Virus record (IMG/VR): IMGVR_UViG_3300045988_089750
From: a virus
Reading direction: 5' to 3' (one strand)
DNA: 50,355 bases
In this document: piece by piece, positions 1 to 50,355 of the stretch
Numbering within the stretch: position 1 is the first letter of the stretch
How the letters are laid out: each line of letters starts with the position of its first letter
Position numbers and translations under genes: made by a program
Notes under the pieces: generated by a model
Seen by the model: the letters and a program-made list of their open reading frames with translations, nothing else
The model's database searches: none
What the model was told of the DNA's origin: nothing

Positions 1-99
1 CAATCAATAGCGTAAAATCCCGAATATTCGGCTACTTATGAAAATGTGACAACAGTTGATTATATTTGAACATCTTGGGCTTAGAGCCGTACGCACCGC
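1..99. repeat. Terminal direct repeat, left copy (identical to 50257..50355)
   Basis: Exact 99-bp identity read directly from the sequence. The window begins and ends exactly at the repeat. Confidence 0.95.
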
Positions 100-134
100 G
101 TATAACACTTATAATAAGGAAGTTTTATAAAAAG

Positions 135-177
135 CACCCGGAAAAGTACCCGTTATTCACTTTTCCGGGTGTTTTTT
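135..177. terminator. Bidirectional rho-independent terminator
   Basis: 12-bp stem CACCCGGAAAAG (135..146) / CTTTTCCGGGTG (160..171). It is followed by TTTTTT on the plus strand and preceded by an A-run, which is a T-run on the minus strand. It lies after the last minus-strand late gene and, across the circle junction, after the integrase. Confidence 0.75.
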
Positions 178-204
178 GTCTGTTTTGCTGCCGGAACTCT
201 CGGC

Positions 205-909
205 TTACCTTCTATTTTTAACAATTTTATAGCGAATGTAAAAGCCCGCCGCAAGAACCGCCGCTAACCCTATCCCGCTAAGTACCCAAAGAAACGGGTT
301 CGTTTTCGGGTACTTTTCTTCTTCGGTCTGCGCGGTTTCCTTTGTTTCCGCTTCCGCCGTCGTCTTCTGCGTTTCGGTAACTTCCGTTTCCGTAGCGGTA
401 GTAACGTTTGTTTCTGTCTTTTTTTGCTTATCGCCGTTTATAACGATGCGTCCGGTAGTCAGCGACTTTACGTTAGGCGGTTTCTTCAATCCTTCAATAG
501 CCGGGAACAAATCCGTATTATGCCGCAGGGGGGTATCTGATTGCCCTTCTGCCGTTTCGCTGGCTTTCCGGGTTGGCTCTCCGTTTGCCATTTCCAATGC
601 CTTACGCATGTCTTCATTAAACGCGCTGTCGGCTTTTTGAAACTGTTCTGCAAAGCGGTTCGGCTTTTGTCCTTCCGGGTAATACTCAACTTTTGTAAAC
701 TCTATAACTATGTTTTGCTTCTCGTTGCTTCCGGTAGTAGCCGTAGTGTTGGTGGTTGTCCGGTCTTCCGTTCTCCGGCTTCCTTCCGTAGTTGCTGTTA
801 GCTGGCTTTCCGCCGCCAGCTTTCCCTTACGGGTACTTCGGGTACTTGCGCACCCGAAAACCAACAGAAGCAAGAATAGGGAAAGCATGGCTAAAACAAA
901 TCTTCTCAT
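205..909 (-). CDS. Putative unimolecular spanin-like lysis lipoprotein
   Basis: N-terminal signal with lipobox (LLVFGC), a Thr/Glu-rich middle and a C-terminal TM helix ([20 protein letters not shown]). It sits directly downstream of the endolysin and overlaps it by 4 nt. Confidence 0.5.
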
Positions 910-1481
910 ACGTCTGTGAAATTTAGAACTTTGTCCTTCCCCTTCTTGTTAAGGGTAAGGCTTCCGTAGTTTATACAATTAAGCCGGGATAACCACCCTT
1001 TCTTGAAAACCATCTGCGAAGGGTCGCGCTTTATAATTCCTTCAATAAAGGAAATACGGGCGCGTTTTATGTCTGCAAACAGTTCGCGGGCGTTCCTTCC
1101 GTTCATCGCGGCTAAGGTCTTTTCGCCTACTATGCCGTCCACGCTTACCCCTAAAATTCGCTGTACCCCGGTAATGCCGTTCTTTCCCGAAGCCCAAACC
1201 CAATCCACTACCAAGTTGGCGACGGACTGGCTTTTTATCCGGTCTGCCTTCCATCTGTCCCAATAGTGCGGCTTCATCACGCGACTAACCGCGTCTTCTT
1301 CGGTTATCAAACGCAAATCTTCCACATCTATATCGCCGTCACCGTCTTTGTCGTACCCTACGGCTTTCCAAGTGGCGATAGTTACCCCTTTGTTAGTTGC
1401 TCCGCCTTTGTCTGCCGGGTGGTTGGTAAATCCACCTTCCCAACTTAAAATAAAGGGGGATAATATTTCAATCCGTGCCAT
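906..1481 (-). CDS. Endolysin, GH108-type lysozyme with C-terminal PG_binding_3-like domain
   Basis: N-terminal [21 protein letters not shown] is the GH108 signature. The C-terminal part ([17 protein letters not shown]) resembles a peptidoglycan-binding domain. Confidence 0.85.
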
Positions 1482-1938
1482 TTTCTGAATGTTTATTCGT
1501 TATCAACTCTACAATTTTTTCCGCGTCCTTTGCGCTTGTCGCCTGCACAATCTGCCGTATTATGTCCGGTACTTCCGCCGCGTTTACTTTGATTTTTTGC
1601 AGCTTCTCGCGTACGGAAATAAATTCTATCAATACCGCGCTGATAGTATAGACAACGGTAGCAAATGGAGCGACGTACCACGTGAACAATCCGGCTAAAA
1701 AGTCAAACATGAGGGCGAATACCATAACCCGTATGTAGTCCCCGATTTTGTTGAACGTCCGGCGGTATTTCCTGCTTCGCAGTCCTTCCCCTGCCGCCTT
1801 CGCCGCCTTGCGCCCGTAGTACATATCTATGAAAGTAGCCATCGCCAAGAATACCCAGCAAATCAGCACAATGGCTACACGTACCGCCACGTAAACCGTC
1901 AAACCGTGCCAGTCTTCTTGCTGTATCAATTCCAACAT
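1468..1938 (-). CDS. Holin (multi-TM, phage_holin_4-like)
   Basis: Three to four hydrophobic helices with a charged loop ([20 protein letters not shown]) and a hydrophilic C-terminus. It lies immediately upstream of the endolysin. Confidence 0.65.
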
Positions 1939-1939
1939 A

Positions 1940-2311
1940 TTAGTAACCTTCCGTTAATAAATCGTTCTTTACCATAGTTTTGATAGCAATAACCCTGCTA
2001 AGGTGTGCTTTATAGTCCGCTACTGCTTTCGCTTTGCGGTCTTCGTCCGTTTCTATACCCAACTGTGCGGCGTAATAGTCGTTAATCAAAGAAAATTCTT
2101 CGGTTTCGTCTATTTCGCTACGGATAACCGCACGTGTAAGGTTTTCGTAGTCCGGCTTCTGCCAAACCTGTACCGTATCGTAGTTGTAAACGGTCTTTTC
2201 GCCCGTTTCCGGGTCTTCTACCTTTTCTTCCACTATGTTGTAGTTATAGTGGTAAGAACCATTACCCAACGGTAAAATAATCGCGGGTCTAACGTCTGAA
2301 CTTGATTTCAT
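1940..2311 (-). CDS. Hypothetical protein
   Basis: ORF packed between the RT and the holin. No recognisable motif. Confidence 0.5.
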   Translation of the reverse strand: MKSSSDVRPAIILPLGNGSYHYNYNIVEEKVEDPETGEKTVYNYDTVQVWQKPDYENLTRAVIRSEIDETEEFSLINDYYAAQLGIETDEDRKAKAVADYKAHLSRVIAIKTMVKNDLLTEGY

Positions 2312-3323
2312 AAGGTGTAATTTTGTTTAACTTGTTAATTAAATATTCGCTGTCGCTGTATTTAGCCCAACCCCACCACGCGGCTAACGTCTGCTTAAAT
2401 TCATCCTCACTTAACGGTTTCTTCCGTTTCCGTAATTTAGCTATCTTACGGCAAAGGTTCTGTTTGATACGCTTCCTAAGCCGTGTTTCGTTCAAATAGA
2501 ATACATAGCCCAAGAAATCAATACCACGCCCGAAGCTGTCGCGGTGGTCGCGTGCCACCGGAAAGACTTGTTTGTTCTGTTTGATTTCCAGCTTTACGTT
2601 AGCCGCCAAATAGCTTTCAAACTCTGCCAGCAAAGCGTGAAGCGTCTTTTTGTCGCTATGTAATACTACAATGTCGTCGGCGTATCTGAAATAGTACCTT
2701 ACCCGCTTTACTTCCTTTACCCAATGGTCGAAGTAGGTAAGTACAAGATTTGCTAAATATTGGCTAAGGTAGTTGCCAATCGGTAAGCCTTCCGCACTGT
2801 CTATAATTTCGTCCAAAAGGTTGAGTAGCCGTGTGTCCTTAATCTTCCGGCGAACAATGGATTTTAGTACGGTGTGGTCTATGGAAGGGTAAAATTTGCG
2901 TATGTCTATTTTCAAGCAATACGCGCAGCCTGCCTTATCTCTGTCGATAACGTGCCTTAACTTATTTGCCGCCGCTTGTATGCCACGCCCTTTGATGCAG
3001 CTATAAGTGTCCGCCGTGAAAATAGACACCCATATAGGCTCTAAAATGTTCATTACGGCGTGATGTACAATCCGGTCGGGAAAGTATGGCAAACGGAAAA
3101 TCTCGCGTTCTTTAGGCTCGTATATCGTAAAGGTACTATATTCCGAAGTTCTGTAAGTTCCTGCTTTCAGTGCTTCGTGCAAAGACAAAAGGTTGGCTTC
3201 CTTGTTGCGGTCGTGTAACTTTACGCCGTAGGAATGTAGTTTGCCCTTGCGGGCGCGTTCGTCCGCAAGGTGCAAATTATCCAAACTTATTATTTTGTCG
3301 TAAAGGTTGCCTAACCTTTTCAT
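2289..3323 (-). CDS. DGR reverse transcriptase
   Basis: RT motifs are present, including IGNYLSQ (2760..2780; the (I/L)GxxxSQ signature of DGR RTs) and YADD (2673..2684). The gene is adjacent to a TR that has adenine-specific VR mismatches. Confidence 0.93.
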   Translation of the reverse strand: MKRLGNLYDKIISLDNLHLADERARKGKLHSYGVKLHDRNKEANLLSLHEALKAGTYRTSEYSTFTIYEPKEREIFRLPYFPDRIVHHAVMNILEPIWVSIFTADTYSCIKGRGIQAAANKLRHVIDRDKAGCAYCLKIDIRKFYPSIDHTVLKSIVRRKIKDTRLLNLLDEIIDSAEGLPIGNYLSQYLANLVLTYFDHWVKEVKRVRYYFRYADDIVVLHSDKKTLHALLAEFESYLAANVKLEIKQNKQVFPVARDHRDSFGRGIDFLGYVFYLNETRLRKRIKQNLCRKIAKLRKRKKPLSEDEFKQTLAAWWGWAKYSDSEYLINKLNKITPYEIKFRR

Positions 3324-3440
3324 AGTAATTTCTTTGCTGATTAAATGGTGTTCTTCGGTTTCCCTACCAAACCCCGTTAATGGTTAATATTTTCCGCCTT
3401 CCGGCGCGGTCTTTGTCCTTATTAGCTTTACAAAAAAATC

Positions 3441-3553
3441 AGTATAGCTGAGAGCCGATATTCGCATTCGTATTCGTAGCCGTGTTATTCGTATTCGCGT
3501 ACGAAAGCCCGGCATTCGCGCTGTTATTCGCATTACCGCCGAACAAGACACCC
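3441..3553 (-). repeat. DGR template repeat (TR)
   Basis: Non-coding 113-bp segment between the accessory ORF and the RT. In the VR frame it reads GVLFGGNANNSANAGLSYANTNNTATNTNANIGSQLY, which is AAY-rich. It aligns without gaps to VR1, VR2 and VR3, and every mismatch is at a TR adenine. Confidence 0.92.
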
Positions 3554-3580
3554 GAAGGGCAAACAACCGTGAAAATCTTC

Positions 3581-3925
3581 CTACTCAAAATAATAGCGCG
3601 TTCCCGAAGCCCGCATAGTTACCTTTCGCGGGAAGGCGTTACGCTTCTTTATTTCCTGCAAAATGTATTTTATTTCGCTGGAATTTGTGAAGAACTTCTT
3701 TGCTTCGCTTTCGGGGTCGTCCTTCTTGAACTTTATTTTCACGAGGAAACGGTTCGCACCGAATTTCGTTTTCACGTCTTCGATAAAATCAATTAACCAA
3801 AACTGCAAATTGATTAGTTTCTGCTGGGTGGTTTCCGGGCAGTTGAAATGTTTGTTCGCTTCGTCCGGCTGGATGTTCAAGAACGAAAGGCTACCGTCAT
3901 CTGTGCTATTATTGTTTGAAGTCAT
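3581..3925 (-). CDS. Hypothetical protein in the DGR accessory (avd) position
   Basis: 114-aa ORF between the target gene and the TR, where Avd normally sits. I do not recognise an Avd-like four-helix-bundle sequence, so this call rests on position only. Confidence 0.45.
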   Translation of the reverse strand: MTSNNNSTDDGSLSFLNIQPDEANKHFNCPETTQQKLINLQFWLIDFIEDVKTKFGANRFLVKIKFKKDDPESEAKKFFTNSSEIKYILQEIKKRNAFPRKVTMRASGTRYYFE

Positions 3926-3968
3926 TTTCTTGTATTTTTAATTATTAAACATTTCGTTTCGTAACGTA

Positions 3969-5303
3969 TTACGCGGCGGGGATAAAGCAAAGCCGAGAGC
4001 CGAGATGCGCAGACGTAATCGCAGCCGTGTAATTCGCATACGCGCACGAAAGCCCGGCATACGCGCCGTCATTCGCACTACCGCCGAACAAGAAACCCCT
4101 TTGCGCTACGCCACTGGCTGGTATGTTGGTATAGAAGTAGTCGGCAAAGTAGGTAGTAGAACCTGCGCCCACTTCCGTAGGCATATTTTCCCCGTATTCG
4201 CCTATCATCATGCGCTTAACATAACCTTCCTTGCGTGGAAGTTCGCCACGTTTTACGTAATTGTCATAGTTTGTATCTTGGTAGTTCGCCGGGTTATCGC
4301 AAGTATAGAAAGAACTGATGCCGCCGTCCGCGTCTGATTCAATGGCGCATTTGCATCCGTCCGTCCAACTCCAAACATGCCCGAACGGGTTTTCTATTCC
4401 TCGGTATGAAGGTACTTTTACTTTGGTAACTACGCCCGTGTCGTATTCGTCCGGCATGGTGTATTCTACCACACCCGAAGCGTTACCCAATGAATTGGTA
4501 GTACCGCATGGCACAAACGGATAGTAGCTGTTGAAGGTGTTCCACTTTGTACTGTTAAGCGTCGTAACGCCTGCGCCTAACCCGCCTTGCTTGTACCCTT
4601 CGCTCGTAGGTTGCGCGTTAAAATCAAGCTGGCAGTTAAGGTTAGCGTATTCAATCACGTAAAGCCAATAGGTCGCGTTTTGTGCCGCGTATAAATCGCA
4701 GTTCCATCCTGCGCTGTTCAATCCGGCTGCACCTCTGTTACGTGCGTATTTTCGGAAGTTGGTAAGGCTCGTTTGTGTAGCTGGACGACCTAAGAGGGTT
4801 CTATAAGTTCCGTCCCATGCCGTATTATTGTTTCCGCCCCGGAAAGCAGCCGTAGTATTTACCACACTGGCAAGTTTGGGCGTAGCTGATAAAGTTCTGT
4901 CTATCGTGGCTTCGTATGCGCTCCGGTACATCTTCGGCACTTCGATAAAGCCCGGTAGTTGGTATTGTGATATAAGGCAGGTAAACGTAGTACCGTCAAA
5001 TTCAAACTTACGGTAGTGCTTCGGTATTTCTACCATTACCATGCCGGAAGCTCCGGTAAGGTCTGCCGCTGCCCCGGTGTCCGTCTTCGTACTGTCGGTT
5101 TGATGAAGGTAGGTAACAACCTGCCCGGCATCGTTAAGCAAACAACGGCGCATAAGGGATTGAACCGGGAGCGAAACATGTAGTTCCGATCTTCCTACGC
5201 GTTCTAACGCGGTATCTGCCACGTTTATATTAATCTTTACGCCGTAATAGTAATCATAAGGAAACGCGGGCTTTGTGTTGCCCGCTGCAATAATTAAACC
5301 CAT
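3969..5303 (-). CDS. DGR variable (target) protein with C-type-lectin/FGE-like C-terminal domain; probable receptor-binding tail protein
   Basis: The C-terminus contains NPFGHVWSWTDG ... FLFGGSANDGAYAGLSCAYANYTAAITSAHLGSRLCF and carries VR1. The start is placed at ATG 5303 (MGLIIAAG) to avoid a 70-nt overlap with the upstream gene. The ORF track's alternative start is 5384. Confidence 0.85.
   Translation of the reverse strand: MGLIIAAGNTKPAFPYDYYYGVKININVADTALERVGRSELHVSLPVQSLMRRCLLNDAGQVVTYLHQTDSTKTDTGAAADLTGASGMVMVEIPKHYRKFEFDGTTFTCLISQYQLPGFIEVPKMYRSAYEATIDRTLSATPKLASVVNTTAAFRGGNNNTAWDGTYRTLLGRPATQTSLTNFRKYARNRGAAGLNSAGWNCDLYAAQNATYWLYVIEYANLNCQLDFNAQPTSEGYKQGGLGAGVTTLNSTKWNTFNSYYPFVPCGTTNSLGNASGVVEYTMPDEYDTGVVTKVKVPSYRGIENPFGHVWSWTDGCKCAIESDADGGISSFYTCDNPANYQDTNYDNYVKRGELPRKEGYVKRMMIGEYGENMPTEVGAGSTTYFADYFYTNIPASGVAQRGFLFGGSANDGAYAGLSCAYANYTAAITSAHLGSRLCFIPAA
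3986..4098 (-). repeat. DGR variable repeat VR1 (full length)
   Basis: Gap-free alignment to TR at offset +545. There are 17 mismatches, all at TR adenines, plus one non-A mismatch at the distal boundary (TR 3549). Confidence 0.92.
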
Positions 5304-5314
5304 AGTTATAATTT

Positions 5315-5575
5315 TTAATAGCCCCAAATCAGGGCGGTTGCTGAACTCGTTTCTTTTATCTCTCTGATAATTTCGGGGTTCCATCCCGTTTCAAAGCGCG
5401 TGCTTATAAATTCGCCTTCGGGCATTCCCCAAAGGTTTACTTCCAATACTATCGCCGCTTCGCCATCGTTTTTTATGCAAAAAGGCGTGTCCATTCGGAA
5501 GTTGCCACCGGAAAAATCCACGTTCCCGGCTACCGAAATTTGCGCGCTCACTAAATCGCCGTTTCTATTTTCCAT
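5315..5575 (-). CDS. Hypothetical protein
   Basis: 86-aa ORF between the tail fibre gene and the DGR target. No motif recognised. Confidence 0.5.
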   Translation of the reverse strand: MENRNGDLVSAQISVAGNVDFSGGNFRMDTPFCIKNDGEAAIVLEVNLWGMPEGEFISTRFETGWNPEIIREIKETSSATALIWGY

Positions 5576-5613
5576 ACACTTAATTTTAAGTCGTTACAAA
5601 AATACTTTCTTAT

Positions 5614-5630
5614 CGTATTAGTTTAATACG
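5614..5630. promoter_or_regulatory. 17-bp palindrome site 1 (CGTATTA-GTT-TAATACG, perfect)
   Basis: Intergenic, 9 bp upstream of a minus-strand TATTTTTG -7 box (5597..5604) and 39 bp upstream of ATG 5575. Confidence 0.6.
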
Positions 5631-5723
5631 TCGTGAAATACTCGTGAAGTGTTTGTTTAGCCGAAGCCGTGAAATTCGGCGTTACAACACTTCTATTTAA
5701 TGCCTTGCGCCGTGATGCATGGC

Positions 5724-8700
5724 TTATTCTCTTATGTTCAATAAATAGGCGTAATATCCGCTGCTTCCGTCCCAAACTAAAAGAAACTCGCGTATGTCGC
5801 CCGCCGCCATGTTCCACTTTCCGGTTTCGTTTCCTGCGTTGTTGTTCATACGGTACGGGTAGTAGTTGCTATCCATAGCGTTGCCGCCGGAACTGTTCTT
5901 TACGAATGTATTACGCCCGCAAACATACCCGGTCTGCGTGCTCGTTCTATCACAAATAATAGTAATCCTTACGGCAAAGGCTGTATAATTACTAATGCCT
6001 AACACCGTACAAATGGAGTCGCGGCGAGGTAGCCCTATGCCGCTATTACTGTAAATGAAGCGCGGCATTAACTTGAATAGCGTAGGCTTGGTAGCGTCGC
6101 CCGGTGTAAGGCAGGTATTTACGGAAGGCAAAAGTTTTGATATACCGTAATCCGCTACGTAGCTGTCGCAAACTATCGCGCCTTTGCTCACTATACCCAA
6201 ATTAACCAGCGCGCCGGACGCTTCAATAAGTAGCCCGTAGTTAGTTCCATAGCTGTTTGGTGTCTTGTTGGTAAAACGTCCAACGCCGACCAACCCGGTA
6301 GAAGCTGGTAATACGTTCGTTCCAATGGAAGCCCAGCGGTAAGAGTCCGAGAACTTTATAAAACTGCTAAGCAATGCTAAACCGCTTCCGCTTGTGTCGC
6401 CGGATGAAGCCGCTACACCTATTCGTCCGCTTGCTATCGCAAAGCCGCCAATACTTCCGGCGTTTGCGTTGATTGTTCCCGTTATAGTTCCTTTCGTAGC
6501 TACAAAGCTACCGTCTTGCAGTACGCGGAAAGGTGCGGTAGCCCGGTTTCCCTTGCTTGCTCCAGCCCAAAACCTTACGCTTGTGTCGGCTGTGCCTTCC
6601 CCTGTTATTCCTGCTTTTATACTCGCGTCGCTACCTGCAAGCTGAACCGTTCCGGCTGTTACTATGCCACCGTCTATCGTGGTTTGGGTGTTATCGTAAT
6701 AAACGGCTTCCACCCAATCGTTAGCGACGTAAGAACCGGAAGTACGTTTAGTTATGCAACGTTTTAGTATTCCGTCTGTTTTTCCACCCGTCAGCCAAAG
6801 GTCGCCTATGTCATACGGTGGTTTTGGCTGGGTTACAAATACCTGCCTTTTCCCGTCCGCTGTGTCCTGTGCCTTGCTTGCTGCCGTGTATGCGTCTATC
6901 GCCTTTTGGTCTTCTATCGTAGTCCATGAATATGTAGAACCGGAAACGGTATAGCGTTTCAACAACTTTGTTGATGAACTGTACCACATATCGCCTACGT
7001 GCGCCTTCTTTAGTGCCGTAGTCGTCCAATTAGCCGCCGGGTCGGAAGATTGGAACCAGCTTTCTATCTTGCCGTCTATCTGTGTTGTAAGGTCGTTTAC
7101 GGTTGGCGTGAAGTTGTTGTTTATAAAGTTGGTTAGCCCGGTGTCGTCCGTATATTTGGAAGCCTTTACCCAATCTACGGAATTATAAGAACCGGAAGTG
7201 CGGGCGGTCTTGCATCGCATGATGTCGCCCGTACTGCCTTGTACCCATAAATCGCCCACGTCGTAAGGCGTTGTAGGTTGTGCCACGAAAATACGCCGTT
7301 TTGTCCCGGCAAGTTTTAACGCGTCGTTAGCAAGTGCCAACGCTTGCGCTACTTCGCTGTCTTGTAGTTCCTGCCAACTGTAAGTAGAACCGTTTTTTAC
7401 GAAACGGAAAACTTTACCCGTTGAAGTGTTATAGAAAAGGTCGCCTAAATGTTCATCTTTCAGCGCGGTTGTGTTCCAATCCTTCGCGGGCGCGTTTGTC
7501 AGCGTCGGGTCGTATGTTTCAAAGAACTGCTCTATTTGCCCGTCTAATTGCGCTTGTATTTCGTTCAGAATACCAGGCAGGGTATTATTTATGTAGTTCT
7601 TTGTTTCGTTCGCTATCTGGTCGAGGTCTGAAACGTTCTTTGTCGTTCCGTCGCTGCTTACAAAGTGAATAACGCCGCCTATTTCGTCGTTGTCGAGGTC
7701 GAAGTAGCATTTACCGCCACCGCTGCTCTCTATCCTTCCGGTACGGATGAAACGCCCGTTTATGGTACTGCTCCCGTAAGTCAATGAAACAAGCCTACCG
7801 GGGTTCTTCCCGTTCGTATCTGTAACAACCGAATTAAGAACCCCTACAAGGAAATTGTAATAGCCCGCTTCCGCTTCTACCGTCTTAGCCGTAGCGGATA
7901 GTATAATAGTTCCACTATCCCCGTTTTTAGGACATTTTGCGTAGATGTAATACGCCGTAGCGGATGTTAGGTTAGTAAATGTTGCCGAAGAAAGCCCCCA
8001 CAACTTCAATGCGTCCGGTTCTATCGCGTAATGAACCAATGTACCGGAAGAAACGTAAAGGCTATTAGGGTTGCCGCCATAGTTCGGCTGGAACGTAATG
8101 TTTTGCAGTGTGAACTGTGTGCTTTTAGCCCCAACGCTTAACATCTGCGTTTCAATGGAAAGCGGCTTTATCTTCTCGCTGTAATAGTCGCCTTCGGGGT
8201 CGAATACCATGTTTAGAAGTTCCTGCGTAGCCAGCCAACGGCGGCGCGCCCTTGCGGGGTCTGCCAGCTTGTTTATGGTAATAACTTCGTTCAAGTCCTC
8301 TATTTCGTTTAGAACGCGTACGGTAGTGCTTTTCGTTACGGTGTCACTTAACGTTATGTCGTAGCTATGCCGTTTTAGCAGATCGCGCTCTATGCGAGTA
8401 ATCCTTACCGCCTTATTTACGCCTATCTGTTCGTCCTCAATCGGTATGAAATCGCCTACGTGCAGTATTTCGGTTTCCACTTCTTTACCCCAAAGCGAAA
8501 TAAAGAAGCCTTCGGTTAGTGCAAGTTTGTAACTTACTTGCGGCTGTGTCATGGTTTCAAAATCCTTTGTCCCGGCTTCCTTCAAATCCTTTTCGGCTTC
8601 CGTTATGTATTCCTGCGGTAACTGAATATCTAAAATGCTGTATTTGTCGCCTACGCTTATCTGAAACGCGCCGGAAGTTTCGGAAGGGAATACCGTACCG

Positions 8701-9749
8701 TTTTCGTCTTGGAACTTGTTTATTACAAACTTATGCGTTCCATGCTCGTAGCTGTGCAGGTCAAACTCGTAGCCTGCAAGTTGCCCGCTTTCAAACTTAA
8801 TCTTCGCGTTTGTTCCTTCTATCAAATATTTTGTCGTTTTCCCGTCCGCTTCTTTCGCGTTAAGGTCAAACATCGTATTGTCTATGAAGGTAATCTTATC
8901 CGTACCCAATGCCGTAACCGTGCCTATACGTCCCGGTTTGATGTTGGTATAGTTCTTCTCGTTTTCCTTTATCCCGTAGGCGGCTATTGATTCCGCATCT
9001 TCCAAATAGGAAGTAAGGCGCGTAGTTCCGGGAAGGCATAGCTTTGTATGCCCGTAGTTCTTGCCTAAATTCTCCGTTCCGCCGTAAATGAAAAGGCGGT
9101 TTGTTATTCCGGCATTGTTCACGTTGGCGCGGCTAAGTTGGTACAGACCACGCCCGCGTCCGTACTTCAACGTGAAAGTATGCGTTATTCCCGCTTTAGC
9201 TTTTATATTTAACGTGTTGGTCTTCCCGTCGCTGGTTATCTCAAATTCTACGCCGTAGTTGGTACAGTGTTCCTGCAATGCCGCCAGACAATTCTTTTCG
9301 GTGGCTGTAAAGTTTGTGTACTTCGTATCTTTGGGATAGCTCCCCAGCTTCCAAAGTCCCGGATATACGCGGCTTATGTTATACATCAATACGTCCAAAT
9401 GCCCGCCCAAATCCGAGTAGAACGTATCGCCGTAGCAATCTTCGGGCAAATGATACTGAACGTCTATAAGGTCGTATTGCGCCCCTTCTAAGGTCAGTTC
9501 GTAGGTATAGTTCCTTTCGCCGTTCTTGGTTATTTGCGGGAGCTGGTTAAGTTTGTACTTCTTACCGTATATCAGCGTGGTATCGCCTATCATCAAATCC
9601 AAAGGCGTAGCGGTGGTTATGGTAACGCTTACCACGTCCTCGGAAAGCAAGGCGATTTTTTGTGTCGCCTTGCTTACTGCGCTTATATTCTTCTTACTGA
9701 ATAACGGTGTTCTGCTTCCGTCGGCATGATTGATAATTATTTGCGTCAT
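5724..9749 (-). CDS. Large tail fibre / tail-associated (Tal-like) host-specificity protein
   Basis: 1341 aa, located directly after the Dit-like gene. The N-terminus resembles siphovirus tail-tip proteins. It contains an internal tandem duplication of about 150 aa and a Gly/Ser-rich distal region. Confidence 0.75.
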   Translation of the reverse strand: MTQIIINHADGSRTPLFSKKNISAVSKATQKIALLSEDVVSVTITTATPLDLMIGDTTLIYGKKYKLNQLPQITKNGERNYTYELTLEGAQYDLIDVQYHLPEDCYGDTFYSDLGGHLDVLMYNISRVYPGLWKLGSYPKDTKYTNFTATEKNCLAALQEHCTNYGVEFEITSDGKTNTLNIKAKAGITHTFTLKYGRGRGLYQLSRANVNNAGITNRLFIYGGTENLGKNYGHTKLCLPGTTRLTSYLEDAESIAAYGIKENEKNYTNIKPGRIGTVTALGTDKITFIDNTMFDLNAKEADGKTTKYLIEGTNAKIKFESGQLAGYEFDLHSYEHGTHKFVINKFQDENGTVFPSETSGAFQISVGDKYSILDIQLPQEYITEAEKDLKEAGTKDFETMTQPQVSYKLALTEGFFISLWGKEVETEILHVGDFIPIEDEQIGVNKAVRITRIERDLLKRHSYDITLSDTVTKSTTVRVLNEIEDLNEVITINKLADPARARRRWLATQELLNMVFDPEGDYYSEKIKPLSIETQMLSVGAKSTQFTLQNITFQPNYGGNPNSLYVSSGTLVHYAIEPDALKLWGLSSATFTNLTSATAYYIYAKCPKNGDSGTIILSATAKTVEAEAGYYNFLVGVLNSVVTDTNGKNPGRLVSLTYGSSTINGRFIRTGRIESSGGGKCYFDLDNDEIGGVIHFVSSDGTTKNVSDLDQIANETKNYINNTLPGILNEIQAQLDGQIEQFFETYDPTLTNAPAKDWNTTALKDEHLGDLFYNTSTGKVFRFVKNGSTYSWQELQDSEVAQALALANDALKLAGTKRRIFVAQPTTPYDVGDLWVQGSTGDIMRCKTARTSGSYNSVDWVKASKYTDDTGLTNFINNNFTPTVNDLTTQIDGKIESWFQSSDPAANWTTTALKKAHVGDMWYSSSTKLLKRYTVSGSTYSWTTIEDQKAIDAYTAASKAQDTADGKRQVFVTQPKPPYDIGDLWLTGGKTDGILKRCITKRTSGSYVANDWVEAVYYDNTQTTIDGGIVTAGTVQLAGSDASIKAGITGEGTADTSVRFWAGASKGNRATAPFRVLQDGSFVATKGTITGTINANAGSIGGFAIASGRIGVAASSGDTSGSGLALLSSFIKFSDSYRWASIGTNVLPASTGLVGVGRFTNKTPNSYGTNYGLLIEASGALVNLGIVSKGAIVCDSYVADYGISKLLPSVNTCLTPGDATKPTLFKLMPRFIYSNSGIGLPRRDSICTVLGISNYTAFAVRITIICDRTSTQTGYVCGRNTFVKNSSGGNAMDSNYYPYRMNNNAGNETGKWNMAAGDIREFLLVWDGSSGYYAYLLNIRE

Positions 9750-9758
9750 AGTGGAAAA

Positions 9759-10976
9759 TTAAAGTTTCTGCCATACTACAATACCGTTAGTTTCAAAGTC
9801 TGTTATGTCTTCAATTACCCCGGCTACAATAATGTAATAAATTCCGTTATCCGTATAGGTGTGGCTAATAGCGTTCTTTCCGGTACAATCCCCGTAAACG
9901 TCGGTATCTACCGTACCGTCACCCCAATAAATATTAATCATTTTATCGGATTTGAACGCCACGCTTACCTTAGCCGAACCGCTGTTTAACCGCTGGTGTC
10001 TTACGACGCGCTTAACCGGGTCGGGTTCTTTCAGCTTCAGGGAGAAAGTACCTATCATTTTATCATCGTGCCAACGTTTGGAGGGGGCTACCCCGTCTTC
10101 GCAATAAACCTCGTAAACAAGTGGTTTAGTTGGGTGTATGGAAATCATAAGCCGCTGCGTGCCGTCCTGCCGGAAACGGTCGTACAAGGTATTAACCCGT
10201 TTAACGAAATCCATCTTACCGGAAGCCTTTAGCCAACAATTAAGCGTTATTTCGCGTTCTTGGTATCGCTTTTCGCTAAGGTCTATAACTTTCCCGTGAT
10301 AGTCCGCCCAATCAACGGAAGCCGGGGTTTTCAGTTTGGGAAGGTCAAGAACGCCCGTAGAACTTTCTACGCGTATTCCGAAATCGCGGAAGTTTTTACC
10401 GTCCAAATAATATTCAAGCTGCGCAACGGAGTTAAGTTCTTCGCCTATTTCCGCGTCGCTCAACACGACGTTGTACACTTTCACGCTGTCTAAATCGGCG
10501 TAACCGTAACCAATGCCGTAAATATCTTGTATTAACGCTATCCCGGTAAGCGTGGAAGGCAATACGATCGTTTCTATTAACTGTGTGTCTAAATATACCA
10601 AAACTCGGTTGCCGGACTTCTTTATAGCGAAGAAGCCCCAGCTATCCGGTTCTACGTCTATCCAAAAGGCGCGGTAGCCCTCCACTTGGTCGGTGTTACA
10701 GAACAATCCTATTCTTTTGCCCGTGTAGCCGTCCGGGTATTTATTGGCTTTTACCCATGCCAATATGGTAAAACTGCCGGATAAGGGCACAACGTTATAG
10801 TTTACGTCTGCATATCCTTCGCCGTCAAAGTTTATGCAGTTTCCCTGCTTGCCTGCTACAAAACTGCAATCTACTACGGTCGCGTCGTGGCGGTTCTGTG
10901 CAAAGTCGTATGCAACGGTAGAACCGTTCGCTTCGTCGAAAGGTAAGTCTAAAATTAAATTCTGTTCTAATGCCAT
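9759..10976 (-). CDS. Distal tail protein (Dit-like) with N-terminal LamG/concanavalin-like and C-terminal PKD-like modules
   Basis: The N-terminal pattern (GNCINFDGEGYADV ... SFTILAWVKA) is typical of Laminin_G_3. The central part resembles siphovirus tail family proteins. The C-terminal IYWGDGTVDTDVYGD...ISHTYTDNGIYYIIV is PKD-like. Confidence 0.65.
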   Translation of the reverse strand: MALEQNLILDLPFDEANGSTVAYDFAQNRHDATVVDCSFVAGKQGNCINFDGEGYADVNYNVVPLSGSFTILAWVKANKYPDGYTGKRIGLFCNTDQVEGYRAFWIDVEPDSWGFFAIKKSGNRVLVYLDTQLIETIVLPSTLTGIALIQDIYGIGYGYADLDSVKVYNVVLSDAEIGEELNSVAQLEYYLDGKNFRDFGIRVESSTGVLDLPKLKTPASVDWADYHGKVIDLSEKRYQEREITLNCWLKASGKMDFVKRVNTLYDRFRQDGTQRLMISIHPTKPLVYEVYCEDGVAPSKRWHDDKMIGTFSLKLKEPDPVKRVVRHQRLNSGSAKVSVAFKSDKMINIYWGDGTVDTDVYGDCTGKNAISHTYTDNGIYYIIVAGVIEDITDFETNGIVVWQKL

Positions 10977-10981
10977 AGCTG

Positions 10982-11485
10982 CTAACGTTTATCAATTACT
11001 TTTATATTCGCGTTGCCGGAAGCCCGGTTAATGCACTCCCCGCCGTGTTGGAAGACAGTAACCTTTGCCGCCCCGCTTGCTGTTATCTCCACCTTTGCCC
11101 GGTCGGTTATGTCAATGCAGACAAAGGCGTTATCTTCAACCTCTACAACCAACTTAGTATCATCTCGCGCCCATACTTGCGCCGCGCAGAACCCCGAAAA
11201 GCGGGCTTTGCCTTTCGATGTTCCGAAAGCTACGATACGGCGCATTTCTGTAACGCTGAAAGGTTCGTCAATGAACACGCCGTAATGTTCATGCAAGCCT
11301 TTGAACTCCGCACGCAGTTCCGCACTGGGAAAATCGTTGTCAAAAACGAAATCAAGCCCTTTCACAAAAAGTGTAAGAAGCCTTTCTTTTGATGTCGCCC
11401 GAAGAATGAAGCTGTACCATTCCGAGCAAATGCCCTTAGCCTGCGCTTCGGCGGCTAAAGCCCTTTTCAATTCTTCAAAACTCAT
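10982..11485 (-). CDS. Hypothetical tail-module protein
   Basis: 167-aa ORF between the tape measure gene and the Dit-like gene. No motif recognised. Confidence 0.5.
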   Translation of the reverse strand: MSFEELKRALAAEAQAKGICSEWYSFILRATSKERLLTLFVKGLDFVFDNDFPSAELRAEFKGLHEHYGVFIDEPFSVTEMRRIVAFGTSKGKARFSGFCAAQVWARDDTKLVVEVEDNAFVCIDITDRAKVEITASGAAKVTVFQHGGECINRASGNANIKVIDKR

Positions 11486-11494
11486 ATTCCGTCG

Positions 11495-14400
11495 TTAATC
11501 GGTTATGCCCTGCGAACGTAAATCATCCGTAGGGGTATTGGTAATCTTGTTTATTATGGTAAGCAGCCGCCCGCTTATCACGCCTAACGTGGTGTCCATG
11601 TTCGCAAGGTGTGTAAGCTGCTGCCGTAAAAGTTGGAGCGATGTTACTTGGTTTACTCGTACCGCGTTTGTTTGTCCTGCCAAAAGGTCTATACTTTCTT
11701 GGCTTGCGCCTTTTATCGCGCCGCTTAACGTACTGGGGTCGTCTTCGTCCAACTGTTCAAATAGGTCTTTGTACATATCCATAGCGGCGGCAAAGTTCGC
11801 CCCGGCTGCTTGTATGGCTTGTTTGAAACGCGCCTGCTCCGTTTCCGTCAATCCGTTAAAAGAGCCGTTCCCTTCTTCATCAAACCCCATATCCTTTTGA
11901 AGCTGCTTTATAGCCTTCTGTAAGGGTTGTTCCAAGAACTGCAATTTTAGGGCGTTTACGACGGCGTTTTTTATCACGTCGTTTGCTACTTCCCCGAATG
12001 CCTTAGCCGCGTTTTCCCCACCTTCAAAGGCTTCTACCAGTGCATTAGCCAATTCGTCCGCCAATTCCGTAGCCGAAGTTTGCGTAATGCTTTCGGTAAT
12101 CTCTTTTATGAGGTCTTCTATCTGCCTTCCGGCTTCGGCGTATTGTTCCCTAAATTCGTCCACTCTGCCCCAATCGGTTTTCTTCTTGCTGATTTCATCG
12201 TTTATCATGCCTTGTATCTCGTTCTGCTGGGCACGCAGATTCTGTATCATGGCATTTTGGTTCTGATAAACGGTTTCGCCCAAAGCACTATCTACGGCGT
12301 GTTCCAATGCGTTATAGGCATAGCCTAACTTTGTTACGGCTTCTTGATGTTTCTTTATGGACTTCTCGGCTTTCCGGTCGCGGGTGTTGAACAGGTCGAA
12401 GGCGGAAGAAAGGAAGCCTACCGCCCCGGACACCATTTGTACCGGGTTCATGCTTGCGTAACCTGCGGCGAACTGTCCCGCGCCTTCAAGCATTCCGCCT
12501 ATGTCACCTAAAATAGCGTCCGTTTCTTCGTCCATTGAAACGCCCATTTTCTTTATTCCGCTTACAACGCTGTCAAATGCCCCGGAAACAAGGTCTATGC
12601 TGCTTCCTATGCTTTTAAAGGATTCTTTAAAAGCCGCTGAAACGCTTTTCGTCGTGCCTTCTTCTTTTGACAATGCGGCGTTAAGTACGGCTAACTGTTC
12701 TTCGCCTTCTACGGTCAGCTTTATTGTGGCTTTCTGTTTGTTGAGTTCGGCTATCTTCCGGCGTAGGTAATCAACATAGGAAGAACCTTCGCTAAGAAGT
12801 TCTGCGAACGCTTCTTTTGCCGCGCCAGCTAATATTTCGTCACCGCTATTTATGGTGTCTGTATAGGCTTGGTACTGCTTTTTTCTTTCTTCCAAACTCT
12901 TAACAAACGGGTCGTCGCTTTCTAATAGTTTGTCGGCTTTCATGGCGGCGCGCAGTTCCGCTAAGCTGTCCTTCAAGGCGAGGAAGGGGTTACGCTCGTG
13001 TAGTTCGTCCTTCGCCTTCTCCAACTGGTCGTTAATGGCTTTCAGGTCTGCCGGGTTGAACTGTGCGGAAAGCGATACCTTCTTGCTGTTTATGTCGGTA
13101 ATCAGCTTGTTTATCGTGTTGGTCGTAAGCGTGCTTAGGTCGCTGAAAAGCTGGTTCCAGCTTTCGGAAGCCATAAGGCGGGAAGCTGCAAGTTTGCTTA
13201 ACTCGGCTTGTTCTTTCGCGTTTATTTGCGCTATCATCGCTATATTTCCCTGCTTTTCGGCTTCAACACGTTGCGCCGCGTATGTCTTCATTATCTCGGT
13301 TTGTTGCTGCTGGTACGTCTTGTATTGCTGCAAAAGCTGGTCGTATTGCTCGTTTCCGGTCAGCTTTGAATACTCCGCCCGTTTCTTTTCCAATGCGGCT
13401 AAAGCGGCTTCGGCTACTTGTTTGTCCTTGCTGGTAGTGGCTTTGGCTAACTTATCCGTAATCGCTTGTTTCTTCCATGCGTAGCTTTCTTCAAAATCCA
13501 GCTTATCGGACAAATACCCGGCGTATTCCCTTAGCAACTGTTTGGTTTCTTCCTTAGCTTGTTTTACGGTGTCTTTTTTGGCGTCATCTATAATATCCTT
13601 CTTGGCGTTATCCACGTCGGAATTATCGCCGCTAAGTTCCTTCCTTCGTTGTTCCAGCAGGTCTAAACGTGCGCCTATTGTTTGACATGCCGCTAATTCT
13701 TCTTGCAGCTTTTTGTCAAAGTCCGAAATAACCGCTTCCTTCGTGGTCTTGGCTATTTCGTTGTTAAGCGTGCTAAGGTTCTTTAGGTCGGTTGTTGTTT
13801 TGGTTGCTTTCGCCTGAATATCCGCGCGTTTCTTTTCCAGATAATCGAGGTAGCTTGTACCTTCCTTCAACAATGTGGCGAACTCGGTATTTGCTGCCTT
13901 TCTCAACGTTTCGTCTTTGCTTGTGACCCATTTCAAATAATCCGCATACTTTTCTTTTCGCTTTGTCAGCATATCTAAATATGGGTCACTTTGCTTACTG
14001 CCGTTACCGGAAGAAAGGCTTATCCGGTTTACTTCCTTCTGCTGTGCTTCTATCTGTTTTTTCAAGCTGGCGCGTTCTTTGTCAGAACCTGCCTTCTTGT
14101 ATAGTTCCTGCAACCGCGCCAACTCCTTTTCGGCTGCTTCCACGCTTCCGGCTATAATTTGCCCGGCTTGGTTGCCTATCTGCGCTAATATCTGCTTTTC
14201 CTGCTGGGTAAAGTTTACTTGCAGGTTGATAAGTTTGTTATATTCGGCTTCGGCTTTTTCTAAGGTTTCTTCGGCTTCTTTCCATGTGTCGCTTTTCTCC
14301 AATACCGTACCTTTCCGTTTTACCCCGTACCCGTCCGTATATGTGCCTTTTTTAGAAACGTATGCTTTAGGGGTTGCATCCAGCTTGTTTTGCGCTTCTA

Positions 14401-15694
14401 TTACAGCCTTATACTTTTCTATCGCAAGTTCGCTTGTAGCGGCGGCTTTAGCCCGCAACATCATCGCTTCAACAAATTTGGAACTGTTACTAACTAATAA
14501 TTCTTCGGCTTCCTTCGCGTCACGGACTGAAAAGCCTAATTCTTTGAATTTGTCGGCATTGTTCTGTACCCATTTTTCGCGTTCTTTCAGTGATCCGCTA
14601 AGGCTAATCCATTCCGTTTGCAATGCCCGGTAAGCCGCTACGGGTTTCCCGGCTGCTTCCGATACCTTCTTGTTAAATTCTTCTTGCGCTTTCTTGGCTT
14701 CCGCCTGCTTGCTTTGAAGTTTGGAAAGTGCCGCTATAATTACGGTAATAGCGACGGAAAGCCCCAAAGTTAGCGTAGCCATCAACGCTTTTGCAGCAAT
14801 GGTTGAACCTCCTAAAGCTATGGTTAGCTTGTTGGTTGCCGCCGCTAACAGTTCCTTTGCTTTCGCTACGGTCGTAAGCATAAAGGCACTATCCTTGTTT
14901 ATAGTGTTCGCTACTTGCTGCAAACCTATCGTAATGCTCATAAGGCTTTGAACCTTTAGCATTACTTTCTGCAAATTTTCGTTTTCTCCGGCGAACAACA
15001 CTACCGCGCCTTGTGCCGCACTGAACGCGCCTACTACGCCGCTAAGCCCGGAAATCATACCCTGCAATCCCCGGTTGTCATGGGAGAATATACGCGCTTG
15101 TGTCGTAGCGTCGCCTATTGCGTCGGTAAGCCGTCCGGCTTCCTGCTGCAACTTCTTGAAGGCTTCCGTTCCACGCTGTCCGTTGGCTTCCAAAAGCGCA
15201 AGTTCTTCGCGAACGTTGCGTAGCTGGGTTCTTAATGAAATCTGCGTGCTCACGTTTTTCTCGGCTGTTTCCTTCTGCTTCTTCAAAGCCTTTTCTTCTT
15301 GTAGAAGCTGGTCGGCGGAAGCCTGCGCTTCGTTAATCAGTTTTTCGCGCAGAGTTATTTCCGATTGTATGTTTTTTGCGGCTTCTATGTAACGTCGGTA
15401 GTCCGCATCTCGCGCTTCGCTGAAAGCCTTTGCAGCTTCCGAACTTAGTCGTTTGTATTCTTCCTGCAACTTGGCTAATGAAGCCTTGTTCGTATCTACA
15501 ATCCGGTCAATGTCTGCAAAGCCTTTTTCAATAGCGGCGGCTGCGTTCTCAAAGGCTCTATCTATGCCCTTTCCGCCGGAAACTGCCGCCGTGCTAAAAT
15601 TCTGTATCGCCTTCTTGCTTTCGTTAAGTACCGATAACAACTTATCGTTGCTTCCCGAAATCTCAAAGGACAAACCGCCACCTTGTATGTTCAT
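11495..15694 (-). CDS. Tail tape measure protein
   Basis: 1399 aa, Ala/Lys/Glu/Gln-rich coiled-coil with a central hydrophobic segment. It has the canonical position after the tail chaperone. Confidence 0.9.
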   Translation of the reverse strand: MNIQGGGLSFEISGSNDKLLSVLNESKKAIQNFSTAAVSGGKGIDRAFENAAAAIEKGFADIDRIVDTNKASLAKLQEEYKRLSSEAAKAFSEARDADYRRYIEAAKNIQSEITLREKLINEAQASADQLLQEEKALKKQKETAEKNVSTQISLRTQLRNVREELALLEANGQRGTEAFKKLQQEAGRLTDAIGDATTQARIFSHDNRGLQGMISGLSGVVGAFSAAQGAVVLFAGENENLQKVMLKVQSLMSITIGLQQVANTINKDSAFMLTTVAKAKELLAAATNKLTIALGGSTIAAKALMATLTLGLSVAITVIIAALSKLQSKQAEAKKAQEEFNKKVSEAAGKPVAAYRALQTEWISLSGSLKEREKWVQNNADKFKELGFSVRDAKEAEELLVSNSSKFVEAMMLRAKAAATSELAIEKYKAVIEAQNKLDATPKAYVSKKGTYTDGYGVKRKGTVLEKSDTWKEAEETLEKAEAEYNKLINLQVNFTQQEKQILAQIGNQAGQIIAGSVEAAEKELARLQELYKKAGSDKERASLKKQIEAQQKEVNRISLSSGNGSKQSDPYLDMLTKRKEKYADYLKWVTSKDETLRKAANTEFATLLKEGTSYLDYLEKKRADIQAKATKTTTDLKNLSTLNNEIAKTTKEAVISDFDKKLQEELAACQTIGARLDLLEQRRKELSGDNSDVDNAKKDIIDDAKKDTVKQAKEETKQLLREYAGYLSDKLDFEESYAWKKQAITDKLAKATTSKDKQVAEAALAALEKKRAEYSKLTGNEQYDQLLQQYKTYQQQQTEIMKTYAAQRVEAEKQGNIAMIAQINAKEQAELSKLAASRLMASESWNQLFSDLSTLTTNTINKLITDINSKKVSLSAQFNPADLKAINDQLEKAKDELHERNPFLALKDSLAELRAAMKADKLLESDDPFVKSLEERKKQYQAYTDTINSGDEILAGAAKEAFAELLSEGSSYVDYLRRKIAELNKQKATIKLTVEGEEQLAVLNAALSKEEGTTKSVSAAFKESFKSIGSSIDLVSGAFDSVVSGIKKMGVSMDEETDAILGDIGGMLEGAGQFAAGYASMNPVQMVSGAVGFLSSAFDLFNTRDRKAEKSIKKHQEAVTKLGYAYNALEHAVDSALGETVYQNQNAMIQNLRAQQNEIQGMINDEISKKKTDWGRVDEFREQYAEAGRQIEDLIKEITESITQTSATELADELANALVEAFEGGENAAKAFGEVANDVIKNAVVNALKLQFLEQPLQKAIKQLQKDMGFDEEGNGSFNGLTETEQARFKQAIQAAGANFAAAMDMYKDLFEQLDEDDPSTLSGAIKGASQESIDLLAGQTNAVRVNQVTSLQLLRQQLTHLANMDTTLGVISGRLLTIINKITNTPTDDLRSQGITD

Positions 15695-15911
15695 TATCGG
15701 TTAAGTTTATTTATTAAGTCCAATACTTCGCCCGCGTTTTCTTCGGTAAGCACTACTTCCGTCGTTCCCGGTTTCGTGTCTTCTTCCTCTGCTCCCGGTG
15801 CATCTACTATCATTCTCTGAACCGTTCCCCACGAAATCCCGTGTAGAAGGTAATCCAACGTCCAGCCGAAGTGCGCGCAAACCGACCCCCGGCGACCGTG
15901 TGGGCTTTTTA
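15694..15911 (-). other. Putative -1 frameshift extension of the tail assembly chaperone (gpGT-like)
   Basis: The -1 frame relative to 15909..16481 is open from upstream of the stop (TAA 15909..15911) to a TAA overlapping the tape-measure ATG (TAATG at about 15692..15696). It reads ...TGLKSPHGRRGSVCAHFGWTLDYLLHGISWGTVQRMIVDAPGAEEEDTKPGTTEVVLTEENAGEVLDLINKLNR. Otherwise this 215-bp stretch would be a non-coding gap. Confidence 0.55.
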
Positions 15912-16481
15912 ACCCGGTTGCTCTATAAGTTGTGTCGGGTCGCTTGTGCGCGTTGCGCTCATCAATCTTATAGAGTTTATAAAATCCCCTAAATTGCTTA
16001 CGTTGGTAATCAATATCGCGAGCGTAAGAAGTTGGGAAGGCGTTACGGTATGAAGGAAAAGGGAAGTAAGCCGGGCTAAGCGGGTTTCATTGGGCTTGCG
16101 TACCAAATAGCCACCTTTGTCCGTTACGTCGTAATAGTCTTCGCCCAATACAGCAACCGCTACTACCTGCGCAAGTTTCCGGGCTTCCTGCGCTGCCATT
16201 TTCTTTGCGGTCTTGAAATAGTCTTCGTCGCTCAATTTGGTTTCGTCTATCGACATTTGCAGCCAAAGCGCGCTAAGTCGGTCAAGCGTTGCCAGCGTAG
16301 GCTCTTGAATCCGGAATACTTTCTTTTCGGTAATCTTTTCGCGTTTACGGAAGAAGCCCAATAAGCCGGGCTTCCGGCGGGTATAGGTTACTTCAACGTC
16401 AAACGTTATACCTTCGCCTATCATCTGCCTTAATTCGCTTTGTTCGCGTTCTAAGGCTTCTAACTTATCGTTGTAATCCAT
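15909..16481 (-). CDS. Tail assembly chaperone (gpG-like)
   Basis: Located between the major tail protein and the tape measure. The start is set at ATG 16481 (MDYNDKLE) because the ORF-track start at 16514 lies inside the upstream terminator hairpin. Confidence 0.6.
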   Translation of the reverse strand: MDYNDKLEALEREQSELRQMIGEGITFDVEVTYTRRKPGLLGFFRKREKITEKKVFRIQEPTLATLDRLSALWLQMSIDETKLSDEDYFKTAKKMAAQEARKLAQVVAVAVLGEDYYDVTDKGGYLVRKPNETRLARLTSLFLHTVTPSQLLTLAILITNVSNLGDFINSIRLMSATRTSDPTQLIEQPG

Positions 16482-16487
16482 TGTCTG

Positions 16488-16529
16488 AATAAATAAAAGA
16501 AGCCCCGAAAACAAAGTAAACGGGGCTTC
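16488..16529 (-). terminator. Rho-independent terminator after the major tail protein gene
   Basis: Stem GAAGCCCCG (16499..16507) / CGGGGCTTC (16521..16529), followed on the minus strand by TTTTATTT. Confidence 0.7.
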
Positions 16530-16561
16530 CGGTTAATGAAAATGATGTTATCAATCCGGTA

Positions 16562-17086
16562 TTAAGAAGAAACGGAAGCCGTAGAAGCTGAAACTTTGCC
16601 TACCGCCATTTTCTTCAATCCCGAAGTTGTGGGTTTCATCACAGTTCCCGTAACCTCGATAAGAAGCAAGCCCTTTTTACTGAACTCGCCATTAATTTTG
16701 GCTACAAGTTTCATGCGTGGAACTTGGAATTTCAAACCTTTCTTCGGAAGGATGATAATAGATTCCTCTACGGTATTTACTGCATCGGGATAACTCCAAA
16801 TGTCGGAAGCTATTTCGCCCCCGAAAAGCCGTTTTAGTACGGGGAGGTCGGGGTTCATGATTGAGAAGGTAAAGGTTATTTTGCCTTGCTTCTCTACGGT
16901 TTCTACCGGGTCGTCTTCTTCCTCTGCGTAGAACTCGGTTACTTCCGGGTCTTCCTGTGACATCTTGCAGGTATCTTCGTATGTAAGTCCGAATGCCGTA
17001 TAGCCAGTTTCGGTAAAGTTTAAAGCCGTAGGTTCTCCCACCTTACCTAAAATTTTGGAAAGACCCAATGTTACTAATGTTGCCAT
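16562..17086 (-). CDS. Major tail protein
   Basis: 174-aa ORF in the canonical position (neck genes, then MTP, chaperone, TMP). It is followed by its own terminator, which fits a highly expressed gene. Confidence 0.65.
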   Translation of the reverse strand: MATLVTLGLSKILGKVGEPTALNFTETGYTAFGLTYEDTCKMSQEDPEVTEFYAEEEDDPVETVEKQGKITFTFSIMNPDLPVLKRLFGGEIASDIWSYPDAVNTVEESIIILPKKGLKFQVPRMKLVAKINGEFSKKGLLLIEVTGTVMKPTTSGLKKMAVGKVSASTASVSS

Positions 17087-17098
17087 ACTGATAAAAAT

Positions 17099-17515
17099 TT
17101 AATGAATATTCCAACTTATTCTAATGTTCCGATAATGCTGGTTTACTTCAAGCTCTTTTATTACGATGTCGCTCTCTATCCAATATTCGAGGTCTGCAAT
17201 GTTCTGCGCGTCCAAATAAGCTACAAGCGCGTTGCCTATGGTTCGCAGGCGTTCCCGGTCGGCTTTGCGCTGCTCTTTGTCCTTAATCCGCAGCTTCAAA
17301 TCCTTCGCGTAAATATTCACGTTGGAAGTGCCCGTTTGCGGTTTGTCGTGCGTTACCGTAATGGTATTTATCACGATGTCCTCGGCTTCGCTGTCGTCCG
17401 GTCTTTCGCCTTGTGTGAAAACGCCGCCGTTTATAACAACTTTGCCGGAAGTGACCGCTTCCGAAACAATCTTAAAAAGAATGTCGTCTGTATCTATACT
17501 GCTGCAATATTTCAT
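17099..17515 (-). CDS. Putative tail completion/terminator protein
   Basis: Called from its position between the HK97 gp10-like gene and the major tail gene. No specific motif. Confidence 0.4.
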   Translation of the reverse strand: MKYCSSIDTDDILFKIVSEAVTSGKVVINGGVFTQGERPDDSEAEDIVINTITVTHDKPQTGTSNVNIYAKDLKLRIKDKEQRKADRERLRTIGNALVAYLDAQNIADLEYWIESDIVIKELEVNQHYRNIRISWNIH

Positions 17516-18012
17516 TTGAACGCGTCTTTAATGTTGGTAACTAAATCTGCAAGTTCCTTAGCTATGGCTTTTTCGGCTTGTTTCTCGGCGGAAGTAAGAA
17601 CATCGCGCCCCTTGCTTTCCACGTGAACGGCGTAGTTCATTCCGGCTACTACAACCAGCGTATAACCGTCGGTATAGTTTTCGCCGATCTGCTGGGCTAA
17701 ACGTTGTCCTTCGTGTACTCCGACGTGACCGCCCTTTACCGCTTCAAAGGCTATATTAACGGGCTTGCCGTCTTTGAAGACTACGTAGCCAATCGAAGAC
17801 CGTAAATTTCCGGTACGGTCTGTAAAACCGCGTTCCGGGGGTATGGTCTTCGCCATGCTTACGGCTTCTTCCCCTATACGGCAAAGGCTTTCTATTATCT
17901 GCCTTTCCACTTCAAGAAGGAAGGCTTTAAACATGCCGTCTATATCTCCCGTGAATTTCGCTTCTAAACCCATAACCTGCAATGCAAACGCCCTTTGTCG
18001 AATTTCAAGCAA
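17512..18012 (-). CDS. HK97 gp10-family head-tail joining protein
   Basis: DRTGNLRSSIGY resembles the TGNLRRSI motif of the HK97 gp10 family. It lies in the neck module. Confidence 0.6.
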   Translation of the reverse strand: MLEIRQRAFALQVMGLEAKFTGDIDGMFKAFLLEVERQIIESLCRIGEEAVSMAKTIPPERGFTDRTGNLRSSIGYVVFKDGKPVNIAFEAVKGGHVGVHEGQRLAQQIGENYTDGYTLVVVAGMNYAVHVESKGRDVLTSAEKQAEKAIAKELADLVTNIKDAFK

Positions 18013-18359
18013 ACGCCGGAAATCCTAATTATTCCCGAAATCTTAGCTTCTTCCATTGTTTCTTGGTTAAGCAACCGTGAAGGCTCTAACGGCTCATCCG
18101 CTACCGCTATTTCCATGCCTTCGGGTATGCGTTGCACGCCTTTAGGTATCTGTATTAGCGAAGCGAACGTAACAAACTTCCCGTTCGCGGCTTGTATCTG
18201 CGTACCCTTCCCGTTGGTTTCCTCGCGGCAAATGCTGTGTAGCGTCCATTCCGCGCCGAAAGCCTGCCAACTACCGTTAGCGTCCTGCACGGCTTCGCCG
18301 TTGCTTGTACGCTTGTATAGGTAATGCGGGTATTGTCTGCTTGCTACGTCCGTTACCAT
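17964..18359 (-). CDS. Putative head closure / head-tail adaptor protein
   Basis: Called from its position in the neck module. It overlaps both neighbouring genes. Confidence 0.4.
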   Translation of the reverse strand: MVTDVASRQYPHYLYKRTSNGEAVQDANGSWQAFGAEWTLHSICREETNGKGTQIQAANGKFVTFASLIQIPKGVQRIPEGMEIAVADEPLEPSRLLNQETMEEAKISGIIRISGVCLKFDKGRLHCRLWV

Positions 18360-18664
18360 CTGTTACTTCTGTTTCTGACCTTCGGCGTAGTAACTGGGGG
18401 TATGCCCAATTCGCCGCAAGTCTGGTTATACCAAAACTTTATAGCTTCCCAGTTCCAACTTACGGAATATCCCCCTTCTCCGACGTTGGCAAGTGGTATG
18501 ATAGTCCCAAATTCGGCGCAAAGCGCACGTTTGGCGGTTACTACATCTACCTCTTCTTCCGGGTCTTGGATTGTATTCTGCTGGTTGACTAAAATCAGTT
18601 CCACGTCCGCGCTTTCGATGTCGAAACGCGCCGTAGTCCGGGTAAACCATTCTTTGTATGTCAT
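18353..18664 (-). CDS. Putative head-tail connector (gp6-like)
   Basis: 103-aa ORF directly after the capsid gene. Positional call. Confidence 0.45.
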   Translation of the reverse strand: MTYKEWFTRTTARFDIESADVELILVNQQNTIQDPEEEVDVVTAKRALCAEFGTIIPLANVGEGGYSVSWNWEAIKFWYNQTCGELGIPPVTTPKVRNRSNRW

Positions 18665-18678
18665 AAGCTAAGTTATTA

Positions 18679-18704
18679 ACCGGAAAGACCGTTAAGCCTT
18701 TCCG
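18679..18704 (-). terminator. Hairpin after the major capsid gene (weak terminator/attenuator)
   Basis: Stem CCGGAAAG (18679..18686) / CTTTCCGG (18697..18704). Only a weak T-tract follows on the minus strand. Confidence 0.4.
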
Positions 18705-18711
18705 GTGTCGG

Positions 18712-19815
18712 TTAGTGATTCCATGTGTTGCTGTCGGTAGCCATCAACCAAGAACGGGAAGAAGAAAGCCACGCTGGGAAAGCGTTTGCGATACCCATAG
18801 TAACCTCTTCCAAAGGTTCTTCGTTAGCGAACTTCTTTATAAGGGTGTGACCGTTCAAAGCCTTAATCGCTACTGAACCTTTTACGTTCATGTCTGCGGG
18901 CTTCTTCCAGTAGGTTTGTCCCAATACTTTGCTTTCCGTGAACAGTACCACGTTCTCGGTAAACGGGTTTCCGGTGTATCTGTCACCGTTGGGAAGTTCT
19001 ACGGTAATATCTTGGTCAATCACAACAAGCTGCAAGCCCTTCAAGTAGGGAAGCGTTTTCATTGCGCTGTTTACTTGTTCAAGGCTTGGCGTTTGCTGGA
19101 GGTTCAAGGCATTCACGGCGAAGGAAGCGCAGATTTTCTGTACTTCTGCGGTTTCCGCGAAAGTCGCAAACGTGTCAAGGGACATAAACGCGAATTTCAA
19201 AGATACGCCCTCTTTCTTCGCTGCCTTTACAACGTTCTTGAAATCCTTAGAGATAGGTTTTGCGGAAGCGGAAGTAGCCCAAGAAGCCGAGCCGGTTTGG
19301 AAGCCTAACTTTCTTTCGGCTGGGATTTGGTAATCTACATCGTATTCGCTGATTACTGAACCGTTGTTTTCGTTGGTAAGCGTAATCTTACCTAAAGAGA
19401 TTTCCTGCAAAGCCATCCATTCCAAACGGGCGGCTACCGCCGTCCAGCAGAAATTAGTGTCTTCTGCCCATGCTTCAACCAACGCGCGAAGGTCGGGGTT
19501 CTGCGAAGTCATGGCTAACATTACTTCGTAGTCCGTAAGTTCGTCTTCGTTCTTGGTGCGCTTTACGGCAATCTTCGGGATGTCCCCTTGTAAACGTGCA
19601 ATCGCATCGCGGGTCTTTTTGTCAATGGTCGCCCCGCGTGCCACCAAGTCGGCGGCTATTTTAAGCCCTACCTGCGCTTCCAAAGCCTTCCATGTCAAGG
19701 TATAGGTTTCCTTCAACGGGAAAAGCGTAGGATAGTAGTAGGGCTTCAAATCGTAAGTATTAATCACGGCTTGCATGTCTTTCTCTACAAGACCGCGCAT
19801 TAAAGTCTTAATCAT
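18712..19815 (-). CDS. Major capsid protein (lambda gpE-like family)
   Basis: 367 aa. The gene order scaffold, decoration, capsid matches lambda Nu3/C-D-E, and the sequence resembles Phage_cap_E-type proteins. Confidence 0.8.
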   Translation of the reverse strand: MIKTLMRGLVEKDMQAVINTYDLKPYYYPTLFPLKETYTLTWKALEAQVGLKIAADLVARGATIDKKTRDAIARLQGDIPKIAVKRTKNEDELTDYEVMLAMTSQNPDLRALVEAWAEDTNFCWTAVAARLEWMALQEISLGKITLTNENNGSVISEYDVDYQIPAERKLGFQTGSASWATSASAKPISKDFKNVVKAAKKEGVSLKFAFMSLDTFATFAETAEVQKICASFAVNALNLQQTPSLEQVNSAMKTLPYLKGLQLVVIDQDITVELPNGDRYTGNPFTENVVLFTESKVLGQTYWKKPADMNVKGSVAIKALNGHTLIKKFANEEPLEEVTMGIANAFPAWLSSSRSWLMATDSNTWNH

Positions 19816-19829
19816 AACTTAGAGCCCAA

Positions 19830-20417
19830 TTAAATTAAACTGATACCGGGTAAAGCGGCTTTAATGTCGTCGCTTACTGCCGGGATAACACTCTCTTTGA
19901 ACTGCCCGATAGTAACCGCTGTTACAAAGTGGTTGTTAAGGGCTTCCACGTCGTAGCTGTCGCCCGTCATGGCTTTAGGCACGTACTTGAACGCGCTTGT
20001 AGTGTCCGCGCTTTCAGCGGCGGCAAGTACAAGGGCTGCGCCTGCTGTGGCGGCTTCTCCTAAAGTAGTGCCTACGTTGATGGTGTCGTAAAGCGTTTCC
20101 GACGTGTTGATAGATGTAATCTTGTAAGCCTTTGCGCCTACCTTCAACATGATAAAATCGCCTACTTTGAAATGATGTCCTTTTGCCACCTTGTAGGCTT
20201 TTGTAGTGGCGGTAGCGTCTTCGGTAAGCCTTGCGGTCTTTACGACGTGGTAAAGCCCGGCAGCGTCTTTGCCGCCTAATACCGTCCCTTCCTGCAAGAT
20301 ACCGCCCGCAACCAATTCGGAAGAGCAAACGGTAACGCCGTTAGGAATGTCCGCCAACGCGTGCGTACAAGCGTGTACTACACGTTTGTCCTGCTTTCTG
20401 TCTATCTTCAATCCCAT
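19830..20417 (-). CDS. Putative head decoration protein
   Basis: Ala/Thr/Gly-rich 195-aa ORF between the scaffold and capsid genes. Confidence 0.5.
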   Translation of the reverse strand: MGLKIDRKQDKRVVHACTHALADIPNGVTVCSSELVAGGILQEGTVLGGKDAAGLYHVVKTARLTEDATATTKAYKVAKGHHFKVGDFIMLKVGAKAYKITSINTSETLYDTINVGTTLGEAATAGAALVLAAAESADTTSAFKYVPKAMTGDSYDVEALNNHFVTAVTIGQFKESVIPAVSDDIKAALPGISLI

Positions 20418-20437
20418 TGTAAAGAATGAATTTACGG

Positions 20438-21148
20438 TTAAACTTCTTTGCCCGTTAAGGCTGTCTTACTCTCGGTCTGCGCTTTGATGTAGTCTGCTAC
20501 GCCACTGCTTACGCCTTCTTTGTTCACGGCTCCAAAAATCGGCTTATCGTGTCCTTGCAGTCCTGCGTCTGCGCGTTCTTGCGCTAAGGCTGCGATGTCG
20601 CCTTTCGCTTCGGTCAAGTAGCTGTTGAAATCTTCGTCGCTCGCAAAGGTGTTAGCCCGGTCGAAGTTCTTTAACATCACGTCGCGGGTCTTTCCCTCAA
20701 TCTTCGCGTTGTCCAATTCCGCTACAAATAGTTCACGTCGCGAAGCAGCCGCCTTATTTGCGTTAATCTCGGTAATGCTACTTTGCACGCCCGAAAGTTT
20801 TTCATCAATAAGTTTGCTGATCGCGTCAAGCGTTATCGCTCCGCCTGCTGGTGGCGTGGGTGGTGTCGGCGGTGTTTGCTTTCCCTTTTCCACTAAATCG
20901 TACTTTTCTTTCAGTCCGTTTTCGTAGGTTTGGTTCGCTTTGCTTATTTCCGCGTCTGCGACCTTACGCCAATCTGTTACGTACTGGCTAACTTTGTCGG
21001 CGGTAAGTTTATCTACAACTCCGTTAGCTTCTTCTATGGTAGCGACTTGTAAGCCGATAGCGGCTGCCAAATGCTGTAACCCATCTTTGCGCACGCCTTG
21101 GAACTTTGCCACAAGTAGTGCTAAGATTTGTTCTTGTAATTCGTTCAT
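20438..21148 (-). CDS. Scaffolding protein
   Basis: Helical, charged, with a PPTPPTPP linker. It lies immediately upstream of the decoration and capsid genes. Confidence 0.65.
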   Translation of the reverse strand: MNELQEQILALLVAKFQGVRKDGLQHLAAAIGLQVATIEEANGVVDKLTADKVSQYVTDWRKVADAEISKANQTYENGLKEKYDLVEKGKQTPPTPPTPPAGGAITLDAISKLIDEKLSGVQSSITEINANKAAASRRELFVAELDNAKIEGKTRDVMLKNFDRANTFASDEDFNSYLTEAKGDIAALAQERADAGLQGHDKPIFGAVNKEGVSSGVADYIKAQTESKTALTGKEV

Positions 21149-21170
21149 AAACTATTTTGTTAAACCGAAG

Positions 21171-21178
21171 CAAAGGTA
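21171..21178 (-). promoter_or_regulatory. Bacteroides-type -7 box TACCTTTG upstream of the scaffold/capsid operon
   Basis: The reverse complement of CAAAGGTA matches TAnnTTTG, 23 bp upstream of ATG 21148. There is no TTTG -33 element. The 17-bp palindrome 21180..21196 occupies the spacer. Confidence 0.5.
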
Positions 21179-21179
21179 G

Positions 21180-21196
21180 CGTATTAAGGTAATACG
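21180..21196. promoter_or_regulatory. 17-bp palindrome site 2 (CGTATTA-AGG-TAATACG, perfect)
   Basis: Directly abuts the TACCTTTG -7 box of the scaffold/capsid operon. Confidence 0.6.
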
Positions 21197-21389
21197 GATT
21201 TAAAAAATAGGAAGCAAACACTTCACCGAAACTTCCAATTTTGAAAAAGAGTAGGCGGTAAGAAATAGGCGTATAAAACCACTGCATTGCCTGTTCATTT
21301 GCCCGACATTGAAATTAATTAGCTTCTGCGTGTGTTTAGTAGTCGGTAATATGGACGCGCTTTAAATCGCTTCATTTCCCCTTTGCGTT

Positions 21390-21552
21390 TTTCTCTCGCG
21401 CACACCATTAAGAAGAAGAGAAAGATAATTATTAAATCATATCATTACATATCATATCAATGTTGTTTTCGGTTGTTTTCGCTTGTTTTTTCAACCCTTC
21501 GGTTGTTTCGGTTGAAAAATCAACCACCCGGTTGTTTTCGGTTGTTTTGGCT
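21390..21552. repeat. Origin-like iteron + AT-rich element, copy A (intergenic)
   Basis: About 90 percent identical to 37699..37873, with an exact 85-bp core (21441..21525 = 37763..37847). It has about six GTTGTTTT(C/G)G units, an inverted repeat GGTTGAAAAATCAACC and an AT-rich ATCATATCA tract. Confidence 0.85.
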
Positions 21553-21568
21553 AATTGTATGTTTTTTG

Positions 21569-21599
21569 TTTGCACTGTGCTAATTATTTGATACCTTTG
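21569..21599 (+). promoter_or_regulatory. Bacteroides sigma-A type promoter (TTTG-N19-TACCTTTG)
   Basis: TTTG at 21569..21572 and TACCTTTG at 21592..21599. It points into the plus-strand accessory island. Confidence 0.6.
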
Positions 21600-21871
21600 C
21601 GCTTGTTATCGGGGAGAAATCCGGTAATGAATGGAAAGCGTTAGGTCTTTATATTTGAAAATCGCCAAATTAACAAATAACGAAAAGAGCCTTTTAACGC
21701 GCTGGTGTCGTATATCCATGCTTGATATATCGGCTAAGCGCGGCTATACGGTTTATTTTCGTTGGGCGTTTGGCGATGCCTCAAATATGTAAACCTATAT
21801 AGTCCGCGCTTTCTTTATGTAGTAAAGTGTAATATCTGCTTCGGGCGGTGGGTGCAAAGTTAGCAAATAAA

Positions 21872-22321
21872 ATGAAGAAGTTATTACTTTCCTTCCTGCT
21901 CCTTCCGGGTTTGTTACTTTCCGGTTGCTCAACCTCAAATAATGAACCCGAAGAAGAACCAAACTACCTTTCTACAACCGTCCGGGCTTCTGCCTTTTTT
22001 AGTGAAGTTGGGAGTATTGAACAACTGAATAGCGTTTATGTTGGGCGTACGTATTCTGTGAATTTTGCGCCGTTCTGTTTGTCTGACACTGAATTAATGA
22101 AAATTATAAACGGTTCTGTTGAAAAAGTTACCTACTACTTAAACACACCCAACGTTGGAAATGAAGTAATCGGCGTTTCTACCACCCAGCCTTTTACTAT
22201 CTCGTATTCTCCTAAGAAATCCGGGCAATGTACGTTAAGTGTATCGTTTGACCTTTCAAGCAAAGACCATAACAAATGGGTTGAAGTCGAAAGTATTGTA
22301 GAAGTAATAGACGTGGAATAA
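21872..22321 (+). CDS. Lipoprotein (accessory island; possible surface-exposed/superinfection-exclusion candidate)
   Basis: Signal peptide MKKLLLSFLLLPGLLLSGC with a lipobox, followed by an acidic stretch (CSTSNNEPEEE). The start is placed at ATG 21872; the ORF track begins at a GTG at 21848. Confidence 0.7.
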   Translation: MKKLLLSFLLLPGLLLSGCSTSNNEPEEEPNYLSTTVRASAFFSEVGSIEQLNSVYVGRTYSVNFAPFCLSDTELMKIINGSVEKVTYYLNTPNVGNEVIGVSTTQPFTISYSPKKSGQCTLSVSFDLSSKDHNKWVEVESIVEVIDVE

Positions 22322-22572
22322 TGGAAGTAGAAACTATTTTGGGCTTTATTGCGCTTGCGTGCTTTGTACTGGCTCTTTTTATTGTTCTTGTGGCTCGTAT
22401 AGTAAGCGCAAGGCAGAACAGAGCTAAAAGGAAAGAAAAAGCCGAAGAACTAACCCGTATCTATGTTAATACTGCTATACAACGGTTGAAAGTTTCCGGG
22501 CTTGAACGCCGGACGCGTTGGCTTGATGAAGATAGTAGGTTGTCGGGAAAGAAGGAAGACGAATTAAAGTAA
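22321..22572 (+). CDS. Small single-pass membrane protein
   Basis: N-terminal TM helix (ILGFIALACFVLALFIVLVA) followed by a basic/acidic tail. The start codon immediately follows the upstream stop codon (TAA-ATG). Confidence 0.6.
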   Translation: MEVETILGFIALACFVLALFIVLVARIVSARQNRAKRKEKAEELTRIYVNTAIQRLKVSGLERRTRWLDEDSRLSGKKEDELK

Positions 22573-22576
22573 TACG
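22560..22576. promoter_or_regulatory. 17-bp palindrome site 3 (CGAATTA-AAG-TAATACG, 1 mismatch)
   Basis: Overlaps the stop codon of 22321..22572. Confidence 0.5.
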
Positions 22577-22719
22577 TTTTGAGCATTTTTCGCTATTGCT
22601 TTTTCCGGTTGGTAATGCTTGGTAACGTTTGGTTATGATTGTACCATTGGGGACGGTAACGCCTGCTATTGTATGGCTGCTATTGTCCCTTTTTTGTGTC
22701 CCAGCCTTTGGTCTTCAAT

Positions 22720-22751
22720 TTTGGTTATATCAAAACTAAGGTTTACTTTTG
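22720..22751 (+). promoter_or_regulatory. Bacteroides sigma-A type promoter (TTTG-N20-TACTTTTG)
   Basis: TTTG at 22720..22723 and TACTTTTG at 22744..22751, 23 bp upstream of ATG 22774. Confidence 0.65.
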
Positions 22752-22773
22752 TGTCTGATAAATAGTTGTTTGT

Positions 22774-22995
22774 ATGGAAGGAAAACAAATCACACAGGAA
22801 GAAGCCTTCTTTAGTGCCAAGGCTAATTTAGAACTTGCTATAACGGCGCAACTGAAAGAATTTGCCGTTAAGTTCTGTACGTCCGTAATCTTCAAAGGCT
22901 GCGTAGAGGTGCAACCGTATGTATCTGAAACGGGCGAAATTGTCGATACACGGATTTCCCATGTTGAAGTTGAAACTAAGTATAGTCAAGGATGA
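22774..22995 (+). CDS. Hypothetical protein (accessory island)
   Basis: 73-aa ORF, first gene of a tightly coupled four-gene plus-strand operon. Confidence 0.5.
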   Translation: MEGKQITQEEAFFSAKANLELAITAQLKEFAVKFCTSVIFKGCVEVQPYVSETGEIVDTRISHVEVETKYSQG

Positions 22996-23480
22996 AGCAT
23001 ATAATTACACCTACTGCAACTTCCAACGCTGAAAAGAAGCAATATTTAAACGCTAACGGCTGGTCTGAACGTTTGGTAGCCGATAATTGGATAAATAATG
23101 CAGATGCGGAAGCCGGGCACGTAAATATCGAATGGGGCGGGCTTCGTCTTGATGAAGCGTACAACCGTTGTCGTTGGCAAATATTTAAAGGCAATTTTCT
23201 GCGTGTAATTAAGAAGCAACCGCTTAACAGTATTTCTATGAACCCGCAGAACGGGGCTTTCTCTTTGGAATGGCTGGAAGGCGGTAAGGTTTACCGGGTA
23301 TCTGGTATTTTTGACGGTTATGGCTTTAGGGTAGGTATGGGATGGAAAGAAGAAGCCCCCGGCGTTAGTATCTCTTTGTCGAAGCCGGAGTATATTAAGG
23401 CGGTAATGTTTCAAAAACGCGAAATCAATACGCCGGAACAATTTGTAGAACTATTTTATAACTCTTTTAAAAGGTATTAA
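22992..23480 (+). CDS. Hypothetical protein (accessory island)
   Basis: 162-aa ORF with a 4-nt ATGA overlap with the upstream gene. No motif recognised. Confidence 0.55.
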   Translation: MKHIITPTATSNAEKKQYLNANGWSERLVADNWINNADAEAGHVNIEWGGLRLDEAYNRCRWQIFKGNFLRVIKKQPLNSISMNPQNGAFSLEWLEGGKVYRVSGIFDGYGFRVGMGWKEEAPGVSISLSKPEYIKAVMFQKREINTPEQFVELFYNSFKRY

Positions 23481-23487
23481 TTAAAAT

Positions 23488-23784
23488 ATGAACGTAGAAG
23501 AATTTGCTAACGGTTGTGTTAATGCTTTTAATGATATGGCTAAAGCCGCTTCCGAATTTGGGGAAGCATGTAGCATAGCTGCCGATTGTATGCAAAAGCA
23601 AGTAGTTTCCATTCAATTGGCTTATATAGAAAAACTGACAGATAAAGTTAATAAGGCTTGCTTTCTTACTCGCTGGTACTATACCCGTAAACTGTTTAAG
23701 GAAATAGGCAAACTTGATGAATTAGTTTCTTCCTTTTATCCGTCTGTTCCCGGAATGCCCCAACCATCCGAAGAACTGAATTAA
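23488..23784 (+). CDS. Hypothetical protein (accessory island)
   Basis: 98-aa helical ORF. No motif recognised. Confidence 0.5.
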   Translation: MNVEEFANGCVNAFNDMAKAASEFGEACSIAADCMQKQVVSIQLAYIEKLTDKVNKACFLTRWYYTRKLFKEIGKLDELVSSFYPSVPGMPQPSEELN

Positions 23785-23795
23785 AACACGTTGTT

Positions 23796-24077
23796 ATGAA
23801 AACAAAAGAACTAAAAAACAAAACCGTATTTGATTTTTCCAACTATCCGGCTATTATTGAAGAAATAACCGGGATAAGTATTAAAGATAGTAATCGCGTG
23901 GAATATTATAAAAAAACATGTCATCCGATAAATAAAGCGCGTGATATTGAATACCTTGCTTATAAAATTGGCGATAAGCAATTAGAAGTGGCGGCTTCTT
24001 CTTTTGCTGCCGAATTGGAAAGAGAACGGGATGAAGAAAACGGTAAGGCTATGAAGAAAGGCTATATTATAGACTAA
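23796..24077 (+). CDS. Hypothetical protein (accessory island)
   Basis: 93-aa ORF, last gene of the island, followed by a hairpin. Confidence 0.5.
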   Translation: MKTKELKNKTVFDFSNYPAIIEEITGISIKDSNRVEYYKKTCHPINKARDIEYLAYKIGDKQLEVAASSFAAELERERDEENGKAMKKGYIID

Positions 24078-24096
24078 GGGGTAATAAGCCCCTTAG
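24074..24096. terminator. Bidirectional hairpin between convergent genes
   Basis: Stem CTAAGGGG (24074..24081) / CCCCTTAG (24089..24096). It overlaps both stop codons. Confidence 0.5.
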
Positions 24097-26360
24097 TTCA
24101 TATATCCGTTTTGCTTTAGCCAATTTTCAAGCGTTGCCCGTCCGCAGCAACAGCTTTTTAAGATGTTGTTTAAGTCTGATTTGCTAACCTTCTTACCGTC
24201 TAAACGTTTTAACCCACCATCTAACAAACCTTGTTTCAATCCGGTTAATTGGTCGGAATAAACTTCGTTATATAGATTCCTTTTTACCGTAGCTAATACT
24301 TTATTAGCGTCAAGCCCGAAGTTACTTATAACCCAATCGTAATTATTAACCATTGTATTATATCCGGTAGAATTACGGTTGGTAATAAATTCGGGATAAG
24401 GTGTTTTGGGACATCCTAATTTCTTGTAAAACTCCGGTAGGGTCTTACGTGATACAAATTCGTTTGCCAATTCCATATAACGCCGTTGCGTATCGGTAAG
24501 GTACATATTTCCCGGTTTGTTCCTATTATGTGTAATCTCATGCCAAAATGTAGCCATAGCGTCTGCTTCTCCTTTTGTTATGTCTGCCGAATGCCTTGTA
24601 GCTATCTTGGCTAATGCAGATTTTACCCCGGCTAATCTATCCGGCGTTAATGATAAACGCCCGTCCATGTATGTAAAGCCATTTACGCCCGTTCTTTTCG
24701 TTGGGGACAGTCTTAAATCTCCGTTTTCAAACCATTTTTCGGTAAGCTCCTTGTTTATCTTTGCAAAGGTTTCATCTACTTGTGCATCCGATGTATAGGC
24801 GGTTCTTAATGCCGGATGCGGGTTATCTCCGCCTTTGGCTGCTTCCGCTTTAGCCTTCTGTAAATCTGTCTTAGCTTTGGATAATGCTTGTTGTAGCTTT
24901 GGGATGCAATCGCCGTAATAGTTAGAAGTATGTATTTCGTTGGCGTTCATAATACTTGTGTACTCTTTTTGCAGGTCAGCAAAGCCTTTCATGTCTTTTT
25001 CTATAAAGTCCCGTAGGTCGCTTATCGCCATAAGCCATTCCCGTTTTCGTTGAAGTAGTACGTTATCTACTTTGTCTATTTCCCCGGTCAGTGCGGTTCT
25101 GTTACCGGAATTGCGTAAAGTGTCTAAAGCTGAAACATCCAAACCGAAGGAATACGCCCAACGCTTGTAATAAGCTATATCGCTGTCAAACTCCGTACAT
25201 GGTTCTACGGTATTCATTGCTTTACTTGCTATCCCAGTTTTCAACCCGCCGCTAATCTTTCCGCCGTTGAAGTTATCGCGAATATAATAAGGCATAGATT
25301 TCCAGCCCTTCGCACGTTCTTCAATGCTACTGATGTAATCCCGAAAGGCTTTAGGTACGTCCTTAACTGTCCGTCGTGAAGGAAGGCTTTTATACTGTGC
25401 GCCCTTAACAATCGCTTTTAGCCTATTAGCCCGGTTCTTGTTGTATTCGTCGTAATCCGCCATGATGGGAACGGCGAAACAGCGGCATTGTGGATGCCAC
25501 CCTACAAATTTGAATGTTTTCGGGTAATCCCCTGCCAACGTGTCGCAAATATCCACGAACGGAACAGGTTCGCCTTTTGAGTTCTTTATAGTGTGGTTGT
25601 TGCTAAGCATTACGCGAATGCCTACAACAAAATCAAGCTGTTGCCATCGTAAGTATTCGCTTTCCCGGTACGCCATGTTTATTTCGGTGCGTGTCAATCG
25701 CTGGGCGTTCTTTGCTGAAGAACGGTAAACACCTTGTCCGGGGTGGTACATCTTTGCCGCCTTACTTAGTCGCAGGTTGCCACCTTTATCGCGTACTCGC
25801 CTATAAAGTCGGTCGGGTTCATTCAAGTATTGTCGCAAATCACGGCTTAATTGCTGTGCGCTTTTTCCTTCCCCTAATCCTACGTCTATGCCCAATTCCA
25901 TAGCGTCTTTTAATTCTTCGGCATACTTCCAAACCCTTTGGCTAAGGTTCAAACCGTTTTCTTTACGTTTCTGAAATGCACTAAGGGCTTCAAGGTTACG
26001 CGCTTGGTAACGTTCGGCTTCTTCTTTGGTTAGTTTGGAAGTCCGAAGTATGGAAGCTAAAAAAGCGTCGTTCTTCTGACATGCTGCCAGCCATTCGGAG
26101 CGTTGCCCGGAAGTAACTACGGCTTCAATCTTTCCGGCAAGTCGGGTAACAATGCCGCGCGCCTGCTTCTTGGCTTTCGGGAAGTCGTCAAAGTTAAACG
26201 TTCCACCAGCCGGAAGGTTAATCTTTCCCGCAAGGCTGGCAAATTCATCCGCCGCCGTTTGGTATAGCTTGGCTACTTGCTTTGCGTAGCGTTCGGTTCT
26301 TGTGTAGTGTTTCGCGTCAAATCCACGAAGCTGTATTATAAGCTGGTTTTCTTTTGCCAT
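24093..26360 (-). CDS. Head morphogenesis protein (SPP1 gp7 / Mu F family) with long C-terminal extension carrying an HExxH motif
   Basis: The MuF-like core ends with ...FKFVGWHPQCRCFAVPI near aa 300. About 450 further residues follow, including WHEITHNRN (HEITH = 24528..24542). Confidence 0.8.
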   Translation of the reverse strand: MAKENQLIIQLRGFDAKHYTRTERYAKQVAKLYQTAADEFASLAGKINLPAGGTFNFDDFPKAKKQARGIVTRLAGKIEAVVTSGQRSEWLAACQKNDAFLASILRTSKLTKEEAERYQARNLEALSAFQKRKENGLNLSQRVWKYAEELKDAMELGIDVGLGEGKSAQQLSRDLRQYLNEPDRLYRRVRDKGGNLRLSKAAKMYHPGQGVYRSSAKNAQRLTRTEINMAYRESEYLRWQQLDFVVGIRVMLSNNHTIKNSKGEPVPFVDICDTLAGDYPKTFKFVGWHPQCRCFAVPIMADYDEYNKNRANRLKAIVKGAQYKSLPSRRTVKDVPKAFRDYISSIEERAKGWKSMPYYIRDNFNGGKISGGLKTGIASKAMNTVEPCTEFDSDIAYYKRWAYSFGLDVSALDTLRNSGNRTALTGEIDKVDNVLLQRKREWLMAISDLRDFIEKDMKGFADLQKEYTSIMNANEIHTSNYYGDCIPKLQQALSKAKTDLQKAKAEAAKGGDNPHPALRTAYTSDAQVDETFAKINKELTEKWFENGDLRLSPTKRTGVNGFTYMDGRLSLTPDRLAGVKSALAKIATRHSADITKGEADAMATFWHEITHNRNKPGNMYLTDTQRRYMELANEFVSRKTLPEFYKKLGCPKTPYPEFITNRNSTGYNTMVNNYDWVISNFGLDANKVLATVKRNLYNEVYSDQLTGLKQGLLDGGLKRLDGKKVSKSDLNNILKSCCCGRATLENWLKQNGYMN

Positions 26361-26456
26361 AGTTATTTTCTTGAAAAATCGCGTTTAAGCGCGTTTCTTT
26401 CCTTTTGCGTTAGTTTGTATGTCCGAAAGGTAGAAACGCGCACAAATCAAAGAAAA

Positions 26457-26473
26457 CGTATTATTTTAATACG
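26457..26473. promoter_or_regulatory. 17-bp palindrome site 4 (CGTATTA-TTT-TAATACG, perfect)
   Basis: 9 bp downstream of the portal stop. On the minus strand it is followed by TTTTCTTTG. Confidence 0.6.
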
Positions 26474-26482
26474 TAGTTAAAG

Positions 26483-27967
26483 CTAAAGAGTCGGTTCGTT
26501 CTGATAATAGCTATTTTCCCGGTCTTCTTCGTTAATTATAGCCTTTTCTTCTTCGTCCACGTTATCCGCCCATCCCAAACGCTGAATAGTGGCGCGTCGG
26601 CTTGCAATCTGTTTGTTTCCGTTTGCTGATGTAAGAATGTTTATCTTACTAAGTTCGTCTTCGATGATGTAAGGTACTATTTCGGGTTCTATTATTAAAT
26701 TGTCGCAAGCCTTAGACCATTCCAAATGCGCTTGTTTGAAAAAGGCTTTTAGTACGTTTACCCTTCGCTGCAAATAGTCTGAAAATATTTCGCTTTTATC
26801 CTGCACCTTTAAATGTGCGTCCATGAAAAGGAGTTGTAAGGCTACGCCGGAAATAGCACCTATTCCTTTGACAGTATCAAACGAAATGTCGGGCGTTTGC
26901 GTAATGGTGTAAATCATGCGCAGGAGTGTTTCTATTTCCAGCTTAACACTTTCGGGCGCGTTTTGCCATGCCAAATATTGCGCGGTAGCCCCGTTTTCCC
27001 CTTCAATGATAGCCCCGGCTTCCCCTTTCCGGGCAAATCCTATAACCTTTCCTTGTACGAAAATCTTAGGGCTGGCGTGGTAGTCGTTCGTGTCGGCGAA
27101 GTTGGAAAGCAACTTTTCCAATCGGTCTATAAGGCTTTGAACGTCTTCCCATTCTACTTGTGGCTGGCAGGCATAAATAACGGGTATCTTTCCTATTGTT
27201 AATTCTTTCGGGAAGCCTTCTACCAGAGTCCAATTTTTACCCGCTACTTCCCCGTCCAAACCGTCGCAACACCATAAATAGTGTTTGTCTTTCGTATAGG
27301 TTTCAAAGTAGGTACGTGTAATCATATCCCGGTCTTTGCGCGTAAATTGGCGACTAAACGCAACCATATCGCGCGTGTCGTCAAAGTAGGGGTAAAGCCT
27401 ATCGCCAAACATCGAGCTGAATATGGCTACCTTAAATTTTTTCGTAGTTTTGAAGCCGTAGATTTCGTGTTCAGGCACTTCTACCGGATACCAAAGTTCG
27501 GCTACTTCTGTCGTGCTGTAAAGGCTTCGCGCTATCCGTCTGTTAAGTGTCTTTTCCTTAACGTCGTGGAAGGCTCGGTTTATAGCTTTCAAAAGAGCTT
27601 TTTCGTCTTCCCCTTCCGGGTTACTTCCATAAGTAACCGGGTTTCCGAACGTAAAAGCTACGGCGCGTTTTACTATCAACTTTTGAATAGCCAATGCTAT
27701 ACGCGCTACGGGTTCTATTCTAAACCCTTGTTCCGTAGTCTGTTCTACGTTCGGGTTCACGTTTTTGACTTCGCCGTATTCGTCGCTGTCCTTATCAATT
27801 ACTACAAGTTTGTCCGGTCGCTTTTGCGCGTCATTTATATCGTGCTGCTTCGGGTCGTACTGCGCGACGTGTTCCTTTGTGTTCGGTTCCACACTCAAAC
27901 GTCCGTTTCTCAATTCACTAACGACTTTGCTAATGTCTTCGCTTTGTAATAGTTCTTCTATTGTCAT
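26483..27967 (-). CDS. Portal protein (SPP1 gp6-like)
   Basis: 494 aa between the large terminase and the MuF gene, the canonical order. Size and composition are typical. Confidence 0.8.
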   Translation of the reverse strand: MTIEELLQSEDISKVVSELRNGRLSVEPNTKEHVAQYDPKQHDINDAQKRPDKLVVIDKDSDEYGEVKNVNPNVEQTTEQGFRIEPVARIALAIQKLIVKRAVAFTFGNPVTYGSNPEGEDEKALLKAINRAFHDVKEKTLNRRIARSLYSTTEVAELWYPVEVPEHEIYGFKTTKKFKVAIFSSMFGDRLYPYFDDTRDMVAFSRQFTRKDRDMITRTYFETYTKDKHYLWCCDGLDGEVAGKNWTLVEGFPKELTIGKIPVIYACQPQVEWEDVQSLIDRLEKLLSNFADTNDYHASPKIFVQGKVIGFARKGEAGAIIEGENGATAQYLAWQNAPESVKLEIETLLRMIYTITQTPDISFDTVKGIGAISGVALQLLFMDAHLKVQDKSEIFSDYLQRRVNVLKAFFKQAHLEWSKACDNLIIEPEIVPYIIEDELSKINILTSANGNKQIASRRATIQRLGWADNVDEEEKAIINEEDRENSYYQNEPTL

Positions 27968-27984
27968 AGCTGTAAATATTTAAG

Positions 27985-29448
27985 TTATCGAAATATTCTA
28001 TTAAGTTTTTGGGGTTGGCTTCCGCGTTTCTCTATCGTTCCCGTCAATGCGTCCGGCGCGTCGTCGTGTGCGTTCTTTCCGGTCTTCTTGTATTGTGTTA
28101 TCGCTTTATAGAACTGTGGGAAAAGATGTTCCCAACCTTTCGGGAAGTAAGTAAGGTTCTGCACTTCTGCCGAGTGGTTGAATATGCGCACTTCCTTGTT
28201 TTCTGATTGGTGGAACCACGTAAAGGAAGTTTCCCGGTTGCCTAATATGCGGCATTGCGCTTCAACGTTCCGGGAGAAGCCGCGCCCGCCATTGTTGCTT
28301 TCTATTATGGCTTCTTCTACCTTATACTTGGTAAGCCTGCGCGCTGTTTCCGGTTCGGTTGTTTCCATTGCTGCCTGTGTGTAGTACACGTCAATAATGA
28401 AGTTTCCTATTTCCGTTTCAAGGTAGATAATACAGCAAAGAAAGTCCGCGCCCGTATCTGCCGTATCTATGTAGGCTTTGACCTTTCGCTTCCGGGTAAC
28501 GGGCTGTACCTCGTAGGTCTTAAATTCGCGTTCGTACATAAGCCCGGTTAATGGTGTCGGGTTCTGCATGTACTGGGTATCAAAAACGTAAACGTTCTTC
28601 TCACGAAGGTTATATAGTTCTTGTAGCGTATGTTTGAACTCCCATAACGCGTGTTCTTTTCCGTCTTCGCCCGTTTCTATCACCGGAAGGCTTAATACCG
28701 TCCATTCGTCCGGTTCAAGGCGTTGCAAATAGCCGCAAAGGTCGTCTTCATCCAACCTTTGCATAATAATTATTATCGGGGTCTTGCGGCTGTTTACGCG
28801 GTTTCGTATCGTTGTTTCAAACTTGTTGTTTACTTTCTCGCGGACTTGTGCGCTACGTGCGTCGTCCGGCTTTATGGGGTCGTCTATAATAATTGCGCCG
28901 CCGAAGCCGTCAGCGTTCAACCCATCAAGTTCTTCAACTTCTTTTGCCAATTCGTCGTTTTCTTCTTCATCAACCAACCCCGCGCCGAAGCCCGTAACCT
29001 GCCCAGCGGAAGAAACGGCATACAAGCCGCCGCCCTCGGTCGTGTACCACTTCTTTGTATTGGTGGAAGTCGGTATAGTAGCCGGGAAAATGCGTCTGTA
29101 TTCCGGTTCGTTTATAATGTCCTGCACGCCGCGCGAATTGTCGCGGGCTAAGTCGTCGGAATAGGAAAGATGAATAAACTTAGCCTTCGGGTTTATAGCC
29201 AACCCTTCCGCTATGAAGTTCTTAACCGCTAATTCAGTCTTTCCGTATCGCGGTGCAATGTTTATGATAAGGCGCGTAATTTCCCCACAAAGCACTTTAT
29301 CAAGCGCGGCAGCTATTTCCCTATGATGTTTGCCTATAACAAACTTTCGCTTCTGCCTAATCTTGAAGAAGTACCGCGTAAAGTTTAACGTTCCCTGCAA
29401 AACAAAGGTACGTATTACGTCTATATCCCTTATCCCTTTAGCACTCAC
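27985..29448 (-). CDS. terL: Terminase large subunit
   Basis: Walker A-like NIAPRYGKTE and a Walker B-like IIIDDP are present. The C-terminal nuclease end has HDDAPDALTG. Confidence 0.9.
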   Translation of the reverse strand: MSAKGIRDIDVIRTFVLQGTLNFTRYFFKIRQKRKFVIGKHHREIAAALDKVLCGEITRLIINIAPRYGKTELAVKNFIAEGLAINPKAKFIHLSYSDDLARDNSRGVQDIINEPEYRRIFPATIPTSTNTKKWYTTEGGGLYAVSSAGQVTGFGAGLVDEEENDELAKEVEELDGLNADGFGGAIIIDDPIKPDDARSAQVREKVNNKFETTIRNRVNSRKTPIIIIMQRLDEDDLCGYLQRLEPDEWTVLSLPVIETGEDGKEHALWEFKHTLQELYNLREKNVYVFDTQYMQNPTPLTGLMYEREFKTYEVQPVTRKRKVKAYIDTADTGADFLCCIIYLETEIGNFIIDVYYTQAAMETTEPETARRLTKYKVEEAIIESNNGGRGFSRNVEAQCRILGNRETSFTWFHQSENKEVRIFNHSAEVQNLTYFPKGWEHLFPQFYKAITQYKKTGKNAHDDAPDALTGTIEKRGSQPQKLNRIFR

Positions 29449-29995
29449 TATCCAACTTTTTAAATAGTTCCTTAGCTTCTTCTTTCGTCAATGTACGGGC
29501 GGGCGGTATAAGGTCTTTGCCGTCCTTCCCGGTAACTTCCGCGTTTTGTCGGTTGCGCCAGCGTTCCGGTTCTGCGTTGGTAAGCGTGAATATTATCGCC
29601 GCTGTGTCCGGCTGGAAATGCTTATCTACTGTTTTTTGCTCCTTTATACGCGGTATTTCCTTCCCGTTTACATCGAACTTTCCGCTTCCTACGGTTACTA
29701 TGTGCTTTTCCTGCACCGTATAGCCTTGTATCTTTTTTAAAAGGCTTCGTTTTGCTTCTGTGGCAAAGAAGGCTAAACGTTTATCTTCTGCCTTTTCTAA
29801 TGCTTCGCAAAACTCGCTTTTATCATTCTTCCAACGGTAGAAGGTCGCTTCGTCAATGCCAACGGCGCGGCAAAGTTCCGGTACGCTGTAAGTGTCCTTT
29901 GCTACAAGTTCACAAATACGCTCTACTATTTTGGGCGTGTATTTGGTCTTTCTGCCTTTCTTTGCCGTATTATTATTACCTTCTTTAGATTTCAT
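29438..29995 (-). CDS. terS: Terminase small subunit
   Basis: N-terminal HTH (VPELCRAVGIDEATFYRWKND). It lies immediately upstream of terL and overlaps it. Confidence 0.75.
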   Translation of the reverse strand: MKSKEGNNNTAKKGRKTKYTPKIVERICELVAKDTYSVPELCRAVGIDEATFYRWKNDKSEFCEALEKAEDKRLAFFATEAKRSLLKKIQGYTVQEKHIVTVGSGKFDVNGKEIPRIKEQKTVDKHFQPDTAAIIFTLTNAEPERWRNRQNAEVTGKDGKDLIPPARTLTKEEAKELFKKLDSEC

Positions 29996-30006
29996 GGCTT
30001 ACGTTG

Positions 30007-31563
30007 TTATTGTGGTAATTCGTCGCTTATATGAAGTTCCCCGAAATCTTCTTTAATGTTTTTCGGGTCGCCTTTGTAGAATACTAATACATCATCATGC
30101 AGGTTGCTATTTTCCCGGCTCTTGTTGAATATTTCCAATGCTTTTTTAACCTGCAATTCTTCAAAACTATCTATTGTTTCTTCTACGCTGCCTTTACAGA
30201 AGACTAACACGTTTTGATGAACCTTTCCTACCTTGCGCGTACCGTTAAACTGCCGCCGCACCCTTATTGCAAGGCTGGTTATTTGGTTTACAAGGATAAG
30301 GGAATTGTAATAATGAAGACCGCACCCTGTAAACGCTTCTATTGTGTGGCTTACAAAGTTTCTGTAAATGCCCTTCTTATCCCGTATATCCCCGACGACA
30401 AAAACCGCGAAACGGTTATTCTTCAACCGGGAGCAGGATTGTTTTATAATACGTTTGTACGTTTCAATGAATTGCGCATAGTCCATGTTTGAAATATCGC
30501 GCGGATCATTGCTATATACTTCCAAATCCGCGTAGGGTGGGCAGGAGAAAATCATATCGAAATCGCCACTTATCCCATTCGTGCTAAGAACGTCTTCAAG
30601 CTGGGAACTATCGCCTACCGTCCATTGGGGAAAGAATGGGTAGCTTATGCCTAACACTTCTTCCGCGTTTGCTTTGTTGGCTTTAATTTGGGCTTCGCTT
30701 AAATCATTGCCGACGTAAGGCATGTTCAACTTTGCCGCTACTATACCGCGAACGCTGCCCCCAGCGAACGGGTCTAATATCCGCCCGCCTTCAATGTTGA
30801 ACCAACGGTAAGAAAGTTCGGTTAATACCGGGTCGAATATGCTTGTAGTAGTCATTGTTTTAAGCCCTAAACGCTCCATTTCCGCTATCACTTCTTCCGT
30901 CTGTGGTTCTCTGCCTAAAGTTTCGCGTAATGCGTTCTTGGTATCGTAAAATATTGGCGGTTGCGCTGTCTTTGCAAAAGTCAAATCTTCGCTTCTACCT
31001 TTGTCGCTTTTTATGCCTATTTCCAGCCATGCCCGGCGGCGTTCCTGCCATTCGGCGGTACGGGTATTCAATACAGAAAACGGCGGCAAAATAAAGTCGT
31101 CTTTAAGGCGTTTAAGTTGTTTTTCCGGATTTTCATCCCCTTCGCTGTCTTCCCCAAAATCTACCGGAACGCCCCATGCTTCGTTATCTATACCGAAGTC
31201 TTCTTTTGCCTTAGCTATGGCTTCTTCGTCCCAATCAAGATTAGCGGCGGCTGTCGCGTTGTCTGCTAACGCAAGTTCGCGCCCTTCCTTTGTATCTAAG
31301 TCTATATCGTTGCGCTTTACGGCTACAAGTTCGTTTCCGGTTGTTTCGACTATAATAACATCTTCCATGCCTGCACTTGCAAAGCCTTCGGTAGTCTTGT
31401 TTCCGGCTATAATCTTGTTGTTTTTGTCGAGCAGGATTGAACGCCCCGCGCCGAATGTGCGCAGGCTTTTTTCTATCATGCTTTGTCCGAACTGCGTACC
31501 TTTGTTGAAATTCAAGTCGTCCGGTATAAGGTCTTCTATTTTTGTCTTTTTAATCTTTGCCAT
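30007..31563 (-). CDS. ParB-like nuclease domain / DNA methyltransferase fusion
   Basis: N-terminal ParB-type region (IEDLIPDDLNFNKG ... AGNKTTEG). The C-terminal methyltransferase has motif I (ILDPFAGGSVRG) and motif IV (SCPPY). Confidence 0.8.
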   Translation of the reverse strand: MAKIKKTKIEDLIPDDLNFNKGTQFGQSMIEKSLRTFGAGRSILLDKNNKIIAGNKTTEGFASAGMEDVIIVETTGNELVAVKRNDIDLDTKEGRELALADNATAAANLDWDEEAIAKAKEDFGIDNEAWGVPVDFGEDSEGDENPEKQLKRLKDDFILPPFSVLNTRTAEWQERRRAWLEIGIKSDKGRSEDLTFAKTAQPPIFYDTKNALRETLGREPQTEEVIAEMERLGLKTMTTTSIFDPVLTELSYRWFNIEGGRILDPFAGGSVRGIVAAKLNMPYVGNDLSEAQIKANKANAEEVLGISYPFFPQWTVGDSSQLEDVLSTNGISGDFDMIFSCPPYADLEVYSNDPRDISNMDYAQFIETYKRIIKQSCSRLKNNRFAVFVVGDIRDKKGIYRNFVSHTIEAFTGCGLHYYNSLILVNQITSLAIRVRRQFNGTRKVGKVHQNVLVFCKGSVEETIDSFEELQVKKALEIFNKSRENSNLHDDVLVFYKGDPKNIKEDFGELHISDELPQ

Positions 31564-31577
31564 ATTAAATCGTTTTT

Positions 31578-31605
31578 AATAAAAAAGGGCGTGGTCTTTT
31601 ACGCC
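31578..31605 (-). terminator. Rho-independent terminator
   Basis: On the minus strand: GGCGT-aaaagacc-ACGCC followed by CTTTTTTATT. Confidence 0.6.
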
Positions 31606-31740
31606 GCGCCCCGCTTCGGCTCTTAGCCGTTGCTATCAGCTATATGATGCTTTTGTAAAGCCTGAATAAACAAACCAACAACGGCGGTAACGCGACCCGA
31701 CGAACAATCCCCGTTATTGCCCTCGTTTTGGTTTTGCTGC

Positions 31741-31781
31741 AAAAATAAAAGGTTTAGCGTATTAAAGTGATACGCTAAACC
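31741..31781 (-). terminator. Rho-independent terminator at the end of the early operon (contains palindrome site 31758..31774)
   Basis: 11-bp stem GGTTTAGCGTA (31751..31761) / TACGCTAAACC (31771..31781), followed on the minus strand by TTTTATTTTT. Confidence 0.7.
31758..31774. promoter_or_regulatory. 17-bp palindrome site 5 (CGTATTA-AAG-TGATACG)
   Basis: Forms the core of the terminator hairpin 31751..31781. Identical to site 8. Confidence 0.55.
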
Positions 31782-31811
31782 CTAAAATACTTCGCCAAAA
31801 CTTCACGCTCC

Positions 31812-32228
31812 CTACTTTTTCGGGAATAAGTAACTTATTACTTCTTTTCTGAAATCATCGAAAGAACGGCAAATAACATACTTGTTTCCGGCGGCTTCCG
31901 CTGCCTTCTGCCATTGCTTTTGTGTTTCGCGCTGTGTACTGCCCTTTTCTTCGGTCTTGAACTCAATACAAAGGGAAGCAAAGCCGCCCGAAGGTTTTAA
32001 CAGTATCATGTCGGCTACCCCGGCAGTAACACCTTCGCCCTTCAATATCCCGGCTTCCCGTTTGTTCCGCGCTCCGCCGTTGGGTACTGCAAAAAGTAGT
32101 AATCCAATTTCCGGGAACTGCAAACGGAACCATTTAACGCAACTTTGTTGTATTTGGCTTTCTATATGCCTTGACTTTTTCCGGGTAATAGTCTTGTTGG
32201 CTATCGTCTTCATTTCCTCAAATGTCAT
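31812..32228 (-). CDS. VRR-NUC domain nuclease
   Basis: ESQIQQSCVKWFRLQFP...LFAVPNGG...GVADMILL...IEFKTEEKGSTQRETQKQW matches the VRR-NUC pattern. The start is set at ATG 32228 (MTFEEMK); the ORF track extends to 32321. Confidence 0.75.
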   Translation of the reverse strand: MTFEEMKTIANKTITRKKSRHIESQIQQSCVKWFRLQFPEIGLLLFAVPNGGARNKREAGILKGEGVTAGVADMILLKPSGGFASLCIEFKTEEKGSTQRETQKQWQKAAEAAGNKYVICRSFDDFRKEVISYLFPKK

Positions 32229-32574
32229 TTCCCGCCGCTTTTTTGTTAGCCTTTTCCGCTGCTTTTCGGGCGCGTTCCCGCTGGTTAAGGAAAACAACCC
32301 GTCGGGCGGCTTCAAAAACAATGTTTGCCACTACATCGCGTTGCCCGCGTGGTAGTCGGCTTTCCTTGTTGGTTATCTTCGGGAACTCCGAAAGGATGAA
32401 GGAAAGCGAAAGGTTGCCTTCTTCCATCAACCGGATAACCGGGGAAGATTTTAACTGTGCCCCGACTATCTGTACATTTCTGCGGGCTTCTCTTGTTTCT
32501 GTTATAATGTTTTCTACCTGCGTATTGAACTTCTTATCTTCCAATATACGCGCGTCAATCTCCACATTAACCAT
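32218..32574 (-). CDS. Hypothetical protein
   Basis: 118-aa ORF in the early operon. Confidence 0.5.
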   Translation of the reverse strand: MVNVEIDARILEDKKFNTQVENIITETREARRNVQIVGAQLKSSPVIRLMEEGNLSLSFILSEFPKITNKESRLPRGQRDVVANIVFEAARRVVFLNQRERARKAAEKANKKAAGNDI

Positions 32575-32578
32575 AATG

Positions 32579-32755
32579 CTAATTTTTATTTTTACGTTTT
32601 ACATCAATCCAAGCCGTCACTATTGCGCTGGCAAAATTTACTATGCTGACTACTACAAGTATTCTTGTAAGCCAATCTATTTTTGCTTCGTGAGCCAACA
32701 AGCAAGCAATAAGCGAAAGCCAAAATGTTATTTCCTCAAATTGGTAACTTTTCAT
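32579..32755 (-). CDS. Small membrane protein (58 aa, below ORF-track cutoff)
   Basis: Hand-translated as MKSYQFEEITFWLSLIACLLAHEAKIDWLTRILVVVSIVNFASAIVTAWIDVKRKNKN, with two hydrophobic helices. It fills an otherwise empty gap in the operon. Confidence 0.4.
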   Translation of the reverse strand: MKSYQFEEITFWLSLIACLLAHEAKIDWLTRILVVVSIVNFASAIVTAWIDVKRKNKN

Positions 32756-32845
32756 CGAATAGCCTTTAATCGTTACTACTACGGTTTAATAAATCTTCGT
32801 CAAAAGCCCCAAAAAGCGAAGTTTGCCGGGCTTTTTCATTCTCGC

Positions 32846-32995
32846 TTAGAGTTGTTTTACCCGCTTTATTTCCGTGTCTATTTCAGCTTCTAATTGCTTC
32901 GAACTACTTAGCGCGGAAGGTGCGCGGAAACGGAAGTATTCTTTTTGTGCCTTCCGCATCTCTACAACTTTGTCGTAAAACTCCTTAGGGGGCAT
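32846..32995 (-). CDS. Small hypothetical protein (49 aa, below ORF-track cutoff)
   Basis: Hand-translated as MPPKEFYDKVVEMRKAQKEYFRFRAPSALSSSKQLEAEIDTEIKRVKQL. Its ATG (32995) lies 2 nt downstream of the upstream stop codon (TGA-at-ATG). Confidence 0.4.
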   Translation of the reverse strand: MPPKEFYDKVVEMRKAQKEYFRFRAPSALSSSKQLEAEIDTEIKRVKQL

Positions 32996-32997
32996 AT

Positions 32998-33204
32998 TCA
33001 TTGAATTTGTTTGTAACTAAATGTAGGCAATTTAAGACGTTTACATTCTTTTATGTAATTTCTATCTATTGTAATAATATCATGCAAAATTATTTTCTTT
33101 AGTGCTTTCTTTTCCTTTCTTGGAAGCCTTATTAGCTTTTTATATCCGTAAACACTACCTACAATATTCCACATTCTGTAATTTACATTAAATTCCTCGT
33201 TCAT
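32998..33204 (-). CDS. Hypothetical protein
   Basis: 68-aa ORF in the early operon. Confidence 0.45.
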   Translation of the reverse strand: MNEEFNVNYRMWNIVGSVYGYKKLIRLPRKEKKALKKIILHDIITIDRNYIKECKRLKLPTFSYKQIQ

Positions 33205-33213
33205 AATTGTTTA

Positions 33214-33483
33214 TTATTTCTGATTATAACTATGCTGTGAAAATAAATTTTGTTGTATTCCCTTCTTCGCGGTTCTTGCGTAAATTGTGCATTTGTCCCG
33301 ATAGGCGCAAGTCCCTAACTTGGCTTCGTTAAATCGTTGCTCCCAAAGTTCCTCATAGGCTTCCGTTCCCGGTTCTGCTTCTGTGTTTAGGAAGGCTAAC
33401 AACTTCATGCAGAAAAAGCCGCGTTCTTTGGTCTTTTCGCCGTATATCTCTACCAAACCGTTACCGTTTACTTTCATTTCCAT
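33214..33483 (-). CDS. Hypothetical protein
   Basis: 89-aa ORF in the early operon. Confidence 0.5.
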   Translation of the reverse strand: MEMKVNGNGLVEIYGEKTKERGFFCMKLLAFLNTEAEPGTEAYEELWEQRFNEAKLGTCAYRDKCTIYARTAKKGIQQNLFSQHSYNQK

Positions 33484-33986
33484 GCTATTTTTTGTTCCAC
33501 CTTTGTTCTTAATCTCGCTTCTGCATCGGCTACGTTCTTTCTCGCACGCTCCAGCTTTTTCCGAACTTTAACTAACTGCATATCGTTGGCTTCGTCAAAG
33601 AACAAATTACTTTTGTTTGCTTCTATATAGTCTTTTATCCTATTTTCTTGCAAGGTTATTCGCCCCTTCAATGTGGTTAGTCTTGATAAATCGGAATTAA
33701 AGCCGTATGTTTCTCCGCTTGTTTTATCGTAAAAAGACAATGTTTCATATATATGCGCTCGCGGGTCTGCACATGTTAATTTAGCTATGCGCCAATTTAC
33801 AACCCACCGCCACCGCTGTAAAATTTCGCGGGGTAGGTCGTAACGGTGTAATACAACTTCTTCGCCGTTTACTTTCTTGCAAATGCAAATCACGCAATAC
33901 ACCCTTACGCCTAATTCCCGTTCTGCCTTTGCGTATGCTTTTACAATTTCTTCCCAACTTTCGCCGATACCTTTTTCTTGTGCCAT
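33474..33986 (-). CDS. Hypothetical protein
   Basis: 170-aa ORF in the early operon. Confidence 0.55.
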   Translation of the reverse strand: MAQEKGIGESWEEIVKAYAKAERELGVRVYCVICICKKVNGEEVVLHRYDLPREILQRWRWVVNWRIAKLTCADPRAHIYETLSFYDKTSGETYGFNSDLSRLTTLKGRITLQENRIKDYIEANKSNLFFDEANDMQLVKVRKKLERARKNVADAEARLRTKVEQKIAWK

Positions 33987-33989
33987 AAG

Positions 33990-34442
33990 CTAATATCTGA
34001 ACGTTGTAAATTGAATAATAGCAAAGGTTAGCGCGTTTTCCTGCGCTTTATCGAATACCGGAATAAACCATGCTGCAAATTCCGAAGGTGTCAGCCCATC
34101 GTTACGCGCCAAATCTTTCAACTTAACCGGATGTCCTTCAACTTCTGCGACGAAGTTTAAGCCGTTCCTTCGTAATATCAAAGGTTGAACCGTACACATG
34201 TTAGCTGGAACTTCTAAAATACCTTCCTGCGAGCTTCTATACGGTTTATCTGCCCATTGGCGTAGGCATAACGTACCGTTTTTTTCTTGCAAGGCAGCTA
34301 TTTTATTCTTCCAATACTCGTAATTGCATCGGCATGTGTGCCGCTTTTGACCGTTAAGAACCTTTGCCTTAAAATCGGTTGCTTCGCCTGCCCGGAAATG
34401 TGCCGGGAAGAACTTCTTACTTAATAATACTACTGCTTTCAT
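33990..34442 (-). CDS. Hypothetical protein
   Basis: 150-aa ORF. A weak resemblance to ASCH-like beta-barrel proteins cannot be confirmed. Confidence 0.5.
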   Translation of the reverse strand: MKAVVLLSKKFFPAHFRAGEATDFKAKVLNGQKRHTCRCNYEYWKNKIAALQEKNGTLCLRQWADKPYRSSQEGILEVPANMCTVQPLILRRNGLNFVAEVEGHPVKLKDLARNDGLTPSEFAAWFIPVFDKAQENALTFAIIQFTTFRY

Positions 34443-34704
34443 TATCGGTCTGTTGGGTTGCGTCGGGCTGTATGAATAAATCCGACTTGTTTATAGTTAT
34501 AAAAATGGGTTGCAACGGTTGGTTGAAGGTTAGAAGGCTTACCCATAATTCGCCCGTTTCGGCTATTTTTTTTCGTTCCGCTTCGTCTAATTCAAAACAG
34601 AAAATAGCCTGCCCTTCTTTCGTCTTATGTGCTGGTAATGGCTTGTATTCGGGTTGTCCCTCACCGTAAACTACGTTTGCTTCTTGAAATTTTTTTGGTT
34701 TCAT
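34417..34704 (-). CDS. Hypothetical protein
   Basis: 95-aa ORF in the early operon. Confidence 0.5.
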   Translation of the reverse strand: MKPKKFQEANVVYGEGQPEYKPLPAHKTKEGQAIFCFELDEAERKKIAETGELWVSLLTFNQPLQPIFITINKSDLFIQPDATQQTDNESSSIIK

Positions 34705-34736
34705 TGTCTTACTACTTTTAAAGTTTGTATAGTTCT

Positions 34737-35090
34737 TTATTTTTCTTGTTTTTCAGAATGGGTTGATATATATTTCTGTTCTGTTTTCATCAATATATCA
34801 ACCAAATTATGTTCTTCAAGAAAATGCGCCTTATCTTCATCTGTAGAGCATGAATGGAACTGACTTAAATAACCTTGTGTCGTCGCTTTTAAAATAGTCT
34901 GTAAATCATTGTTTTCCCAACAATATGGGCAAACGTAGAACACCCCGTATTTATCGGTAATGTCTATATGTTCATGACCGCAAACCGACCAAGGCAAATT
35001 ACAAATCCCGCAACAACTTTCAGAACGGTAAATTTGCTTATAGGCTGAAACGACAAAAGGCAATCTTTTTATTTCTTCTTTTCTATTCAT
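34737..35090 (-). CDS. Cys-rich (zinc-finger-like) hypothetical protein
   Basis: CCGICNLPWSVCGHEH ... CPYCW cysteine/histidine clusters. Confidence 0.5.
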   Translation of the reverse strand: MNRKEEIKRLPFVVSAYKQIYRSESCCGICNLPWSVCGHEHIDITDKYGVFYVCPYCWENNDLQTILKATTQGYLSQFHSCSTDEDKAHFLEEHNLVDILMKTEQKYISTHSEKQEK

Positions 35091-35111
35091 TTTTCTGTTA
35101 GCTGAATGTTT

Positions 35112-35540
35112 TTAAAAAGGAAGATCATCTTTTTCGTTTTCTGGTGGAAACGGCGACGCACTTCCCGCCGGGGTATAGGTTGGCGGCGTGCTGGTAGTAG
35201 CCGGCTGTTGCTGCTCGTTTTGTGTTTCCTGCTTACTGCCTAATAGTTGAAGTTCACGCACAAGGCAATTAACGCCCGCTTGTACTCCGTTCCCGGAATT
35301 GAATGTTTTAACGGAAAGGCTACCGCGTACATATACCTGCGTACCTTTCTTCAAATAAGTTACTACGGAACTTTCACCGGGTTTCAAGCAGCTAACCCAC
35401 GTTGTACGGCTGTGCTGGTTGCCCTGCCCGTCTTTATAGCGTTCTGTACTCGCAACGTTGAAAGCAATAAACTTTTGCCCGTTGAACTCTTTAATTTCTG
35501 CATCGTTGCCGATGTTTCCTATTACTGTTACTGCTAACAT
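35112..35540 (-). CDS. ssb: Single-stranded DNA-binding protein
   Basis: OB-fold N-terminus (VTVIGNIGNDAEIK...TTWVSC), a Gln/Pro-rich linker and the canonical acidic tip DDLPF. Confidence 0.9.
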   Translation of the reverse strand: MLAVTVIGNIGNDAEIKEFNGQKFIAFNVASTERYKDGQGNQHSRTTWVSCLKPGESSVVTYLKKGTQVYVRGSLSVKTFNSGNGVQAGVNCLVRELQLLGSKQETQNEQQQPATTSTPPTYTPAGSASPFPPENEKDDLPF

Positions 35541-35755
35541 AAATGTTTAATTTTATGGTTAATATATTCTTTCCATTCCGGGGTTATAACGTCCATCACG
35601 TCTTTACCCGGATTCCTTTCTTTCCAAATTCGCGCTTCCCTTACCATTTCGTCCGCCACTTCGGTAGGGGTTCTTAGCCCGGTTACGTCCATCAAAAAGG
35701 TACAATCCGGTATAGGTACTATTTCTTTTATGAAATCAAATGTCAGTTGCTCCAT
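35534..35755 (-). CDS. Hypothetical protein
   Basis: 73-aa ORF in the early operon. Confidence 0.5.
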   Translation of the reverse strand: MEQLTFDFIKEIVPIPDCTFLMDVTGLRTPTEVADEMVREARIWKERNPGKDVMDVITPEWKEYINHKIKHLC

Positions 35756-35766
35756 GCTGTCTTTGC

Positions 35767-36021
35767 TTATCCTATTGCGCTATGATAGGCTACGTGTATC
35801 ACGTCGTACTGCTTTCCTACTATCGCAAATTGAAAATTACTATCTGCGTTCGGTTGAACGTTGGGAATGCTTATAAATTCGTAAGTGTACCCTTCAACGG
35901 TATAGGCTGCTATTTCCCGGTTGCTTTTGGCGAAGGATGTTAAGCTGCTTACCAATAGCTTATAATAGTCTTCTCCGAAAGCCTTTATTAGCTTGCTCTT
36001 ATTTCTTAATGCAAATCTCAT
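35767..36021 (-). CDS. Hypothetical protein
   Basis: 84-aa ORF in the early operon. Confidence 0.5.
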   Translation of the reverse strand: MRFALRNKSKLIKAFGEDYYKLLVSSLTSFAKSNREIAAYTVEGYTYEFISIPNVQPNADSNFQFAIVGKQYDVIHVAYHSAIG

Positions 36022-36031
36022 AGCGAAAAAC

Positions 36032-36048
36032 CGTCTTATTTTAATACG
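36032..36048. promoter_or_regulatory. 17-bp palindrome site 6 (CGTCTTA-TTT-TAATACG, 1 mismatch)
   Basis: Overlaps the stop of 36036..36644, 10 bp upstream of ATG 36021. Confidence 0.5.
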
Positions 36049-36644
36049 TCTTTTGGAACACTTAACTTTTTACTCAATAGGGTAGCAACCTTTTCGGCTG
36101 CTGCGCGAAACTCCTTGTTATACTTGTATTCGCTATCGTACCGCCGAAGGTAATAACATATCGTACTTTGGTCGTGTAAGGTTTCTTCTGCTATATGCTG
36201 GGTATTCTCTCCGCGTTTTTTACAATGATGCGCGTAAATCATCCGGGCGTAAACGTGCCAGCGGTTACGGCTGTCTTCTGAAATGGAAGCGAAGCTAACC
36301 CCCATAGCGGTAAGTATAGCCGTTTTTATATCCCGGTGTTTGGGTGGTTTCTCGTAGTTTATAATCAGTCCCAAACCTTCGGCTATGTATAGTTCCAGCC
36401 CTGCGCCCGTGCTGCGTTCCCAATTAGAAAGCATATAAATTGCGTCGCAATCGAGCAGAAGGCGAATATCTACTTTCATTTGTTCCTGCCAGCGCGAACC
36501 CGGCTTTAATTCATACCGCAATGGGTTTACAACCTCGTAACCCTTTGCTCTTAGTTCCGCTTCCGCTTTGCTGAACTTTTCCGCGTATTCGGCTACCGGA
36601 AGTCCGGTTATTTGCCCGCTTATATACACTTTGTGCTTCTTCAT
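36036..36644 (-). CDS. DUF4406 (nucleoside 2-deoxyribosyltransferase-like) domain fused to a DnaA domain-IV-like HTH
   Basis: The N-terminal KVYISGQITGLP...DAIYMLSNWERSTGAGLE resembles DUF4406. The C-terminal VYARMIYAHHCKKRGENTQHIAEETLHDQSTICYYLRRY resembles the DnaA C-terminal DNA-binding pattern. Confidence 0.5.
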   Translation of the reverse strand: MKKHKVYISGQITGLPVAEYAEKFSKAEAELRAKGYEVVNPLRYELKPGSRWQEQMKVDIRLLLDCDAIYMLSNWERSTGAGLELYIAEGLGLIINYEKPPKHRDIKTAILTAMGVSFASISEDSRNRWHVYARMIYAHHCKKRGENTQHIAEETLHDQSTICYYLRRYDSEYKYNKEFRAAAEKVATLLSKKLSVPKDVLK

Positions 36645-36747
36645 GTCTTTTAATCGTTTTTTTGCCCGTTAAGGCGTTATTGTATTGTTTTCCTTACATC
36701 TTACCGTCTGAAATACGATAGTTGAATATTGGGGTTCATTTGTACGT

Positions 36748-37464
36748 CTATCGCGGCGTTAGCTTTGTTAGTCTTGGTCGGTAACTTGAATTATCAAAGC
36801 CTATAAGGTCGAACATCTCTACAAATCGGTCGGCTACACGAACCCCGTAACGCTTGGCTATATCTTCGTCGCCTTCCAAGTTTGAGGTTATAATCGTAAA
36901 TAGCTGGCGGTCGTAACGATGGTATAGCAAATCTACCAACGGGCTAACCTCGTTTCCCCAAACCTTTAGGCTTGCTGGTTCTGTCCCTACGTCATCAATG
37001 CAAAGAAGCTCGGTATTCTTCAAATCCGCTAAAAGTTCCTGCTTTTCGCCTTTTGCAGCTTCTGTAAGTGCGGAAGCTGGAATAAAGGAAACTCCTTTAC
37101 GCTCAAATGATATATCGCTGTGGTAAATCGTGTTTATTAGCTGGGAAATTGCACGCGCTAATGTTGTCTTTCCGCATCCGGGTGTTCCGTATATGAATAA
37201 CCCCGGTTTCATGCTTTCGCCAACGAGCCAACGCGCCGCCATTGTAAGATGCTGCCTTGTCGCTTCGTCTTCTTGGTAAGAATAGCCCCGGTTTTCAACT
37301 TGGAAACGGTAACATTCGCGTAGCATGGCGGGCACGTCCTGCGTATAACGGTCAATCTTAAAGCGTGCTACGGCGGGGCTTCTTTTGCGTAGCAGGTTCG
37401 CAAATGCCACTATATCTATCCGTTGTATCGGTTGCTCCTGCTTTTTGTTCTCTGTTGTTCCCAT
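36748..37464 (-). CDS. DnaC/IstB-like AAA+ helicase loader
   Basis: Walker A GTPGCGKTT and Walker B LLCIDDVG. The start is uncertain: ATG 37464 overlaps the upstream gene by 107 nt, and the alternative is ATG 37326. Confidence 0.75.
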   Translation of the reverse strand: MGTTENKKQEQPIQRIDIVAFANLLRKRSPAVARFKIDRYTQDVPAMLRECYRFQVENRGYSYQEDEATRQHLTMAARWLVGESMKPGLFIYGTPGCGKTTLARAISQLINTIYHSDISFERKGVSFIPASALTEAAKGEKQELLADLKNTELLCIDDVGTEPASLKVWGNEVSPLVDLLYHRYDRQLFTIITSNLEGDEDIAKRYGVRVADRFVEMFDLIGFDNSSYRPRLTKLTPR

Positions 37465-38218
37465 TGTCTTTCCTTATTTTAATTCTTAGATGATTAATCA
37501 AATGCCGCGCCCATTCGGTATAATTTATGTGGGTATCTCCGGTTAGTTCCCATTCGTCTATAACTTCTTCGGCTTCCTTGCGCAATCGTTCGGGAGTGAC
37601 ATAAAGCTGCATACAAATGGTTTCTATCTGCGCCCTTTTGTTTTCGCTGAAAAATTCGGTTAGAAACTTACGGTTTTCGGTTTCCTTTCCGTTTGTACTT
37701 TCTCTCTCGCGCGCACCATCAAGAAGAACAGGAGAATGAGAATTATTATTAATCATATCAACATCATTACATATCATATCAATGTTGTTTTCGGTTGTTT
37801 TCGCTTGTTTTTTCAACCCTTCGGTTGTTTCGGTTGAAAAATCAACCGCCCGGTTGTTTGGGTTGTTTTGGCTTGTTTCCTCGGTTTCCGTATTCTTTTT
37901 CTTCTTTCGTGCGTTCTGATTACCTTTAGGCGCGCCCCCTAATTTGCCGTTAGCTTTATTCAACTGCACTGTTTCCGCATAACGCTTGTTATCAGATTCA
38001 AGACGTTTTCGGATGGGTGCAAATGCTATCCTAACGGTTTTGTTCGCCGTCATTGCTTCCAAATCTTCCGCAGCCTTCGTCCGTATAGCTTCGTTTTCGC
38101 TCTCTAATTGGTTATAGGCTCTAATTGCGCGGAATAACATAGCCGTTTCTTCGTCGTCAAGTTCATCAAGCACTGAAAGCAAATCCATATATAATACGAA
38201 TGAATTTTTATCGCCCAT
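37358..38218 (-). CDS. Replisome organizer / replication initiator-like protein (contains the iteron array)
   Basis: The N-terminal FVLYMDLLSVLDELDDEETAMLFRAIRAY resembles phage replisome-organizer N-terminal domains. It lies upstream of the helicase loader. The low-complexity linker (about aa 116-173) is encoded by the iteron element. Confidence 0.6.
   Translation of the reverse strand: MGDKNSFVLYMDLLSVLDELDDEETAMLFRAIRAYNQLESENEAIRTKAAEDLEAMTANKTVRIAFAPIRKRLESDNKRYAETVQLNKANGKLGGAPKGNQNARKKKKNTETEETSQNNPNNRAVDFSTETTEGLKKQAKTTENNIDMICNDVDMINNNSHSPVLLDGARERESTNGKETENRKFLTEFFSENKRAQIETICMQLYVTPERLRKEAEEVIDEWELTGDTHINYTEWARHLINHLRIKIRKDNGNNREQKAGATDTTDRYSGICEPATQKKPRRSTL
37699..37873. repeat. 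Origin-like iteron + AT-rich element, copy B (inside the replisome-organizer gene)
   Basis: Same GTTGTTTT(C/G)G iterons, GGTTGAAAAATCAACC inverted repeat and ATCATATCA AT-rich tract as 21390..21552. Confidence 0.85.
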
Positions 38219-38263
38219 GATAGGTATATTTTAGGGACACGCCCGAAGGCGCGCCCCGGTTAG

Positions 38264-39112
38264 TTAATAACTTTCTTCTTGTTCTTTGTATGCCAAACAA
38301 AAGGCTTTTTCTACAATCGCGTTGCAAGCGAAAGGCGAAGCAGCAAGTATGGAAATATCCACTACCTTAGATTCTTCGTTTTCCTTTTCTATACGCTCTT
38401 TTATCTTGCTGTTTATCCATGCGGTAATGACTACCTTAGCCGTATCTACGTCGCGCGTCTTTACAACAAAATCGTAGTTCTGCTTATTCGGTTCTTCTTC
38501 GGCTTCCGATTGTATTGCTACGTCGGCTTCAACCTTATAATACTTCGTATCGTTGCGCTGTTCTTCCCCGTCGTTACTTTCTTCGCCTTCCTCGTTTGCG
38601 CCTTCCTGCGCTTCCACGTGTTTCCGCAGGCGGTCGTTAAGGATTATAACCCTATCCATTAACTTTATGCCAACAATGTCGAACGGTTGGGTAAAATTCA
38701 ACTCTATATAGTCGGTCGCAACCTCATAGGCTTTGACTATGTTTTGCGCCTGCAATATGAAGTTATGCCGTTTGCAGCCAATGGTAGCGGAAATCTTGAA
38801 CGGGTAAAGGCTGGTTCGCTTGTTTTCGTAAGCGAGCCTTCGCTGGTTACTTACTTCTACTTCCTTTACGTCTTTGCTTTGCAAGTAGAAATTTATTTCG
38901 GTCGCCAAATCGTTATCTATATACTTCCCGCGCTCAAACAAAATTTCGTTGCGTTCAATGGTTACAACTTCGCCCGTTTCGTCGTCCACAAAATCCTCGT
39001 TCCATGTACGCAAAACGTTTGCTGCCAAGTATTTTCCTATTATCCGGCGTATATCCGAAGTCTTGAAGCGTACTTCGTCTTTTCGGGTCTGTATTTTTTC
39101 GTTCTGCTTCAT
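38264..39112 (-). CDS. Hypothetical protein
   Basis: 282-aa ORF with an acidic central region. No motif recognised. Confidence 0.55.
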   Translation of the reverse strand: MKQNEKIQTRKDEVRFKTSDIRRIIGKYLAANVLRTWNEDFVDDETGEVVTIERNEILFERGKYIDNDLATEINFYLQSKDVKEVEVSNQRRLAYENKRTSLYPFKISATIGCKRHNFILQAQNIVKAYEVATDYIELNFTQPFDIVGIKLMDRVIILNDRLRKHVEAQEGANEEGEESNDGEEQRNDTKYYKVEADVAIQSEAEEEPNKQNYDFVVKTRDVDTAKVVITAWINSKIKERIEKENEESKVVDISILAASPFACNAIVEKAFCLAYKEQEESY

Positions 39113-39381
39113 AGCTTATCCGCGTTAAAGTCTTTTGACGGTTTGAAAACAACAACCTTGCGGGCTGGAACTAATATGGTTTCGCCCGTATTTATGTTCC
39201 GGGCTGGTTTCGCCTTGCGTTGCTTCGTTTGAAAAGTACCGAAGCCGCGAATAGTTACCGTATCGCCGCCCGTCACTTCGTCCCGAATAACATCAAATGT
39301 ACGTTCTAATACTTCCTTTACTTGATAGCTGTTTAATCCGGTCTGTTCCGCTACCGAGTTCACTAATTCCTGTTTTGTCAT
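39109..39381 (-). CDS. HU/IHF-family DNA-binding protein
   Basis: MTKQELVNSVAEQTGL...VTIRGFGTFQTKQRKAKPARNINTGETILVPARKVVVFKPSK is the classic HU-fold pattern. Confidence 0.9.
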   Translation of the reverse strand: MTKQELVNSVAEQTGLNSYQVKEVLERTFDVIRDEVTGGDTVTIRGFGTFQTKQRKAKPARNINTGETILVPARKVVVFKPSKDFNADKL

Positions 39382-39926
39382 AGCTTCTCAATTAAAATTT
39401 GTTCGTATAAGTCTGTAAATTGGTTGCCCGCATACCGTGCCAAACGTGAAGCGTAGAAGCAAAGCCGAGAGCCGAGATGCGCATACGAATCCGAAGCCGC
39501 GTCACTCGTACCCGCGCACGAAAGCCCGGCAGAACCTTTGCCTTTCGCGTTTTCTTGTATATAGAAGTAAGGGTAGTATTTGTATTGGTCGGTATTGTTC
39601 CAATCCGGTTTCCAGCCTTCGTTAAGTGCTGCGGTAATAGTTTCCAATTTGCGGCGTGCTATTTCGTCCGATCTGAAGCCTTGCGCCTTCGCATTTTGTT
39701 CGTTTATCGGTTCTACGCCTAATACCTTACATGCGTCTTCGTAGGTCTTTACCCGGTCGGTTATTTCCTCGTAGTCTTCTTCCTTGTAGAAGTAATCGAA
39801 AATACTACCGTTCCCTTCGTCTTCGGTAAGTTTCTTTACGGTGTCTTGCGCTTCTTCTACGTTGTCGTATCTGCCTTGTAAATTCTCGTTCCCGTTCTCT
39901 TTTCTGTATAAACAAATCTTTTTCAT
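39378..39926 (-). CDS. Remote DGR target candidate 2 (small early-region protein with embedded VR2)
   Basis: 182 aa with no signal peptide. It contains GSAGLSCAGTSDAASDSYAHLGSRLCF, encoded by VR2, and is a paralog of 41946..42683. Confidence 0.8.
   Translation of the reverse strand: MKKICLYRKENGNENLQGRYDNVEEAQDTVKKLTEDEGNGSIFDYFYKEEDYEEITDRVKTYEDACKVLGVEPINEQNAKAQGFRSDEIARRKLETITAALNEGWKPDWNNTDQYKYYPYFYIQENAKGKGSAGLSCAGTSDAASDSYAHLGSRLCFYASRLARYAGNQFTDLYEQILIEKL
39458..39533 (-). repeat. DGR variable repeat VR2 (remote, truncated)
   Basis: Gap-free alignment to TR 3441..3514 at offset +36017. There are 15 mismatches, all at TR adenines. Homology ends just past the A-free block CGAAAGCCCGGCA. 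Confidence 0.85.
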
Positions 39927-39944
39927 GTCACTAAAATTTAAATA

Positions 39945-40340
39945 TTAAAATAATGTTCCCTGCTTGGGCTTGTGCGCGTCTTCGTAAAGTATGCGCCTTT
40001 GCCTTGCGATACTCAACCGTACTGCTTTTATAGCTTCTTCACGTCCTTTCAGGCTTTCTTCGTATTCCAAAAGGTCGCTTTCGGTCGTAGCTAAGAAATA
40101 GCCTTCGGAAGTTGCTATAAGTCCCGGTAGAAGGTCGTTTGTACGAATGTGGTTTATTATCTTCCTTAGCCGTGCCGCGTCTATCTTGTAGCTGTCACGT
40201 AACCGGGAAATAATATACTTATTCGTTACCGCGTTGGCTTTGCCTATCTTGGTTTTCAAGCCTTCAAGAATAATCGGAAGTATTACTTTCCTTTCGTATT
40301 CTGTCAGCGGTTGCGTTTCTTCTGAAAACCCTTTAATCAT
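39945..40340 (-). CDS. Hypothetical protein (possible winged-helix)
   Basis: 131-aa ORF in the early operon. Confidence 0.5.
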   Translation of the reverse strand: MIKGFSEETQPLTEYERKVILPIILEGLKTKIGKANAVTNKYIISRLRDSYKIDAARLRKIINHIRTNDLLPGLIATSEGYFLATTESDLLEYEESLKGREEAIKAVRLSIARQRRILYEDAHKPKQGTLF

Positions 40341-40351
40341 AGTGCTTGCAA

Positions 40352-41104
40352 TTAAAAAGGTGTTTTGTTGAAACTAATCCGTAGTCCGGGTTTTGCGACG
40401 TGTACCGTTTTTCCGGTGGCTTTTGCTATTCCGTCCCGGAAGGCTACCGCGTCGCCGTTCCCTTCGCTTATATGTATCAATACTATGTTATTAACCCGTG
40501 TTAGGTCGTTAGCCTTCAACGCGTCCAAACAAGTATAGTAGCTTAAATGGCTTCTCCGTACTCGTTCTTTCAATACTTCCGGTATATAACCTTCTGTTAC
40601 ATTGCGTTCCAATATGTCCGGGTCGTAGTTGCATTCAATTAATATATTGTTCAACCCGGCAAATGTGCAAGGCAAATAGAAAGTATCGGTAGCAAACAAT
40701 ACGCCGCCCGTTTCTTCATGCCAGACGTAGAAGCCCAACGGTTCGCGGCTGTCGTGCTTCGTGGGAAAGGGAATGATAGTAAAACCGCCCAACCGTAAAT
40801 GCTGGTAACTTCCGTTTTCCATCCTTATGTGGGTCGGTCGCCAGCAAGAATTAATCTTAGCGGCTTCTATCGTGCCTTTGGAAGCGTAAACCGGAACAAC
40901 GTAGTTTAAAACCTCATTAATACGCCCGGCATGGTCGCCATGTTCATGGGTAATGAGGCAGCCTACTATTTTCTTTACGTTGTTGCCCAACGCTGCTAAT
41001 ACCTTCTTGAATGGTATTCCAGCTTCAAGTAGAAGGGCTTCGCCCGCGTTTTGCAAAACGTAGGCGTTACCCTCTGAACTTGAACCTAATACGGTTAATT
41101 CCAT
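40352..41104 (-). CDS. MBL-fold metallo-hydrolase
   Basis: HxHxDH motif (ITHEHGDHAG) in the typical N-terminal context. Confidence 0.8.
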   Translation of the reverse strand: MELTVLGSSSEGNAYVLQNAGEALLLEAGIPFKKVLAALGNNVKKIVGCLITHEHGDHAGRINEVLNYVVPVYASKGTIEAAKINSCWRPTHIRMENGSYQHLRLGGFTIIPFPTKHDSREPLGFYVWHEETGGVLFATDTFYLPCTFAGLNNILIECNYDPDILERNVTEGYIPEVLKERVRRSHLSYYTCLDALKANDLTRVNNIVLIHISEGNGDAVAFRDGIAKATGKTVHVAKPGLRISFNKTPF

Positions 41105-41106
41105 AT

Positions 41107-41934
41107 TTAGAACAATGGTTTAGCGTTATTACTTCCTCGACCTTCCCGTGCTTGCGGCGGGTTAGCTGGCTCGCTTTGCGCCGTTTGTCCCTGCTGGGCT
41201 TGTATGGGTTGCCCGTCGATAACTCCAATAGTAGGCGCGGCATTCGCTTCTTCTTTTATTTCTTCGGCTACCGCATCCACTATCGGTACGCTGCTTTGTT
41301 CGTCTGCATCGCCGAAGTCGCACCCCGTAATGTACTCGTATAGGGCTTTCTTAGCCTTTCTTTCGGCTTTTCCGCGCAGTTGGTCGTGGCTGCTGTAATC
41401 ATCCTTCTTTACGGTTGCAATAATGCTAAAGCCGTTTTTTTCTCCGTTATACTCATAGTTTATTTTGCAAGGTATTTCGGCAAAGTTCTGCGTTTGCCCC
41501 TTGTCGTATGAGGTATCAATGAAGTATTTTACGCCCAGCTTGCGAAGAAGCGAAGTATAACCTTCCTTAGTGGGGTACATCCTTTCGGCTATTATATTGA
41601 ACTGGTTTCCGGTCGGAAGCAAGCCGATAGTAACCGCGTCTATGATGCAATCGCGCACTATGTCACGGGTGTAAAGAGGAAGCGGGGCGCGCCCGCCGCT
41701 TCTTGCACGCCCGTTTCGGTCTGTAAGAAATCCTATTTTCGTGTTCATCAAAGGCATGAAAACCTTATCCATTACTTCATCGGTCATGGCTTCGCGAAGA
41801 AGTGCTATTACGTTTACGGCTGTAAATGCCGCACCGAAGTTGCTTACTATCTGCAAAGCCGAAGCGTCCTTGCAGGCTAATTCAAACTTTTCTTTTGCTG
41901 CCAATACGGTAGCGGGTAAAGTGTTGGTGTTCAT
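41107..41934 (-). CDS. Putative single-strand annealing recombinase (RecT/Red-beta-like)
   Basis: Called from its context between the SMC-like ATPase and the MBL nuclease-fold gene, plus a loose resemblance (LPTGNQFNIIAERMYPTKEGYTSLLRK) to RecT-type cores. Not verified. Confidence 0.4.
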   Translation of the reverse strand: MNTNTLPATVLAAKEKFELACKDASALQIVSNFGAAFTAVNVIALLREAMTDEVMDKVFMPLMNTKIGFLTDRNGRARSGGRAPLPLYTRDIVRDCIIDAVTIGLLPTGNQFNIIAERMYPTKEGYTSLLRKLGVKYFIDTSYDKGQTQNFAEIPCKINYEYNGEKNGFSIIATVKKDDYSSHDQLRGKAERKAKKALYEYITGCDFGDADEQSSVPIVDAVAEEIKEEANAAPTIGVIDGQPIQAQQGQTAQSEPANPPQAREGRGSNNAKPLF

Positions 41935-41945
41935 ACTATCGTTAG

Positions 41946-42683
41946 TTAATTGTTGTTCATTATGTCCTTTAAAAAGTCGTCTATTCCGCCGCCTTTAATC
42001 ATCTTTTCAAAAGCTATTTCGCGGGTTGCTCGTTCTACTATCGGCGCGGACTGCTTTCCGGTAAGAAGTTCTTTCAAGCCCTTTATTATGGCTCCATAAT
42101 TTCCGCAAAAACCTACCATTACTCCGGTACTTCCTTCGCCATTTTTATCCTTTGTATCAGTGTCGCAACCTACTACGATAAGACCGCGTGAACTGCTTCC
42201 GTTACAGAATGGTACTAAATGCTTTTGCATTACTTCTGTGGTGGTCTTCAAAAAGTCGCTTTGGGGTTCTTCTTGGCTGCTTTCCGCTTGTTGTGTTTCT
42301 CCGTTTCCCGAAGCAAAGCAATAATAGTCACGGTACAAGTCCGCAAAGTGTTCGGCTGCGTATTTCGCGAGCGCGGACGTGGGAAAGCAAAGCCGAGAGC
42401 CGAAATGCGCATGCGTACCCGTAGCCGCGTAAGACGTATTCGCGCACGAAAGCCCGGCATTTACATAGCGGAATAGCGGGTAATACTTCCATTCGTTTTT
42501 GTCGTCCCAATTCGGTTTCCAGCCGTTATTAAGCGCACGGGTTATTACTGTCAGCTTGTGGTAGGCTAACATACTTCTTTGGTCTTCCTTCGGGAAAATG
42601 TTAAATACTTCTTCGTTAATCGGTTGAATGTTCAAAACTCTACAAGCGTCCTCGTAAGACACGATTTTCTTTTCTGTATTCAT
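41946..42683 (-). CDS. Remote DGR target candidate 3 (early-region protein with embedded VR3)
   Basis: 245 aa with no signal peptide. It contains NAGLSCANTSYAATGTHAHFGSRLCF, encoded by VR3. Its N-terminal half is paralogous to 39378..39926. Confidence 0.8.
   Translation of the reverse strand: MNTEKKIVSYEDACRVLNIQPINEEVFNIFPKEDQRSMLAYHKLTVITRALNNGWKPNWDDKNEWKYYPLFRYVNAGLSCANTSYAATGTHAHFGSRLCFPTSALAKYAAEHFADLYRDYYCFASGNGETQQAESSQEEPQSDFLKTTTEVMQKHLVPFCNGSSSRGLIVVGCDTDTKDKNGEGSTGVMVGFCGNYGAIIKGLKELLTGKQSAPIVERATREIAFEKMIKGGGIDDFLKDIMNNN
42386..42461 (-). repeat. DGR variable repeat VR3 (remote, truncated)
   Basis: Gap-free alignment to TR 3441..3516 at offset +38945. There are 13 mismatches, all at TR adenines. 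Confidence 0.85.
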
Positions 42684-42717
42684 AAATTTATTTATTAAAA
42701 TGGTTAATAATGTTCTG

Positions 42718-44769
42718 TTATTCTACTTTGAAGTCATCGGTAGTTACTACCAACTTTACAAGCTGGCTAACAACCGGGATAAACTTGTTAATACTTTCTG
42801 CGTTATCCACGAAAATAGGCGCACTAACGTTATGGAACGTGCAAAGGGTATTTATTATGTCAAGCCCGGCATTAACTTTCCCGGCTTGGTTCTTATCCGC
42901 GTATTTTACCCCGTCAATAAGGCAAATGCAATCCGGTTCTTTTTCGCCGTTTACAAGCGTCTTGTACATCTTGAACTGAACCCGGCTAAACAATCCGTTT
43001 ACGCGGCGTTCCACTTCCGTCATACGGGCTTTTATCAAGTCGGCTATTACTATTTCGCAGCCTTGTATTTCGGCGCGTTCCTGCGCCAGTTTTGCGGCTT
43101 CCCCGTTTAGTTCAGCTATGCGCTTTTCGTTGGCTTCTATAATTGCGCGAAGGTTTAGCTTACGTTTTACTTCATCAAGCCGGGCAGTAAGGTTGGCTTT
43201 CCGTTGGCGTATCTCTGTTCTGTTTGCCGTGTCTTCCGCGTTGAAGATTGGAAGTTGTTCGGAAAGTTCCTTTATTTCTTTTTCAAGCGCGACCCATTCC
43301 GGCAGGTCTTCTCCGTTAATATCCGGTTCGGTATTTACGCGGGGATTGTCGTTCAAAACCTTTTGCAACGCTTCACGATCTTCTTTCGCCTTTGTTACGG
43401 CGGTAGTATGGCTGGTTTCCAATTCGGCTAACGCTTTATCTATCCGGCTGGCTTCTTCTTCCTGCGATGCTATCATTTCGTTTAACCGCTGACCGTCCGT
43501 GTTAATTTTGTTAAGGCGTTCTTCCCGGTCTGCGTAGAATTTTTCGCGGGCGGCTTCCCGGTCGGTGTTGTACTTAGCTAATGCTACCGGGTCGGCGCAA
43601 GCGTGCTTGAACAACGGGCAAACAAGGCTTTCCGTAGCGGTAAATTCTTCGGCGTTTACTTTGTACCATCTTTTGCGTAGTTCGTTCTGCATTTGCTTGT
43701 AGCCTTCTATCGTGCTTTGCGTCCGTTTCTTCTCGTTCGTCAAACGGTCGTATTCGCTACGGTAACGGCTGGCTTCGCTGCGTTCGTCGTTTATAACCTG
43801 CTGTAACTTGCGGTCGGCATTATTGTAGGTTTCGTTCTTTTTGAACGCTTCGTTCCTTGCCGTTTCCTTTGCCTTAAATACTAAAGCGTGCTGGCTGCTA
43901 CGTTTGTCATTTATGGCGGTTTGTACCTTAGCGGCAGCTTCATAGGCGATACGGTTGGCTTCCGCTGCTGATGCGGCGGCTTCGTCTATGTCGTTCAATT
44001 CTTTTGTAAGCTGTTCCTTCTCGGTATTAAGGGCGGCATAATCCGGTGTCAGCGGGGTAGCGCGCGTTATTTCGTCAATACGTGTAGGTATCTTTTCCAG
44101 TTCCTTCGTTATCTTCTCCTTTTGCGCTGAAATCTCGCGTTTATAGTCTTCTACGGTTTTCCCGCTAAGCTGTTCTATCAAAGTGGCAAAGGCTGTATTG
44201 CCCTTCGCTATGTCTTCGTAGCTTACTCCCCCGGCAATCTGCAAAAGCATTTCACGTTGTGCCGTCCAATGAAGGGAAAGGAAATAGTAGGGGTTGGTAA
44301 TCATCTTGAAAACGGCTTCGGGTATAATCGCGTTTATACGTTCGTCGTATTCGCTTTTTGTTTTTAATGGGACTCCGTTATAGAAGTAGTCGGTATGGTG
44401 TCCCTTTAACTTCCTTTCCGTCTTTCCCTTCTCTGTTTTCCATTCTTCAACCAATACGCGGCGAAGTTCTACGGTTTCAACGCTTCCCGTTTCGGTATCT
44501 ATTATTTCTAACGTTCCGGCTACTTCGTGTTCAAGGTCGGGAATAAAATTGCCTTCCGCGTCGTTGGTCTTAATTCCGAATTTGCTATCTACATTCCCTT
44601 CGCTGTCTTTGCCCCAAAGAAGCCATGTAAAAGCGTCCATAATGGTAGTTTTTCCCGTACCGTTCCGTCCGCTGATGGTTGTAACTGTGTCGTTAAAGTC
44701 TATAACGACGTTACGCAAGCCTTTGAAATTAGCAAGGCTTAAACGTTTGATGATTGCTTTTTTGCTCAT
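42718..44769 (-). CDS. SMC/SbcC/RecF-like AAA ATPase with long coiled coil
   Basis: N-terminal Walker A (ISGRNGTGKTTIMDA), about 450 aa of coiled coil, and a C-terminal Walker B-like PIFVDNAESI. The start is set at ATG 44769 (MSKKAII), directly after the upstream stop. Confidence 0.8.
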   Translation of the reverse strand: MSKKAIIKRLSLANFKGLRNVVIDFNDTVTTISGRNGTGKTTIMDAFTWLLWGKDSEGNVDSKFGIKTNDAEGNFIPDLEHEVAGTLEIIDTETGSVETVELRRVLVEEWKTEKGKTERKLKGHHTDYFYNGVPLKTKSEYDERINAIIPEAVFKMITNPYYFLSLHWTAQREMLLQIAGGVSYEDIAKGNTAFATLIEQLSGKTVEDYKREISAQKEKITKELEKIPTRIDEITRATPLTPDYAALNTEKEQLTKELNDIDEAAASAAEANRIAYEAAAKVQTAINDKRSSQHALVFKAKETARNEAFKKNETYNNADRKLQQVINDERSEASRYRSEYDRLTNEKKRTQSTIEGYKQMQNELRKRWYKVNAEEFTATESLVCPLFKHACADPVALAKYNTDREAAREKFYADREERLNKINTDGQRLNEMIASQEEEASRIDKALAELETSHTTAVTKAKEDREALQKVLNDNPRVNTEPDINGEDLPEWVALEKEIKELSEQLPIFNAEDTANRTEIRQRKANLTARLDEVKRKLNLRAIIEANEKRIAELNGEAAKLAQERAEIQGCEIVIADLIKARMTEVERRVNGLFSRVQFKMYKTLVNGEKEPDCICLIDGVKYADKNQAGKVNAGLDIINTLCTFHNVSAPIFVDNAESINKFIPVVSQLVKLVVTTDDFKVE

Positions 44770-44770
44770 A

Positions 44771-45451
44771 TTACTGATATTTTTGAAGTGAATAAAATCC
44801 CGCGTCAAGACTTACGGTTATTTTCTCTAATTTCTTCTTTTGGGCTGCATAGGAGCGCGCTATGCTGTTCATGTAGCCCGTAAGGTTTACTATGTAGGTG
44901 CGCTTCTCTATGATGCAGTTTAGGGCTACGTCTAAGACGGCTTCCCAAACTTCCCGTACGCGTTCCGGCTGTACCGCTATTCTGTGCCGGATGATGTATT
45001 CCGTAACTTTTGCTTTACGGCTTTCAATCTCGGTTATTACCATTGAAAAATCCCCCGTTCGGTATGCCTGCAACACAATCGCGCAAAATTGGATGGCATT
45101 CAAATATTCTTCTTGTATGTTGGAAACGCTTTTTTTCTTTCTCAAACGTTCCCTAATCCGTTCTTGGAATGTATTACGGTCTATTAGTTCTATCTGCCCG
45201 CTGGCTGTTTCAACTATACAGTATTTTCGGCTAATCTCGCGCGGGTCTATGTTCTTTTCCGCCGAATAGAGGAAACGTTTAAGGCTTCCGGTGTATTTTT
45301 CCCCGTTATCCGCCTTTAATATCAATGCGTTATTGCATGGTTTCAATATACGCGGTTCTACTCCCCGGCAGTAGCTTCGTATCTGCCTGCTTTCCCTATT
45401 TATTTCGTATTTAGAAAAGCCGGGAATGTTAATCCAAATATTATTAATCAT
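44771..45451 (-). CDS. NUMOD4-motif DNA-binding protein
   Basis: The N-terminal WINIPGFSKYEINRESRQIRS resembles the NUMOD4 motif. The rest is unassigned. Confidence 0.45.
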   Translation of the reverse strand: MINNIWINIPGFSKYEINRESRQIRSYCRGVEPRILKPCNNALILKADNGEKYTGSLKRFLYSAEKNIDPREISRKYCIVETASGQIELIDRNTFQERIRERLRKKKSVSNIQEEYLNAIQFCAIVLQAYRTGDFSMVITEIESRKAKVTEYIIRHRIAVQPERVREVWEAVLDVALNCIIEKRTYIVNLTGYMNSIARSYAAQKKKLEKITVSLDAGFYSLQKYQ

Positions 45452-45470
45452 ATAGCTGTGTTTTAAAAAG

Positions 45471-45755
45471 TTATTTCTTTTTGTTGTCCGCTGCCAGCTT
45501 TAACGCTAAATCAGCGTCAATAATCAGTAGCGCGCCTACTTGCGTTATCGCTTCATCAATCCGTCCGGAAGCCTTCAACCGCGCTGCTGTTGTCTTGGAA
45601 CAACCCAACAGCATTGCAAGCCCTTTCAAGCCGTACACGTAACGCTTTGCCGATTTGGGCTTTTCCGGTTTCTGTGCTGAAACTTCCATACGTTCGCCTA
45701 TCGCGTCCAGAAATTCGCCGAGCGTAAGGTCTATAATTCTTTTCTTAGCATCCAT
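45471..45755 (-). CDS. Helix-turn-helix DNA-binding protein (excisionase/MerR-like)
   Basis: YVYGLKGLAMLLGCSKTTAARLKASGRIDEAITQVG is a typical HTH segment of Bacteroidales mobile-element DNA-binding proteins. Confidence 0.55.
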   Translation of the reverse strand: MDAKKRIIDLTLGEFLDAIGERMEVSAQKPEKPKSAKRYVYGLKGLAMLLGCSKTTAARLKASGRIDEAITQVGALLIIDADLALKLAADNKKK

Positions 45756-45758
45756 AGT

Positions 45759-45980
45759 CTAACTGTTTTCGTCGTCTTTAATGTCCGGCACTGTCTTTGC
45801 CGCTACCTTTATCGAAAGGGCGAAATTCGCGACTACAAGGAATACCGCCCATATAGGCGCGGTTTCGGTGTCAATGCTTAGAAGAATAAAGGAAACGGCG
45901 ACCCAAGCAAGGGTAAGCCAGTTATACCACTTTAGCGGCTTCGTAAATTCAATGCCGAGGGCTTTAAAAATCTTAGTCAT
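45759..45980 (-). CDS. Small membrane protein
   Basis: Two hydrophobic helices (WLTLAWVAVSFILL; IWAVFLVVANFAL). The start is set at ATG 45980; the ORF track extends to 46043 and overlaps the upstream gene. Confidence 0.5.
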   Translation of the reverse strand: MTKIFKALGIEFTKPLKWYNWLTLAWVAVSFILLSIDTETAPIWAVFLVVANFALSIKVAAKTVPDIKDDENS

Positions 45981-46383
45981 AACTGCAAACTTCAAAAGGG
46001 TTATAATCGTTTTCGCCTTTGCGTCTTCCCGTCGTTTTGGCAATCCGTGTTATCTGCGCGTGTCTTCCTACTCTGAAAAAATCGCCGTTTCCGGTAAGTT
46101 CCTTCGGGAGTATAATTAGAAGAAGGGCTACCGCTACGAATGTACGTTTCAACGGGTCAAGGCTTACCGGAACATTATGTTTTGTGCAGAACCACCAAAC
46201 GCAAAGTTCCGTAGCCTTCTGTATGCCTACTTTCGCGTAGATGTTCCGGGCTGTGTTCTCTACTGTGCGGGTCGAAATAAACAGCATGTCCGCTACTTCT
46301 TTCTTGGAAGCTCCCCAGGCCAGCAAGTGCGCTACCTCGGTTTCCCGTCTGCTTAGTTCTACCTTTAACCTCATACGTCCCAA
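45973..46383 (-). CDS. LuxR/GerE-type HTH regulator with C-terminal hydrophobic segment
   Basis: LSRRETEVAHLLAWGASKKEVADMLFISTRTVENTARNIYAKVG matches the LuxR-type HTH pattern. Confidence 0.7.
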   Translation of the reverse strand: MGRMRLKVELSRRETEVAHLLAWGASKKEVADMLFISTRTVENTARNIYAKVGIQKATELCVWWFCTKHNVPVSLDPLKRTFVAVALLLIILPKELTGNGDFFRVGRHAQITRIAKTTGRRKGENDYNPFEVCSYD

Positions 46384-46610
46384 ATATTGGCTGTTATACC
46401 GTATTTGTTGAATACGCCTTCTACGGCTTTAGCCTGCGTTACTTTAGGCTCTATCTTTCCGTCCCGGTATGCGTAGAAGCTATTCCGGTTATTTATGCCC
46501 AAAGCAGCTTTTATTTCCGTTACCGCTATTTTGTAATCGCCTACTCGTAATTGGTTCAACCCGCTAAGGAAGCCCCTGCTTTTTTTCTTATTTTCTGTTG
46601 TTACTACCAT
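46371..46610 (-). CDS. Hypothetical small protein (possible Cro-like regulator)
   Basis: 79-aa ORF early in the leftward operon. The HTH assignment is tentative. Confidence 0.45.
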   Translation of the reverse strand: MVVTTENKKKSRGFLSGLNQLRVGDYKIAVTEIKAALGINNRNSFYAYRDGKIEPKVTQAKAVEGVFNKYGITANIWDV

Positions 46611-46763
46611 AATTGTAAAATTTAAAATTCATAGTGCGCGGGGGAAGGTTCGCCCTTCGTACGCCCGTAGCGTCCCGCGCGCGGTCTGTTTCCGCAGTCA
46701 TCGGTTTATAGCCTTTACAAAGGGGATTCCTTTTCCGCTGGCTTATATATAGTTTCTCTGATT

Positions 46764-46780
46764 TGTATTAAAGTAATACG
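46764..46780. promoter_or_regulatory. 17-bp palindrome site 7 (TGTATTA-AAG-TAATACG, 1 mismatch)
   Basis: Immediately downstream of the stop of 46781..47344. Confidence 0.5.
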
Positions 46781-47344
46781 CTATTCGGAAGAAGAAGCGT
46801 TACCTATCTGTTTGTAGTAGCAGGTATCTTCCATGCTGTCCATGTAGTTAAGCATGCGCAAAAGCCTTTGCAGGTCTTCTGGGCTTAATTCCCGTTCTTC
46901 TTCGTTGTTGTCGTCGCTATGCTTGCCGAATATCCTATGCTTTTGTATGTACGCTTCCGTAAACTCCTTTTGCATCCGCTTCATGTCCTTTGTAAGCTGT
47001 TTGTAGTGCCAATCGTACAAAGCCTGCAATTCTACGTACTGCATTTTGGTTAATTCAACGGTAACGTATCTTCGGTGCTGGTGGTAGCTCATCCGTTTTT
47101 CGTTTGTAACGTTGAAATAGCACTGGGTAAACAAAGTAAATCCGTACCCGTTTTCCTTTACGTTGAAGGTGTACTGCTGTTTTTCTTCCTGTGCTTCTAT
47201 TATTTCTTCCAACGAAACGCCGTATTTAGCTAATAGTTGGTCTAACAAACGCTTTGCGTTCAGTGCTTCGCCTTTCTCGCCGCGTTCCGCAAGGGCTTGT
47301 AGTTTCTGAACCTTGCTTCTAATGCTTTCAAAATCTTTCTTCAT
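46781..47344 (-). CDS. DUF2786-like hypothetical protein
   Basis: The N-terminal IRSKVQKLQALAERGEKGEALNAKRLLDQLLAKYG resembles the DUF2786 pattern. Confidence 0.5.
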   Translation of the reverse strand: MKKDFESIRSKVQKLQALAERGEKGEALNAKRLLDQLLAKYGVSLEEIIEAQEEKQQYTFNVKENGYGFTLFTQCYFNVTNEKRMSYHQHRRYVTVELTKMQYVELQALYDWHYKQLTKDMKRMQKEFTEAYIQKHRIFGKHSDDNNEEERELSPEDLQRLLRMLNYMDSMEDTCYYKQIGNASSSE

Positions 47345-47360
47345 ATAGCTGAATGTTATG

Positions 47361-47585
47361 TTATTTTACATAGAAAGTGACGCGAAGTCCGCGACGCAGG
47401 CAGCACTTAACTTTATCTAATCCTGCTTTTAAAGCACGTGTTACAAACTTATCGGCTAAAGTTTCGCCAATCAATTTCAGAAGTCCGCTAACGCCTACCA
47501 GTTTGTTAATGCGGTTGCCTTCGTTGTCTATTCCGCTTACTTTAATGCGGAAGTTCTTGTTAATGAATTTACTTGTATGTATCAT
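47361..47585 (-). CDS. Hypothetical protein (first gene of the leftward early operon)
   Basis: 74-aa ORF downstream of the consensus leftward promoter. Confidence 0.5.
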   Translation of the reverse strand: MIHTSKFINKNFRIKVSGIDNEGNRINKLVGVSGLLKLIGETLADKFVTRALKAGLDKVKCCLRRGLRVTFYVK

Positions 47586-47625
47586 ATAGCTTTTATAAAT
47601 TTCTGTAAATTAGCGTGTTTTTGTC

Positions 47626-47657
47626 ATTGCTAAGTGTTCGCTTTTTGCTTACCTTTG
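47626..47657 (+). promoter_or_regulatory. Rightward promoter candidate (ATTG-N20-TACCTTTG) for the repressor-like gene
   Basis: TACCTTTG at 47650..47657 matches TAnnTTTG. The -33 element matches 3 of 4 positions. Confidence 0.5.
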
Positions 47658-47679
47658 CAACTGAACAACTAACACAATG

Positions 47680-47711
47680 CAAATGTATAGTAAAAGCATA
47701 CAATATGCAAA
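47680..47711 (-). promoter_or_regulatory. Leftward early promoter (TTTG-N20-TACATTTG, consensus)
   Basis: On the minus strand, TTTG is at 47711..47708 and TACATTTG at 47687..47680. Confidence 0.65.
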
Positions 47712-47766
47712 CTAAAAGTGTTCATATTTTTAGCTGAAAGCCGATTTTTAACTTTTAGAAACAGTT

Positions 47767-48198
47767 ATGTTTATGGAAACAAGTGTAAAAGAGCGACTTA
47801 AACAATTTATAGATACGCTAAATATTAGCGAAAGGGAATTTTGTAGGCGCATTGGCGTGTCTTCCTCTTATGTTATGTCTATAAAAAAGTCTATTCAACC
47901 AGATAAAATGCAAGCTATTAGCATACATTTTCCGGAGCTTAATCCGCTTTGGCTTTTGCTGGGTCAAGGGGAAATGTTGTTGTCTGACGGAAAGAAGGAA
48001 GGCGAACAACGGCAAAATACGGGCGGGTTGCCTTCTTCCGAACTGTTGGCTAAGTTGCTGGAAGAAGCCAATAACGAAAAGGCGCGTTTACTTTCAATTA
48101 TAGAAAGCCAGCAGCGTACAATAGAAAGCCTTACGGAATTAAACAAAAAAGCCAATGCCCAGACGGTGGAACGTGCTGGATGTGCAAATGCCGTTTAG
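47767..48198 (+). CDS. CI-like repressor (XRE-type HTH)
   Basis: KERLKQFIDTLNISEREFCRRIGVSSSYVMSIKK is an HTH segment, and the NPLWLLLGQGEM motif is typical of Bacteroidales phage repressors. The gene is divergent from the early operon. Confidence 0.7.
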   Translation: MFMETSVKERLKQFIDTLNISEREFCRRIGVSSSYVMSIKKSIQPDKMQAISIHFPELNPLWLLLGQGEMLLSDGKKEGEQRQNTGGLPSSELLAKLLEEANNEKARLLSIIESQQRTIESLTELNKKANAQTVERAGCANAV

Positions 48199-48290
48199 TA
48201 TTTGGTCGTAAAGTTCCGAAATTCTAAAAAGGCTTCCATAACATAGTATCACACGCACGTACTTATATTATAATAATATCATACAATCAC

Positions 48291-48307
48291 CGTATTAAAG
48301 TGATACG
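48291..48307. promoter_or_regulatory. 17-bp palindrome site 8 (CGTATTA-AAG-TGATACG)
   Basis: Intergenic between the repressor gene and 48424..48609. Confidence 0.55.
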
Positions 48308-48423
48308 AAAATAAGGCTGTTTTAAGCCCATTTTCGCGTTATTTTATTTTCGCCTTACAACTATACCATTTTGGAACGAAACGCGCTTAAATTGAAAAAT
48401 CAACAAAAATAACTATTAGCTAT

Positions 48424-48609
48424 ATGGTAGAAGTAAATGTAGATAAGTTTTATAGTAATCGGGCTTTGTACCCGTTTATTCCAGCAGTCGTGTTTGACGC
48501 GTTGGAAGCTGCCTATTTGTCCGGGAATGAATGTACCCGAATACCGGAAGGGGAATATAATAAAATGATGTCTGACCTTAAACGTGCGAATTTATGCCCC
48601 GTACAATAG
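48424..48609 (+). CDS. Hypothetical protein
   Basis: 61-aa ORF between the repressor and the integrase region. Confidence 0.4.
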   Translation: MVEVNVDKFYSNRALYPFIPAVVFDALEAAYLSGNECTRIPEGEYNKMMSDLKRANLCPVQ

Positions 48610-48896
48610 CTAAACCTTCGCCTATAAGCGATGGGATAAACCGTCGTTTCTTTGAAGCTATTGAAGCGATTGTTAGTTTGGGTAAGGTTAGCGCGTTGGA
48701 GGCGTTTTGCACGCTTTACGATTTGAGTGCGCCACGTTATAGGGAAATGCGGCTTACTTATGGTGTTTCTCCGAAGCCCGGCTACCAATCACGCTACAAG
48801 AATATAGAAGTAGAAGCGATTTATTCGCTGGTCGTTAATTATCCTATTTCCTCACGCTGGCTTATAACCGGGCGCGGTAAAATGCTTATCGAATAA
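48594..48896 (+). CDS. HTH-like DNA-binding protein adjacent to integrase (possible excision/regulatory factor)
   Basis: INRRFFEAIEAI...SRWLITGRGKM resembles the same repressor-like family. Its stop overlaps the integrase ATG (TAATG). Confidence 0.5.
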   Translation: MPRTIAKPSPISDGINRRFFEAIEAIVSLGKVSALEAFCTLYDLSAPRYREMRLTYGVSPKPGYQSRYKNIEVEAIYSLVVNYPISSRWLITGRGKMLIE

Positions 48897-50203
48897 TGAA
48901 GTTTTCTATTAAGTACCAATTATCGCCGCGAACGGAAGGGGATAGGCTTACGGAAAACGTGCCTATACGCTTACGGGTGTCTTTTGCTGGTATTCGTGTA
49001 GATTTACGTTCCGGCTATGTAATAGACGCGGAAAAGTGGGATAATAATAACGCCTGCGTGAAAGTCGGCGCAAAGAATAGTTTCAACCAAACGGCAGGCG
49101 AAATAAATCGCGCTCTAACAAACCTTTCTTCTATTGTTGAAGAAGTCCTAACCCGGTTTGAACTTGACAACCGCAGAACGCCAACTGCGAAAGAATTTAA
49201 GGCAGCTTTTGATGAAGCAACCGGAAGGAAGAAGAAGGACGTTACGCCGGACTTCTTCACGGTCTTCGACAAATTTGTAGTAGAAGCTGGTACGGCTAAT
49301 AGCTGGGTTCCGGCTACTTATACGAAGTTTAGCAGTTTGCGTAAGCATCTATACGCATATATGCCACAGCAAATACTAAATCTACTAACAAAGGAAAACC
49401 TACAAGGCTTTGTTAAATACCTGCAAGATGCGGGGCAAATGAATACGACCGTAAGCAAGTATATGAGTTATGTACGTTGGTTTCTCCGTTGGGCTTGTAA
49501 TAACGGCTACTATAATGGGCTTTTGCATGAACAATATAAACCGCGTTTCAAGGGGATAGACTGCAAAGAAGTTATCTTCCTTTCATGGGAAGAACTGCAA
49601 CACTTTCTAAACTATCAATTCCCGGAAAACCGCAGTTCTTTGTCGTGCGTACGTGATGTGTTTTGCTTTTGCTGCTTTACTGGGTTGCGCTATTCCGATG
49701 TAGCCCGGCTACGTCCCTGCGATGTCAAACGGACAACAAACAAACCTTTTATATCCATCGTTACTCTGAAAACCGAAGACCGTTTGCATATAGAACTGAA
49801 CAAATACGCGCTTCAAATACTTGACAAATACAAAAACATCAAATTCCCCAAAGGGTTAGCCCTTCCGGTTATCAGCAATGCGAAAATGAACGAATACCTT
49901 AAAGAAGCTGCCGAAATAGCTGGAATAAAAGAACCCGTTAGAATAGTGTTTTTCAAAGGAAACAAACGTTATGAAAATGTATTGCCGAAGTGCGAACTTC
50001 TTACTACTCATAGCGGAAGAAAAACGTTTATCTGCAACGCTATAAGGCTGGGTATTCCAACTAACGTTATTATGGAATGGACGGGACATAGTGATTACAA
50101 AGCAATGAAGCCGTATATAAAAATAGTAGATGCGGTTAAAGAGGAAAACATGTCTAAATTTGACACCTTTTCCGAAGAAGAAAAGGGCAATAGTAAAAAA
50201 TAG
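48896..50203 (+). CDS. int: Tyrosine recombinase / phage integrase
   Basis: Bacteroidales-type integrase with an N-terminal arm-binding region. The catalytic region includes GLRYSD, HSGRKTF and GHSDYKAMKPYIK (R...HxxR...H...Y). Confidence 0.9.
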   Translation: MKFSIKYQLSPRTEGDRLTENVPIRLRVSFAGIRVDLRSGYVIDAEKWDNNNACVKVGAKNSFNQTAGEINRALTNLSSIVEEVLTRFELDNRRTPTAKEFKAAFDEATGRKKKDVTPDFFTVFDKFVVEAGTANSWVPATYTKFSSLRKHLYAYMPQQILNLLTKENLQGFVKYLQDAGQMNTTVSKYMSYVRWFLRWACNNGYYNGLLHEQYKPRFKGIDCKEVIFLSWEELQHFLNYQFPENRSSLSCVRDVFCFCCFTGLRYSDVARLRPCDVKRTTNKPFISIVTLKTEDRLHIELNKYALQILDKYKNIKFPKGLALPVISNAKMNEYLKEAAEIAGIKEPVRIVFFKGNKRYENVLPKCELLTTHSGRKTFICNAIRLGIPTNVIMEWTGHSDYKAMKPYIKIVDAVKEENMSKFDTFSEEEKGNSKK

Positions 50204-50256
50204 AAAACCCGAAAAAGTACCCGAAAATGGCTTTACTATTTGGGTACGGTCGTACC

Positions 50257-50355
50257 CAATCAATAGCGTAAAATCCCGAATATTCGGCTACTTATGAAAA
50301 TGTGACAACAGTTGATTATATTTGAACATCTTGGGCTTAGAGCCGTACGCACCGC
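50257..50355. repeat. Terminal direct repeat, right copy (identical to 1..99)
   Basis: Exact 99-bp identity with the window start. Confidence 0.95.

What the first reader, a model, noticed from the sequence alone, without database searches (positions are those of the whole stretch)
2289..5303. Complete diversity-generating retroelement (target, accessory ORF, TR, RT) at the distal end of the tail module
ORF 2289..3323(-) carries RT motifs, including IGNYLSQ (2760..2780) and YADD (2673..2684); the (I/L)GxxxSQ motif is characteristic of DGR RTs. The 113-bp TR (3441..3553) aligns gap-free with the 3' end of ORF 3969..5303 (VR1, 3986..4098). There are 17 mismatches, and every one is at a TR adenine (printed as T on the plus strand). 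About 30 adenines are available. In the VR frame the TR is AAY-codon rich (NANNSAN...NTNNTATNTNAN). The target C-terminus (NPFGHVWSWTDG ... GLSCA...GSRLCF) looks like the C-type-lectin/FGE-type fold used by DGR variable proteins. The gene follows the tail fibre genes, so it probably acts in tropism switching.
Basis: partly seen in the sequence, partly recalled or inferred. Interest (0 to 1): 0.65.

Follow-up and report, generated by a model that had tools for sequence, protein, structure and literature searches.

The report
Active three-target phage retroelement without Avd
This Bacteroides prophage carries a working diversity-generating retroelement that rewrites a tail protein and also two small early-region proteins about 36-39 kb away, and in place of the usual helper protein Avd it has an uncharacterised small basic protein that in other phages is fused to the reverse transcriptase.

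Summary
On the minus strand lie the target (5303..3969, VR1 4098..3986), a 114-aa ORF, TR (3553..3441), a 117-nt spacer and the RT (3323..2289). TR and VR1 differ at 18 positions, not 17: 17 are TR adenines, and one is G>T at 4094.

The RT's best solved relative is the Bordetella phage DGR RT (E 1.6e-42, against 9e-19 for group II). It keeps the IGxxxSQ motif.

The element is active. Six near-identical phages share the TR, but VR1 varies at 25 columns, 24 of them TR adenines.

- **More targets.** The TR also matches VR2 (39458..39531) and VR3 (42386..42461) in two paralogous small early-region proteins. All mismatches there are at adenines, and both vary in populations.
- **Not Avd.** The accessory ORF is basic and beta-rich, with OB-like order of elements. 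It is syntenic wherever the 80 related contigs reach that far, and is fused to the RT C-terminus in Hankyphage and other RTs.
- **Primer element.** Spacer AAUCAGCAAAG pairs imperfectly with the TR end and perfectly with the CTTTGCT end of all three VRs. This matches the known BPP-1 primer/IMH relation.

The C-type lectin fold of the target could not be shown.

The parts
3969..5303 (-). Main target gene (444 aa), a tail-module variable protein
   Evidence: phrog_5302 'tail protein', E 5e-132. Homologous to the DGR targets of crAss-like phages, e.g. cr55_1 at 47% identity and LMMB tail-collar fibre at 27%. Lies immediately upstream of the accessory gene in every one of the 80 related contigs that extends that far.
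3986..4098 (-). VR1, 113 nt, encoding target residues 402-440
   Evidence: Gap-free match to the TR. 18 mismatches, 17 at TR adenines. Varies at 25 columns among six near-identical phages, 24 of them TR-A positions.
3986..3992 (-). IMH core CTTTGCT at the 3' end of VR1
   Evidence: Identical in VR1, VR2 and VR3, and in the VRs of all related loci examined. The TR reads CTATACT here. Perfect complement of spacer AGCAAAG.
3581..3925 (-). Accessory gene ACC (114 aa, pI 9.2), not Avd
   Evidence: No Pfam or NCBIfam family; phrog_19665 of unknown function. 657 homologues in the protein database and at least 525 IMG/VR loci. Always between target and TR. Homologous to the C-terminal ~108 aa of the Hankyphage RT. 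AF2 pLDDT 86, with element order b1-b2-b3-alpha-b4-b5.
3441..3553 (-). Template repeat (TR), 30 adenines
   Evidence: Identical in five of six near-identical phages, with one SNP in the sixth, while the VRs differ. Starts about 25-33 nt after the ACC stop in most related loci.
3437..3447 (-). IMH* plus 4 nt (CTATACTGATT), the template side of the proposed template:primer duplex
   Evidence: Pairs with spacer AATCAGCAAAG at 9 of 11 positions; both mismatches are at TR adenines. The GATT part covaries with the spacer in other loci: CTTTTC/GAAAAG, TTTTCA/TGAAAA, CTGG/CCAG.
3324..3440 (-). Spacer between TR and RT (117 nt), the proposed structured 3' part of the DGR RNA
   Evidence: Blocks conserved across 25 diverse loci.
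3395..3406 (-). Spacer hairpin CGCC-GGAA-GGCG followed by an A-run
   Evidence: RNAalifold consensus helix. Compensatory C-G<->U-A in 12 versus 12 sequences and G-C<->A-U in 2.
3347..3375 (-). Spacer stem / internal loop / hairpin core (GGGG-UUUGGUA-GG-GAAA-CC-GAAG-AACACC)
   Evidence: The UU(G/A)GUA and GAA(G/C) loop strands are near-invariant. The inner stem's second pair is G-C in 21, C-G in 1, A-U in 1 and G-U in 2 of 26 unique sequences. The outer stem varies GGG/CCC, GGC/GCC, AGGGG/TCCCT. Covariation is modest.
3332..3342 (-). Proposed primer element AAUCAGCAAAG
   Evidence: AGCAAA(G/C) occurs in all related spacers that could be parsed. Its reverse complement CTTTGCT equals the VR IMH. 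This is the same relation as BPP-1 Sp47-56 versus VR118-127 (PMC5703328).
2289..3323 (-). DGR reverse transcriptase (344 aa)
   Evidence: RVT_1, E 1e-19. phrog_1423, E 2e-127. Best PDB hit is 8ub7_A, the Bordetella phage bRT, at E 1.6e-42 against 9e-19 for group II GsI-IIC. R73, I182 and Q188 align with bRT R74, I181 and Q187; YADD aligns with YMDD.
1940..2311 (-). DS ORF (123 aa, pI 4.65), overlapping the RT 3' end by 23 nt; possible second accessory gene or simply a neighbour
   Evidence: Present directly after the RT in all related loci that extend that far, at 29-100% identity. phrog_11557 of unknown function. Not detectably related to the Hankyphage ORF in the same position.
39378..39926 (-). 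Remote target gene 2 (182 aa, phrog_11581, no signal peptide evident)
   Evidence: 120 database proteins at 93-96% identity differ almost only at 12 residues (137-151), which are the TR codons with A at position 1 or 2.
39458..39531 (-). VR2, 74 nt, matching TR positions 40-113
   Evidence: 15 mismatches, all at TR adenines, P 3e-11. Among 8 near-identical phages there are 19 variable columns in a 79-nt stretch spanning VR2 against 4 in the other 470 nt.
41946..42683 (-). Remote target gene 3 (245 aa), a paralogue of gene 2 with the VR at residues 75-100
   Evidence: phrog_11581; alignment A6.
42386..42461 (-). VR3, 76 nt, matching TR positions 38-113
   Evidence: 13 mismatches, all at TR adenines, P 7e-9. 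19 variable columns among 9 near-identical phages, all at TR-A positions. In a diverged phage both remote VRs carry that phage's own non-A TR changes.

Best explanation
This is an active diversity-generating retroelement of a temperate Bacteroides phage, with one template and three targets.

Shown:
- An RT of the DGR type.
- A TR that stays invariant among near-identical phages.
- Three VRs whose differences from the TR, and whose variation among near-identical phages, fall almost only on TR adenines. The VRs lie in a tail protein (VR1, full 113 nt) and in two paralogous small early-region proteins (VR2 and VR3, the 3' 74-76 nt of the TR).

Inferred by analogy with Bordetella phage BPP-1:
- A transcript runs from the end of the accessory gene through the TR and the 117-nt spacer, and folds.
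- Spacer AAUCAGCAAAG pairs with the TR 3' end (CUAUACUGAUU) and primes cDNA synthesis.
- The RT copies the TR and misincorporates opposite adenines.
- The RNA-cDNA hybrid homes to any site that offers two things. One is the IMH CTTTGCT, perfectly complementary to the primer RNA; the TR has two mismatches there and so is not a target. The other is an upstream A-free homology block: TCTTGTTCGGCGGT for VR1, TGCCGGGCTTTCGT for VR2 and VR3.

Also inferred: the 114-aa basic protein encoded where avd normally sits is the RT's nucleic-acid-binding cofactor. It would replace Avd in function but is unrelated to it in fold.

Outcome: diversification of a distal tail protein, presumably receptor binding, and of two non-virion proteins whose ligands are unknown.
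For: **RT type.** The best solved relative is 8ub7_A at E 1.6e-42, against 9e-19 for group II RTs and 1e-15 for retron-type RTs. The chain numbering of 8ub7_A (D138, I181, Q187, D215, D216) matches bRT as described in bioRxiv 10.1101/2023.10.23.563531. The RT has IGNYLSQ where group II has GGPLSP. It scores below the cut-offs of all NCBIfam group II, retron and DRT models. Its closest phage RTs are DGR RTs of crAss-like phages at 45-57% identity.

**A-specific pattern.** Across 76 related loci there are 1207 A mismatches against 25 at T, C or G, although the scan was biased towards A.

**Activity.** VR1. VR2 and VR3. 120 protein variants of gene 2. TR and remote VRs co-evolve in a diverged phage.

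**Primer and IMH.**. The same relation was computed for BPP-1, and was proposed in PMC5703328 to direct homing.

**Accessory protein.**
- Synteny holds wherever the 80 related contigs extend far enough, and in a Leadbetterella prophage.
- In many loci it is more conserved than the RT, for example 71% against 52%.
- BLASTP against the Hankyphage RT C-terminus gives E 1e-12.
- Five RVT_1 proteins of 430-583 aa carry the domain at their C-terminus.
- The best BFVD structural matches are viral RT proteins, at E 1e-6 to 2e-4 and TMq 0.59-0.68.
- Its pI is 9.2, or 9.8 for the folded part. Avd proteins average 9.5 according to PMC5758913.
Against: - No experiment or read data from this phage itself were available. 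Activity is inferred from differences between assembled relatives.
- The priming site is not mapped. The primer duplex is short (11 nt with 2 mismatches). In one clade the spacer reads AGCAAAC while the IMH stays CTTTGCT.
- No GC-rich hairpin follows any of the three VRs; z-scores are -0.25, -0.08 and -1.26.
- The cofactor role of the accessory protein rests on synteny, fusion and charge only. Its model has no significant PDB match (best E 0.27), so 'OB-like' rests on the order of elements and on weak hits.
- crAss LMMB-type relatives are reported to work with no accessory gene at all (PMC7290462).
- The lectin fold of the targets is unproven.
Confidence: 0.85

Rival explanations
1. The DGR is real, but the 114-aa ORF is just a conserved phage gene, for example a tail-assembly or structural accessory of the target, that happens to lie between the target and the TR. 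It would play no part in retrohoming, so the element would be accessory-free like crAss LMMB.
For: LMMB-type DGRs, whose RT is 45% identical to this one, are reported as TG-VR-TR-RT without any accessory gene. Wu et al. note ORFs nested between DGR parts that are not accessory genes. No nucleic-acid-binding domain was detected by sequence.
Against: The same domain is covalently fused to the C-terminus of RTs in Hankyphage and in at least five other RT clusters. The best structural matches are RT proteins. A tail chaperone would not be expected to fuse to an RT. It is basic like Avd, and it is often more conserved than the RT or the target.
Confidence: 0.2
2. The two remote TR-like segments are not DGR targets. 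They would be relics of recombination between paralogous lectin-like modules, and their A-biased differences would be inherited rather than ongoing.
For: They share only the 3' 74-76 nt of the TR. They lie about 36-39 kb from the RT. They sit inside the proteins rather than at the C-terminus. Profile comparison finds nothing in common with the main target beyond the 29-aa VR segment.
Against: Among near-identical phages variation is concentrated in these segments and at TR-A columns: 17 of 19 and 19 of 19. 120 protein variants differ almost only at the 12 A-templated residues, with up to 16 amino acids per site. In a diverged phage both remote VRs carry that phage's own non-A TR substitutions. 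All three VRs share the IMH.
Confidence: 0.03
3. The RT belongs to another retroelement (group II intron, retron or defence RT), and the repeat pair is coincidental.
For: NCBIfam's best match is the group II model (E 9e-38), and PADLOC lists DRT and UG models. Neither library appears to hold a DGR-specific model.
Against: All those scores are far below the curated cut-offs, for example 130 against 300 bits. The solved DGR RT scores much better than group II or retron RTs. The RT has the SQ motif, not SP. No Rfam intron or retron RNA is present in the window. The A-specific TR/VR pattern has P of about 1e-11.
Confidence: 0.01

Closest known systems
Bordetella phage BPP-1 DGR (mtd-avd-TR-brt)
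   Same: - Gene order is the same: tail genes, target with a 3' VR, a small basic accessory gene, TR, spacer, RT, small ORFs, lysis genes, at the genome end.
- The RTs are homologous, and residues R74, I181 and Q187 are conserved.
- VRs differ from the TR at adenines, mostly in AAY codons.
- The spacer segment pairs imperfectly with the TR 3' end and perfectly with the VR IMH.
   Different: - The accessory protein is not Avd: no PF05635 hit, a beta-rich model instead of a helical barrel, and no phmmer hit with BPP-1 Avd.
- No GC-rich hairpin follows the VR.
- The target is not Mtd-like by sequence.
- There are three targets instead of one, two of them outside the structural module.
- The host is Bacteroides.
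Hankyphage (Bacteroides phage p00) DGR
   Same: - The host genus is the same, and the phage is temperate.
- The DGR lies next to the tail-fibre gene.
- No true Avd is present; the ORF labelled Avd there hits DUF4376, not the Avd family.
- It carries the ACC domain.
   Different: - In Hankyphage the domain is the C-terminal ~108 aa of a 434-aa RT; here it is a separate gene upstream of the TR.
- The RTs are only distantly similar; Hankyphage is not among the 30 best RT matches.
- Only one VR is annotated in Hankyphage.
- There is no DNA similarity.
crAss-like phage DGRs (LMMB, cr55_1, cr115_1; Wu et al. 'lineage 3', avd-less, CLec3-type VR)
   Same: They have the closest RTs (45-57% identity) and homologous targets (27-47%) in GenBank phages. 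They have no avd.
   Different: - LMMB is described with no accessory gene between VR and TR.
- Here a conserved ORF sits there.
- The cr55_1 RT has a C-terminal extension that did not align with ACC.
- The phage type differs: a roughly 50-kb temperate siphovirus-like phage against a roughly 100-kb crAss-like phage.
Quimbyvirus DGR (Benler et al. 2021, PMC8008677)
   Same: One TR serves a structural target next to the tail genes and a second, distal, apparently non-structural target. The host is Bacteroides. Activity was inferred in the same way, from near-identical genomes.
   Different: - That phage has a 75-kb genome, an RT split over three frames and one remote target on the opposite strand.
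- Here the RT is intact, and there are two paralogous remote targets on the same strand. They bracket a four-gene block that includes an Apyc1-like hydrolase and lies next to an SMC-like ATPase.
- Relatedness of the two systems was not tested.

Membership tests
Diversity-generating retroelement | RT of the DGR clade, with the motif-4 (I/L/V)GxxxSQ signature | tested here: met
   Best PDB hit is bRT (8ub7_A) at E 1.6e-42, against 9e-19 for group II. IGNYLSQ aligns with bRT IGSLTSQ and with GsI-IIC GGPLSP. R73, I182 and Q188 correspond to bRT R74, I181 and Q187. No formal phylogeny was made.
Diversity-generating retroelement | TR/VR repeat pair whose mismatches are at TR adenines, with the VR inside an ORF | tested here: met
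   VR1 17 of 18, VR2 15 of 15, VR3 13 of 13 mismatches at A. P values 3e-11, 3e-11 and 7e-9.
Diversity-generating retroelement | Ongoing A-restricted hypervariation of the VR with an invariant TR | tested here: met
   Compared across assembled near-identical phages and database proteins, not reads.
Diversity-generating retroelement | IMH at the VR 3' end, differing from IMH* at the TR 3' end | tested here: met
   CTTTGCT in all VRs against CTATACT in the TR. These positions did not vary among the near-identical phage VRs compared.
Diversity-generating retroelement | Spacer RNA segment that can pair with the TR 3' end (cis-priming) and pairs better with the IMH | tested here: met
   By sequence only: 9 of 11 pairs with the TR and 7 of 7 with the IMH. 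Partial covariation of the flanking 4-6 nt. The BPP-1 control gave 10 of 10 against 7 of 10. The priming site itself cannot be tested here.
Diversity-generating retroelement | GC-rich inverted repeat just downstream of the VR (BPP-1 type; not universal) | tested here: not met
   DNA folds of the 65 nt after each VR are no better than shuffles: z -0.25, -0.08, -1.26.
Diversity-generating retroelement | Variable protein with a C-type lectin (or Ig) fold displaying the VR | tested here: inconclusive
   No Pfam hit, including the 17 homologues scanned. No PDB sequence hit with a single sequence or a profile. AF2 pLDDT 63 overall and below 50 over residues 405-444. Foldseek best E 0.85. The only support is homology to LMMB-type targets, which Wu et al. 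class as CLec3.
Avd (accessory variability determinant, PF05635-like helical barrel) | Sequence membership and an all-helical bundle fold | tested here: not met
   No Pfam or NCBIfam hit. The model is five strands and one helix at pLDDT 86. BPP-1 Avd finds nothing in the six-frame ORFs of the window, E above 1.
Avd (accessory variability determinant, PF05635-like helical barrel) | Small basic protein encoded between target and TR that binds the RT and nucleic acid | tested here: inconclusive
   Position, size (114 aa) and pI (9.2) match. RT association is inferred from fusions. Binding cannot be tested here.
Group II intron RT/maturase | Score above the TIGR04416 cut-off and an intron RNA | tested here: not met
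   130 bits against a cut-off of 300. No Rfam match in the window.
Retron / defence RTs (DRT, UG) | Score above the family cut-off; msr/msd RNA | tested here: not met
   All NCBIfam retron and Drt scores are far below their cut-offs. No Rfam match.
Wu et al. 2018 DGR 'lineage 3' (avd-less, Bacteroides and relatives) | Placement in the RT tree | not tested
   Suggested only by 45% identity to the LMMB RT, which its authors placed in lineage 3. The reference RT set was not available.

The most novel reading that the evidence does not exclude
The 114-aa protein defines an undescribed class of DGR accessory factor. It would be an OB-like, basic RT cofactor that replaces Avd in a large avd-less DGR lineage, either free-standing as here or fused to the RT as in Hankyphage. 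The same element uses a short internal homology block plus a shared IMH to diversify intracellular early proteins that sit around an anti-defence-like gene block. That would make DGR-driven variation part of the phage's intracellular conflict with its host, not only of receptor binding.
Probability: 0.4. Interest if true: 0.75.

Novelty: new variant of a known kind. Interest (0 to 1): 0.55.

Why it matters
DGRs are well known, and a phage DGR next to the tail genes is ordinary. Two features here are less so.

**An uncharacterised accessory protein.** About a quarter of DGRs lack Avd, and how they work is an open question (Wu et al.). This window offers a concrete candidate for the missing factor. 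The protein family is very widespread, with 657 homologues and at least 525 viral loci. It is strictly syntenic with the TR and RT, and in other phages it is fused to the RT. No paper in the searchable library describes it. Because relatives are integrated in cultivable Bacteroides thetaiotaomicron, deletion and complementation tests are feasible.

**Targets outside the virion.** One template demonstrably rewrites two non-virion paralogues as well as a tail protein. Only Quimbyvirus offers a comparable precedent. The conserved primer/IMH complementarity in a lineage this far from BPP-1 supports the idea that the RNA primer selects the target. It also shows how a phage can add targets: it copies a 7-nt IMH plus one A-free homology block. 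This is of practical interest for engineered DGR mutagenesis.

Tried and rejected
- **Close relatives in GenBank phages.** Megablast of the cassette found nothing.
- **Known RNA families.** Rfam found nothing in the whole window.
- **Lectin fold of the target.** Nothing came from Pfam on the target or on 17 homologues, from PDB sequence search with a single sequence or a profile, or from Foldseek. AF2 with a 48-sequence alignment gave pLDDT 63. The lectin claim therefore stays open. The model is too poor to count as evidence against it.
- **Accessory protein versus the PDB.** No significant match. Only scattered OB folds appeared (SSB, PriB, Teb1) at E 0.4-3. 'OB fold' is therefore offered as a description of topology, not as a membership claim.
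- **DS ORF (1940..2311) as a counterpart of the acidic ORF after the Hankyphage RT.** No similarity by BLASTP or hhalign, and no DUF4376 hit in 15 homologues. Rejected. Its role is unknown.
- **cr55_1 RT C-terminal extension as an ACC homologue.** It did not align.
- **Hairpin or cruciform after the VRs.** Not supported.
- **RNAalifold on the spacer.** It recovered only one 4-bp helix. The larger stem-loop was read by eye and checked with a crude regex count, so it is only suggestive.
- **The primer/IMH complementarity as a new finding.** I briefly took it for new. It was already noted for BPP-1 by Naorem et al. 2017.
- **Defence models.** PADLOC found nothing for gene 2, gene 3, ACC or DS.
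- **gene 2 family versus the PDB.** The profile gave no hit.

Full report
**1. What is in the sequence**

All parts lie on the minus strand:
- a 444-aa ORF, 5303..3969;
- a 114-aa ORF, 3925..3581;
- a non-coding repeat copy, 3553..3441;
- a 117-nt spacer;
- a 344-aa ORF, 3323..2289.

The repeat 3441..3553 / 3986..4098 is the strongest direct repeat in the first 12 kb and aligns without gaps.

The mismatch count needs one correction. There are 18 mismatches, of which 17 are at TR adenines. One is G>T at 3549/4094. Five near-identical phages have G at that site, so it is an ordinary point mutation in this copy. The TR has 30 adenines, 29 of them at codon position 1 or 2 of the VR frame, and 10 of its 37 codons are AAY. 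The chance of at least 17 of 18 mismatches falling on A is 3e-11.

**2. The RT is a DGR RT**

Pfam sees only RVT_1. The best match among solved structures is 8ub7_A at E 1.6e-42 over residues 2-329. Group II RTs reach 9e-19 to 6e-17 and retron-type RTs about 1e-15. The chain numbering of 8ub7_A (D138, I181, Q187, D215, D216, R74) coincides with the residues named for the Bordetella phage bRT in bioRxiv 10.1101/2023.10.23.563531, so this chain is bRT.

The window's RT keeps the counterparts of these residues: R73, I182, Q188 and YADD. It has SQ where group II RTs have SP. Group II, retron and Drt models of NCBIfam all score far below their cut-offs. Rfam finds no intron or retron RNA. The nearest phage RTs are those of crAss-like phages, at 45-57% identity. 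One of these, LMMB, was placed by its authors in the avd-less 'lineage 3' of Wu et al.. I did not build a phylogeny.

**3. The element is active**

I used the nearest available substitute, independent assemblies of near-identical phages. Six genomes with 100% identical accessory protein were compared: the window, L006, L008, L009, L010 and L012. They share the same TR, apart from one SNP in L010. VR1 differs at 25 columns, 24 of which are TR-adenine columns.

Across 76 related loci the TR/VR pairs are about 113 nt long, with 1207 mismatches at A and 25 at T, C or G. The scan penalised non-A mismatches, so it favours this outcome. Even so, alignments of about 113 nt with few or no non-A mismatches in most of these loci are not expected by chance.

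**4. Two more targets**

Sliding the TR over the whole window while ignoring A positions found two further copies on the same strand:
- 39458..39531, matching TR positions 40-113;
- 42386..42461, matching TR positions 38-113.

They carry 15 and 13 mismatches, all at TR adenines. They lie in two paralogous small ORFs: 39378..39926 (182 aa) and 41946..42683 (245 aa). Both belong to phrog_11581 of unknown function, with no Pfam, PDB or PADLOC match.

Both copies are live targets.
- Among near-identical phages, gene 2 has 19 variable columns in a 79-nt stretch spanning the VR against 4 in the other 470 nt. Gene 3 has 19 in the corresponding stretch, all at TR-A columns.
- 120 database proteins that are 93-96% identical to gene 2 differ almost only at 12 residues (137-151). 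These are exactly the TR codons with A at position 1 or 2, and they show up to 16 amino acids per site. Mean entropy elsewhere is 0.02 bit.
- In a diverged phage (contig ..._093846) the TR has its own non-A substitutions, and both remote VRs carry the same substitutions. The VRs are therefore being overwritten from their own TR.

Profile comparison shows that these proteins share only the 29-aa VR-encoded segment with the tail target.

The two genes bracket a block of four genes: one of 275 aa, a metallo-beta-lactamase with a sub-threshold match to anti-Pycsar Apyc1, one of 131 aa, and gene 2 itself. Gene 3 lies directly downstream of an SMC/LmuB-like ATPase. No signal peptide is evident by eye.

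Non-adjacent targets inside prophages are known (Wu et al.). A structural plus a non-structural target was described for Quimbyvirus (PMC8008677).

**5. IMH, primer and how targets are chosen**

The last three TR-A mismatches of VR1 are the same in all three VRs. The VRs read CGGCTTTGCT where the TR reads CAGCTATACT. Among the near-identical relatives compared, only one of these positions varied, in a single VR3 copy. The first of the three is the second base of the invariant Arg codon in GSRLCF. One relative does vary there, so that position is probably mutable but under selection. The other two define IMH (CTTTGCT) against IMH* (CTATACT).

The spacer contains an element, AAUCAGCAAAG (3342..3332), whose core AGCAAA(G/C) is present in every related spacer that could be parsed. 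Its reverse complement is CTTTGCT-GATT.
- It pairs with the TR end and the next four bases (CUAUACU-GAUU) at 9 of 11 positions. Both mismatches are at TR adenines.
- It pairs perfectly with the IMH of every VR.
- The four to six bases that pair beyond the TR covary in other clades: CTTTTC/GAAAAG, TTTTCA/TGAAAA, CTGG/CCAG.

I computed the same relation for BPP-1. Sp47-56 pairs 10 of 10 with VR118-127 and 7 of 10 with the TR. This is not new. Naorem et al. 2017 pointed it out and proposed that the cDNA-linked RNA primer selects the IMH (PMC5703328). Finding it in an avd-less Bacteroides lineage is an independent test that this element works like BPP-1.

The TR also has two A-free blocks, TCTTGTTCGGCGGT and TGCCGGGCTTTCGT. 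VR1 homology starts at the first and VR2/VR3 homology at the second. This fits the known rule that the 5' boundary is set by homology.

Other spacer features:
- A hairpin (3406..3395) has clear compensatory changes.
- A stem / internal loop / hairpin (3375..3347) has near-invariant loop strands and modest covariation.
- No hairpin follows the VRs.

**6. The accessory ORF is not Avd**

It has no Pfam, NCBIfam or PDB sequence match, and its PHROG family has no function. BPP-1 Avd finds nothing in the window.

The family is large and tightly conserved. There are 657 database proteins and at least 525 IMG/VR loci, and the best 120 hits are 70-100% identical. The order target-ACC-TR-RT-DS is kept in every one of the 80 fetched loci whose contig extends far enough. 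It is also kept in a Leadbetterella prophage. ACC is often more conserved than the RT.

Fusion evidence is the most informative.
- The only GenBank phage hits are to the last ~108 residues of the 434-aa Hankyphage RT. Pairwise BLASTP gives E 1e-12.
- A profile search of 1.8 billion representatives finds 198 clusters. Most are free-standing proteins of 100-130 aa. Five proteins of 430-583 aa carry the domain at their C-terminus, and all five have RVT_1 upstream of it.

The AF2 model has pLDDT 86. It shows a poorly ordered but highly conserved N-terminal 30 residues, followed by strand-strand-strand-helix-strand-strand. That is the order of elements in an OB fold. It has no significant PDB match. 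Its best BFVD matches are viral RT proteins, at E 1e-6 to 2e-4 and TMq 0.59-0.68, followed by phage ssDNA-binding proteins at E about 1e-2. The protein is basic: pI 9.2 overall and 9.8 for the folded part.

I infer that it is an RT-associated nucleic-acid-binding cofactor, analogous to Avd but not homologous to it. I found no description of it in the searchable literature. The ORF labelled Avd in recent Hankyphage records hits DUF4376, not Avd.

**7. The target and what could not be shown**

The main target is a tail-module protein (phrog_5302). It is homologous to the DGR targets of crAss-like phages, including the LMMB tail-collar fibre. The model is poor exactly over the VR. Tropism switching is therefore a reasonable inference for VR1 only.

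**8. Context**

The window is almost a whole temperate siphovirus-like prophage. It runs from lysis genes at the left, through the DGR, tail, tape measure, head, portal and terminase genes, then the replication/recombination genes, to an integrase at 48896..50203. A 95%-identical variant of gene 2 (P0138) lies in a Bacteroides thetaiotaomicron chromosome, within the same gene order from the integrase to the terminase. The overall layout of the DGR between tail and lysis genes mirrors BPP-1.

**9. Verdict**

It is a new variant of a known kind rather than a new kind. Its mechanism matches BPP-1 wherever it could be tested. It differs in using an uncharacterised RT-associated protein instead of Avd, and in serving three targets, two of which are non-virion paralogues.

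Noticed in passing
window 39378..39926 and 41946..42683 (VR2 39458..39531, VR3 42386..42461): Two further, shorter VRs of the same TR lie in paralogous small early-region proteins (phrog_11581). Both are hypervariable at TR-adenine positions in related phages.
   Followed up: yes
window 1940..2311 (-): An acidic 123-aa ORF overlaps the RT stop by 23 nt. It is present directly after the RT in all related loci that extend that far. It has no family assignment and is not related to the ORF at the same position in Hankyphage. It may be a second accessory gene or just the first gene of the lysis region.
   Followed up: partly
L003 3327..3812 (Hankyphage jmh43_hp; BK010646 40044..40529): The ORF annotated 'Avd' in recent Hankyphage records matches Pfam DUF4376 (E 1e-6), not the Avd family. 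It is 161 aa and acidic (pI 5.0). In size and charge this fits the 'CH1' accessory class of Wu et al. rather than Avd.
   Followed up: partly
window 40352..41104 (-): A metallo-beta-lactamase-fold hydrolase has a sub-threshold match to the anti-Pycsar Apyc1 family (25 bits, cut-off 50). It lies between the two hypervariable small genes, which hints at a counter-defence neighbourhood.
   Followed up: no
window 4094 (VR1) versus 3549 (TR): This is the single non-adenine TR/VR difference (G>T, Val>Phe at residue 404). It is unique to this copy among six near-identical phages.
   Followed up: yes
window 24093..26360 (-): A 755-aa head-morphogenesis protein also matches a PHROG annotated as Bxa ADP-ribosyltransferase (E 2.5e-82). 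It may be a virion-delivered effector domain.
   Followed up: no
window 5315..5575 (-): An 86-aa acidic ORF (phrog_26422, E 9e-44) lies directly upstream of the target gene. Its function is unknown. The alternative 5384 start of the target would overlap it.
   Followed up: no
window 30007..31563 (-) and 42718..44808 (-): The first is a ParB-like nuclease fused to a DNA methyltransferase. The second is an SMC/SbcC-like ATPase that also matches the Lamassu LmuB and PtuA models of PADLOC. Both lie in the non-structural half of the prophage.
   Followed up: no
P0381 (229 aa) and P0397 (257 aa), from the representative search: In these two proteins the ACC-like domain is N-terminal and is followed by part of an RVT_1 domain. 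They are either fusions in the opposite order or gene calls that read through a degraded TR.
   Followed up: no

What the first reader, a model, noticed from the sequence alone, without database searches (positions are those of the whole stretch)
5614..48307. A 17-bp palindrome CGTATTA-N3-T(A/G)ATACG occurs eight times, always at gene or operon boundaries
The sites are 5614, 21180, 22560, 26457, 31758, 36032, 46764 and 48291 (each 17 bp). Three are perfect and five have one mismatch. Oriented consistently, all read CGTATTA-A(A/G)(G/A/C)-T(A/G)ATACG. With 14 specified positions, the chance expectation in 50 kb is far below one site. None lies inside a gene body. Two sit next to minus-strand -7 promoter boxes that lack a -33 element (21171..21178 and 5597..5604). 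Several directly follow or overlap stop codons (22560, 26457, 36032, 46764). One forms the core of a strong terminator hairpin (31751..31781). This fits an operator for a dimeric phage regulator that marks transcription-unit boundaries. It also fits an RNA hairpin used for termination, antitermination or processing.
Basis: seen in the sequence. Interest (0 to 1): 0.65.

Follow-up and report, generated by a model that had tools for sequence, protein, structure and literature searches.

The report
Repeated operator palindrome gating phage modules
A 17-bp palindrome occurs eight times in this 50-kb gut Bacteroidales temperate phage and at the same gene junctions in many relatives, and it is most likely the DNA binding site of one phage regulator that controls the three late promoters and marks the other module boundaries.

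Summary
There are eight copies of CGTATTA-N3-T(A/G)ATACG, with none expected by chance. Six lie wholly in the 6.4% of non-coding DNA and two straddle stop codons.

The motif is a lineage hallmark. All eight positions carry it in diverged relatives. Among phages that share the late genes, it tracks the early-gene module rather than the host taxon.

Three sites (21180, 31758, 5614) sit 1, 10 and 9 nt upstream of perfect Bacteroidetes -7 boxes (TAnnTTTG), where the -33 element would be. They head the head-tail, packaging and tail-fibre/DGR operons.

A distant syntenic Porphyromonas phage has exactly three copies of a symmetrically changed palindrome, TGTTTTA-N3-TAAAACA, at those same three promoters.

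RNA-hairpin readings fail in general. Seven of eight hairpins are weak, mismatches are not wobble-biased on the sense strand, and the loop is not strand-specific. Only 31758 is extended by covarying flanks into a real terminator.

Best reading: a double-stranded DNA operator for a phage-encoded dimeric regulator. I lean towards a steric gate (promoter occlusion plus roadblocks); a P1/Mu-like late activator is the main rival. The binding protein is unidentified. The CI-like and LuxR-like proteins are disfavoured.

This is a new member of a known kind.

The parts
5614..5630 (.). Perfect palindrome, promoter-type. It lies 9 nt upstream of the minus-strand -7 box 5604-5597, ahead of the 86-aa gene 5315-5575 and the tail-fibre/DGR module.
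   Evidence: An orthologous palindrome lies between homologues of 5315-5575 and 5724-9749 in 21 distinct contexts. Gaps in relatives are 7-9 nt.
5597..5604 (-). -7 promoter box TATTTTTG of the tail-fibre/DGR operon. There is no TTTG -33 element.
5635..5654 (+). Inverted copy of the GAAGT element (GAAATACTCGTGAAGTGTTT), next to palindrome 5614.
   Evidence: The motif cACTTCacg is conserved in relatives.
21180..21196 (.). Perfect palindrome, promoter-type. It lies 1 nt upstream of the minus-strand -7 box 21178-21171 of the head-tail operon (first gene 20438-21148).
   Evidence: 28 distinct orthologous contexts.
21171..21178 (-). -7 box TACCTTTG of the head-tail operon.
21216..21235 (-). Tandem GAAGT element GAAGTTTCGGTGAAGTGTTT, at a fixed 45-46 nt from the -7 box.
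22560..22576 (.). Palindrome with one mismatch. It overlaps the stop codon of the plus-strand gene 22321-22572, inside the variable plus-strand cluster.
   Evidence: Conserved in a few relatives.
26457..26473 (.). Perfect palindrome between the portal gene (stop at 26483) and the minor-head/Bxa-like gene (start at 26360). No adjacent -7 box.
   Evidence: About 12 distinct orthologous contexts.
31758..31774 (.). Palindrome with one mismatch, promoter-type. It forms the tip of a terminator hairpin and lies 10 nt upstream of the -7 box 31747-31740 of the packaging operon (ParB-methyltransferase, TerS, TerL, portal).
   Evidence: 16 distinct orthologous contexts.
31749..31783 (-). Extended hairpin (-18 kcal/mol) followed by a T run: the terminator of the upstream early/middle unit. 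Its flanking arms covary in relatives.
   Evidence: Covarying flanks ggtttag/ctaaacc, ggctttgt/acaaagcc, gggcttc/gaaagccc, aaagaag/cttcttt.
31740..31747 (-). -7 box TATTTTTG of the packaging operon. It overlaps the terminator's T run.
31785..31804 (-). Tandem GAAGT element GAAGTTTTGGCGAAGTATTT, 46 nt from the -7 box.
36032..36048 (.). Palindrome with one mismatch. It overlaps the stop codon of 36036-36644 and ends 10 nt before the ATG of 35767-36021. The downstream gene differs among relatives.
   Evidence: 19 distinct contexts. In distant homologues the site lies 1-17 nt after the stop, so it is not a coding artefact.
46764..46780 (.). Palindrome with one mismatch. It abuts the stop codon of 46781-47344 and lies upstream of the RNA-like leader and the operon of the 79-aa and LuxR-like genes.
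   Evidence: 25 distinct contexts. In L223, L229 and L232 it lies 3 nt before the ATG.
48291..48307 (.). Palindrome with one mismatch, between the CI-like gene (stop at 48198) and the 61-aa / 100-aa HTH / integrase genes. It also sits at the end of a small minus-strand unit.
   Evidence: 24 distinct contexts.
46371..46610 (-). Candidate binding protein: 79-aa protein with the invariant segment ALGINNRNS, read as HTH-like by eye only (no Pfam match). It is the first gene after palindrome 46764.
   Evidence: A 38% homologue is kept in the Porphyromonas phage.
48594..48896 (+). Candidate binding protein: 100-aa HTH protein (phrog_9710) downstream of palindrome 48291 and next to the integrase gene. 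Its homologue is annotated 'repressor protein' in PP754928.1.
45471..45755 (-). Candidate binding protein: DUF3853 protein with a conserved SKTTAARLKASG segment, read as an HTH helix by inspection.
36036..36644 (-). Candidate binding protein: fusion of a nucleoside-2'-deoxyribosyltransferase-like domain (DUF4406) with a DnaA-domain-IV-like DNA-binding domain. A palindrome follows its gene in most relatives.
45973..46383 (-). LuxR/GerE-type HTH protein with a hydrophobic helix. It is disfavoured as the universal binding protein because it is absent from the Porphyromonas phage, which keeps a variant of the system.

Best explanation
The palindrome is a double-stranded DNA operator. Its half-site is CGTAT(T/C)A, its spacer is 3 bp and A/T-rich, and its half-site centres are 10 bp apart. 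It is recognised by one phage-encoded dimeric DNA-binding protein made from the early or lysogeny region.

Its conserved core job is at the three late promoters (packaging, head-tail, tail-fibre/DGR). There it occupies the DNA from about -16 to -41, immediately upstream of a perfect -7 box, where a -33 element would otherwise be.

I commit to a steric-gate mechanism. The bound dimer occludes RNA polymerase at these otherwise consensus -7 promoters. At the five non-promoter copies (stop-codon or pre-ATG positions at 46764, 36032, 26457, 22560 and 48291) it acts as a roadblock or insulator between modules. One protein would then keep each lytic module shut until it is removed.

Shown:
- the sites, their statistics and their synteny;
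- the promoter coupling;
- that the motif is restricted to the lineage carrying this early-gene module;
- the symmetric specificity change in a distant relative;
- the lack of RNA-level selection.

Inferred:
- that a protein binds the sites;
- that regulation is negative;
- which protein binds.

My estimates:
- Protein-bound DNA operator: about 0.75.
- Purely negative gate, the committed mechanism, which is the confidence figure given: about 0.4.
- Activator or dual-function switch: about 0.3.
- Binding protein, given an operator: 79-aa protein about 0.3; 100-aa HTH about 0.25; DUF3853 about 0.15; DUF4406-DnaA-DBD fusion about 0.15; LuxR-like or other about 0.15.
For: 1. Statistics and placement: eight sites against zero in 100 shuffles. 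All lie in non-coding DNA or straddle stop codons in a genome that is 93.6% coding.

2. Conservation independent of the motif: TerL-anchored loci keep the palindrome at syntenic positions. Loci anchored on the LuxR-like gene hold 146 sites in 1.04 Mb. All eight junctions recur in 5 to 28 distinct contexts each. Information content is high only in the 14 arm positions and is about zero in the flanks.

3. Promoter coupling: of 214 distinct contexts, 61 have TAnnTTTG 1-10 nt downstream, with peaks at 1 and at 7-10 nt, and only 5 have it at 11-37 nt. No TTTG -33 element is possible at the canonical distance.

4. Flexible placement argues for occlusion. The gap ranges from 1 to 10 nt. In 19 promoters the tandem GAAG element stays 45-46 nt from the -7 box while the palindrome shifts by 8-9 nt between them.

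5. A trans-acting phage factor is implied. Relatives that share the head and packaging genes but carry a different early region lack the motif, while host taxa overlap between the two groups.

6. The Porphyromonas phage PP754928.1, syntenic with TerL at 44% identity, has exactly three perfect copies of TGTTTTA-N3-TAAAACA at the three orthologous promoters. Both arms changed in the same way at every site.

7. The signal is at the DNA level, not the RNA level. On the sense strand 26 sites are perfect, 14 have wobble only and 57 are mismatched; on the antisense strand the counts are 26, 25 and 46. Hairpins are -1.8 to -5.5 kcal/mol for seven of eight sites. The spacer is 70% A/T and not strand-specific.

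8. Copies 2-3 nt before an ATG or overlapping a stop codon leave no room for a promoter, so only a blocking role fits those sites.

9. The early promoters in the switch region also lack a canonical -33 element, so -7-only promoters may be intrinsically active in this phage.
Against: No binding or expression data exist, so the sign of regulation is an inference.

Most characterised temperate phages control late genes positively. A palindrome in place of the -35 element is the signature of activator-dependent late promoters (P1 Lpa, Mu C/Mor).

The distant Porphyromonas relative has the palindrome only at the three late promoters. That fits a dedicated late activator at least as well as a repressor.

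A repressor devoted to late promoters, on top of a separate P2/186-like immunity switch, is unusual and needs its own inactivation route.

The binding protein is unidentified. Every remaining HTH candidate is co-inherited with the motif, so phyletic patterns do not separate them.

I have not measured how much promoter activity a Bacteroides promoter keeps without a -33 element.
Confidence: 0.4

Rival explanations
1. The palindrome is a late-promoter activator site or the site of a dual-function switch protein. An early-made phage dimer binds it and recruits or remodels host RNA polymerase at three late promoters that lack a -33 element, as P1 Lpa, Mu C/Mor and P2 Ogr do at their late promoters. 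The other copies would let the same protein shut off early and lysogenic transcription by roadblock, as phi29 p4 both activates late and represses early promoters.
For: Three sites sit exactly where the -33 element should be, next to consensus -7 boxes of the three late operons.

The distant Porphyromonas relative keeps only these three sites.

A copy lies upstream of the early operon that encodes the 79-aa candidate, which would give negative feedback.

P1 late genes need the phage activator Lpa (PMC8198154). From my own knowledge, not checked here, P1 late promoters carry an inverted repeat centred near -22 in place of a -35 element, which is close to the gap-1 geometry seen here.
Against: The distance from palindrome to -7 box varies from 1 to 10 nt with no helical phasing, and it slides within a fixed frame between the GAAG element and the -7 box. 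Known activators of this type need fixed spacing.

Five of the eight sites are not at promoters.

The -7 boxes are perfect consensus, and the early promoters also lack a -33 element.
Confidence: 0.3
2. The palindrome acts as an RNA (or single-stranded DNA) hairpin. The copies would be intrinsic terminators, processing sites or antitermination signals at operon ends, and the sequence would be conserved because an RNA-binding protein recognises the stem.
For: Site 31758 is a genuine terminator-like hairpin with covarying flanks and a T run.

Sites 22560, 26457 and 36032 are followed by short T runs on the transcribed strand.
Against: Seven of the eight hairpins are only -1.8 to -5.5 kcal/mol, and 36032 and 46764 fold no better than shuffled sequence.

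59% of diverged sites carry a non-pairing mismatch on the sense strand, and the sense strand is not favoured over the antisense strand. At position 6 the counts are U.G 25 against C.A 21.

The orthologue CGTATCACTATAAGACG conserves two broken pairs across relatives.

Loop triplets are not strand-specific.

The promoter-type copies lie upstream of the transcription start of the unit they head.

There is no Rfam match.
Confidence: 0.08
3. The sites have no regulatory role of their own. They would be recombination linkers, a mobile short palindrome at mosaic junctions, or binding sites for a genome-organising or replication protein, such as membrane tethering by the LuxR-like protein with its hydrophobic helix, or origin-type binding by the DnaA-DBD fusion.
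For: Gene content changes right at some sites. The partner downstream of 36036-36644 varies, and the RNA leader after 46764 is present or absent.

The DnaA-domain-IV-like fusion protein is encoded in the replication module, and a palindrome follows its gene.

The LuxR-like protein carries a conserved hydrophobic helix.
Against: The tight, two-peaked coupling to -7 boxes and the retention of exactly the three promoter copies in a distant relative point to transcription.

The sites have no terminal repeats and no target-site duplications.

The positions are syntenic rather than scattered.

The LuxR-like gene is absent from the Porphyromonas phage.
Confidence: 0.1
4. The palindrome is a binding site for a host (Bacteroidales) transcription factor that the phage exploits, for example an SOS or global regulator.
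For: The motif occurs in phages assigned to several Bacteroidales families.
Against: Among phages that share the late genes, presence of the motif follows the phage early-gene module and not the host taxon. Muribaculaceae and Bacteroides hosts occur in both the motif-positive and the motif-negative groups.

The published Bacteroidetes SOS boxes are GGA-N5-TCC and CTAA-N5-TTAG (PMC8565304), which do not match.

The Porphyromonas phage has a variant specificity at all of its sites.

Most exact matches found in the partial IMG/VR scan, 84 of 114, lie in relatives of this phage.
Confidence: 0.05

Closest known systems
Stoperators and operators of Cluster A mycobacteriophages (L5 gp71, TipsytheTRex repressor; PMC9283540, PMC6550527)
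   Same: Many copies of one conserved site are spread over a temperate siphophage genome, mostly in short intergenic gaps. One copy set lies at promoters and others lie inside operons, where the bound protein stops elongation.
   Different: Stoperators are 13-bp asymmetric sites bound by a monomeric immunity repressor and are orientation-dependent. Here the site is a 17-bp palindrome with no orientation. The immunity (CI-like) repressor is probably not the binding protein, and three of the eight copies are fused to late promoters. No homology is implied.
17-bp repeat of Cluster O mycobacteriophages, TGTTCGG-N3-CCGAACA (PMC4351075)
   Same: The geometry is identical: 7-3-7, with invariant arms and a variable central triplet. 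There are many copies, mostly at gene boundaries, and the authors predict binding by a dimeric protein. The function is unknown there too.
   Different: The sequence and the phage lineage differ. [quoted passage not shown] Those phages are not obviously temperate.
phiC31 conserved inverted repeats (17-bp CIR operators bound by the c repressor; from my own knowledge, papers not in the library)
   Same: A 17-bp inverted repeat is present in highly conserved copies in intergenic regions across a temperate phage genome, associated with promoters and with repressor autoregulation.
   Different: The CIRs control early promoters and are bound by the immunity repressor. Here the core targets are late promoters, and the immunity switch uses other repeats.
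Activator-dependent late promoters with a dyad element in place of -35: P1 Lpa (PMC8198154; palindrome near -22 from my own knowledge), Mu C/Mor, P2 Ogr / 186 B
   Same: Several late operons each carry a good -10-type element, no upstream hexamer and a shared palindrome. The switch region here is also P2/186-like, with face-to-face promoters and direct-repeat operators.
   Different: In those systems the dyad sits at a fixed distance and all copies are at promoters. Here the distance varies from 1 to 10 nt and five of the eight copies are not at promoters.
Lambda-type 17-bp operators for dimeric HTH repressors
   Same: The sites are 17 bp long with dyad symmetry, half-sites one helical turn apart, and graded natural variants of the half-site.
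   Different: Lambda operators cluster at the immunity region. These sites are dispersed over 43 kb and are absent from the switch region of this phage.

Membership tests
Dimeric-HTH DNA operator (generic, lambda / phiC31 CIR type) | Dyad-symmetric site with half-sites about one helical turn apart, conserved arms and a tolerant spacer | tested here: met
   The site is 7-3-7 with 10 bp between half-site centres. Arm positions are 74-99% conserved across 143 sites. The spacer is variable and 70% A/T. Flanks carry no information.
Dimeric-HTH DNA operator (generic, lambda / phiC31 CIR type) | The specificity changes symmetrically, and at all sites of a genome together, when the regulator diverges | tested here: met
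   PP754928.1 has three perfect copies of TGTTTTA-N3-TAAAACA at orthologous promoters. L144 and L150 use TGTATTA..TAATACA.
Dimeric-HTH DNA operator (generic, lambda / phiC31 CIR type) | Demonstrated binding by a cognate protein | not testable with these tools
   This needs EMSA, DAP-seq or ChIP. The candidates were only narrowed.
Stoperator system (Cluster A mycobacteriophages) | Asymmetric 13-bp site that is orientation-dependent relative to transcription | tested here: not met
   The site is palindromic. Variant half-sites and spacers show no sense/antisense bias.
Stoperator system (Cluster A mycobacteriophages) | Bound by the immunity repressor | tested here: inconclusive
   The switch region uses direct repeats AAGCATACAA and not the palindrome. 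The CI-like recognition helix varies while the motif stays invariant. No CI-like homologue was found in L046 or in the Porphyromonas phage. This argues against the immunity repressor but is not a binding test.
Stoperator system (Cluster A mycobacteriophages) | Copies inside operons that block elongation | not testable with these tools
   The positions are compatible: copies overlap a stop codon or lie 2-10 nt before an ATG. Blocking itself was not measured.
Intrinsic (Rho-independent) terminator | Stable G+C-rich hairpin followed by a U tract on the transcribed strand | tested here: not met
   Seven of the eight hairpins are -1.8 to -5.5 kcal/mol, and two fold no better than shuffles. Only 31758 qualifies, at -18 kcal/mol with a T run.
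Intrinsic (Rho-independent) terminator | Base pairing maintained by compensatory or wobble changes | tested here: not met
   Within the 17-mer, 57 of 97 sense-strand sites have non-pairing mismatches. Covariation is seen only in the arms that flank site 31758.
Activator-dependent late promoter (P1 Lpa, Mu C/Mor, P2 Ogr type) | Consensus downstream promoter element, no upstream hexamer, and a shared dyad element | tested here: met
   Three window sites, and 61 of 214 contexts in relatives, have TAnnTTTG 1-10 nt downstream and no TTTG at -33.
Activator-dependent late promoter (P1 Lpa, Mu C/Mor, P2 Ogr type) | Fixed distance and helical phase between the dyad and the core promoter | tested here: not met
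   Gaps are 1, 2, 3, 5, 6, 7, 8, 9 and 10 nt. The dyad slides within a fixed frame between the GAAG element and the -7 box.
Activator-dependent late promoter (P1 Lpa, Mu C/Mor, P2 Ogr type) | All copies lie at late promoters | tested here: not met
   Five of the eight window copies have no adjacent -7 box. All three copies in PP754928.1 do lie at the late promoters, two beside a perfect -7 box and 15241 beside TACCTTTA, one base off consensus.
Bacteroidetes SOS box (non-canonical LexA) | GGA-N5-TCC or CTAA-N5-TTAG palindrome | tested here: not met
   The sequences do not match (PMC8565304).
Known RNA family (Rfam 15) | Covariance-model match | tested here: not met
   There is no match at the gathering threshold in the window, nor at E <= 1 around 46764.

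The most novel reading that the evidence does not exclude
The palindrome could define a second regulatory layer, independent of the immunity repressor, in a very large group of gut and oral Bacteroidales temperate phages. One small phage protein would lock every module boundary (three late promoters plus intercistronic roadblocks), giving a palindromic analogue of stoperators.

In the most unusual version the binding protein is the fusion of a nucleoside-2'-deoxyribosyltransferase-like domain with a DnaA-domain-IV DNA-binding domain (36036-36644). That would be a previously undescribed kind of transcription factor, one that might couple nucleotide status or replication to late transcription.
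Probability: 0.15. Interest if true: 0.72.

Novelty: new member of a known kind. Interest (0 to 1): 0.5.

Why it matters
Temperate siphophages of Bacteroides, Phocaeicola, Muribaculaceae, Prevotellaceae and Porphyromonas are abundant in gut and oral microbiomes. I found almost nothing in the searchable literature on how they schedule transcription.

- This palindrome gives a sequence-level definition of their late regulon: three promoters that can be read directly from any genome of the lineage.
- It gives a short list of four testable candidate regulators.
- It names culturable lysogens in which to test them: Barnesiella sp. WM24, Paramuribaculum intestinale DSM 100749 and, for the variant operator, P. 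gingivalis ATCC 49417.
- If the gate model holds, the operator and its protein would be a compact, portable switch for Bacteroides genetics.
- The two natural specificities, CGTATTA and TGTTTTA, would offer orthogonal pairs.
- The motif is also a practical marker. It recognises this phage lineage and its module boundaries in metagenomes, and it marks where mosaic exchange happens.

Tried and rejected
1. Megablast of 22 kb of the window against INPHARED phages found no match. The nearest isolate by TerL, Bacteroides phage BF486P2 at 50% identity, has no motif above chance.

2. Host SOS box: rejected on sequence.

3. Rfam found nothing in the window or around 46764.

4. I searched for an alternative repeated palindrome in the motif-negative TerL relatives. 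Neither perfect 6-mer arms nor 7-N(2-4)-7 palindromes next to -7 boxes recur. The only case is one CACGCG-AG-CGCGTG 2 nt before a -7 box in L140.

5. Identifying the binding protein by presence and absence failed. The whole early module is co-inherited with the motif.

6. An apparent strand bias of the variant half-site CGTATCA, seen in the first relatives, disappeared in the larger set: 25 against 21.

7. The switch region was checked for the palindrome. It is absent in this phage. Only a GTAT-N9-ATAC element with different spacing and AAGCATACAA direct repeats are there.

8. A sequence search of 36036-36644 against PDB chains gave nothing useful. The fold search did.

9. A literature search for the motif strings returned only primer-type hits. 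I found no paper describing this element.

10. ParB-methyltransferase as the binding protein was rejected, because it is absent from most motif-positive relatives.

11. A tyrosine-recombinase core site was rejected on geometry, from my own knowledge: a 3-bp spacer is too short.

Full report
**1. What the window is**

Bases 1-99 are identical to 50257-50355. The window is therefore a circularly closed genome of 50,256 bp with an assembly overlap.

It is a temperate siphovirus-type phage of Bacteroidales. The annotated genes are:
- a CTnDOT-type tyrosine integrase at 48896-50203(+);
- a CI-like HTH protein at 47767-48198(+);
- a long minus-strand early region with a DnaC-like loader, SSB and a RusA-like protein;
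- ParB-methyltransferase, TerS, TerL, portal, a minor-head protein with a Bxa-like domain, the major capsid protein, the tape measure and tail proteins;
- a diversity-generating retroelement (DGR), with reverse transcriptase at 2289-3323 and its target tail protein at 3969-5384.

Identical TerL genes occur on roughly 50-kb contigs binned with Bacteroides and, at 98% identity, in a 179-kb Phocaeicola contig.

**2.

No shuffle of the window produced a single match. Three sites are perfect and five have one mismatch. Unpaired half-sites occur only at the chance rate.

With 93.6% of the genome coding, six sites are wholly non-coding and two overlap only the last 13 nt of a gene.

**3. The motif is a hallmark of a phage lineage**

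Of these, 84 encode proteins related to this phage, with nucleotide identities from 65 to 99%.

Because that sample was chosen through the motif, I also fetched loci through proteins.
- Around TerL in one genome per species, the palindrome is present at syntenic positions in every locus of 7 kb or more with TerL at 71% identity or higher, and in one at 44% (L121-L124, L145, L149, L151, L152, L154).
- It is absent from about 20 Bacteroidales loci with TerL at 55-66% identity and from 40 Firmicutes loci.
- Around the LuxR-like gene, 80 loci totalling 1.04 Mb hold 146 sites.

I mapped each site to the nearest homologues of window genes. All eight junctions recur in distinct sequence contexts:
- upstream of the head operon: 28
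- CI-like gene | 61-aa gene: 24
- upstream of the 79-aa gene: 25
- 86-aa gene | tail gene: 21
- after 36036-36644: 19
- upstream of the packaging operon: 16
- portal | minor head: about 12
- the 22560 position: 5

Across 143 distinct sites from protein-anchored loci the half-site is C(83%) G(99) T(95) A(91) T(97) T/C(74/22) A(95). The flanks carry essentially no information.

**4. Three copies are promoter elements**

The Bacteroides primary sigma factor uses a -7 box TAnnTTTG (PMC4747536). From my own knowledge it also uses a weaker -33 element, TTTG.

In the window, on the minus strand, the palindromes at 21180, 31758 and 5614 are followed after 1, 10 and 9 nt by TACCTTTG, TATTTTTG and TATTTTTG. 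About 21 nt further on, the first and third reach the start codons of the head-tail operon and of the tail-fibre/DGR operon.

The second heads the packaging operon through a 177-nt leader. That leader contains a further terminator-like hairpin at 31605-31588.

Across all loci, 61 of 214 distinct palindrome contexts have a -7 box 1-10 nt downstream (20 at 1 nt, 35 at 7-10 nt). Only 5 have one at 11-37 nt. The palindrome fills the place of the -33 element, and no TTTG is present at the canonical distance.

In one subgroup, which includes the window, a tandem element GAAGTTTYGGYGAAGTRTTT lies upstream at 21216-21235 and 31785-31804, and inverted at 5635-5654. In 19 distinct promoters its distance to the -7 box is 45-46 nt, whether the palindrome sits 1-2 or 9-10 nt from the box. 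The palindrome therefore slides inside a fixed promoter frame.

**5. A distant relative keeps only the promoter copies, with a changed specificity**

Porphyromonas gingivalis phage005b (PP754928.1) is syntenic with the window almost end to end: TerL 44%, capsid protein 59%, integrase 46%.

It has exactly three perfect copies of TGTTTTA-N3-TAAAACA:
- one between the Holliday-junction resolvase and the ParB-like gene;
- one 3 nt before TAGATTTG, ahead of the head operon;
- one 6 nt before TAAGTTTG, ahead of the homologue of the 86-aa gene.

These are the three promoter positions, and there are no copies elsewhere. Two of the seven half-site positions changed, symmetrically, in all copies. Phages L144 and L150 use TGTATTA..TAATACA.

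This is the behaviour expected of an operator that co-evolves with a dimeric protein. It also identifies the late promoters as the conserved core of the system.

**6. The factor is phage-encoded and comes from the early or lysogeny region**

L125 and L126 share TerS, TerL, portal and head genes with the window. They have a different early region and lack the palindrome at the orthologous head promoter. Motif-positive and motif-negative phages overlap in host taxa. The published Bacteroidetes SOS boxes are different sequences.

**7. It is not, in general, an RNA hairpin**

- Seven of the eight hairpins are -1.8 to -5.5 kcal/mol, and 36032 and 46764 fold no better than shuffles.
- I examined 97 diverged sites with co-directional flanking genes. 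The sense strand is perfect in 26, wobble-only in 14 and mismatched in 57. The antisense strand gives 26, 25 and 46. At position 6, U.G occurs 25 times and C.A 21 times.
- The site after 36036-36644 is conserved as CGTATCACTATAAGACG, which breaks two of the seven pairs.
- Spacer triplets are not strand-specific. They are 70% A/T, and position 8 is almost never G. That pattern fits DNA shape read-out.

The exception is 31758. There the arms outside the 17-mer covary in relatives (ggtttag/ctaaacc, ggctttgt/acaaagcc, gggcttc/gaaagccc, aaagaag/cttcttt) and a T run follows. At this position the operator has been built into a real terminator that insulates the packaging promoter from upstream transcription.

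**8. The five non-promoter copies**

- **36032.** It overlaps the stop codon of 36036-36644. In distant homologues the palindrome lies 1-17 nt after the stop and 2-3 nt before the next ATG, so it is not a coding artefact. The downstream gene differs among relatives.
- **46764.** It follows the stop codon of 46781-47344 and precedes the operon of the 79-aa and LuxR-like genes. In L223, L229 and L232 it lies 3 nt before the ATG.
- **A related case in other phages.** In a further subgroup (L257 and others) a degenerate copy lies about 27 nt downstream of the leftward early -7 box.
- **48291.** It lies between the 3' end of the CI-like gene and the 61-aa / 100-aa / integrase genes.
- **26457.** It follows the portal gene.
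- **22560.** It overlaps a stop codon in the plus-strand cluster.

None of the five has room for a promoter between the palindrome and the next gene. A bound protein at these positions can only block or insulate.

**9. Mechanism**

That the palindrome is a protein-bound DNA operator is well supported. I put it at about 0.75.

The sign of regulation is inferred. I lean towards a steric gate for four reasons:
- One mechanism then explains both promoter and non-promoter copies.
- The distance to the -7 box is not phased and slides within a fixed frame.
- The -7 boxes are perfect consensus.
- The early promoters of the switch region also lack a canonical -33 element.

The main rival is a late activator or a dual-function switch protein. 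Three points favour it:
- Most characterised temperate phages control late genes positively.
- P1, Mu and P2 late promoters carry a dyad element in place of the -35 element.
- The Porphyromonas phage has the site only at late promoters.

**10. Which protein binds**

- **CI-like protein: disfavoured.**
  - The switch region is P2/186-like, with face-to-face -7 boxes at 47650-47657(+) and 47680-47687(-) and direct repeats AAGCATACAA, and it has no palindrome.
  - The CI-like recognition helix varies while the motif stays invariant.
  - No homologue of it was found in L046 or in the Porphyromonas phage.
- **LuxR-like protein: disfavoured.** It has a nearly invariant HTH and family precedent for heptad inverted repeats. 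But it is absent from the Porphyromonas phage, which keeps the system.
- **Four candidates remain.** These DNA-binding candidates are shared by all motif-bearing lineages examined:
  - the 79-aa protein (46371-46610), with the invariant segment ALGINNRNS, which I read as HTH-like by eye only because Pfam gives no match;
  - the 100-aa HTH protein (48594-48896), annotated 'repressor protein' in PP754928.1;
  - the DUF3853 protein (45471-45755);
  - 36036-36644.
- **Structure of 36036-36644.** An AlphaFold model (pLDDT 90) shows a nucleoside-2'-deoxyribosyltransferase-like domain fused to a DnaA-domain-IV fold (TM 0.78-0.80 to 3pvp and 1j1v). Its DnaA-signature residues are less conserved than the motif, which counts mildly against it.

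**11. Comparison with known systems, and verdict**

The closest formal analogue is the unexplained 7-3-7 repeat of Cluster O mycobacteriophages. The closest mechanistic analogues are Cluster A stoperators, phiC31 conserved inverted repeats, and P1/Mu/P2-type late promoters.

The element meets the defining features of a dimer operator. It fails those of stoperators (asymmetry, orientation), of intrinsic terminators (stability, covariation) and of fixed-geometry activator sites.

I found no description of it in the searchable literature. I rate it a new member of a known kind, of moderate interest. The finding is solid and useful for a large, under-studied phage group. Its unusual potential depends on the identity of the binding protein.

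Noticed in passing
window 1-99 and 50257-50355: The two ends of the window are identical over 99 bp. The window is a circularly closed assembly of a 50,256-bp genome, not a fragment.
   Followed up: yes
window 21440-21551 and 37762-37873: A 112-bp direct repeat, nearly identical between its two copies, is packed with TTTCGGTTG iterons and CAACC..GGTTG hairpins. One copy lies inside gene 37358-38218(-), next to the DnaC-like loader, and looks like an origin. The other lies 240 bp from the head promoter.
   Followed up: partly
window 46611-46745 (minus strand): A conserved structured RNA-like leader lies between palindrome 46764 and the 79-aa gene. It has 29 predicted pairs, 9 of them with compensatory changes across 8 relatives. 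It is absent from some relatives, where the palindrome abuts the ATG. There is no Rfam match.
   Followed up: partly
window 21216-21235(-), 31785-31804(-), 5635-5654(+): A tandem element GAAGTTTYGGYGAAGTRTTT lies upstream of the late promoters. It is held 45-46 nt from the -7 box in 19 distinct promoters and is inverted at the tail-fibre promoter. It is probably a second factor's site or an UP-like element.
   Followed up: partly
window 47586-47766: The switch region has face-to-face -7 boxes at 47650-47657(+) and 47680-47687(-), and direct repeats AAGCATACAA that are conserved in relatives. This arrangement resembles the P2/186 immunity switch.
   Followed up: partly
window 48310-48411 (minus strand): A conserved small minus-strand unit starts at the -7 box TATTTTTG (48411-48404), runs about 90 nt, and ends in the hairpin GGCTTAAAACAGCC plus TTATTTT directly at palindrome 48291. 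It may be a small RNA antisense to read-through from the CI-like gene into the integrase genes.
   Followed up: no
window 36036-36644 (minus strand): This gene encodes a fusion of a DUF4406 (nucleoside-2'-deoxyribosyltransferase-like) domain with a DnaA-domain-IV-like DNA-binding domain. The model has pLDDT 90. The search returned 256 homologues at E <= 1e-5, and none of those listed is characterised.
   Followed up: partly
window 45973-46383 (minus strand): This LuxR/GerE-type HTH protein has a conserved hydrophobic helix of about 14 residues (KR-AFIAVxLLxxxxP-RE) and an Arg-rich tail. The helix may be a membrane anchor or an oligomerisation helix.
   Followed up: partly
window 2289-5384 (minus strand): A diversity-generating retroelement is present, with reverse transcriptase at 2289-3323 and its target tail protein at 3969-5384. 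It is driven by the palindrome-associated promoter at 5597-5604.
   Followed up: no
window 24093-26360 (minus strand): The minor-head (SPP1 gp7-like) protein carries a Bxa-type ADP-ribosyltransferase segment (phrog_16625).
   Followed up: no
window 31563-31740 (minus strand): The packaging promoter is followed by a 177-nt leader containing a terminator-like hairpin, GGCGTAAAAGACCACGCC plus CTTTTTTATT, at 31605-31588, just before the ParB-methyltransferase start codon. The layout resembles lambda PR'-tR'. It is not conserved in relatives that lack this gene.
   Followed up: partly
L140 16550-16590: A motif-negative relative has a different palindrome, CACGCG-AG-CGCGTG, 2 nt before a -7 box TAAATTTG. 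This is a single case and may be an analogous design with another regulator.
   Followed up: no
window 46400-46416: A near-palindrome, CGTATTTGTTGAATACG (2 mismatches, effectively 6-5-6), lies inside the 79-aa gene just before the start of the LuxR-like gene. It encodes the conserved peptide GVFNKYG and is probably a coding coincidence.
   Followed up: partly

What the first reader, a model, noticed from the sequence alone, without database searches (positions are those of the whole stretch)
21390..21552. Second, near-identical copy of the origin-like element in the late-region intergenic space, abutting a host-type promoter
Bases 21390..21552 are about 90 percent identical to 37699..37873, with an exact 85-bp core, in the same orientation 16.3 kb away. 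Here the element is non-coding. It lies between the divergent capsid operon and the plus-strand accessory island. It ends 16 bp upstream of the -33 box of promoter 21569..21599. Three explanations are possible. It could be a second origin, since SPP1 has oriL plus a distant oriR bound by the same initiator. It could be an initiator-titrating or regulatory site controlling the adjacent promoters. Or it could be a recombination scar that brought in the island. Direct repeats of this size could also mediate a 16-kb deletion or segment exchange.
Basis: partly seen in the sequence, partly recalled or inferred. Interest (0 to 1): 0.7.

Follow-up and report, generated by a model that had tools for sequence, protein, structure and literature searches.

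The report
Second origin-like iteron element, SPP1-style
A temperate Bacteroides phage has a second, non-coding copy of the replication-origin-like element that lies inside its initiator gene; it sits in the same late-gene slot as oriR of Bacillus phage SPP1 and changes together with the initiator's own element in related phages, so it is most likely a second initiator-binding site or origin.

Summary
Bases 21390-21552 (copy A, non-coding) repeat 37699-37873 (copy B) in the same orientation, 16,322 bp apart, with an exact 85-bp core. At least 25 further assemblies, including prophages in large (1.1-6.5 Mb) Bacteroidaceae contigs, carry both copies.

Both copies have three parts: a GC-rich box, an AT-rich stretch that is among the least stable duplex in the genome, and 10-bp GGTTGTTTTC iterons in helical phase plus an inverted repeat. 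Copy B lies in the disordered linker of a DUF6291 protein encoded just upstream of a DnaC-like helicase loader, which resembles ori in lambda gene O.

In relatives, three different iteron types each occur in both places in the same genome. The iteron core of A varies 5-10 times less than the neighbouring spacer. SPP1 has the same layout: oriL in gene 38 and oriR between gene 7 and the scaffold gene, next to morons. Its initiator is not homologous.

Copy A is not universal. It is reduced, mismatched or absent in some relatives that keep the promoter, the RNA and the island, so it is not an island scar.

Best reading (about 0.55): an accessory second initiator-binding origin or fork barrier. Nothing has been shown experimentally. 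This is a new variant of a known kind.

The parts
21390..21552 (.). Copy A: non-coding origin-like element in the late region
   Evidence: Alignment to 37699-37873. Present in 25 or more independent assemblies.
21393..21406 (.). GC-rich box of copy A (CTCTCGCGCACACC)
   Evidence: Left border of the A/B homology. An equivalent CTCGCGYGYRCGCG-type box precedes the AT-rich part in the type 2 and type 3 elements.
21407..21461 (.). AT-rich, unwinding-element-like part of copy A, with ATCATATCA repeated twice
   Evidence: The 50-bp window 21407-21456 ranks second among the least stable non-overlapping duplex windows in the genome by nearest-neighbour energy (-51.2 against a mean of -68.3 kcal/mol). 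Repeats.
21462..21552 (+). Iteron array of copy A: about 7 units of GTTGTTTTCG, start-to-start spacings of 10, 30 and 59 bp, with inverted arms 21483-21496 / 21510-21523
   Evidence: GGTTGTTT occurs 12 times in the window against 3.5 expected, and 8 of the 12 lie in A or B. Diversity in relatives is 0-0.01 at 21460-21519, against 0.05-0.09 in the spacer 21250-21369.
37699..37873 (.). Copy B: origin-like element inside the initiator gene (GC box 37702-37717, AT-rich part 37718-37783, iterons 37784-37873)
   Evidence: The AT-rich part ranks tenth among the least stable 50-bp windows although it is coding. It encodes aa 116-173, inside the low-confidence linker 99-177.
37358..38218 (-). Putative initiator / replisome organiser, 286 aa, with an N-terminal DUF6291 domain
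   Evidence: PF19808, E = 2.3e-16. Weak match to the PHROG 'primosomal protein'. The AF2 model has a helical domain at about 12-98, a disordered linker at 99-177 and a helical domain at 178-253. The N-terminal domain variant changes together with the iteron type in relatives.
36748..37464 (-). DnaC/IstB-like helicase loader, immediately downstream of the initiator gene
   Evidence: phrog_50 'DnaC-like helicase loader', E = 2.2e-33; IstB_IS21 and AAA in Pfam.
21569..21599 (+). Bacteroidota-type promoter (TTTG-N19-TAcCTTTG), starting 16 bp after copy A
   Evidence: Conserved in relatives with or without copy A.
21606..21815 (+). Conserved structured RNA transcribed from that promoter (not part of the origin-like element; context only)
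   Evidence: RNAalifold on 10 relatives gives 65 pairs, 11 of them with compensatory changes. G-U pairs fit the plus strand. No Rfam family matches. Diversity 0-0.004.
20438..21148 (-). Putative scaffold gene (assigned by position; PHROG function unknown), first gene of the capsid operon that diverges from copy A
   Evidence: phrog_5824 (function unknown). It is followed by the major capsid protein gene 18712-19815 (Phage_cap_E).
24093..26360 (-). Minor head / head morphogenesis protein (same PHROG classes as SPP1 gp7-type proteins; not compared with gp7 directly), the other border of the slot that holds the island and copy A
   Evidence: PHROG 'minor head protein' and 'head morphogenesis'. 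An SPP1_portal-family portal gene lies upstream at 26483-27967.
21181..21195 (.). Palindrome GTATTAAGGTAATAC upstream of the scaffold gene, in the same intergenic region
   Evidence: One of 8 matches to GTATTAnnnTAATAC against 0.2 expected.

Best explanation
Copy A is a second cis-acting site for the phage's own replication initiator. It works as an accessory origin or initiator-bound fork barrier, like oriR of Bacillus phage SPP1.

Proposed mechanism:
1. The early minus-strand operon makes the DUF6291 protein (37358-38218) and the DnaC-like loader (36748-37464).
2. The helical N-terminal domain of the DUF6291 protein binds the phased 10-bp iterons (GGTTGTTTTC), which occur in the window only as two arrays.
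3. At copy B, inside the linker-coding part of its own gene, this opens the adjacent AT-rich stretch, and the C-terminal domain brings in the loader with the host DnaB helicase. This is the lambda O/P logic.
4. Copy A offers the same iterons, the same inverted repeat and an even less stable AT-rich stretch. It lies between two diverging promoters, where negative supercoiling should help melting. The same protein therefore assembles there and either fires a second origin or stalls forks coming from B. In SPP1, such stalling at oriR is the proposed trigger of the switch from theta to concatemer-forming replication.

Shown: the sequence anatomy, the conservation, the co-variation and the positional parallel. 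Inferred: binding, melting, firing or fork arrest, and the role of supercoiling.

Copy A is accessory rather than essential, because some relatives have lost it or let it decay.
For: - Anatomy. Both copies have a GC box, an AT-rich part and about 7 phased iterons with an inverted repeat. GGTTGTTT occurs 12 times against 3.5 expected, and 8 of the 12 lie in A or B. The AT-rich parts rank second (A) and tenth (B) among the least stable non-overlapping 50-bp windows in the genome.
- Copy B is an origin in the classical position. It lies in the disordered linker (aa 99-177, AF2) of a protein encoded directly upstream of a DnaC-like loader. In relatives, four variants of the DUF6291 N-terminal domain go with four different iteron sequences in the same linker position.
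- Co-variation of A with B. Three iteron types each occur both in the late slot and in the initiator gene of the same contig. Same-type Smith-Waterman scores are 125-145, 42-57 and 111; scores between different types are 17-35.
- Constraint. Among 17 distinct type 1 sequences, the iteron core of A has diversity 0-0.01, against 0.05-0.09 in the adjacent spacer. B shows the same profile.
- Independent evolution at A that keeps the motif. There is an approximately 80-nt tandem duplication of the iteron block in L149, and an expanded, rearranged array of about 250 nt in L144. In type 2, A and B are only about 75% identical, yet most A copies still hold 4-5 iterons, more than shuffles give.
- Precedent. 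In SPP1 (X97918), gene 38 nt 373-441 match 4878-4948 (83% over 71 nt, same orientation), between gene 7 and morons 8-10 plus scaffold gene 11. G38P binds both sites, and oriR is proposed to stall forks (PMC6316719, PMC3485210). The window has the same slot: minor head gene, morons, copy A, scaffold gene.
Against: - There is no experimental evidence of binding or initiation at either copy, and no homology to G38P.
- Copy A is not conserved throughout the group. It is reduced to 2-3 iterons in three contigs (078937, 079289, 065880). It is absent in three lineages with about 60% scaffold identity.
- In contig 093846, A carries type 2-like iterons while the initiator gene carries 11 GGTWATS iterons and A carries none of them.
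- Type 2 A copies have fewer iterons than B (3-5 against 9). One of them (074040, 3 iterons) is only marginally above shuffles (9 of 300 shuffles reach it).
- Gene conversion from a constrained B copy could produce both the co-variation and the low diversity without any function at A.
- GC skew follows gene orientation and says nothing about origins.
Confidence: 0.55

Rival explanations
1. Copy A is a functionless segmental duplicate of the origin. It was copied from the initiator gene into the late intergenic slot and is kept similar to B by occasional gene conversion. Its conservation only reflects the constraint on B.
For: Copy A retains a 47-codon open remnant of the initiator reading frame, so the direction of copying was from B to A. 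Polymorphisms are shared between A and B across genomes: CGCGCACACC/CGCGCGCACC, TTTTCGG/TTTGGG, and the ATCAT insertion in the A copy of 138049. These indicate exchange between the copies. Copy A decays, mismatches or is lost in several lineages.
Against: Three different iteron types are matched at the same slot. The full three-part architecture, unwinding-type stretch included, is kept each time. A shows its own expansions that preserve the iteron motif and have no counterpart in B. Most type 2 A copies keep significant iteron arrays at only about 75% identity to B, which argues against recent conversion. An unrelated phage, SPP1, has the same arrangement with demonstrated initiator binding (PMC6316719).
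Confidence: 0.2
2. Copy A is mainly a transcriptional control site. Initiator bound to the iterons, 16 bp upstream of the -33 box and inside the divergent promoter region, couples the onset of replication to expression of the capsid operon, or of the RNA and moron transcript, or it titrates the initiator.
For: Position between the diverging promoters. Copy A ends 16 bp before the TTTG of promoter 21569-21599. A separate palindromic motif for the capsid operon lies in the same region.
Against: Relatives without A, or with a remnant only, keep the same promoter, RNA and capsid-operon upstream sequences. An operator would not need a GC box and an unwinding-type AT stretch copied along with the iterons. 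This rival does not exclude the best explanation.
Confidence: 0.12
3. The pair of direct repeats matters chiefly as a recombination substrate. It promotes loss or exchange of the 16.3-kb segment between the copies (the replication-accessory genes through the head genes), giving defective prophages or module swaps.
For: Contigs 3300045988_118439 and _022626 show scaffold flank, core, then initiator N-terminus (the deletion junction). The short contig 3300029744_000074 carries the initiator N-terminal half (residues 1-153) and breaks off inside the repeat. Contig 3300029046_000100 shows the reciprocal junction.
Against: All of these come from short-read metagenome assemblies, where a 97-170-bp repeat causes misjoins and breaks. 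One scaffold has an N gap exactly at the repeat, and several contigs end in it. All 21 long contigs have the normal arrangement. Recombination would be a consequence of the repeat, not a reason for its co-variation.
Confidence: 0.08

Closest known systems
Bacillus phage SPP1 oriL / oriR with origin-binding protein G38P
   Same: One origin element (direct repeats plus an AT-rich unwinding stretch) lies inside the middle, low-complexity part of the initiator gene. A second copy lies in the same orientation in a non-coding stretch of the late region. I confirmed this on X97918: gene 38 nt 373-441 against 4878-4948. The second copy sits in the head-gene cluster between the minor head protein gene and the scaffold gene, next to moron genes (PMC6316719). 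A helicase-loader gene follows the initiator gene.
   Different: The initiators show no detectable sequence similarity (BLASTP). G38P hits Phg_2220_C and the window protein hits DUF6291. SPP1 is virulent, infects a Firmicute and encodes its own DnaB-type helicase; this phage is temperate (integrase at 48896-50203) and infects Bacteroidaceae, and none of the roughly 20 window proteins scanned against Pfam or PHROGs was a replicative helicase (the window was not scanned exhaustively). Here the repeat is longer and more similar (97 nt at 99% against 71 nt at 83%), the morons are on the opposite strand, and A abuts a promoter. Binding and fork arrest are shown or proposed for SPP1 only.
Phage lambda ori inside gene O, with the O/P/DnaB initiation pathway (established knowledge, not tested here)
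   Same: Iterons and an AT-rich stretch are encoded in the linker between the N-terminal DNA-binding domain and the C-terminal loader-binding domain of the initiator. A loader gene lies directly downstream. Iteron specificity changes with the N-terminal domain among relatives.
   Different: Lambda has a single ori. The O protein is not related to DUF6291.
Satellite phage P4 ori plus crr (my own knowledge, not checked in a paper here)
   Same: A second cluster of the same iterons lies some kilobases from ori on the same replicon and is bound by the same initiator.
   Different: In P4, crr is required in cis for replication. Here copy A is dispensable in relatives. The P4 alpha protein is a primase-helicase, unrelated to DUF6291.
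Iteron control loci of plasmids, such as P1 incA or R6K (my own knowledge)
   Same: Extra iteron arrays away from the origin bind the initiator.
   Different: Those arrays lack an unwinding element and act negatively through titration or handcuffing in copy-number control. Copy A carries the complete origin architecture.

Membership tests
SPP1-type dual origin (oriL in the initiator gene plus oriR in the late region) | Origin element of direct repeats plus an AT-rich unwinding stretch inside the initiator gene | tested here: met
   Copy B at 37699-37873 in ORF 37358-38218, with phased iterons and a low-stability AT stretch.
SPP1-type dual origin (oriL in the initiator gene plus oriR in the late region) | Second element of the same organisation, same orientation, in a non-coding part of the late region | tested here: met
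   Copy A at 21390-21552, between the minor head protein gene and the scaffold gene, next to morons. SPP1 was checked directly.
SPP1-type dual origin (oriL in the initiator gene plus oriR in the late region) | Initiator homologous to G38P | tested here: not met
   BLASTP E = 0.056 on a 17-residue stretch only. The Pfam families differ.
SPP1-type dual origin (oriL in the initiator gene plus oriR in the late region) | The initiator binds both elements, and replication starts or forks stall there | not testable with these tools
   Needs EMSA, ChIP, marker-frequency analysis or 2D gels.
Iteron-type phage origin embedded in the initiator gene (lambda O-like design) | Several iterons in helical phase next to an AT-rich stretch | tested here: met
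   Start-to-start spacings of 10, 30 and 59 bp. Enrichment; stability.
Iteron-type phage origin embedded in the initiator gene (lambda O-like design) | Located in the inter-domain linker of the initiator, with a helicase-loader gene downstream | tested here: met
   The AF2 model has pLDDT below 50 for residues 99-177, flanked by two confident helical domains. DnaC-like loader at 36748-37464.
Iteron-type phage origin embedded in the initiator gene (lambda O-like design) | Iteron sequence co-varies with the initiator's DNA-binding domain among relatives | tested here: met
   Four DUF6291 N-terminal variants go with GGTTGTTTTC, RSTTGTTTT, GGTTRGTT and GGTWATS iterons.
Iteron-type phage origin embedded in the initiator gene (lambda O-like design) | Supports autonomous replication when the initiator is supplied | not testable with these tools
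   Needs an origin-cloning assay in Bacteroides or Phocaeicola.
Pfam DUF6291 (PF19808), for the initiator protein | Score above the gathering threshold | tested here: met
   60.2 bits against a cutoff of 27.2, residues 6-98. Relatives also match.
P4 crr / plasmid control iterons | The second iteron cluster is required in cis, or acts negatively on copy number | not testable with these tools
   Indirect only: A is absent or decayed in several relatives, which argues against an absolute cis requirement.

The most novel reading that the evidence does not exclude
Copy A is a working second origin or programmed fork-arrest site. The arrangement of an origin inside the initiator gene plus a twin between the minor-head and scaffold genes next to morons has then arisen independently in SPP1 (Firmicutes, G38P) and in this widespread family of temperate Bacteroidaceae phages (DUF6291 initiator). 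That would point to a general design rule for switching from theta to concatemer-forming replication in phages with SPP1-like head modules. A corollary follows from the natural alleles in which a clean 144-nt in-frame deletion removes every iteron of copy B (P0014, on 15 contigs): those phages would replicate from copy A alone.
Probability: 0.3. Interest if true: 0.7.

Novelty: new variant of a known kind. Interest (0 to 1): 0.55.

Why it matters
I found no paper on replication origins of Bacteroidota phages, and no paper in the searched library mentions DUF6291. If the reading holds, four things follow.

- DUF6291 gets a function: an iteron-binding replisome organiser.
- Two defined cis elements become available for building Bacteroides phage or plasmid vectors and for testing origin function.
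- The SPP1 two-origin layout would not be a peculiarity of one model phage. It would be a recurrent solution that evolved with a non-homologous initiator, which makes the long-standing proposal that a second initiator-bound site triggers the theta-to-sigma switch testable in a second system.
- The repeat is a practical hazard. It breaks or misjoins metagenome assemblies of a very common human-gut prophage; the terminase small-subunit allele found in relatives of this phage (one residue different from the window's) is indexed in about 35,000 blocks of the collection.

Tried and rejected
- GenBank phages (INPHARED). DNA of 21000-22400 gave no match. The 282-aa neighbour and the initiator gave only marginal protein hits. 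No described isolate is close.
- Rfam, at gathering and at E-value thresholds, gave nothing meaningful for the element or the adjacent RNA.
- Homology of the initiator to solved structures. The profile search against PDB sequences gave 0 hits. Foldseek of the AF2 model against PDB gave nothing below E = 2.5. The fold therefore gives no independent support for DNA binding.
- BLASTP against SPP1 G38P showed no similarity.
- DnaA boxes are at chance level and none lies near A or B, so the neighbouring DnaA_C-HTH protein is not obviously linked to the element.
- GC skew tracks gene orientation and is uninformative.
- I tried to see whether genomes with the iteron-deleted initiator allele (P0014) keep copy A. 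The flank limit is 10 kb and A lies 16 kb away. Look-ups through the scaffold, TerS, TerL and methylase alleles and a metagenome scan returned only genomes with intact B. This is unresolved.
- The island-scar idea is rejected, because the island's constant part exists without A and A persists when the cargo changes.
- The assembly-artefact explanation of the repeat itself is rejected.
- The literature search for P4 crr returned only crRNA matches, so the P4 comparison rests on my own knowledge.

Full report
**What the window is.** The window ends in a 99-nt exact direct repeat (1-99 = 50257-50355), so it is a complete genome of about 50,256 bp. Most genes are on the minus strand. They include:
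- a tyrosine integrase (48896-50203);
- an SPP1-family portal (26483-27967) and an E-type major capsid protein (18712-19815);
- a minor head / head morphogenesis protein (24093-26360);
- an early replication module with HU, a 282-aa protein of unknown function, a DUF6291 protein (37358-38218), a DnaC-like loader (36748-37464), a DUF4406 + DnaA_C-HTH protein and SSB.

Promoters are of the Bacteroidota type. The terminase small-subunit allele of close relatives is indexed in about 35,000 blocks of the public collection. NCBI names it 'MULTISPECIES ... [Bacteroidales]', and it lies in 1.1-6.5 Mb Bacteroidaceae contigs, six of them NCBI genome assemblies. The window is therefore a very common temperate phage of human-gut Bacteroides/Phocaeicola. 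No described phage isolate is close.

**The observation.** The finding is accurate.
- Copy A (21390-21552) and copy B (37699-37873) are direct repeats 16,322 bp apart.
- They share a 97-nt block with one mismatch and an exact 85-bp run. Identity is 86.5% over 193 aligned columns.
- A is non-coding. It lies between the putative scaffold gene (start at 21148, minus strand) and the plus-strand island.
- A ends 16 bp before the TTTG of the promoter match 21569-21599.
- Both copies are found at the same spacing in 7 long metagenome contigs, 10 prophages in large Bacteroidaceae contigs, 4 further contigs and 4 IMG/VR contigs.

**Anatomy.** Each copy has three parts.
- A GC-rich box: CTCTCGCGCACACC at 21393-21406.
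- An AT-rich stretch at 21407-21461, with ATCATATCA twice.
- An array of about seven 10-bp iterons (GTTGTTTTCG) with start-to-start spacings of 10, 30 and 59 bp, interrupted by a 14-nt inverted repeat (21483-21496 / 21510-21523).

GGTTGTTT occurs 12 times in the window against 3.5 expected, and 8 of the 12 lie in the two copies. By nearest-neighbour energies, the AT-rich part of A ranks second and that of B tenth among the least stable non-overlapping 50-bp windows in the genome, although B is coding.

B encodes residues 116-173 of the 286-aa protein. An AlphaFold2 model built on 34 homologues shows a confident helical domain (about 12-98), a low-confidence linker (99-177) and a second helical domain (178-253). 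The origin-like element is thus written into a disordered linker, and a helicase-loader gene follows directly. This is the lambda O/ori/P design (established knowledge).

**Copy B behaves like an origin in relatives.** In related contigs, the same gene position holds a DUF6291 protein whose N-terminal domain comes in at least four variants. The linker-coding DNA then carries a different iteron each time:
- GGTTGTTTTC in the window clade;
- RSTTGTTTT preceded by GATATAGATATAAGGT in type 2;
- GGTTRGTT in type 3;
- GGTWATS in contig 093846.

Linker length also varies between alleles (216-286 aa).

**Copy A in relatives.** I collected the late slot from relatives through the scaffold protein and through a 17-nt motif of the adjacent conserved RNA.
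- Three iteron types each occur both in the late slot and in the initiator gene of the same contig: type 1 (window clade), type 2 (136840, 080271, 146208, 2788500272_000001, 110371, 074040) and type 3 (087173).
- Same-type A-B local alignment scores are 125-145, 42-57 and 111. Scores between different types are 17-35.
- Each time the whole three-part unit is present, in the same orientation.
- Among 17 distinct type 1 sequences, diversity is 0.05-0.09 in the spacer 21250-21369. It is 0-0.01 in the iteron core 21460-21519, as low as in the neighbouring structured RNA. B shows the same profile.
- A also evolves on its own while keeping the motif. One prophage has a tandem duplication of an approximately 80-nt iteron block, and another has an expanded, rearranged array of about 250 nt.
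- A more distant relative with a non-DUF6291 initiator (L176) has an AT-rich stretch plus GTAGSSSCT repeats in the late slot, and two such repeats in the middle of its initiator gene (11 against 1.6 expected in the locus). I treat this only as a tentative fifth case.

**Evidence against a strict requirement.**
- A is reduced to 2-3 iterons in three contigs.
- A is absent in three lineages with about 60% scaffold identity, which nevertheless keep the promoter, the RNA and a lipoprotein gene.
- In contig 093846, A carries six type 2-like iterons and none of the 11 GGTWATS iterons of its own initiator gene.
- Type 2 A copies have fewer iterons than B (3-5 against 9).
- Shared polymorphisms between A and B across genomes show that the copies exchange sequence. 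Gene conversion from a constrained B could therefore contribute to both the co-variation and the low diversity.

**Comparison with SPP1.** On X97918 I confirmed that gene 38 nt 373-441 (the low-complexity middle of G38P) match 4878-4948 (83% over 71 nt) in the same orientation. The match lies in the gap between gene 7 and genes 8-10 (morons), followed by scaffold gene 11. The SPP1 genome review states that:
- both origins consist of direct repeats plus an AT-rich unwinding element;
- gp38 binds both with nanomolar affinity;
- oriR lies in a segment with three moron genes that interrupts the late genes;
- gp38 bound to oriR is proposed to stall the fork and trigger the switch to concatemer synthesis (PMC6316719, PMC3485210).

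The window has the same slot: portal, minor head protein, morons, copy A, scaffold, capsid. The initiators are not detectably related. The arrangement is therefore analogous, not a homologous family member.

- The SPP1-like second site is the best supported.
- The regulatory-site idea is not excluded, but it is not needed to explain the promoters, which relatives keep without A.
- The island-scar idea is not supported. The constant part of the island exists without A, and A persists when the cargo is swapped for toxin-antitoxin genes.
- Hybrid junctions of both reciprocal kinds exist in IMG/VR contigs. Contigs also break inside the repeat or carry N gaps there, and all 21 long contigs are normal. 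I cannot tell recombination from misassembly.

**An unresolved lead.** One initiator allele (P0014, 238 aa, on 15 contigs from several samples) has a clean 144-nt in-frame deletion. It removes every iteron and most of the AT-rich part of B and leaves the rest of the module 98-99% identical. If these genomes keep A, A is probably their only origin. I could not reach the A region of those contigs with the available flanks.

**Scores.** Confidence in the best explanation is 0.55. Novelty: a new variant of a known kind, that is, a dual-origin layout known from SPP1, here with a non-homologous DUF6291 initiator in temperate Bacteroidaceae phages. Interest is 0.55.

Noticed in passing
window 21606-21815 (+): A structured RNA of roughly 200 nt lies directly downstream of promoter 21569-21599 and upstream of the lipoprotein gene. 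It is conserved even in 60%-identity relatives that lack copy A. RNAalifold gives a long rod of 65 pairs, 11 with compensatory changes, and the G-U pairs fit the plus strand. The 53-aa ORF over it is not conserved. No Rfam family matches. It heads an island whose cargo varies (lipoproteins, ParDE, a Gp49/HTH pair), so it may be a leader or antitermination-type RNA for morons expressed from the prophage.
   Followed up: partly
L121 10001-10717 (also L122, L123); corresponds to window about 37745-37888: A natural initiator allele (P0014, 238 aa, 15 contigs) has a clean 144-nt in-frame deletion that removes all iterons and most of the AT-rich part of copy B. The flanking genes are intact. Other alleles (248, 250, 263 aa) delete other parts of the linker.
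   Followed up: partly
L008/L026 (contig 3300045988_118439), L010/L028 (contig 3300045988_022626), L009, and L006/L016 (contig 3300029046_000100): These contigs show hybrid repeats. Either the scaffold flank is joined through the core to the initiator N-terminal half (the 16-kb deletion junction), or the initiator C-terminal half is joined to the promoter and RNA (the reciprocal junction). They reflect either real recombination or assembler misjoins. L128 has an N gap exactly at the repeat.
   Followed up: partly
window 5615-5629, 21181-21195, 22561-22575, 26458-26472, 31759-31773, 36033-36047, 46765-46779, 48292-48306: The palindrome GTATTAnnnTAATAC occurs 8 times against 0.2 expected. Several copies lie just upstream of minus-strand gene starts, often next to a TAnnTTTG -7 box. 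The copy upstream of the scaffold gene is conserved in most relatives examined, including some distant ones. It is likely the binding site of a phage transcription regulator.
   Followed up: partly
L099 (late slot) and L057 (initiator gene), contig 3300045988_093846: In this genome the late-slot iterons are type 2-like, while the initiator gene carries 11 GGTWATS iterons. This looks like a replaced initiator/origin cassette with copy A left behind as a relic.
   Followed up: yes
L149 and L144 (window orientation about 1700-2260 of the reverse complement): Copy A has an approximately 80-nt tandem duplication of its iteron block in one Bacteroidaceae prophage. In another it is an expanded, rearranged array of about 250 nt with iterons in both orientations. 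The second prophage also has different island cargo (ParD/ParE).
   Followed up: partly
window 36036-36644 (-): This protein fuses a DUF4406 / nucleoside 2-deoxyribosyltransferase-like domain to a DnaA domain IV-type helix-turn-helix. It is encoded right after the helicase loader. No DnaA boxes lie near either origin-like copy.
   Followed up: partly
window 21220-21245: The motif AAACACTTCRCCRAAACTTCC is conserved in the capsid-operon upstream region of all relatives that have the conserved RNA, including those without copy A. Its function is unknown.
   Followed up: no
window 1-99 and 50257-50355: An exact 99-nt terminal direct repeat shows that the window is a complete, circularly assembled genome of about 50,256 bp.
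   Followed up: no
window 40352-41104 (-): This metallo-beta-lactamase-fold protein lies in the early module. In precomputed annotations its relatives also hit the Anti-Pycsar Apyc1 family. It could be a nuclease or an anti-defence enzyme.
   Followed up: no

What the first reader, a model, noticed from the sequence alone, without database searches (positions are those of the whole stretch)
39378..42683. DGR-diversified paralog pair without signal peptides in the replication/recombination operon: candidate intracellular variable binders
ORFs 39378..39926 and 41946..42683 share three blocks besides the VR. These are (S/T)YEDAC(R/K)VL..(Q/E)PINE, NxGWKP(D/N)W...(Y/W)KYYP(Y/L)F, and LCF....LA(R/K)YA...F(T/A)DLY. 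They are much smaller than the tail target and keep only a shortened version of its pre-VR segment (YFADYFYTN versus YYPYFYIQE and YYPLFRYVN). This suggests a miniaturised lectin-like scaffold. Neither has a signal peptide or TM helix, and both lie in the early operon. To my knowledge, phage DGR targets are normally tail or receptor-binding proteins. Hypervariable cytoplasmic early proteins could instead bind fast-evolving host factors such as defence components or restriction machinery. That role is an inference only. I cannot check databases to tell whether this family has been described.
Basis: inference. Interest (0 to 1): 0.85.

Follow-up and report, generated by a model that had tools for sequence, protein, structure and literature searches.

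The report
Small non-tail phage hypermutation targets
Two small soluble proteins in this Bacteroides phage's DNA-recombination gene block are real, actively hypermutated targets of the phage's retroelement; they belong to a large unnamed family already glimpsed in related gut phages, and what they bind is still unknown.

Summary
ORFs 39378..39926 (182 aa) and 41946..42683 (245 aa) are paralogs, 48% identical over 120 aa. Each carries a 65-nt variable repeat that differs from the template repeat (3441-3553, beside RT 2289..3323) only at template adenines. In metagenomes, near-identical copies vary at exactly the 12 adenine-encoded codons.

Both belong to phrog_11581, an unnamed family with no Pfam model and about 3,000 clusters at 50% identity. 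It occurs almost only in Bacteroidota and Ignavibacteria prophages. In 52 of 80 genome loci, 2-4 tandem copies sit directly upstream of a template repeat and an RT 50-68% identical to this one. Paralog sets are therefore the norm, and the family is the cognate target of this RT clade.

Homologs are remote, non-tail targets in phage Versailles, in crAss-like cr52_1 and in LoVEphage/Quimbyvirus. For the last, a non-structural hypervariable target was published in 2021 and the theme noted again in 2025, so the novelty claim is overstated.

A lectin-like fold is not supported: there is no PDB fold match, and profile similarity to the tail target covers only 27 columns. Neither protein has a hydrophobic segment, and the genes sit in early or recombination modules in four phage types. 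This favours an intracellular variable binder, but the ligand is inference only.

The parts
39378..39926 (-). Remote DGR target 2: 182-aa soluble acidic protein. It has an N-terminal beta-beta-alpha-beta domain (aa 1-51, 39774..39926) and a phrog_11581 family domain (aa 55-182, 39381..39764).
   Evidence: ORF. phrog_11581 match at E 2e-37. More than 120 database variants are 93-96% identical and vary almost only at aa 137-151. AF2 model pLDDT is 79. The N-terminal domain resembles DUF7336-type viral proteins in BFVD.
39467..39531 (-). VR2 core (65 nt; codons 133-153, AGLSCAGTSDAASDSYAHLGS). The conserved IMH-like GGCTTTGCTT follows immediately.
   Evidence: All mismatches to the TR fall at TR adenines. 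The 12 variable codons match the population entropy peaks.
41946..42683 (-). Remote DGR target 3: 245-aa fusion protein. The N-terminal phrog_11581 family domain (aa 1-125, 42309..42683) carries the VR. The C-terminal 120 aa (41949..42308) are homologous to a stand-alone ~100-aa protein that relatives encode between the SbcC-like and RecT-like genes.
   Evidence: hypervariable at aa 80-94. Searches show the stand-alone C-terminal homolog, L044 7344..7646. The AF2 model is poor (pLDDT 45).
42395..42459 (-). VR3 core (65 nt; codons 76-96, AGLSCANTSYAATGTHAHFGS). It is internal to the protein, ending about 150 aa before the stop. The same IMH-like GGCTTTGCTT follows.
3441..3553 (-). Template repeat (TR). 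The 65-nt core shared with all three VRs is 3450..3514. The 3' end reads TCGGCTCTC|AGCTATACTG (IMH*-like), against GGCTTTGCTT in the VRs.
2289..3323 (-). DGR reverse transcriptase (344 aa) with IGNYLSQ and YADD motifs.
   Evidence: RVT_1 at E 1e-19 and phrog_1423 at E 2e-127. Motifs. It is 50-68% identical to RTs that sit directly next to tandem family genes in other genomes.
3581..3925 (-). Candidate Avd-like accessory protein (114 aa, phrog_19665).
   Evidence: Homologs follow the RT in many family cassettes. There is no detectable similarity to Bordetella Avd and no NCBIfam hit, so the assignment rests on position only.
3969..5384 (-). Cassette-proximal tail-type target (471 aa, phrog_5302). 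VR1 lies at 3986-4098 and is longer (~110 nt) than VR2 and VR3.
36036..45451 (-). Co-directional recombination/replication block that holds both remote targets. Gene order: SbcC-like ATPase 42718..44808, target 3, RecT-like-position ORF 41107..41934, MBL-fold hydrolase 40352..41104, phrog_2113 ORF 39945..40340, target 2, HU 39109..39381, phrog_35807 ORF 38264..39112, DUF6291 ORF 37358..38218, DnaC-like ORF 36748..37464.
   Evidence: The same gene order occurs in about 55 viral contigs and in phage Versailles.

Best explanation
The two ORFs are additional remote targets of the phage's single diversity-generating retroelement.

Mechanism of diversification. The RT copies the TR transcript with errors at adenines. 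The cDNA replaces the VR in the tail gene and also the two VRs about 35-39 kb away. The remote VRs match only the 3' 65-71 nt of the TR. They share its 3' boundary: TCGGCTCTC, followed by a VR-specific GGCTTTGCTT. Their homology starts at a 13-nt adenine-free block, TGCCGGGCTTTCG, which also lies inside VR1. This block is the likely 5' crossover site for a partial replacement; that step is inferred, not shown. Twelve codons can vary (one TAC, six AAY, four ACG, one ATC), giving about 4.7e10 protein variants per target.

What the proteins are. They belong to a large unnamed family (phrog_11581) of small, soluble, acidic proteins. This family is the cognate target of this RT clade in Bacteroidota phages. 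It usually occurs as 2-4 tandem paralogs directly upstream of the TR and RT. Here the pair has been dispersed into the recombination module, and one copy has fused to a conserved module protein.

Structure. The constant helical scaffold presents the VR as a roughly 35-residue excursion between the KYYP(W/Y)F and GSRLCF segments.

Function (inferred). The most likely role is a small repertoire of intracellular variable binders made with early or recombination genes. Their likely ligands are fast-evolving host or competitor factors.
For: Diversification is shown directly:
- TR/VR mismatches fall at adenines only.
- The RT carries DGR motifs.
- Both proteins are hypervariable in nature at exactly the predicted codons, with the N/S/T/Y/H/D/A spectrum.
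- The same pattern appears in seven or more related lineages.

Family and cassette linkage:
- The representative-protein search found 3051 hits at E<=1e-3.
- 52 of 80 genome loci and about 20 of 80 viral loci have tandem family genes followed by a TR with adenine-only mismatches, then an RT.
- Homologs are remote targets in Versailles and in crAss-like cr52_1.
- In LoVEphage-type genomes the VR region occurs at three places per genome, as published.

Non-structural context, by genomic inference:
- The recombination module is conserved in about 55 contigs.
- The cassette lies in the early region of Mu-like prophages, after MuA/MuB-like genes.
- It lies in a methyltransferase-rich island in BI-TP1.
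- It lies in a small-ORF region of cr52_1.
- The proteins have no hydrophobic segment.
- Similarity to the tail family phrog_5302 is limited to about 30 VR residues.

Fusion: relatives encode a stand-alone homolog of the C-terminal half of ORF 41946.
Against: - Nothing here shows expression timing, cellular location or a ligand.
- Virion association is not excluded.
- The predicted structure is unreliable at the VR, so surface exposure of the variable residues is not demonstrated.
- Neither target matches any known defence or anti-defence model.
- The 5' crossover role of the adenine-free block and the IMH role of GGCTTTGCTT are read from sequence only.
Confidence: 0.72

Rival explanations
1. 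The proteins are virion-associated. They could be accessory receptor-binding or decoration proteins, or proteins ejected with the DNA, that happen to be encoded outside the structural module. In that case their diversification serves adsorption or entry, as for Mtd.
For: They share the VR and the GSRLCF segment with the tail target and are diversified from the same TR. GenBank annotates the Versailles homolog as 'tail protein'. Small phage proteins without signal peptides can be packaged.
Against: The 'tail' label rests only on about 30 VR residues matching phrog_5302. In four unrelated phage architectures the genes sit among early, recombination, transposition or methyltransferase genes, never among tail genes. 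One copy is fused to a recombination-module protein.
Confidence: 0.13
2. They are lysogen-expressed sensors or exclusion factors. The prophage would keep a diversified repertoire of cytoplasmic binders that recognise proteins of superinfecting phages, protecting the host. This resembles the DGR-diversified putative antigen sensors reported in multicellular cyanobacteria.
For: The phage is temperate: it has an integrase at 48896..50203 and a copy lies in a B. thetaiotaomicron chromosome. The family is overwhelmingly prophage-borne. Paralog repertoires of 2-4 would suit a recognition function. A precedent for defence-linked DGR targets is cited.
Against: No effector domain is fused or adjacent. 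There is no PADLOC hit. The genes are co-directional and tightly packed with lytic-cycle recombination and replication genes, not with the integrase and repressor region. The family is also present in crAss-like phages.
Confidence: 0.12
3. They are collateral or decaying targets. VR-like sequences would be passively overwritten by a DGR that exists for the tail gene, and the proteins would have no selected variable function.
For: The remote VRs use only part of the TR. Some metagenomic variants carry in-frame deletions around VR3.
Against: In most genomes the family is the only cassette-adjacent target, in 2-4 copies. The scaffold is strongly conserved, with N102, W105, P107, W109, K116, G152, R154, L155, Y165 and F170 invariant in the 49-sequence alignment A6. 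Reading frames stay open across hundreds of variants.
Confidence: 0.03

Closest known systems
Quimbyvirus / LoVEphage second DGR target (ORF 80/84 of Benler et al. 2021, PMC8008677; gp84 of Bacteroides phage BI-TP1)
   Same: It is a homologous protein: 34% identity, tblastn E down to 4e-13, with the same conserved blocks. It is distal from the RT cassette and outside the structural module. It is diversified from the same TR as a tail-module target; the VR region occurs at three places per genome. It was published as a non-structural hypervariable protein implicated in phage-host conflict.
   Different: There is one remote target there, against two here. The neighbourhood there is methyltransferases, a nuclease and a tRNA ligase, rather than SbcC/RecT-like/MBL/HU/DnaC genes. 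The LoVEphage protein has a longer VR that includes an LWGGPANHGAY segment. The RT there is reported as frameshifted. The authors called the domain a C-type lectin, which I could not reproduce for this family.
Distal second VRs in four Bacteroidota prophage species (Dahlman et al., Nature 2025, PMC12629997)
   Same: These are temperate Bacteroidota phages whose DGR has a tail target and also a second VR far from the RT, near counter-defence genes.
   Different: Only a short remark and a figure are available. No family definition is given. I could not determine whether this phage clade is among the four. Here there are three VRs.
Bacteroides phage Versailles (ON453897) protein WAK79127
   Same: It has the same gene order (SbcC-like, recombination protein, MBL hydrolase, NinB-like, family protein, replisome organizer, DnaC-like). 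Its VR matches a TR next to an RT about 44 kb away, with adenine-specific mismatches.
   Different: It has a single remote copy, is annotated 'tail protein', and has a longer VR (~112 nt). I found no paper in the library that discusses it.
Canonical C-type-lectin-fold DGR variable proteins (Mtd of BPP-1, TvpA, TaqVP)
   Same: They work the same way: adenine-directed retrohoming of a TR copy into a VR that encodes a ligand-binding surface. AAY codons dominate. A conserved G-x-R-hydrophobic segment closes the VR.
   Different: There is no detectable sequence, profile or predicted-fold similarity outside the VR. The domain is much smaller (~120 aa) and largely helical in the model. The VR is not C-terminal, and in ORF 41946 it lies in the N-terminal half.
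Tentaclins (Baykov et al. 2023, PMC10743442)
   Same: They are the second target of a two-target phage DGR, with the diversified domain at the N-terminus followed by other domains.
   Different: Tentaclins pair a C-lec domain with Ig-like domains and are proposed to be surface adhesins. Here no Ig or other Pfam domain is found, and the partner domain belongs to a recombination module.

Membership tests
DGR variable protein (target of mutagenic retrohoming) | A VR/TR pair in the same genome whose differences fall at TR adenines. | tested here: met
   VR2 has 15 mismatches and VR3 has 11, all at adenines, with 0 of 50 non-A sites changed. Across 30 VRs the counts are 289/540 at A sites and 3/1410 at non-A sites.
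DGR variable protein (target of mutagenic retrohoming) | A DGR-type reverse transcriptase next to the TR. | tested here: met
   RVT_1 and phrog_1423 matches, with IGNYLSQ and YADD motifs. The RT ends 118 nt from the TR.
DGR variable protein (target of mutagenic retrohoming) | Ongoing diversification in natural populations, restricted to the adenine-encoded codons. | tested here: met
   Entropy peaks fall only at aa 137-151 of ORF 39378 and aa 80-94 of ORF 41946, across 121 and 86 near-identical proteins.
DGR variable protein (target of mutagenic retrohoming) | An IMH element at the 3' end of the VR that differs from IMH* in the TR. | tested here: inconclusive
   All three VRs share GGCTTTGCTT after TCGGCTCTC, where the TR has AGCTATACTG. 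No common downstream hairpin was evident, and function was not tested.
DGR variable protein (target of mutagenic retrohoming) | VR at the extreme C-terminus of the target. | tested here: not met
   The VR ends 29 aa before the stop in ORF 39378 and about 150 aa before the stop in ORF 41946. This is a usual feature of targets rather than a mechanistic requirement.
DGR variable protein (target of mutagenic retrohoming) | An Avd accessory protein in the cassette. | tested here: inconclusive
   A 114-aa phrog_19665 ORF lies between the target and the TR, and its homologs accompany the RT elsewhere. It shows no similarity to Bordetella Avd and has no NCBIfam hit.
phrog_11581 / Quimbyvirus-type non-structural DGR target family | A significant match to the family profile over the whole domain. 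| tested here: met
   E values are 2e-37 and 8.5e-37. Conserved motifs are shared with 150 representatives.
phrog_11581 / Quimbyvirus-type non-structural DGR target family | Encoded outside the virion structural module. | tested here: met
   The genes lie in the recombination/replication block here and in about 55 contigs. Other contexts are the early region of Mu-like prophages and a methyltransferase island in BI-TP1.
phrog_11581 / Quimbyvirus-type non-structural DGR target family | Absence from virions / intracellular location. | not testable with these tools
   This needs virion proteomics and fractionation. Only hydropathy is available: maximum 19-residue values of 0.15 and 0.95.
C-type lectin-fold DGR variable proteins (Mtd/TvpA/TaqVP type) | Sequence or profile similarity to a CLec/FGE-sulfatase/DUF1566-type domain beyond the VR. 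| tested here: not met
   None of the 111 members scanned matched any such Pfam family. No PDB sequence matched at E<=10. hhalign against Mtd gave probability 0.2%. hhalign against the tail targets aligned only 27 VR columns.
C-type lectin-fold DGR variable proteins (Mtd/TvpA/TaqVP type) | A three-dimensional fold superposable on a solved CLec variable protein. | tested here: inconclusive
   Foldseek of the AF2 model against the PDB gave a best E of 1.8 and no CLec entry. However, residues 124-147 have pLDDT below 50, and residues 102-159 are mostly coil in the model.
Phage tail / receptor-binding protein (phrog_5302) | Homology over the body of the tail protein. | tested here: not met
   The matches cover only residues 130-160 and 74-103 (profile positions 515-545 of 548), which is the VR.
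Tentaclins | [quoted passage not shown] | tested here: not met
   No Ig-like or any other Pfam domain is found in ORF 41946. Its C-terminal half matches a recombination-module protein of relatives.

The most novel reading that the evidence does not exclude
The family is a previously undefined DGR scaffold, either non-lectin or radically minimised. Bacteroidota phages of at least four architectures (lambdoid-like, Mu-like, Quimby-like, crAss-like) would use it as a small intracellular, antibody-like repertoire of 2-4 independently diversified binders. These would be expressed early to neutralise or sense fast-evolving host defence or competitor proteins. The fusion in ORF 41946 would then show the variable domain being used to retarget a recombination-module protein.
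Probability: 0.22. Interest if true: 0.85.

Novelty: new member of a known kind. Interest (0 to 1): 0.5.

Why it matters
Nearly everything known about phage DGR function comes from tail-fibre tropism switching. A second class of target, small and soluble and encoded with early genes, would mean phages also hypermutate proteins that act inside the cell. That has been suggested twice but never tested.

This window supplies a tractable case:
- It is a temperate phage, and a copy lies in a cultured B. thetaiotaomicron genome.
- It carries two such targets plus a tail target on one TR.
- Natural variants are abundant.
- The family turns out to be the main cassette-adjacent target of a whole RT clade across Bacteroidota.

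Defining the family also corrects mis-annotations, such as 'tail protein' in phage Versailles. It also gives DGR surveys that scan only around the RT a profile with which to find remote targets.

Tried and rejected
- Megablast of 38000-44000 against 50,697 phage records found no close relative.
- Pfam, NCBIfam and PADLOC gave nothing for either target.
- Pfam on all 111 alignment members gave only scattered chance hits.
- Pfam on ten longer family members, scanned for fused effector domains, gave nothing.
- PDB sequence searches found no similarity to any solved structure. The family profile and the tail-target alignment returned no hit at all, and the LoVEphage homolog returned only one chance match (E 0.75, beta-glucuronidase).
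- The AF2 model of ORF 41946 was unusable (pLDDT 45), so its C-terminal domain remains unassigned. PHROGs and Pfam on that half and on its stand-alone homolog also gave nothing.
- I looked for a common hairpin downstream of the three VRs and found no shared structure.
- I considered that the tail-target pre-VR segment was retained in the small proteins, and rejected it on the hhalign result.
- I considered that the paralog pair was a peculiarity of this phage, and rejected it because tandem sets of 2-4 are the common state.
- Literature searches for a description of phage Versailles' remote target found nothing. Searches for DGR-diversified non-structural or counter-defence phage targets turned up only the two short published remarks; no paper found defines the family.

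Full report
**What is in the window**

The window is a 50,256-bp phage genome assembled with a 99-nt terminal overlap. It carries a tyrosine integrase at 48896..50203. A near-identical copy of ORF 39378 lies in a 6.17-Mb Bacteroides thetaiotaomicron chromosome, so this is a temperate Bacteroides phage.

A complete DGR cassette sits on the minus strand:
- tail-type target 3969..5384 (phrog_5302)
- a 114-aa phrog_19665 ORF, 3581..3925
- the template repeat, 3441-3553
- a reverse transcriptase, 2289..3323, with IGNYLSQ and YADD motifs

**The observation**

They are 48% identical over 120 residues, E 3e-37, and all three conserved blocks and the VR are present.

A repeat search independently groups four copies: the TR, VR1 in the tail gene, and one copy in each small ORF. 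In the shared core, VR2 differs from the TR at 15 of 21 adenines and VR3 at 11 of 21. None of the 50 non-adenine positions differs in either. Fisher p values are 6e-11 and 1e-7.

The exact cores are 39467..39531 and 42395..42459. All three VRs end in TCGGCTCTC followed by GGCTTTGCTT, where the TR has AGCTATACTG. This is the expected IMH versus IMH* arrangement, although its function was not tested.

**Diversification is active**

A search of 5.8 billion proteins with ORF 39378 returned more than 120 separate clusters at 93-96% identity. They differ almost only at residues 137, 139-143, 145-148, 150 and 151. These are exactly the codons that carry adenines in the TR. The residues found are N, S, T, Y, H, D and A at AAY codons, T/A/S/P at ACG codons, and I/F/V/L at the ATC codon.

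ORF 41946 behaves the same way at residues 80-94. At the DNA level, 30 distinct VR cores from 16 sources show 289 of 540 template-A sites mismatched, against 3 of 1410 other sites. The twelve variable codons allow about 4.7e10 protein variants per target.

**The family**

Both ORFs match phrog_11581, function unknown, at E about 1e-37. They match no Pfam, NCBIfam or PADLOC model.

A profile search of 1.84 billion representative proteins found 3051 members at E<=1e-3. Most are 120-190 aa. The shared motifs are:
- K(T/S)(F/Y)EDAC..LG
- ALNEGW.P(D/N)W
- KYYP(W/Y)F
- GSRLCF
- LA.YAG.QF..LY

A scan of 185,579 species genomes placed the family almost entirely in Bacteroidota, with some Ignavibacteria and Chlorobi. 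The orders include Bacteroidales, Chitinophagales, Flavobacteriales, Cytophagales and Sphingobacteriales.

In 52 of those 80 loci, a TR lies within the 6-kb flank and its mismatches fall only at adenines (for example 17/17 and 21/21). In 48 loci an RT 50-68% identical to this one lies in the flank, typically just downstream of the TR. Usually 2-4 tandem family genes precede the TR. About twenty viral contigs show the same compact cassette.

The family is therefore the cognate target of this RT clade, and paralog sets are the rule.

**Genomic context**

About 55 viral contigs share this gene order: SbcC-like, an optional gene, RecT-like-position ORF, MBL hydrolase, phrog_2113 ORF, family gene, HU or phrog_35807, replisome organizer, DnaC-like. 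Within each of seven sequence groups, close relatives differ by 7-8 residues in the 19 VR columns, against 1-4 in the other roughly 105 columns.

The cultured phage Versailles has the same layout. Its homolog, annotated 'tail protein', is a remote target of a TR 44 kb away.

Other contexts are also non-structural:
- The crAss-like phage cr52_1 has a homolog whose VR differs from the TR at 12 positions, all adenines.
- Compact cassettes in L075 and in an Elizabethkingia prophage lie in the early region of Mu-like elements, after MuA/MuB-like genes.
- In BI-TP1, a LoVEphage-type genome, the homolog lies among methyltransferases and a tRNA ligase. Its VR region occurs three times per genome.

In no case is the gene in a tail module. 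The only similarity to the tail family is the VR itself.

**ORF 41946 is a fusion**

More distant relatives encode a stand-alone 100-aa protein between the SbcC-like and RecT-like genes. It is homologous to the C-terminal half of ORF 41946. The variable domain was therefore added to a resident module protein. This leaves the VR about 150 residues from the C-terminus, which is unusual for DGR targets.

**Fold**

The AF2 model of ORF 39378 has a mean pLDDT of 79. It shows:
- a confident N-terminal beta-beta-alpha-beta domain, which resembles DUF7336-type viral proteins
- helices at 55-101 and 160-178
- a low-confidence excursion at 124-147, which contains the VR

Foldseek against the PDB found nothing better than E 1.8 and no lectin fold. 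Profile comparisons with Mtd and with the tail targets found no similarity beyond 27 VR columns.

Some family members, including the LoVEphage protein, have a longer VR with a WGG..N.GAY segment that resembles the tail target's VR. A very divergent lectin-like origin therefore cannot be excluded. The mini-lectin proposal is unproven, not disproved.

**Prior knowledge**

Benler et al. 2021 (PMC8008677) reported that Quimbyviridae DGRs diversify a second, distal, non-structural protein nested among defence-related genes. They contrasted this with the structural targets known before.

Dahlman et al. 2025 (PMC12629997) noted four Bacteroidota prophage species with a second VR distal from the RT, near counter-defence genes. 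The 2025 paper cites the 2021 paper for LoVEphage. The LoVEphage/BI-TP1 protein is a homolog of the ORFs studied here.

The kind is therefore known, and this is a new member. It has some variant features: two remote copies, a recombination-module setting and a fusion. I found no paper in the library that defines the family, its tandem cassettes or its spread across Bacteroidota.

**Mechanism and function**

Shown: one TR, three VRs, adenine-specific replacement, and ongoing diversification.

Inferred: the 13-nt adenine-free block TGCCGGGCTTTCG is present in the TR and in all VRs. It marks where homology to VR2 and VR3 begins, so it is the likely 5' crossover for partial replacement.

Also inferred: the proteins act inside the cell as variable binders. 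The grounds are the lack of export signals, the early or recombination context in four phage types, and the fusion partner.

What they bind is unknown. The MBL-fold neighbour has a sub-threshold hit to the anti-Pycsar protein Apyc1, but this is too weak to build on.

**Verdict**

The intracellular-binder idea is reasonable and already in the literature. The lectin-scaffold claim and the claim of unprecedented novelty are not supported. Interest is moderate. The function of this abundant target class is a real open question, and this phage makes it directly testable.

Noticed in passing
window 21371-21537 and 37682-37859: A 97-nt segment is repeated at 99% identity (21441-21537 and 37763-37859), with a 64-nt, 73%-identical stretch just upstream of each copy. 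One copy lies inside the DUF6291 replisome-organizer-like ORF 37358..38218. The other lies in the intergenic strand-switch region. The sequence is rich in GGTTGTTT iterons, which suggests a duplicated origin-like element.
   Followed up: no
window 40352-41104 (-): The MBL-fold hydrolase between the two targets has a sub-threshold Pfam hit to the anti-Pycsar protein Apyc1 (E 1.5e-5, 25 bits against a cutoff of 50). It is the only hint of a counter-defence function in the block, and it is weak.
   Followed up: no
L002 5863-6444 (Bacteroides phage Versailles ON453897, 10181-10762): The family homolog WAK79127 is annotated 'tail protein'. It lies in the recombination module and matches tail proteins only through its VR, so this is probably a mis-annotation that could propagate through PHROG-based pipelines.
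   Followed up: partly
window 41946-42683 variants P0225, P0227, P0202, P0213, P0224: Several metagenomic variants of ORF 41946 have in-frame deletions of 4-21 residues within or next to the VR. They may be assembly artefacts across a hypervariable site, or imprecise retrohoming products.
   Followed up: no
L075 4159-12277; L120 79-9197: Mu-like transposable prophages carry the whole DGR (two family genes, TR, RT, and in L075 a phrog_19665 ORF) in their early region, with no tail target in the flank. They also encode a MuA-like transposase, a MuB-like protein and an ATPase. One is in Elizabethkingia miricola.
   Followed up: partly
window 3969-5384 (-), residues ~19-37: The tail-type DGR target has a hydrophobic N-terminal segment (Kyte-Doolittle 10-residue mean of 2.6). 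This is unexpected for a tail-fibre-like protein.
   Followed up: no
L005 3118-4359 and L006 3172-3552 (crAss-like phage cr52_1): The cr52_1 tail target translates with two in-frame stops under table 11, which is consistent with stop-codon recoding. A tmRNA gene is annotated about 2 kb from the remote family target.
   Followed up: no
window 36036-36644 (-): This ORF combines a DUF4406 / nucleoside 2-deoxyribosyltransferase-like domain with a DnaA C-terminal helix-turn-helix-like region. It is an odd fusion at the end of the replication block.
   Followed up: no
L113, L122, L145 (Dyadobacter sp. Leaf189, 1.89-1.95 Mb of contig_1): Three separate family loci lie within about 60 kb of one chromosome. 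Only one of them has an RT and TR in its flank. The others may be further remote targets or DGR-free copies.
   Followed up: no
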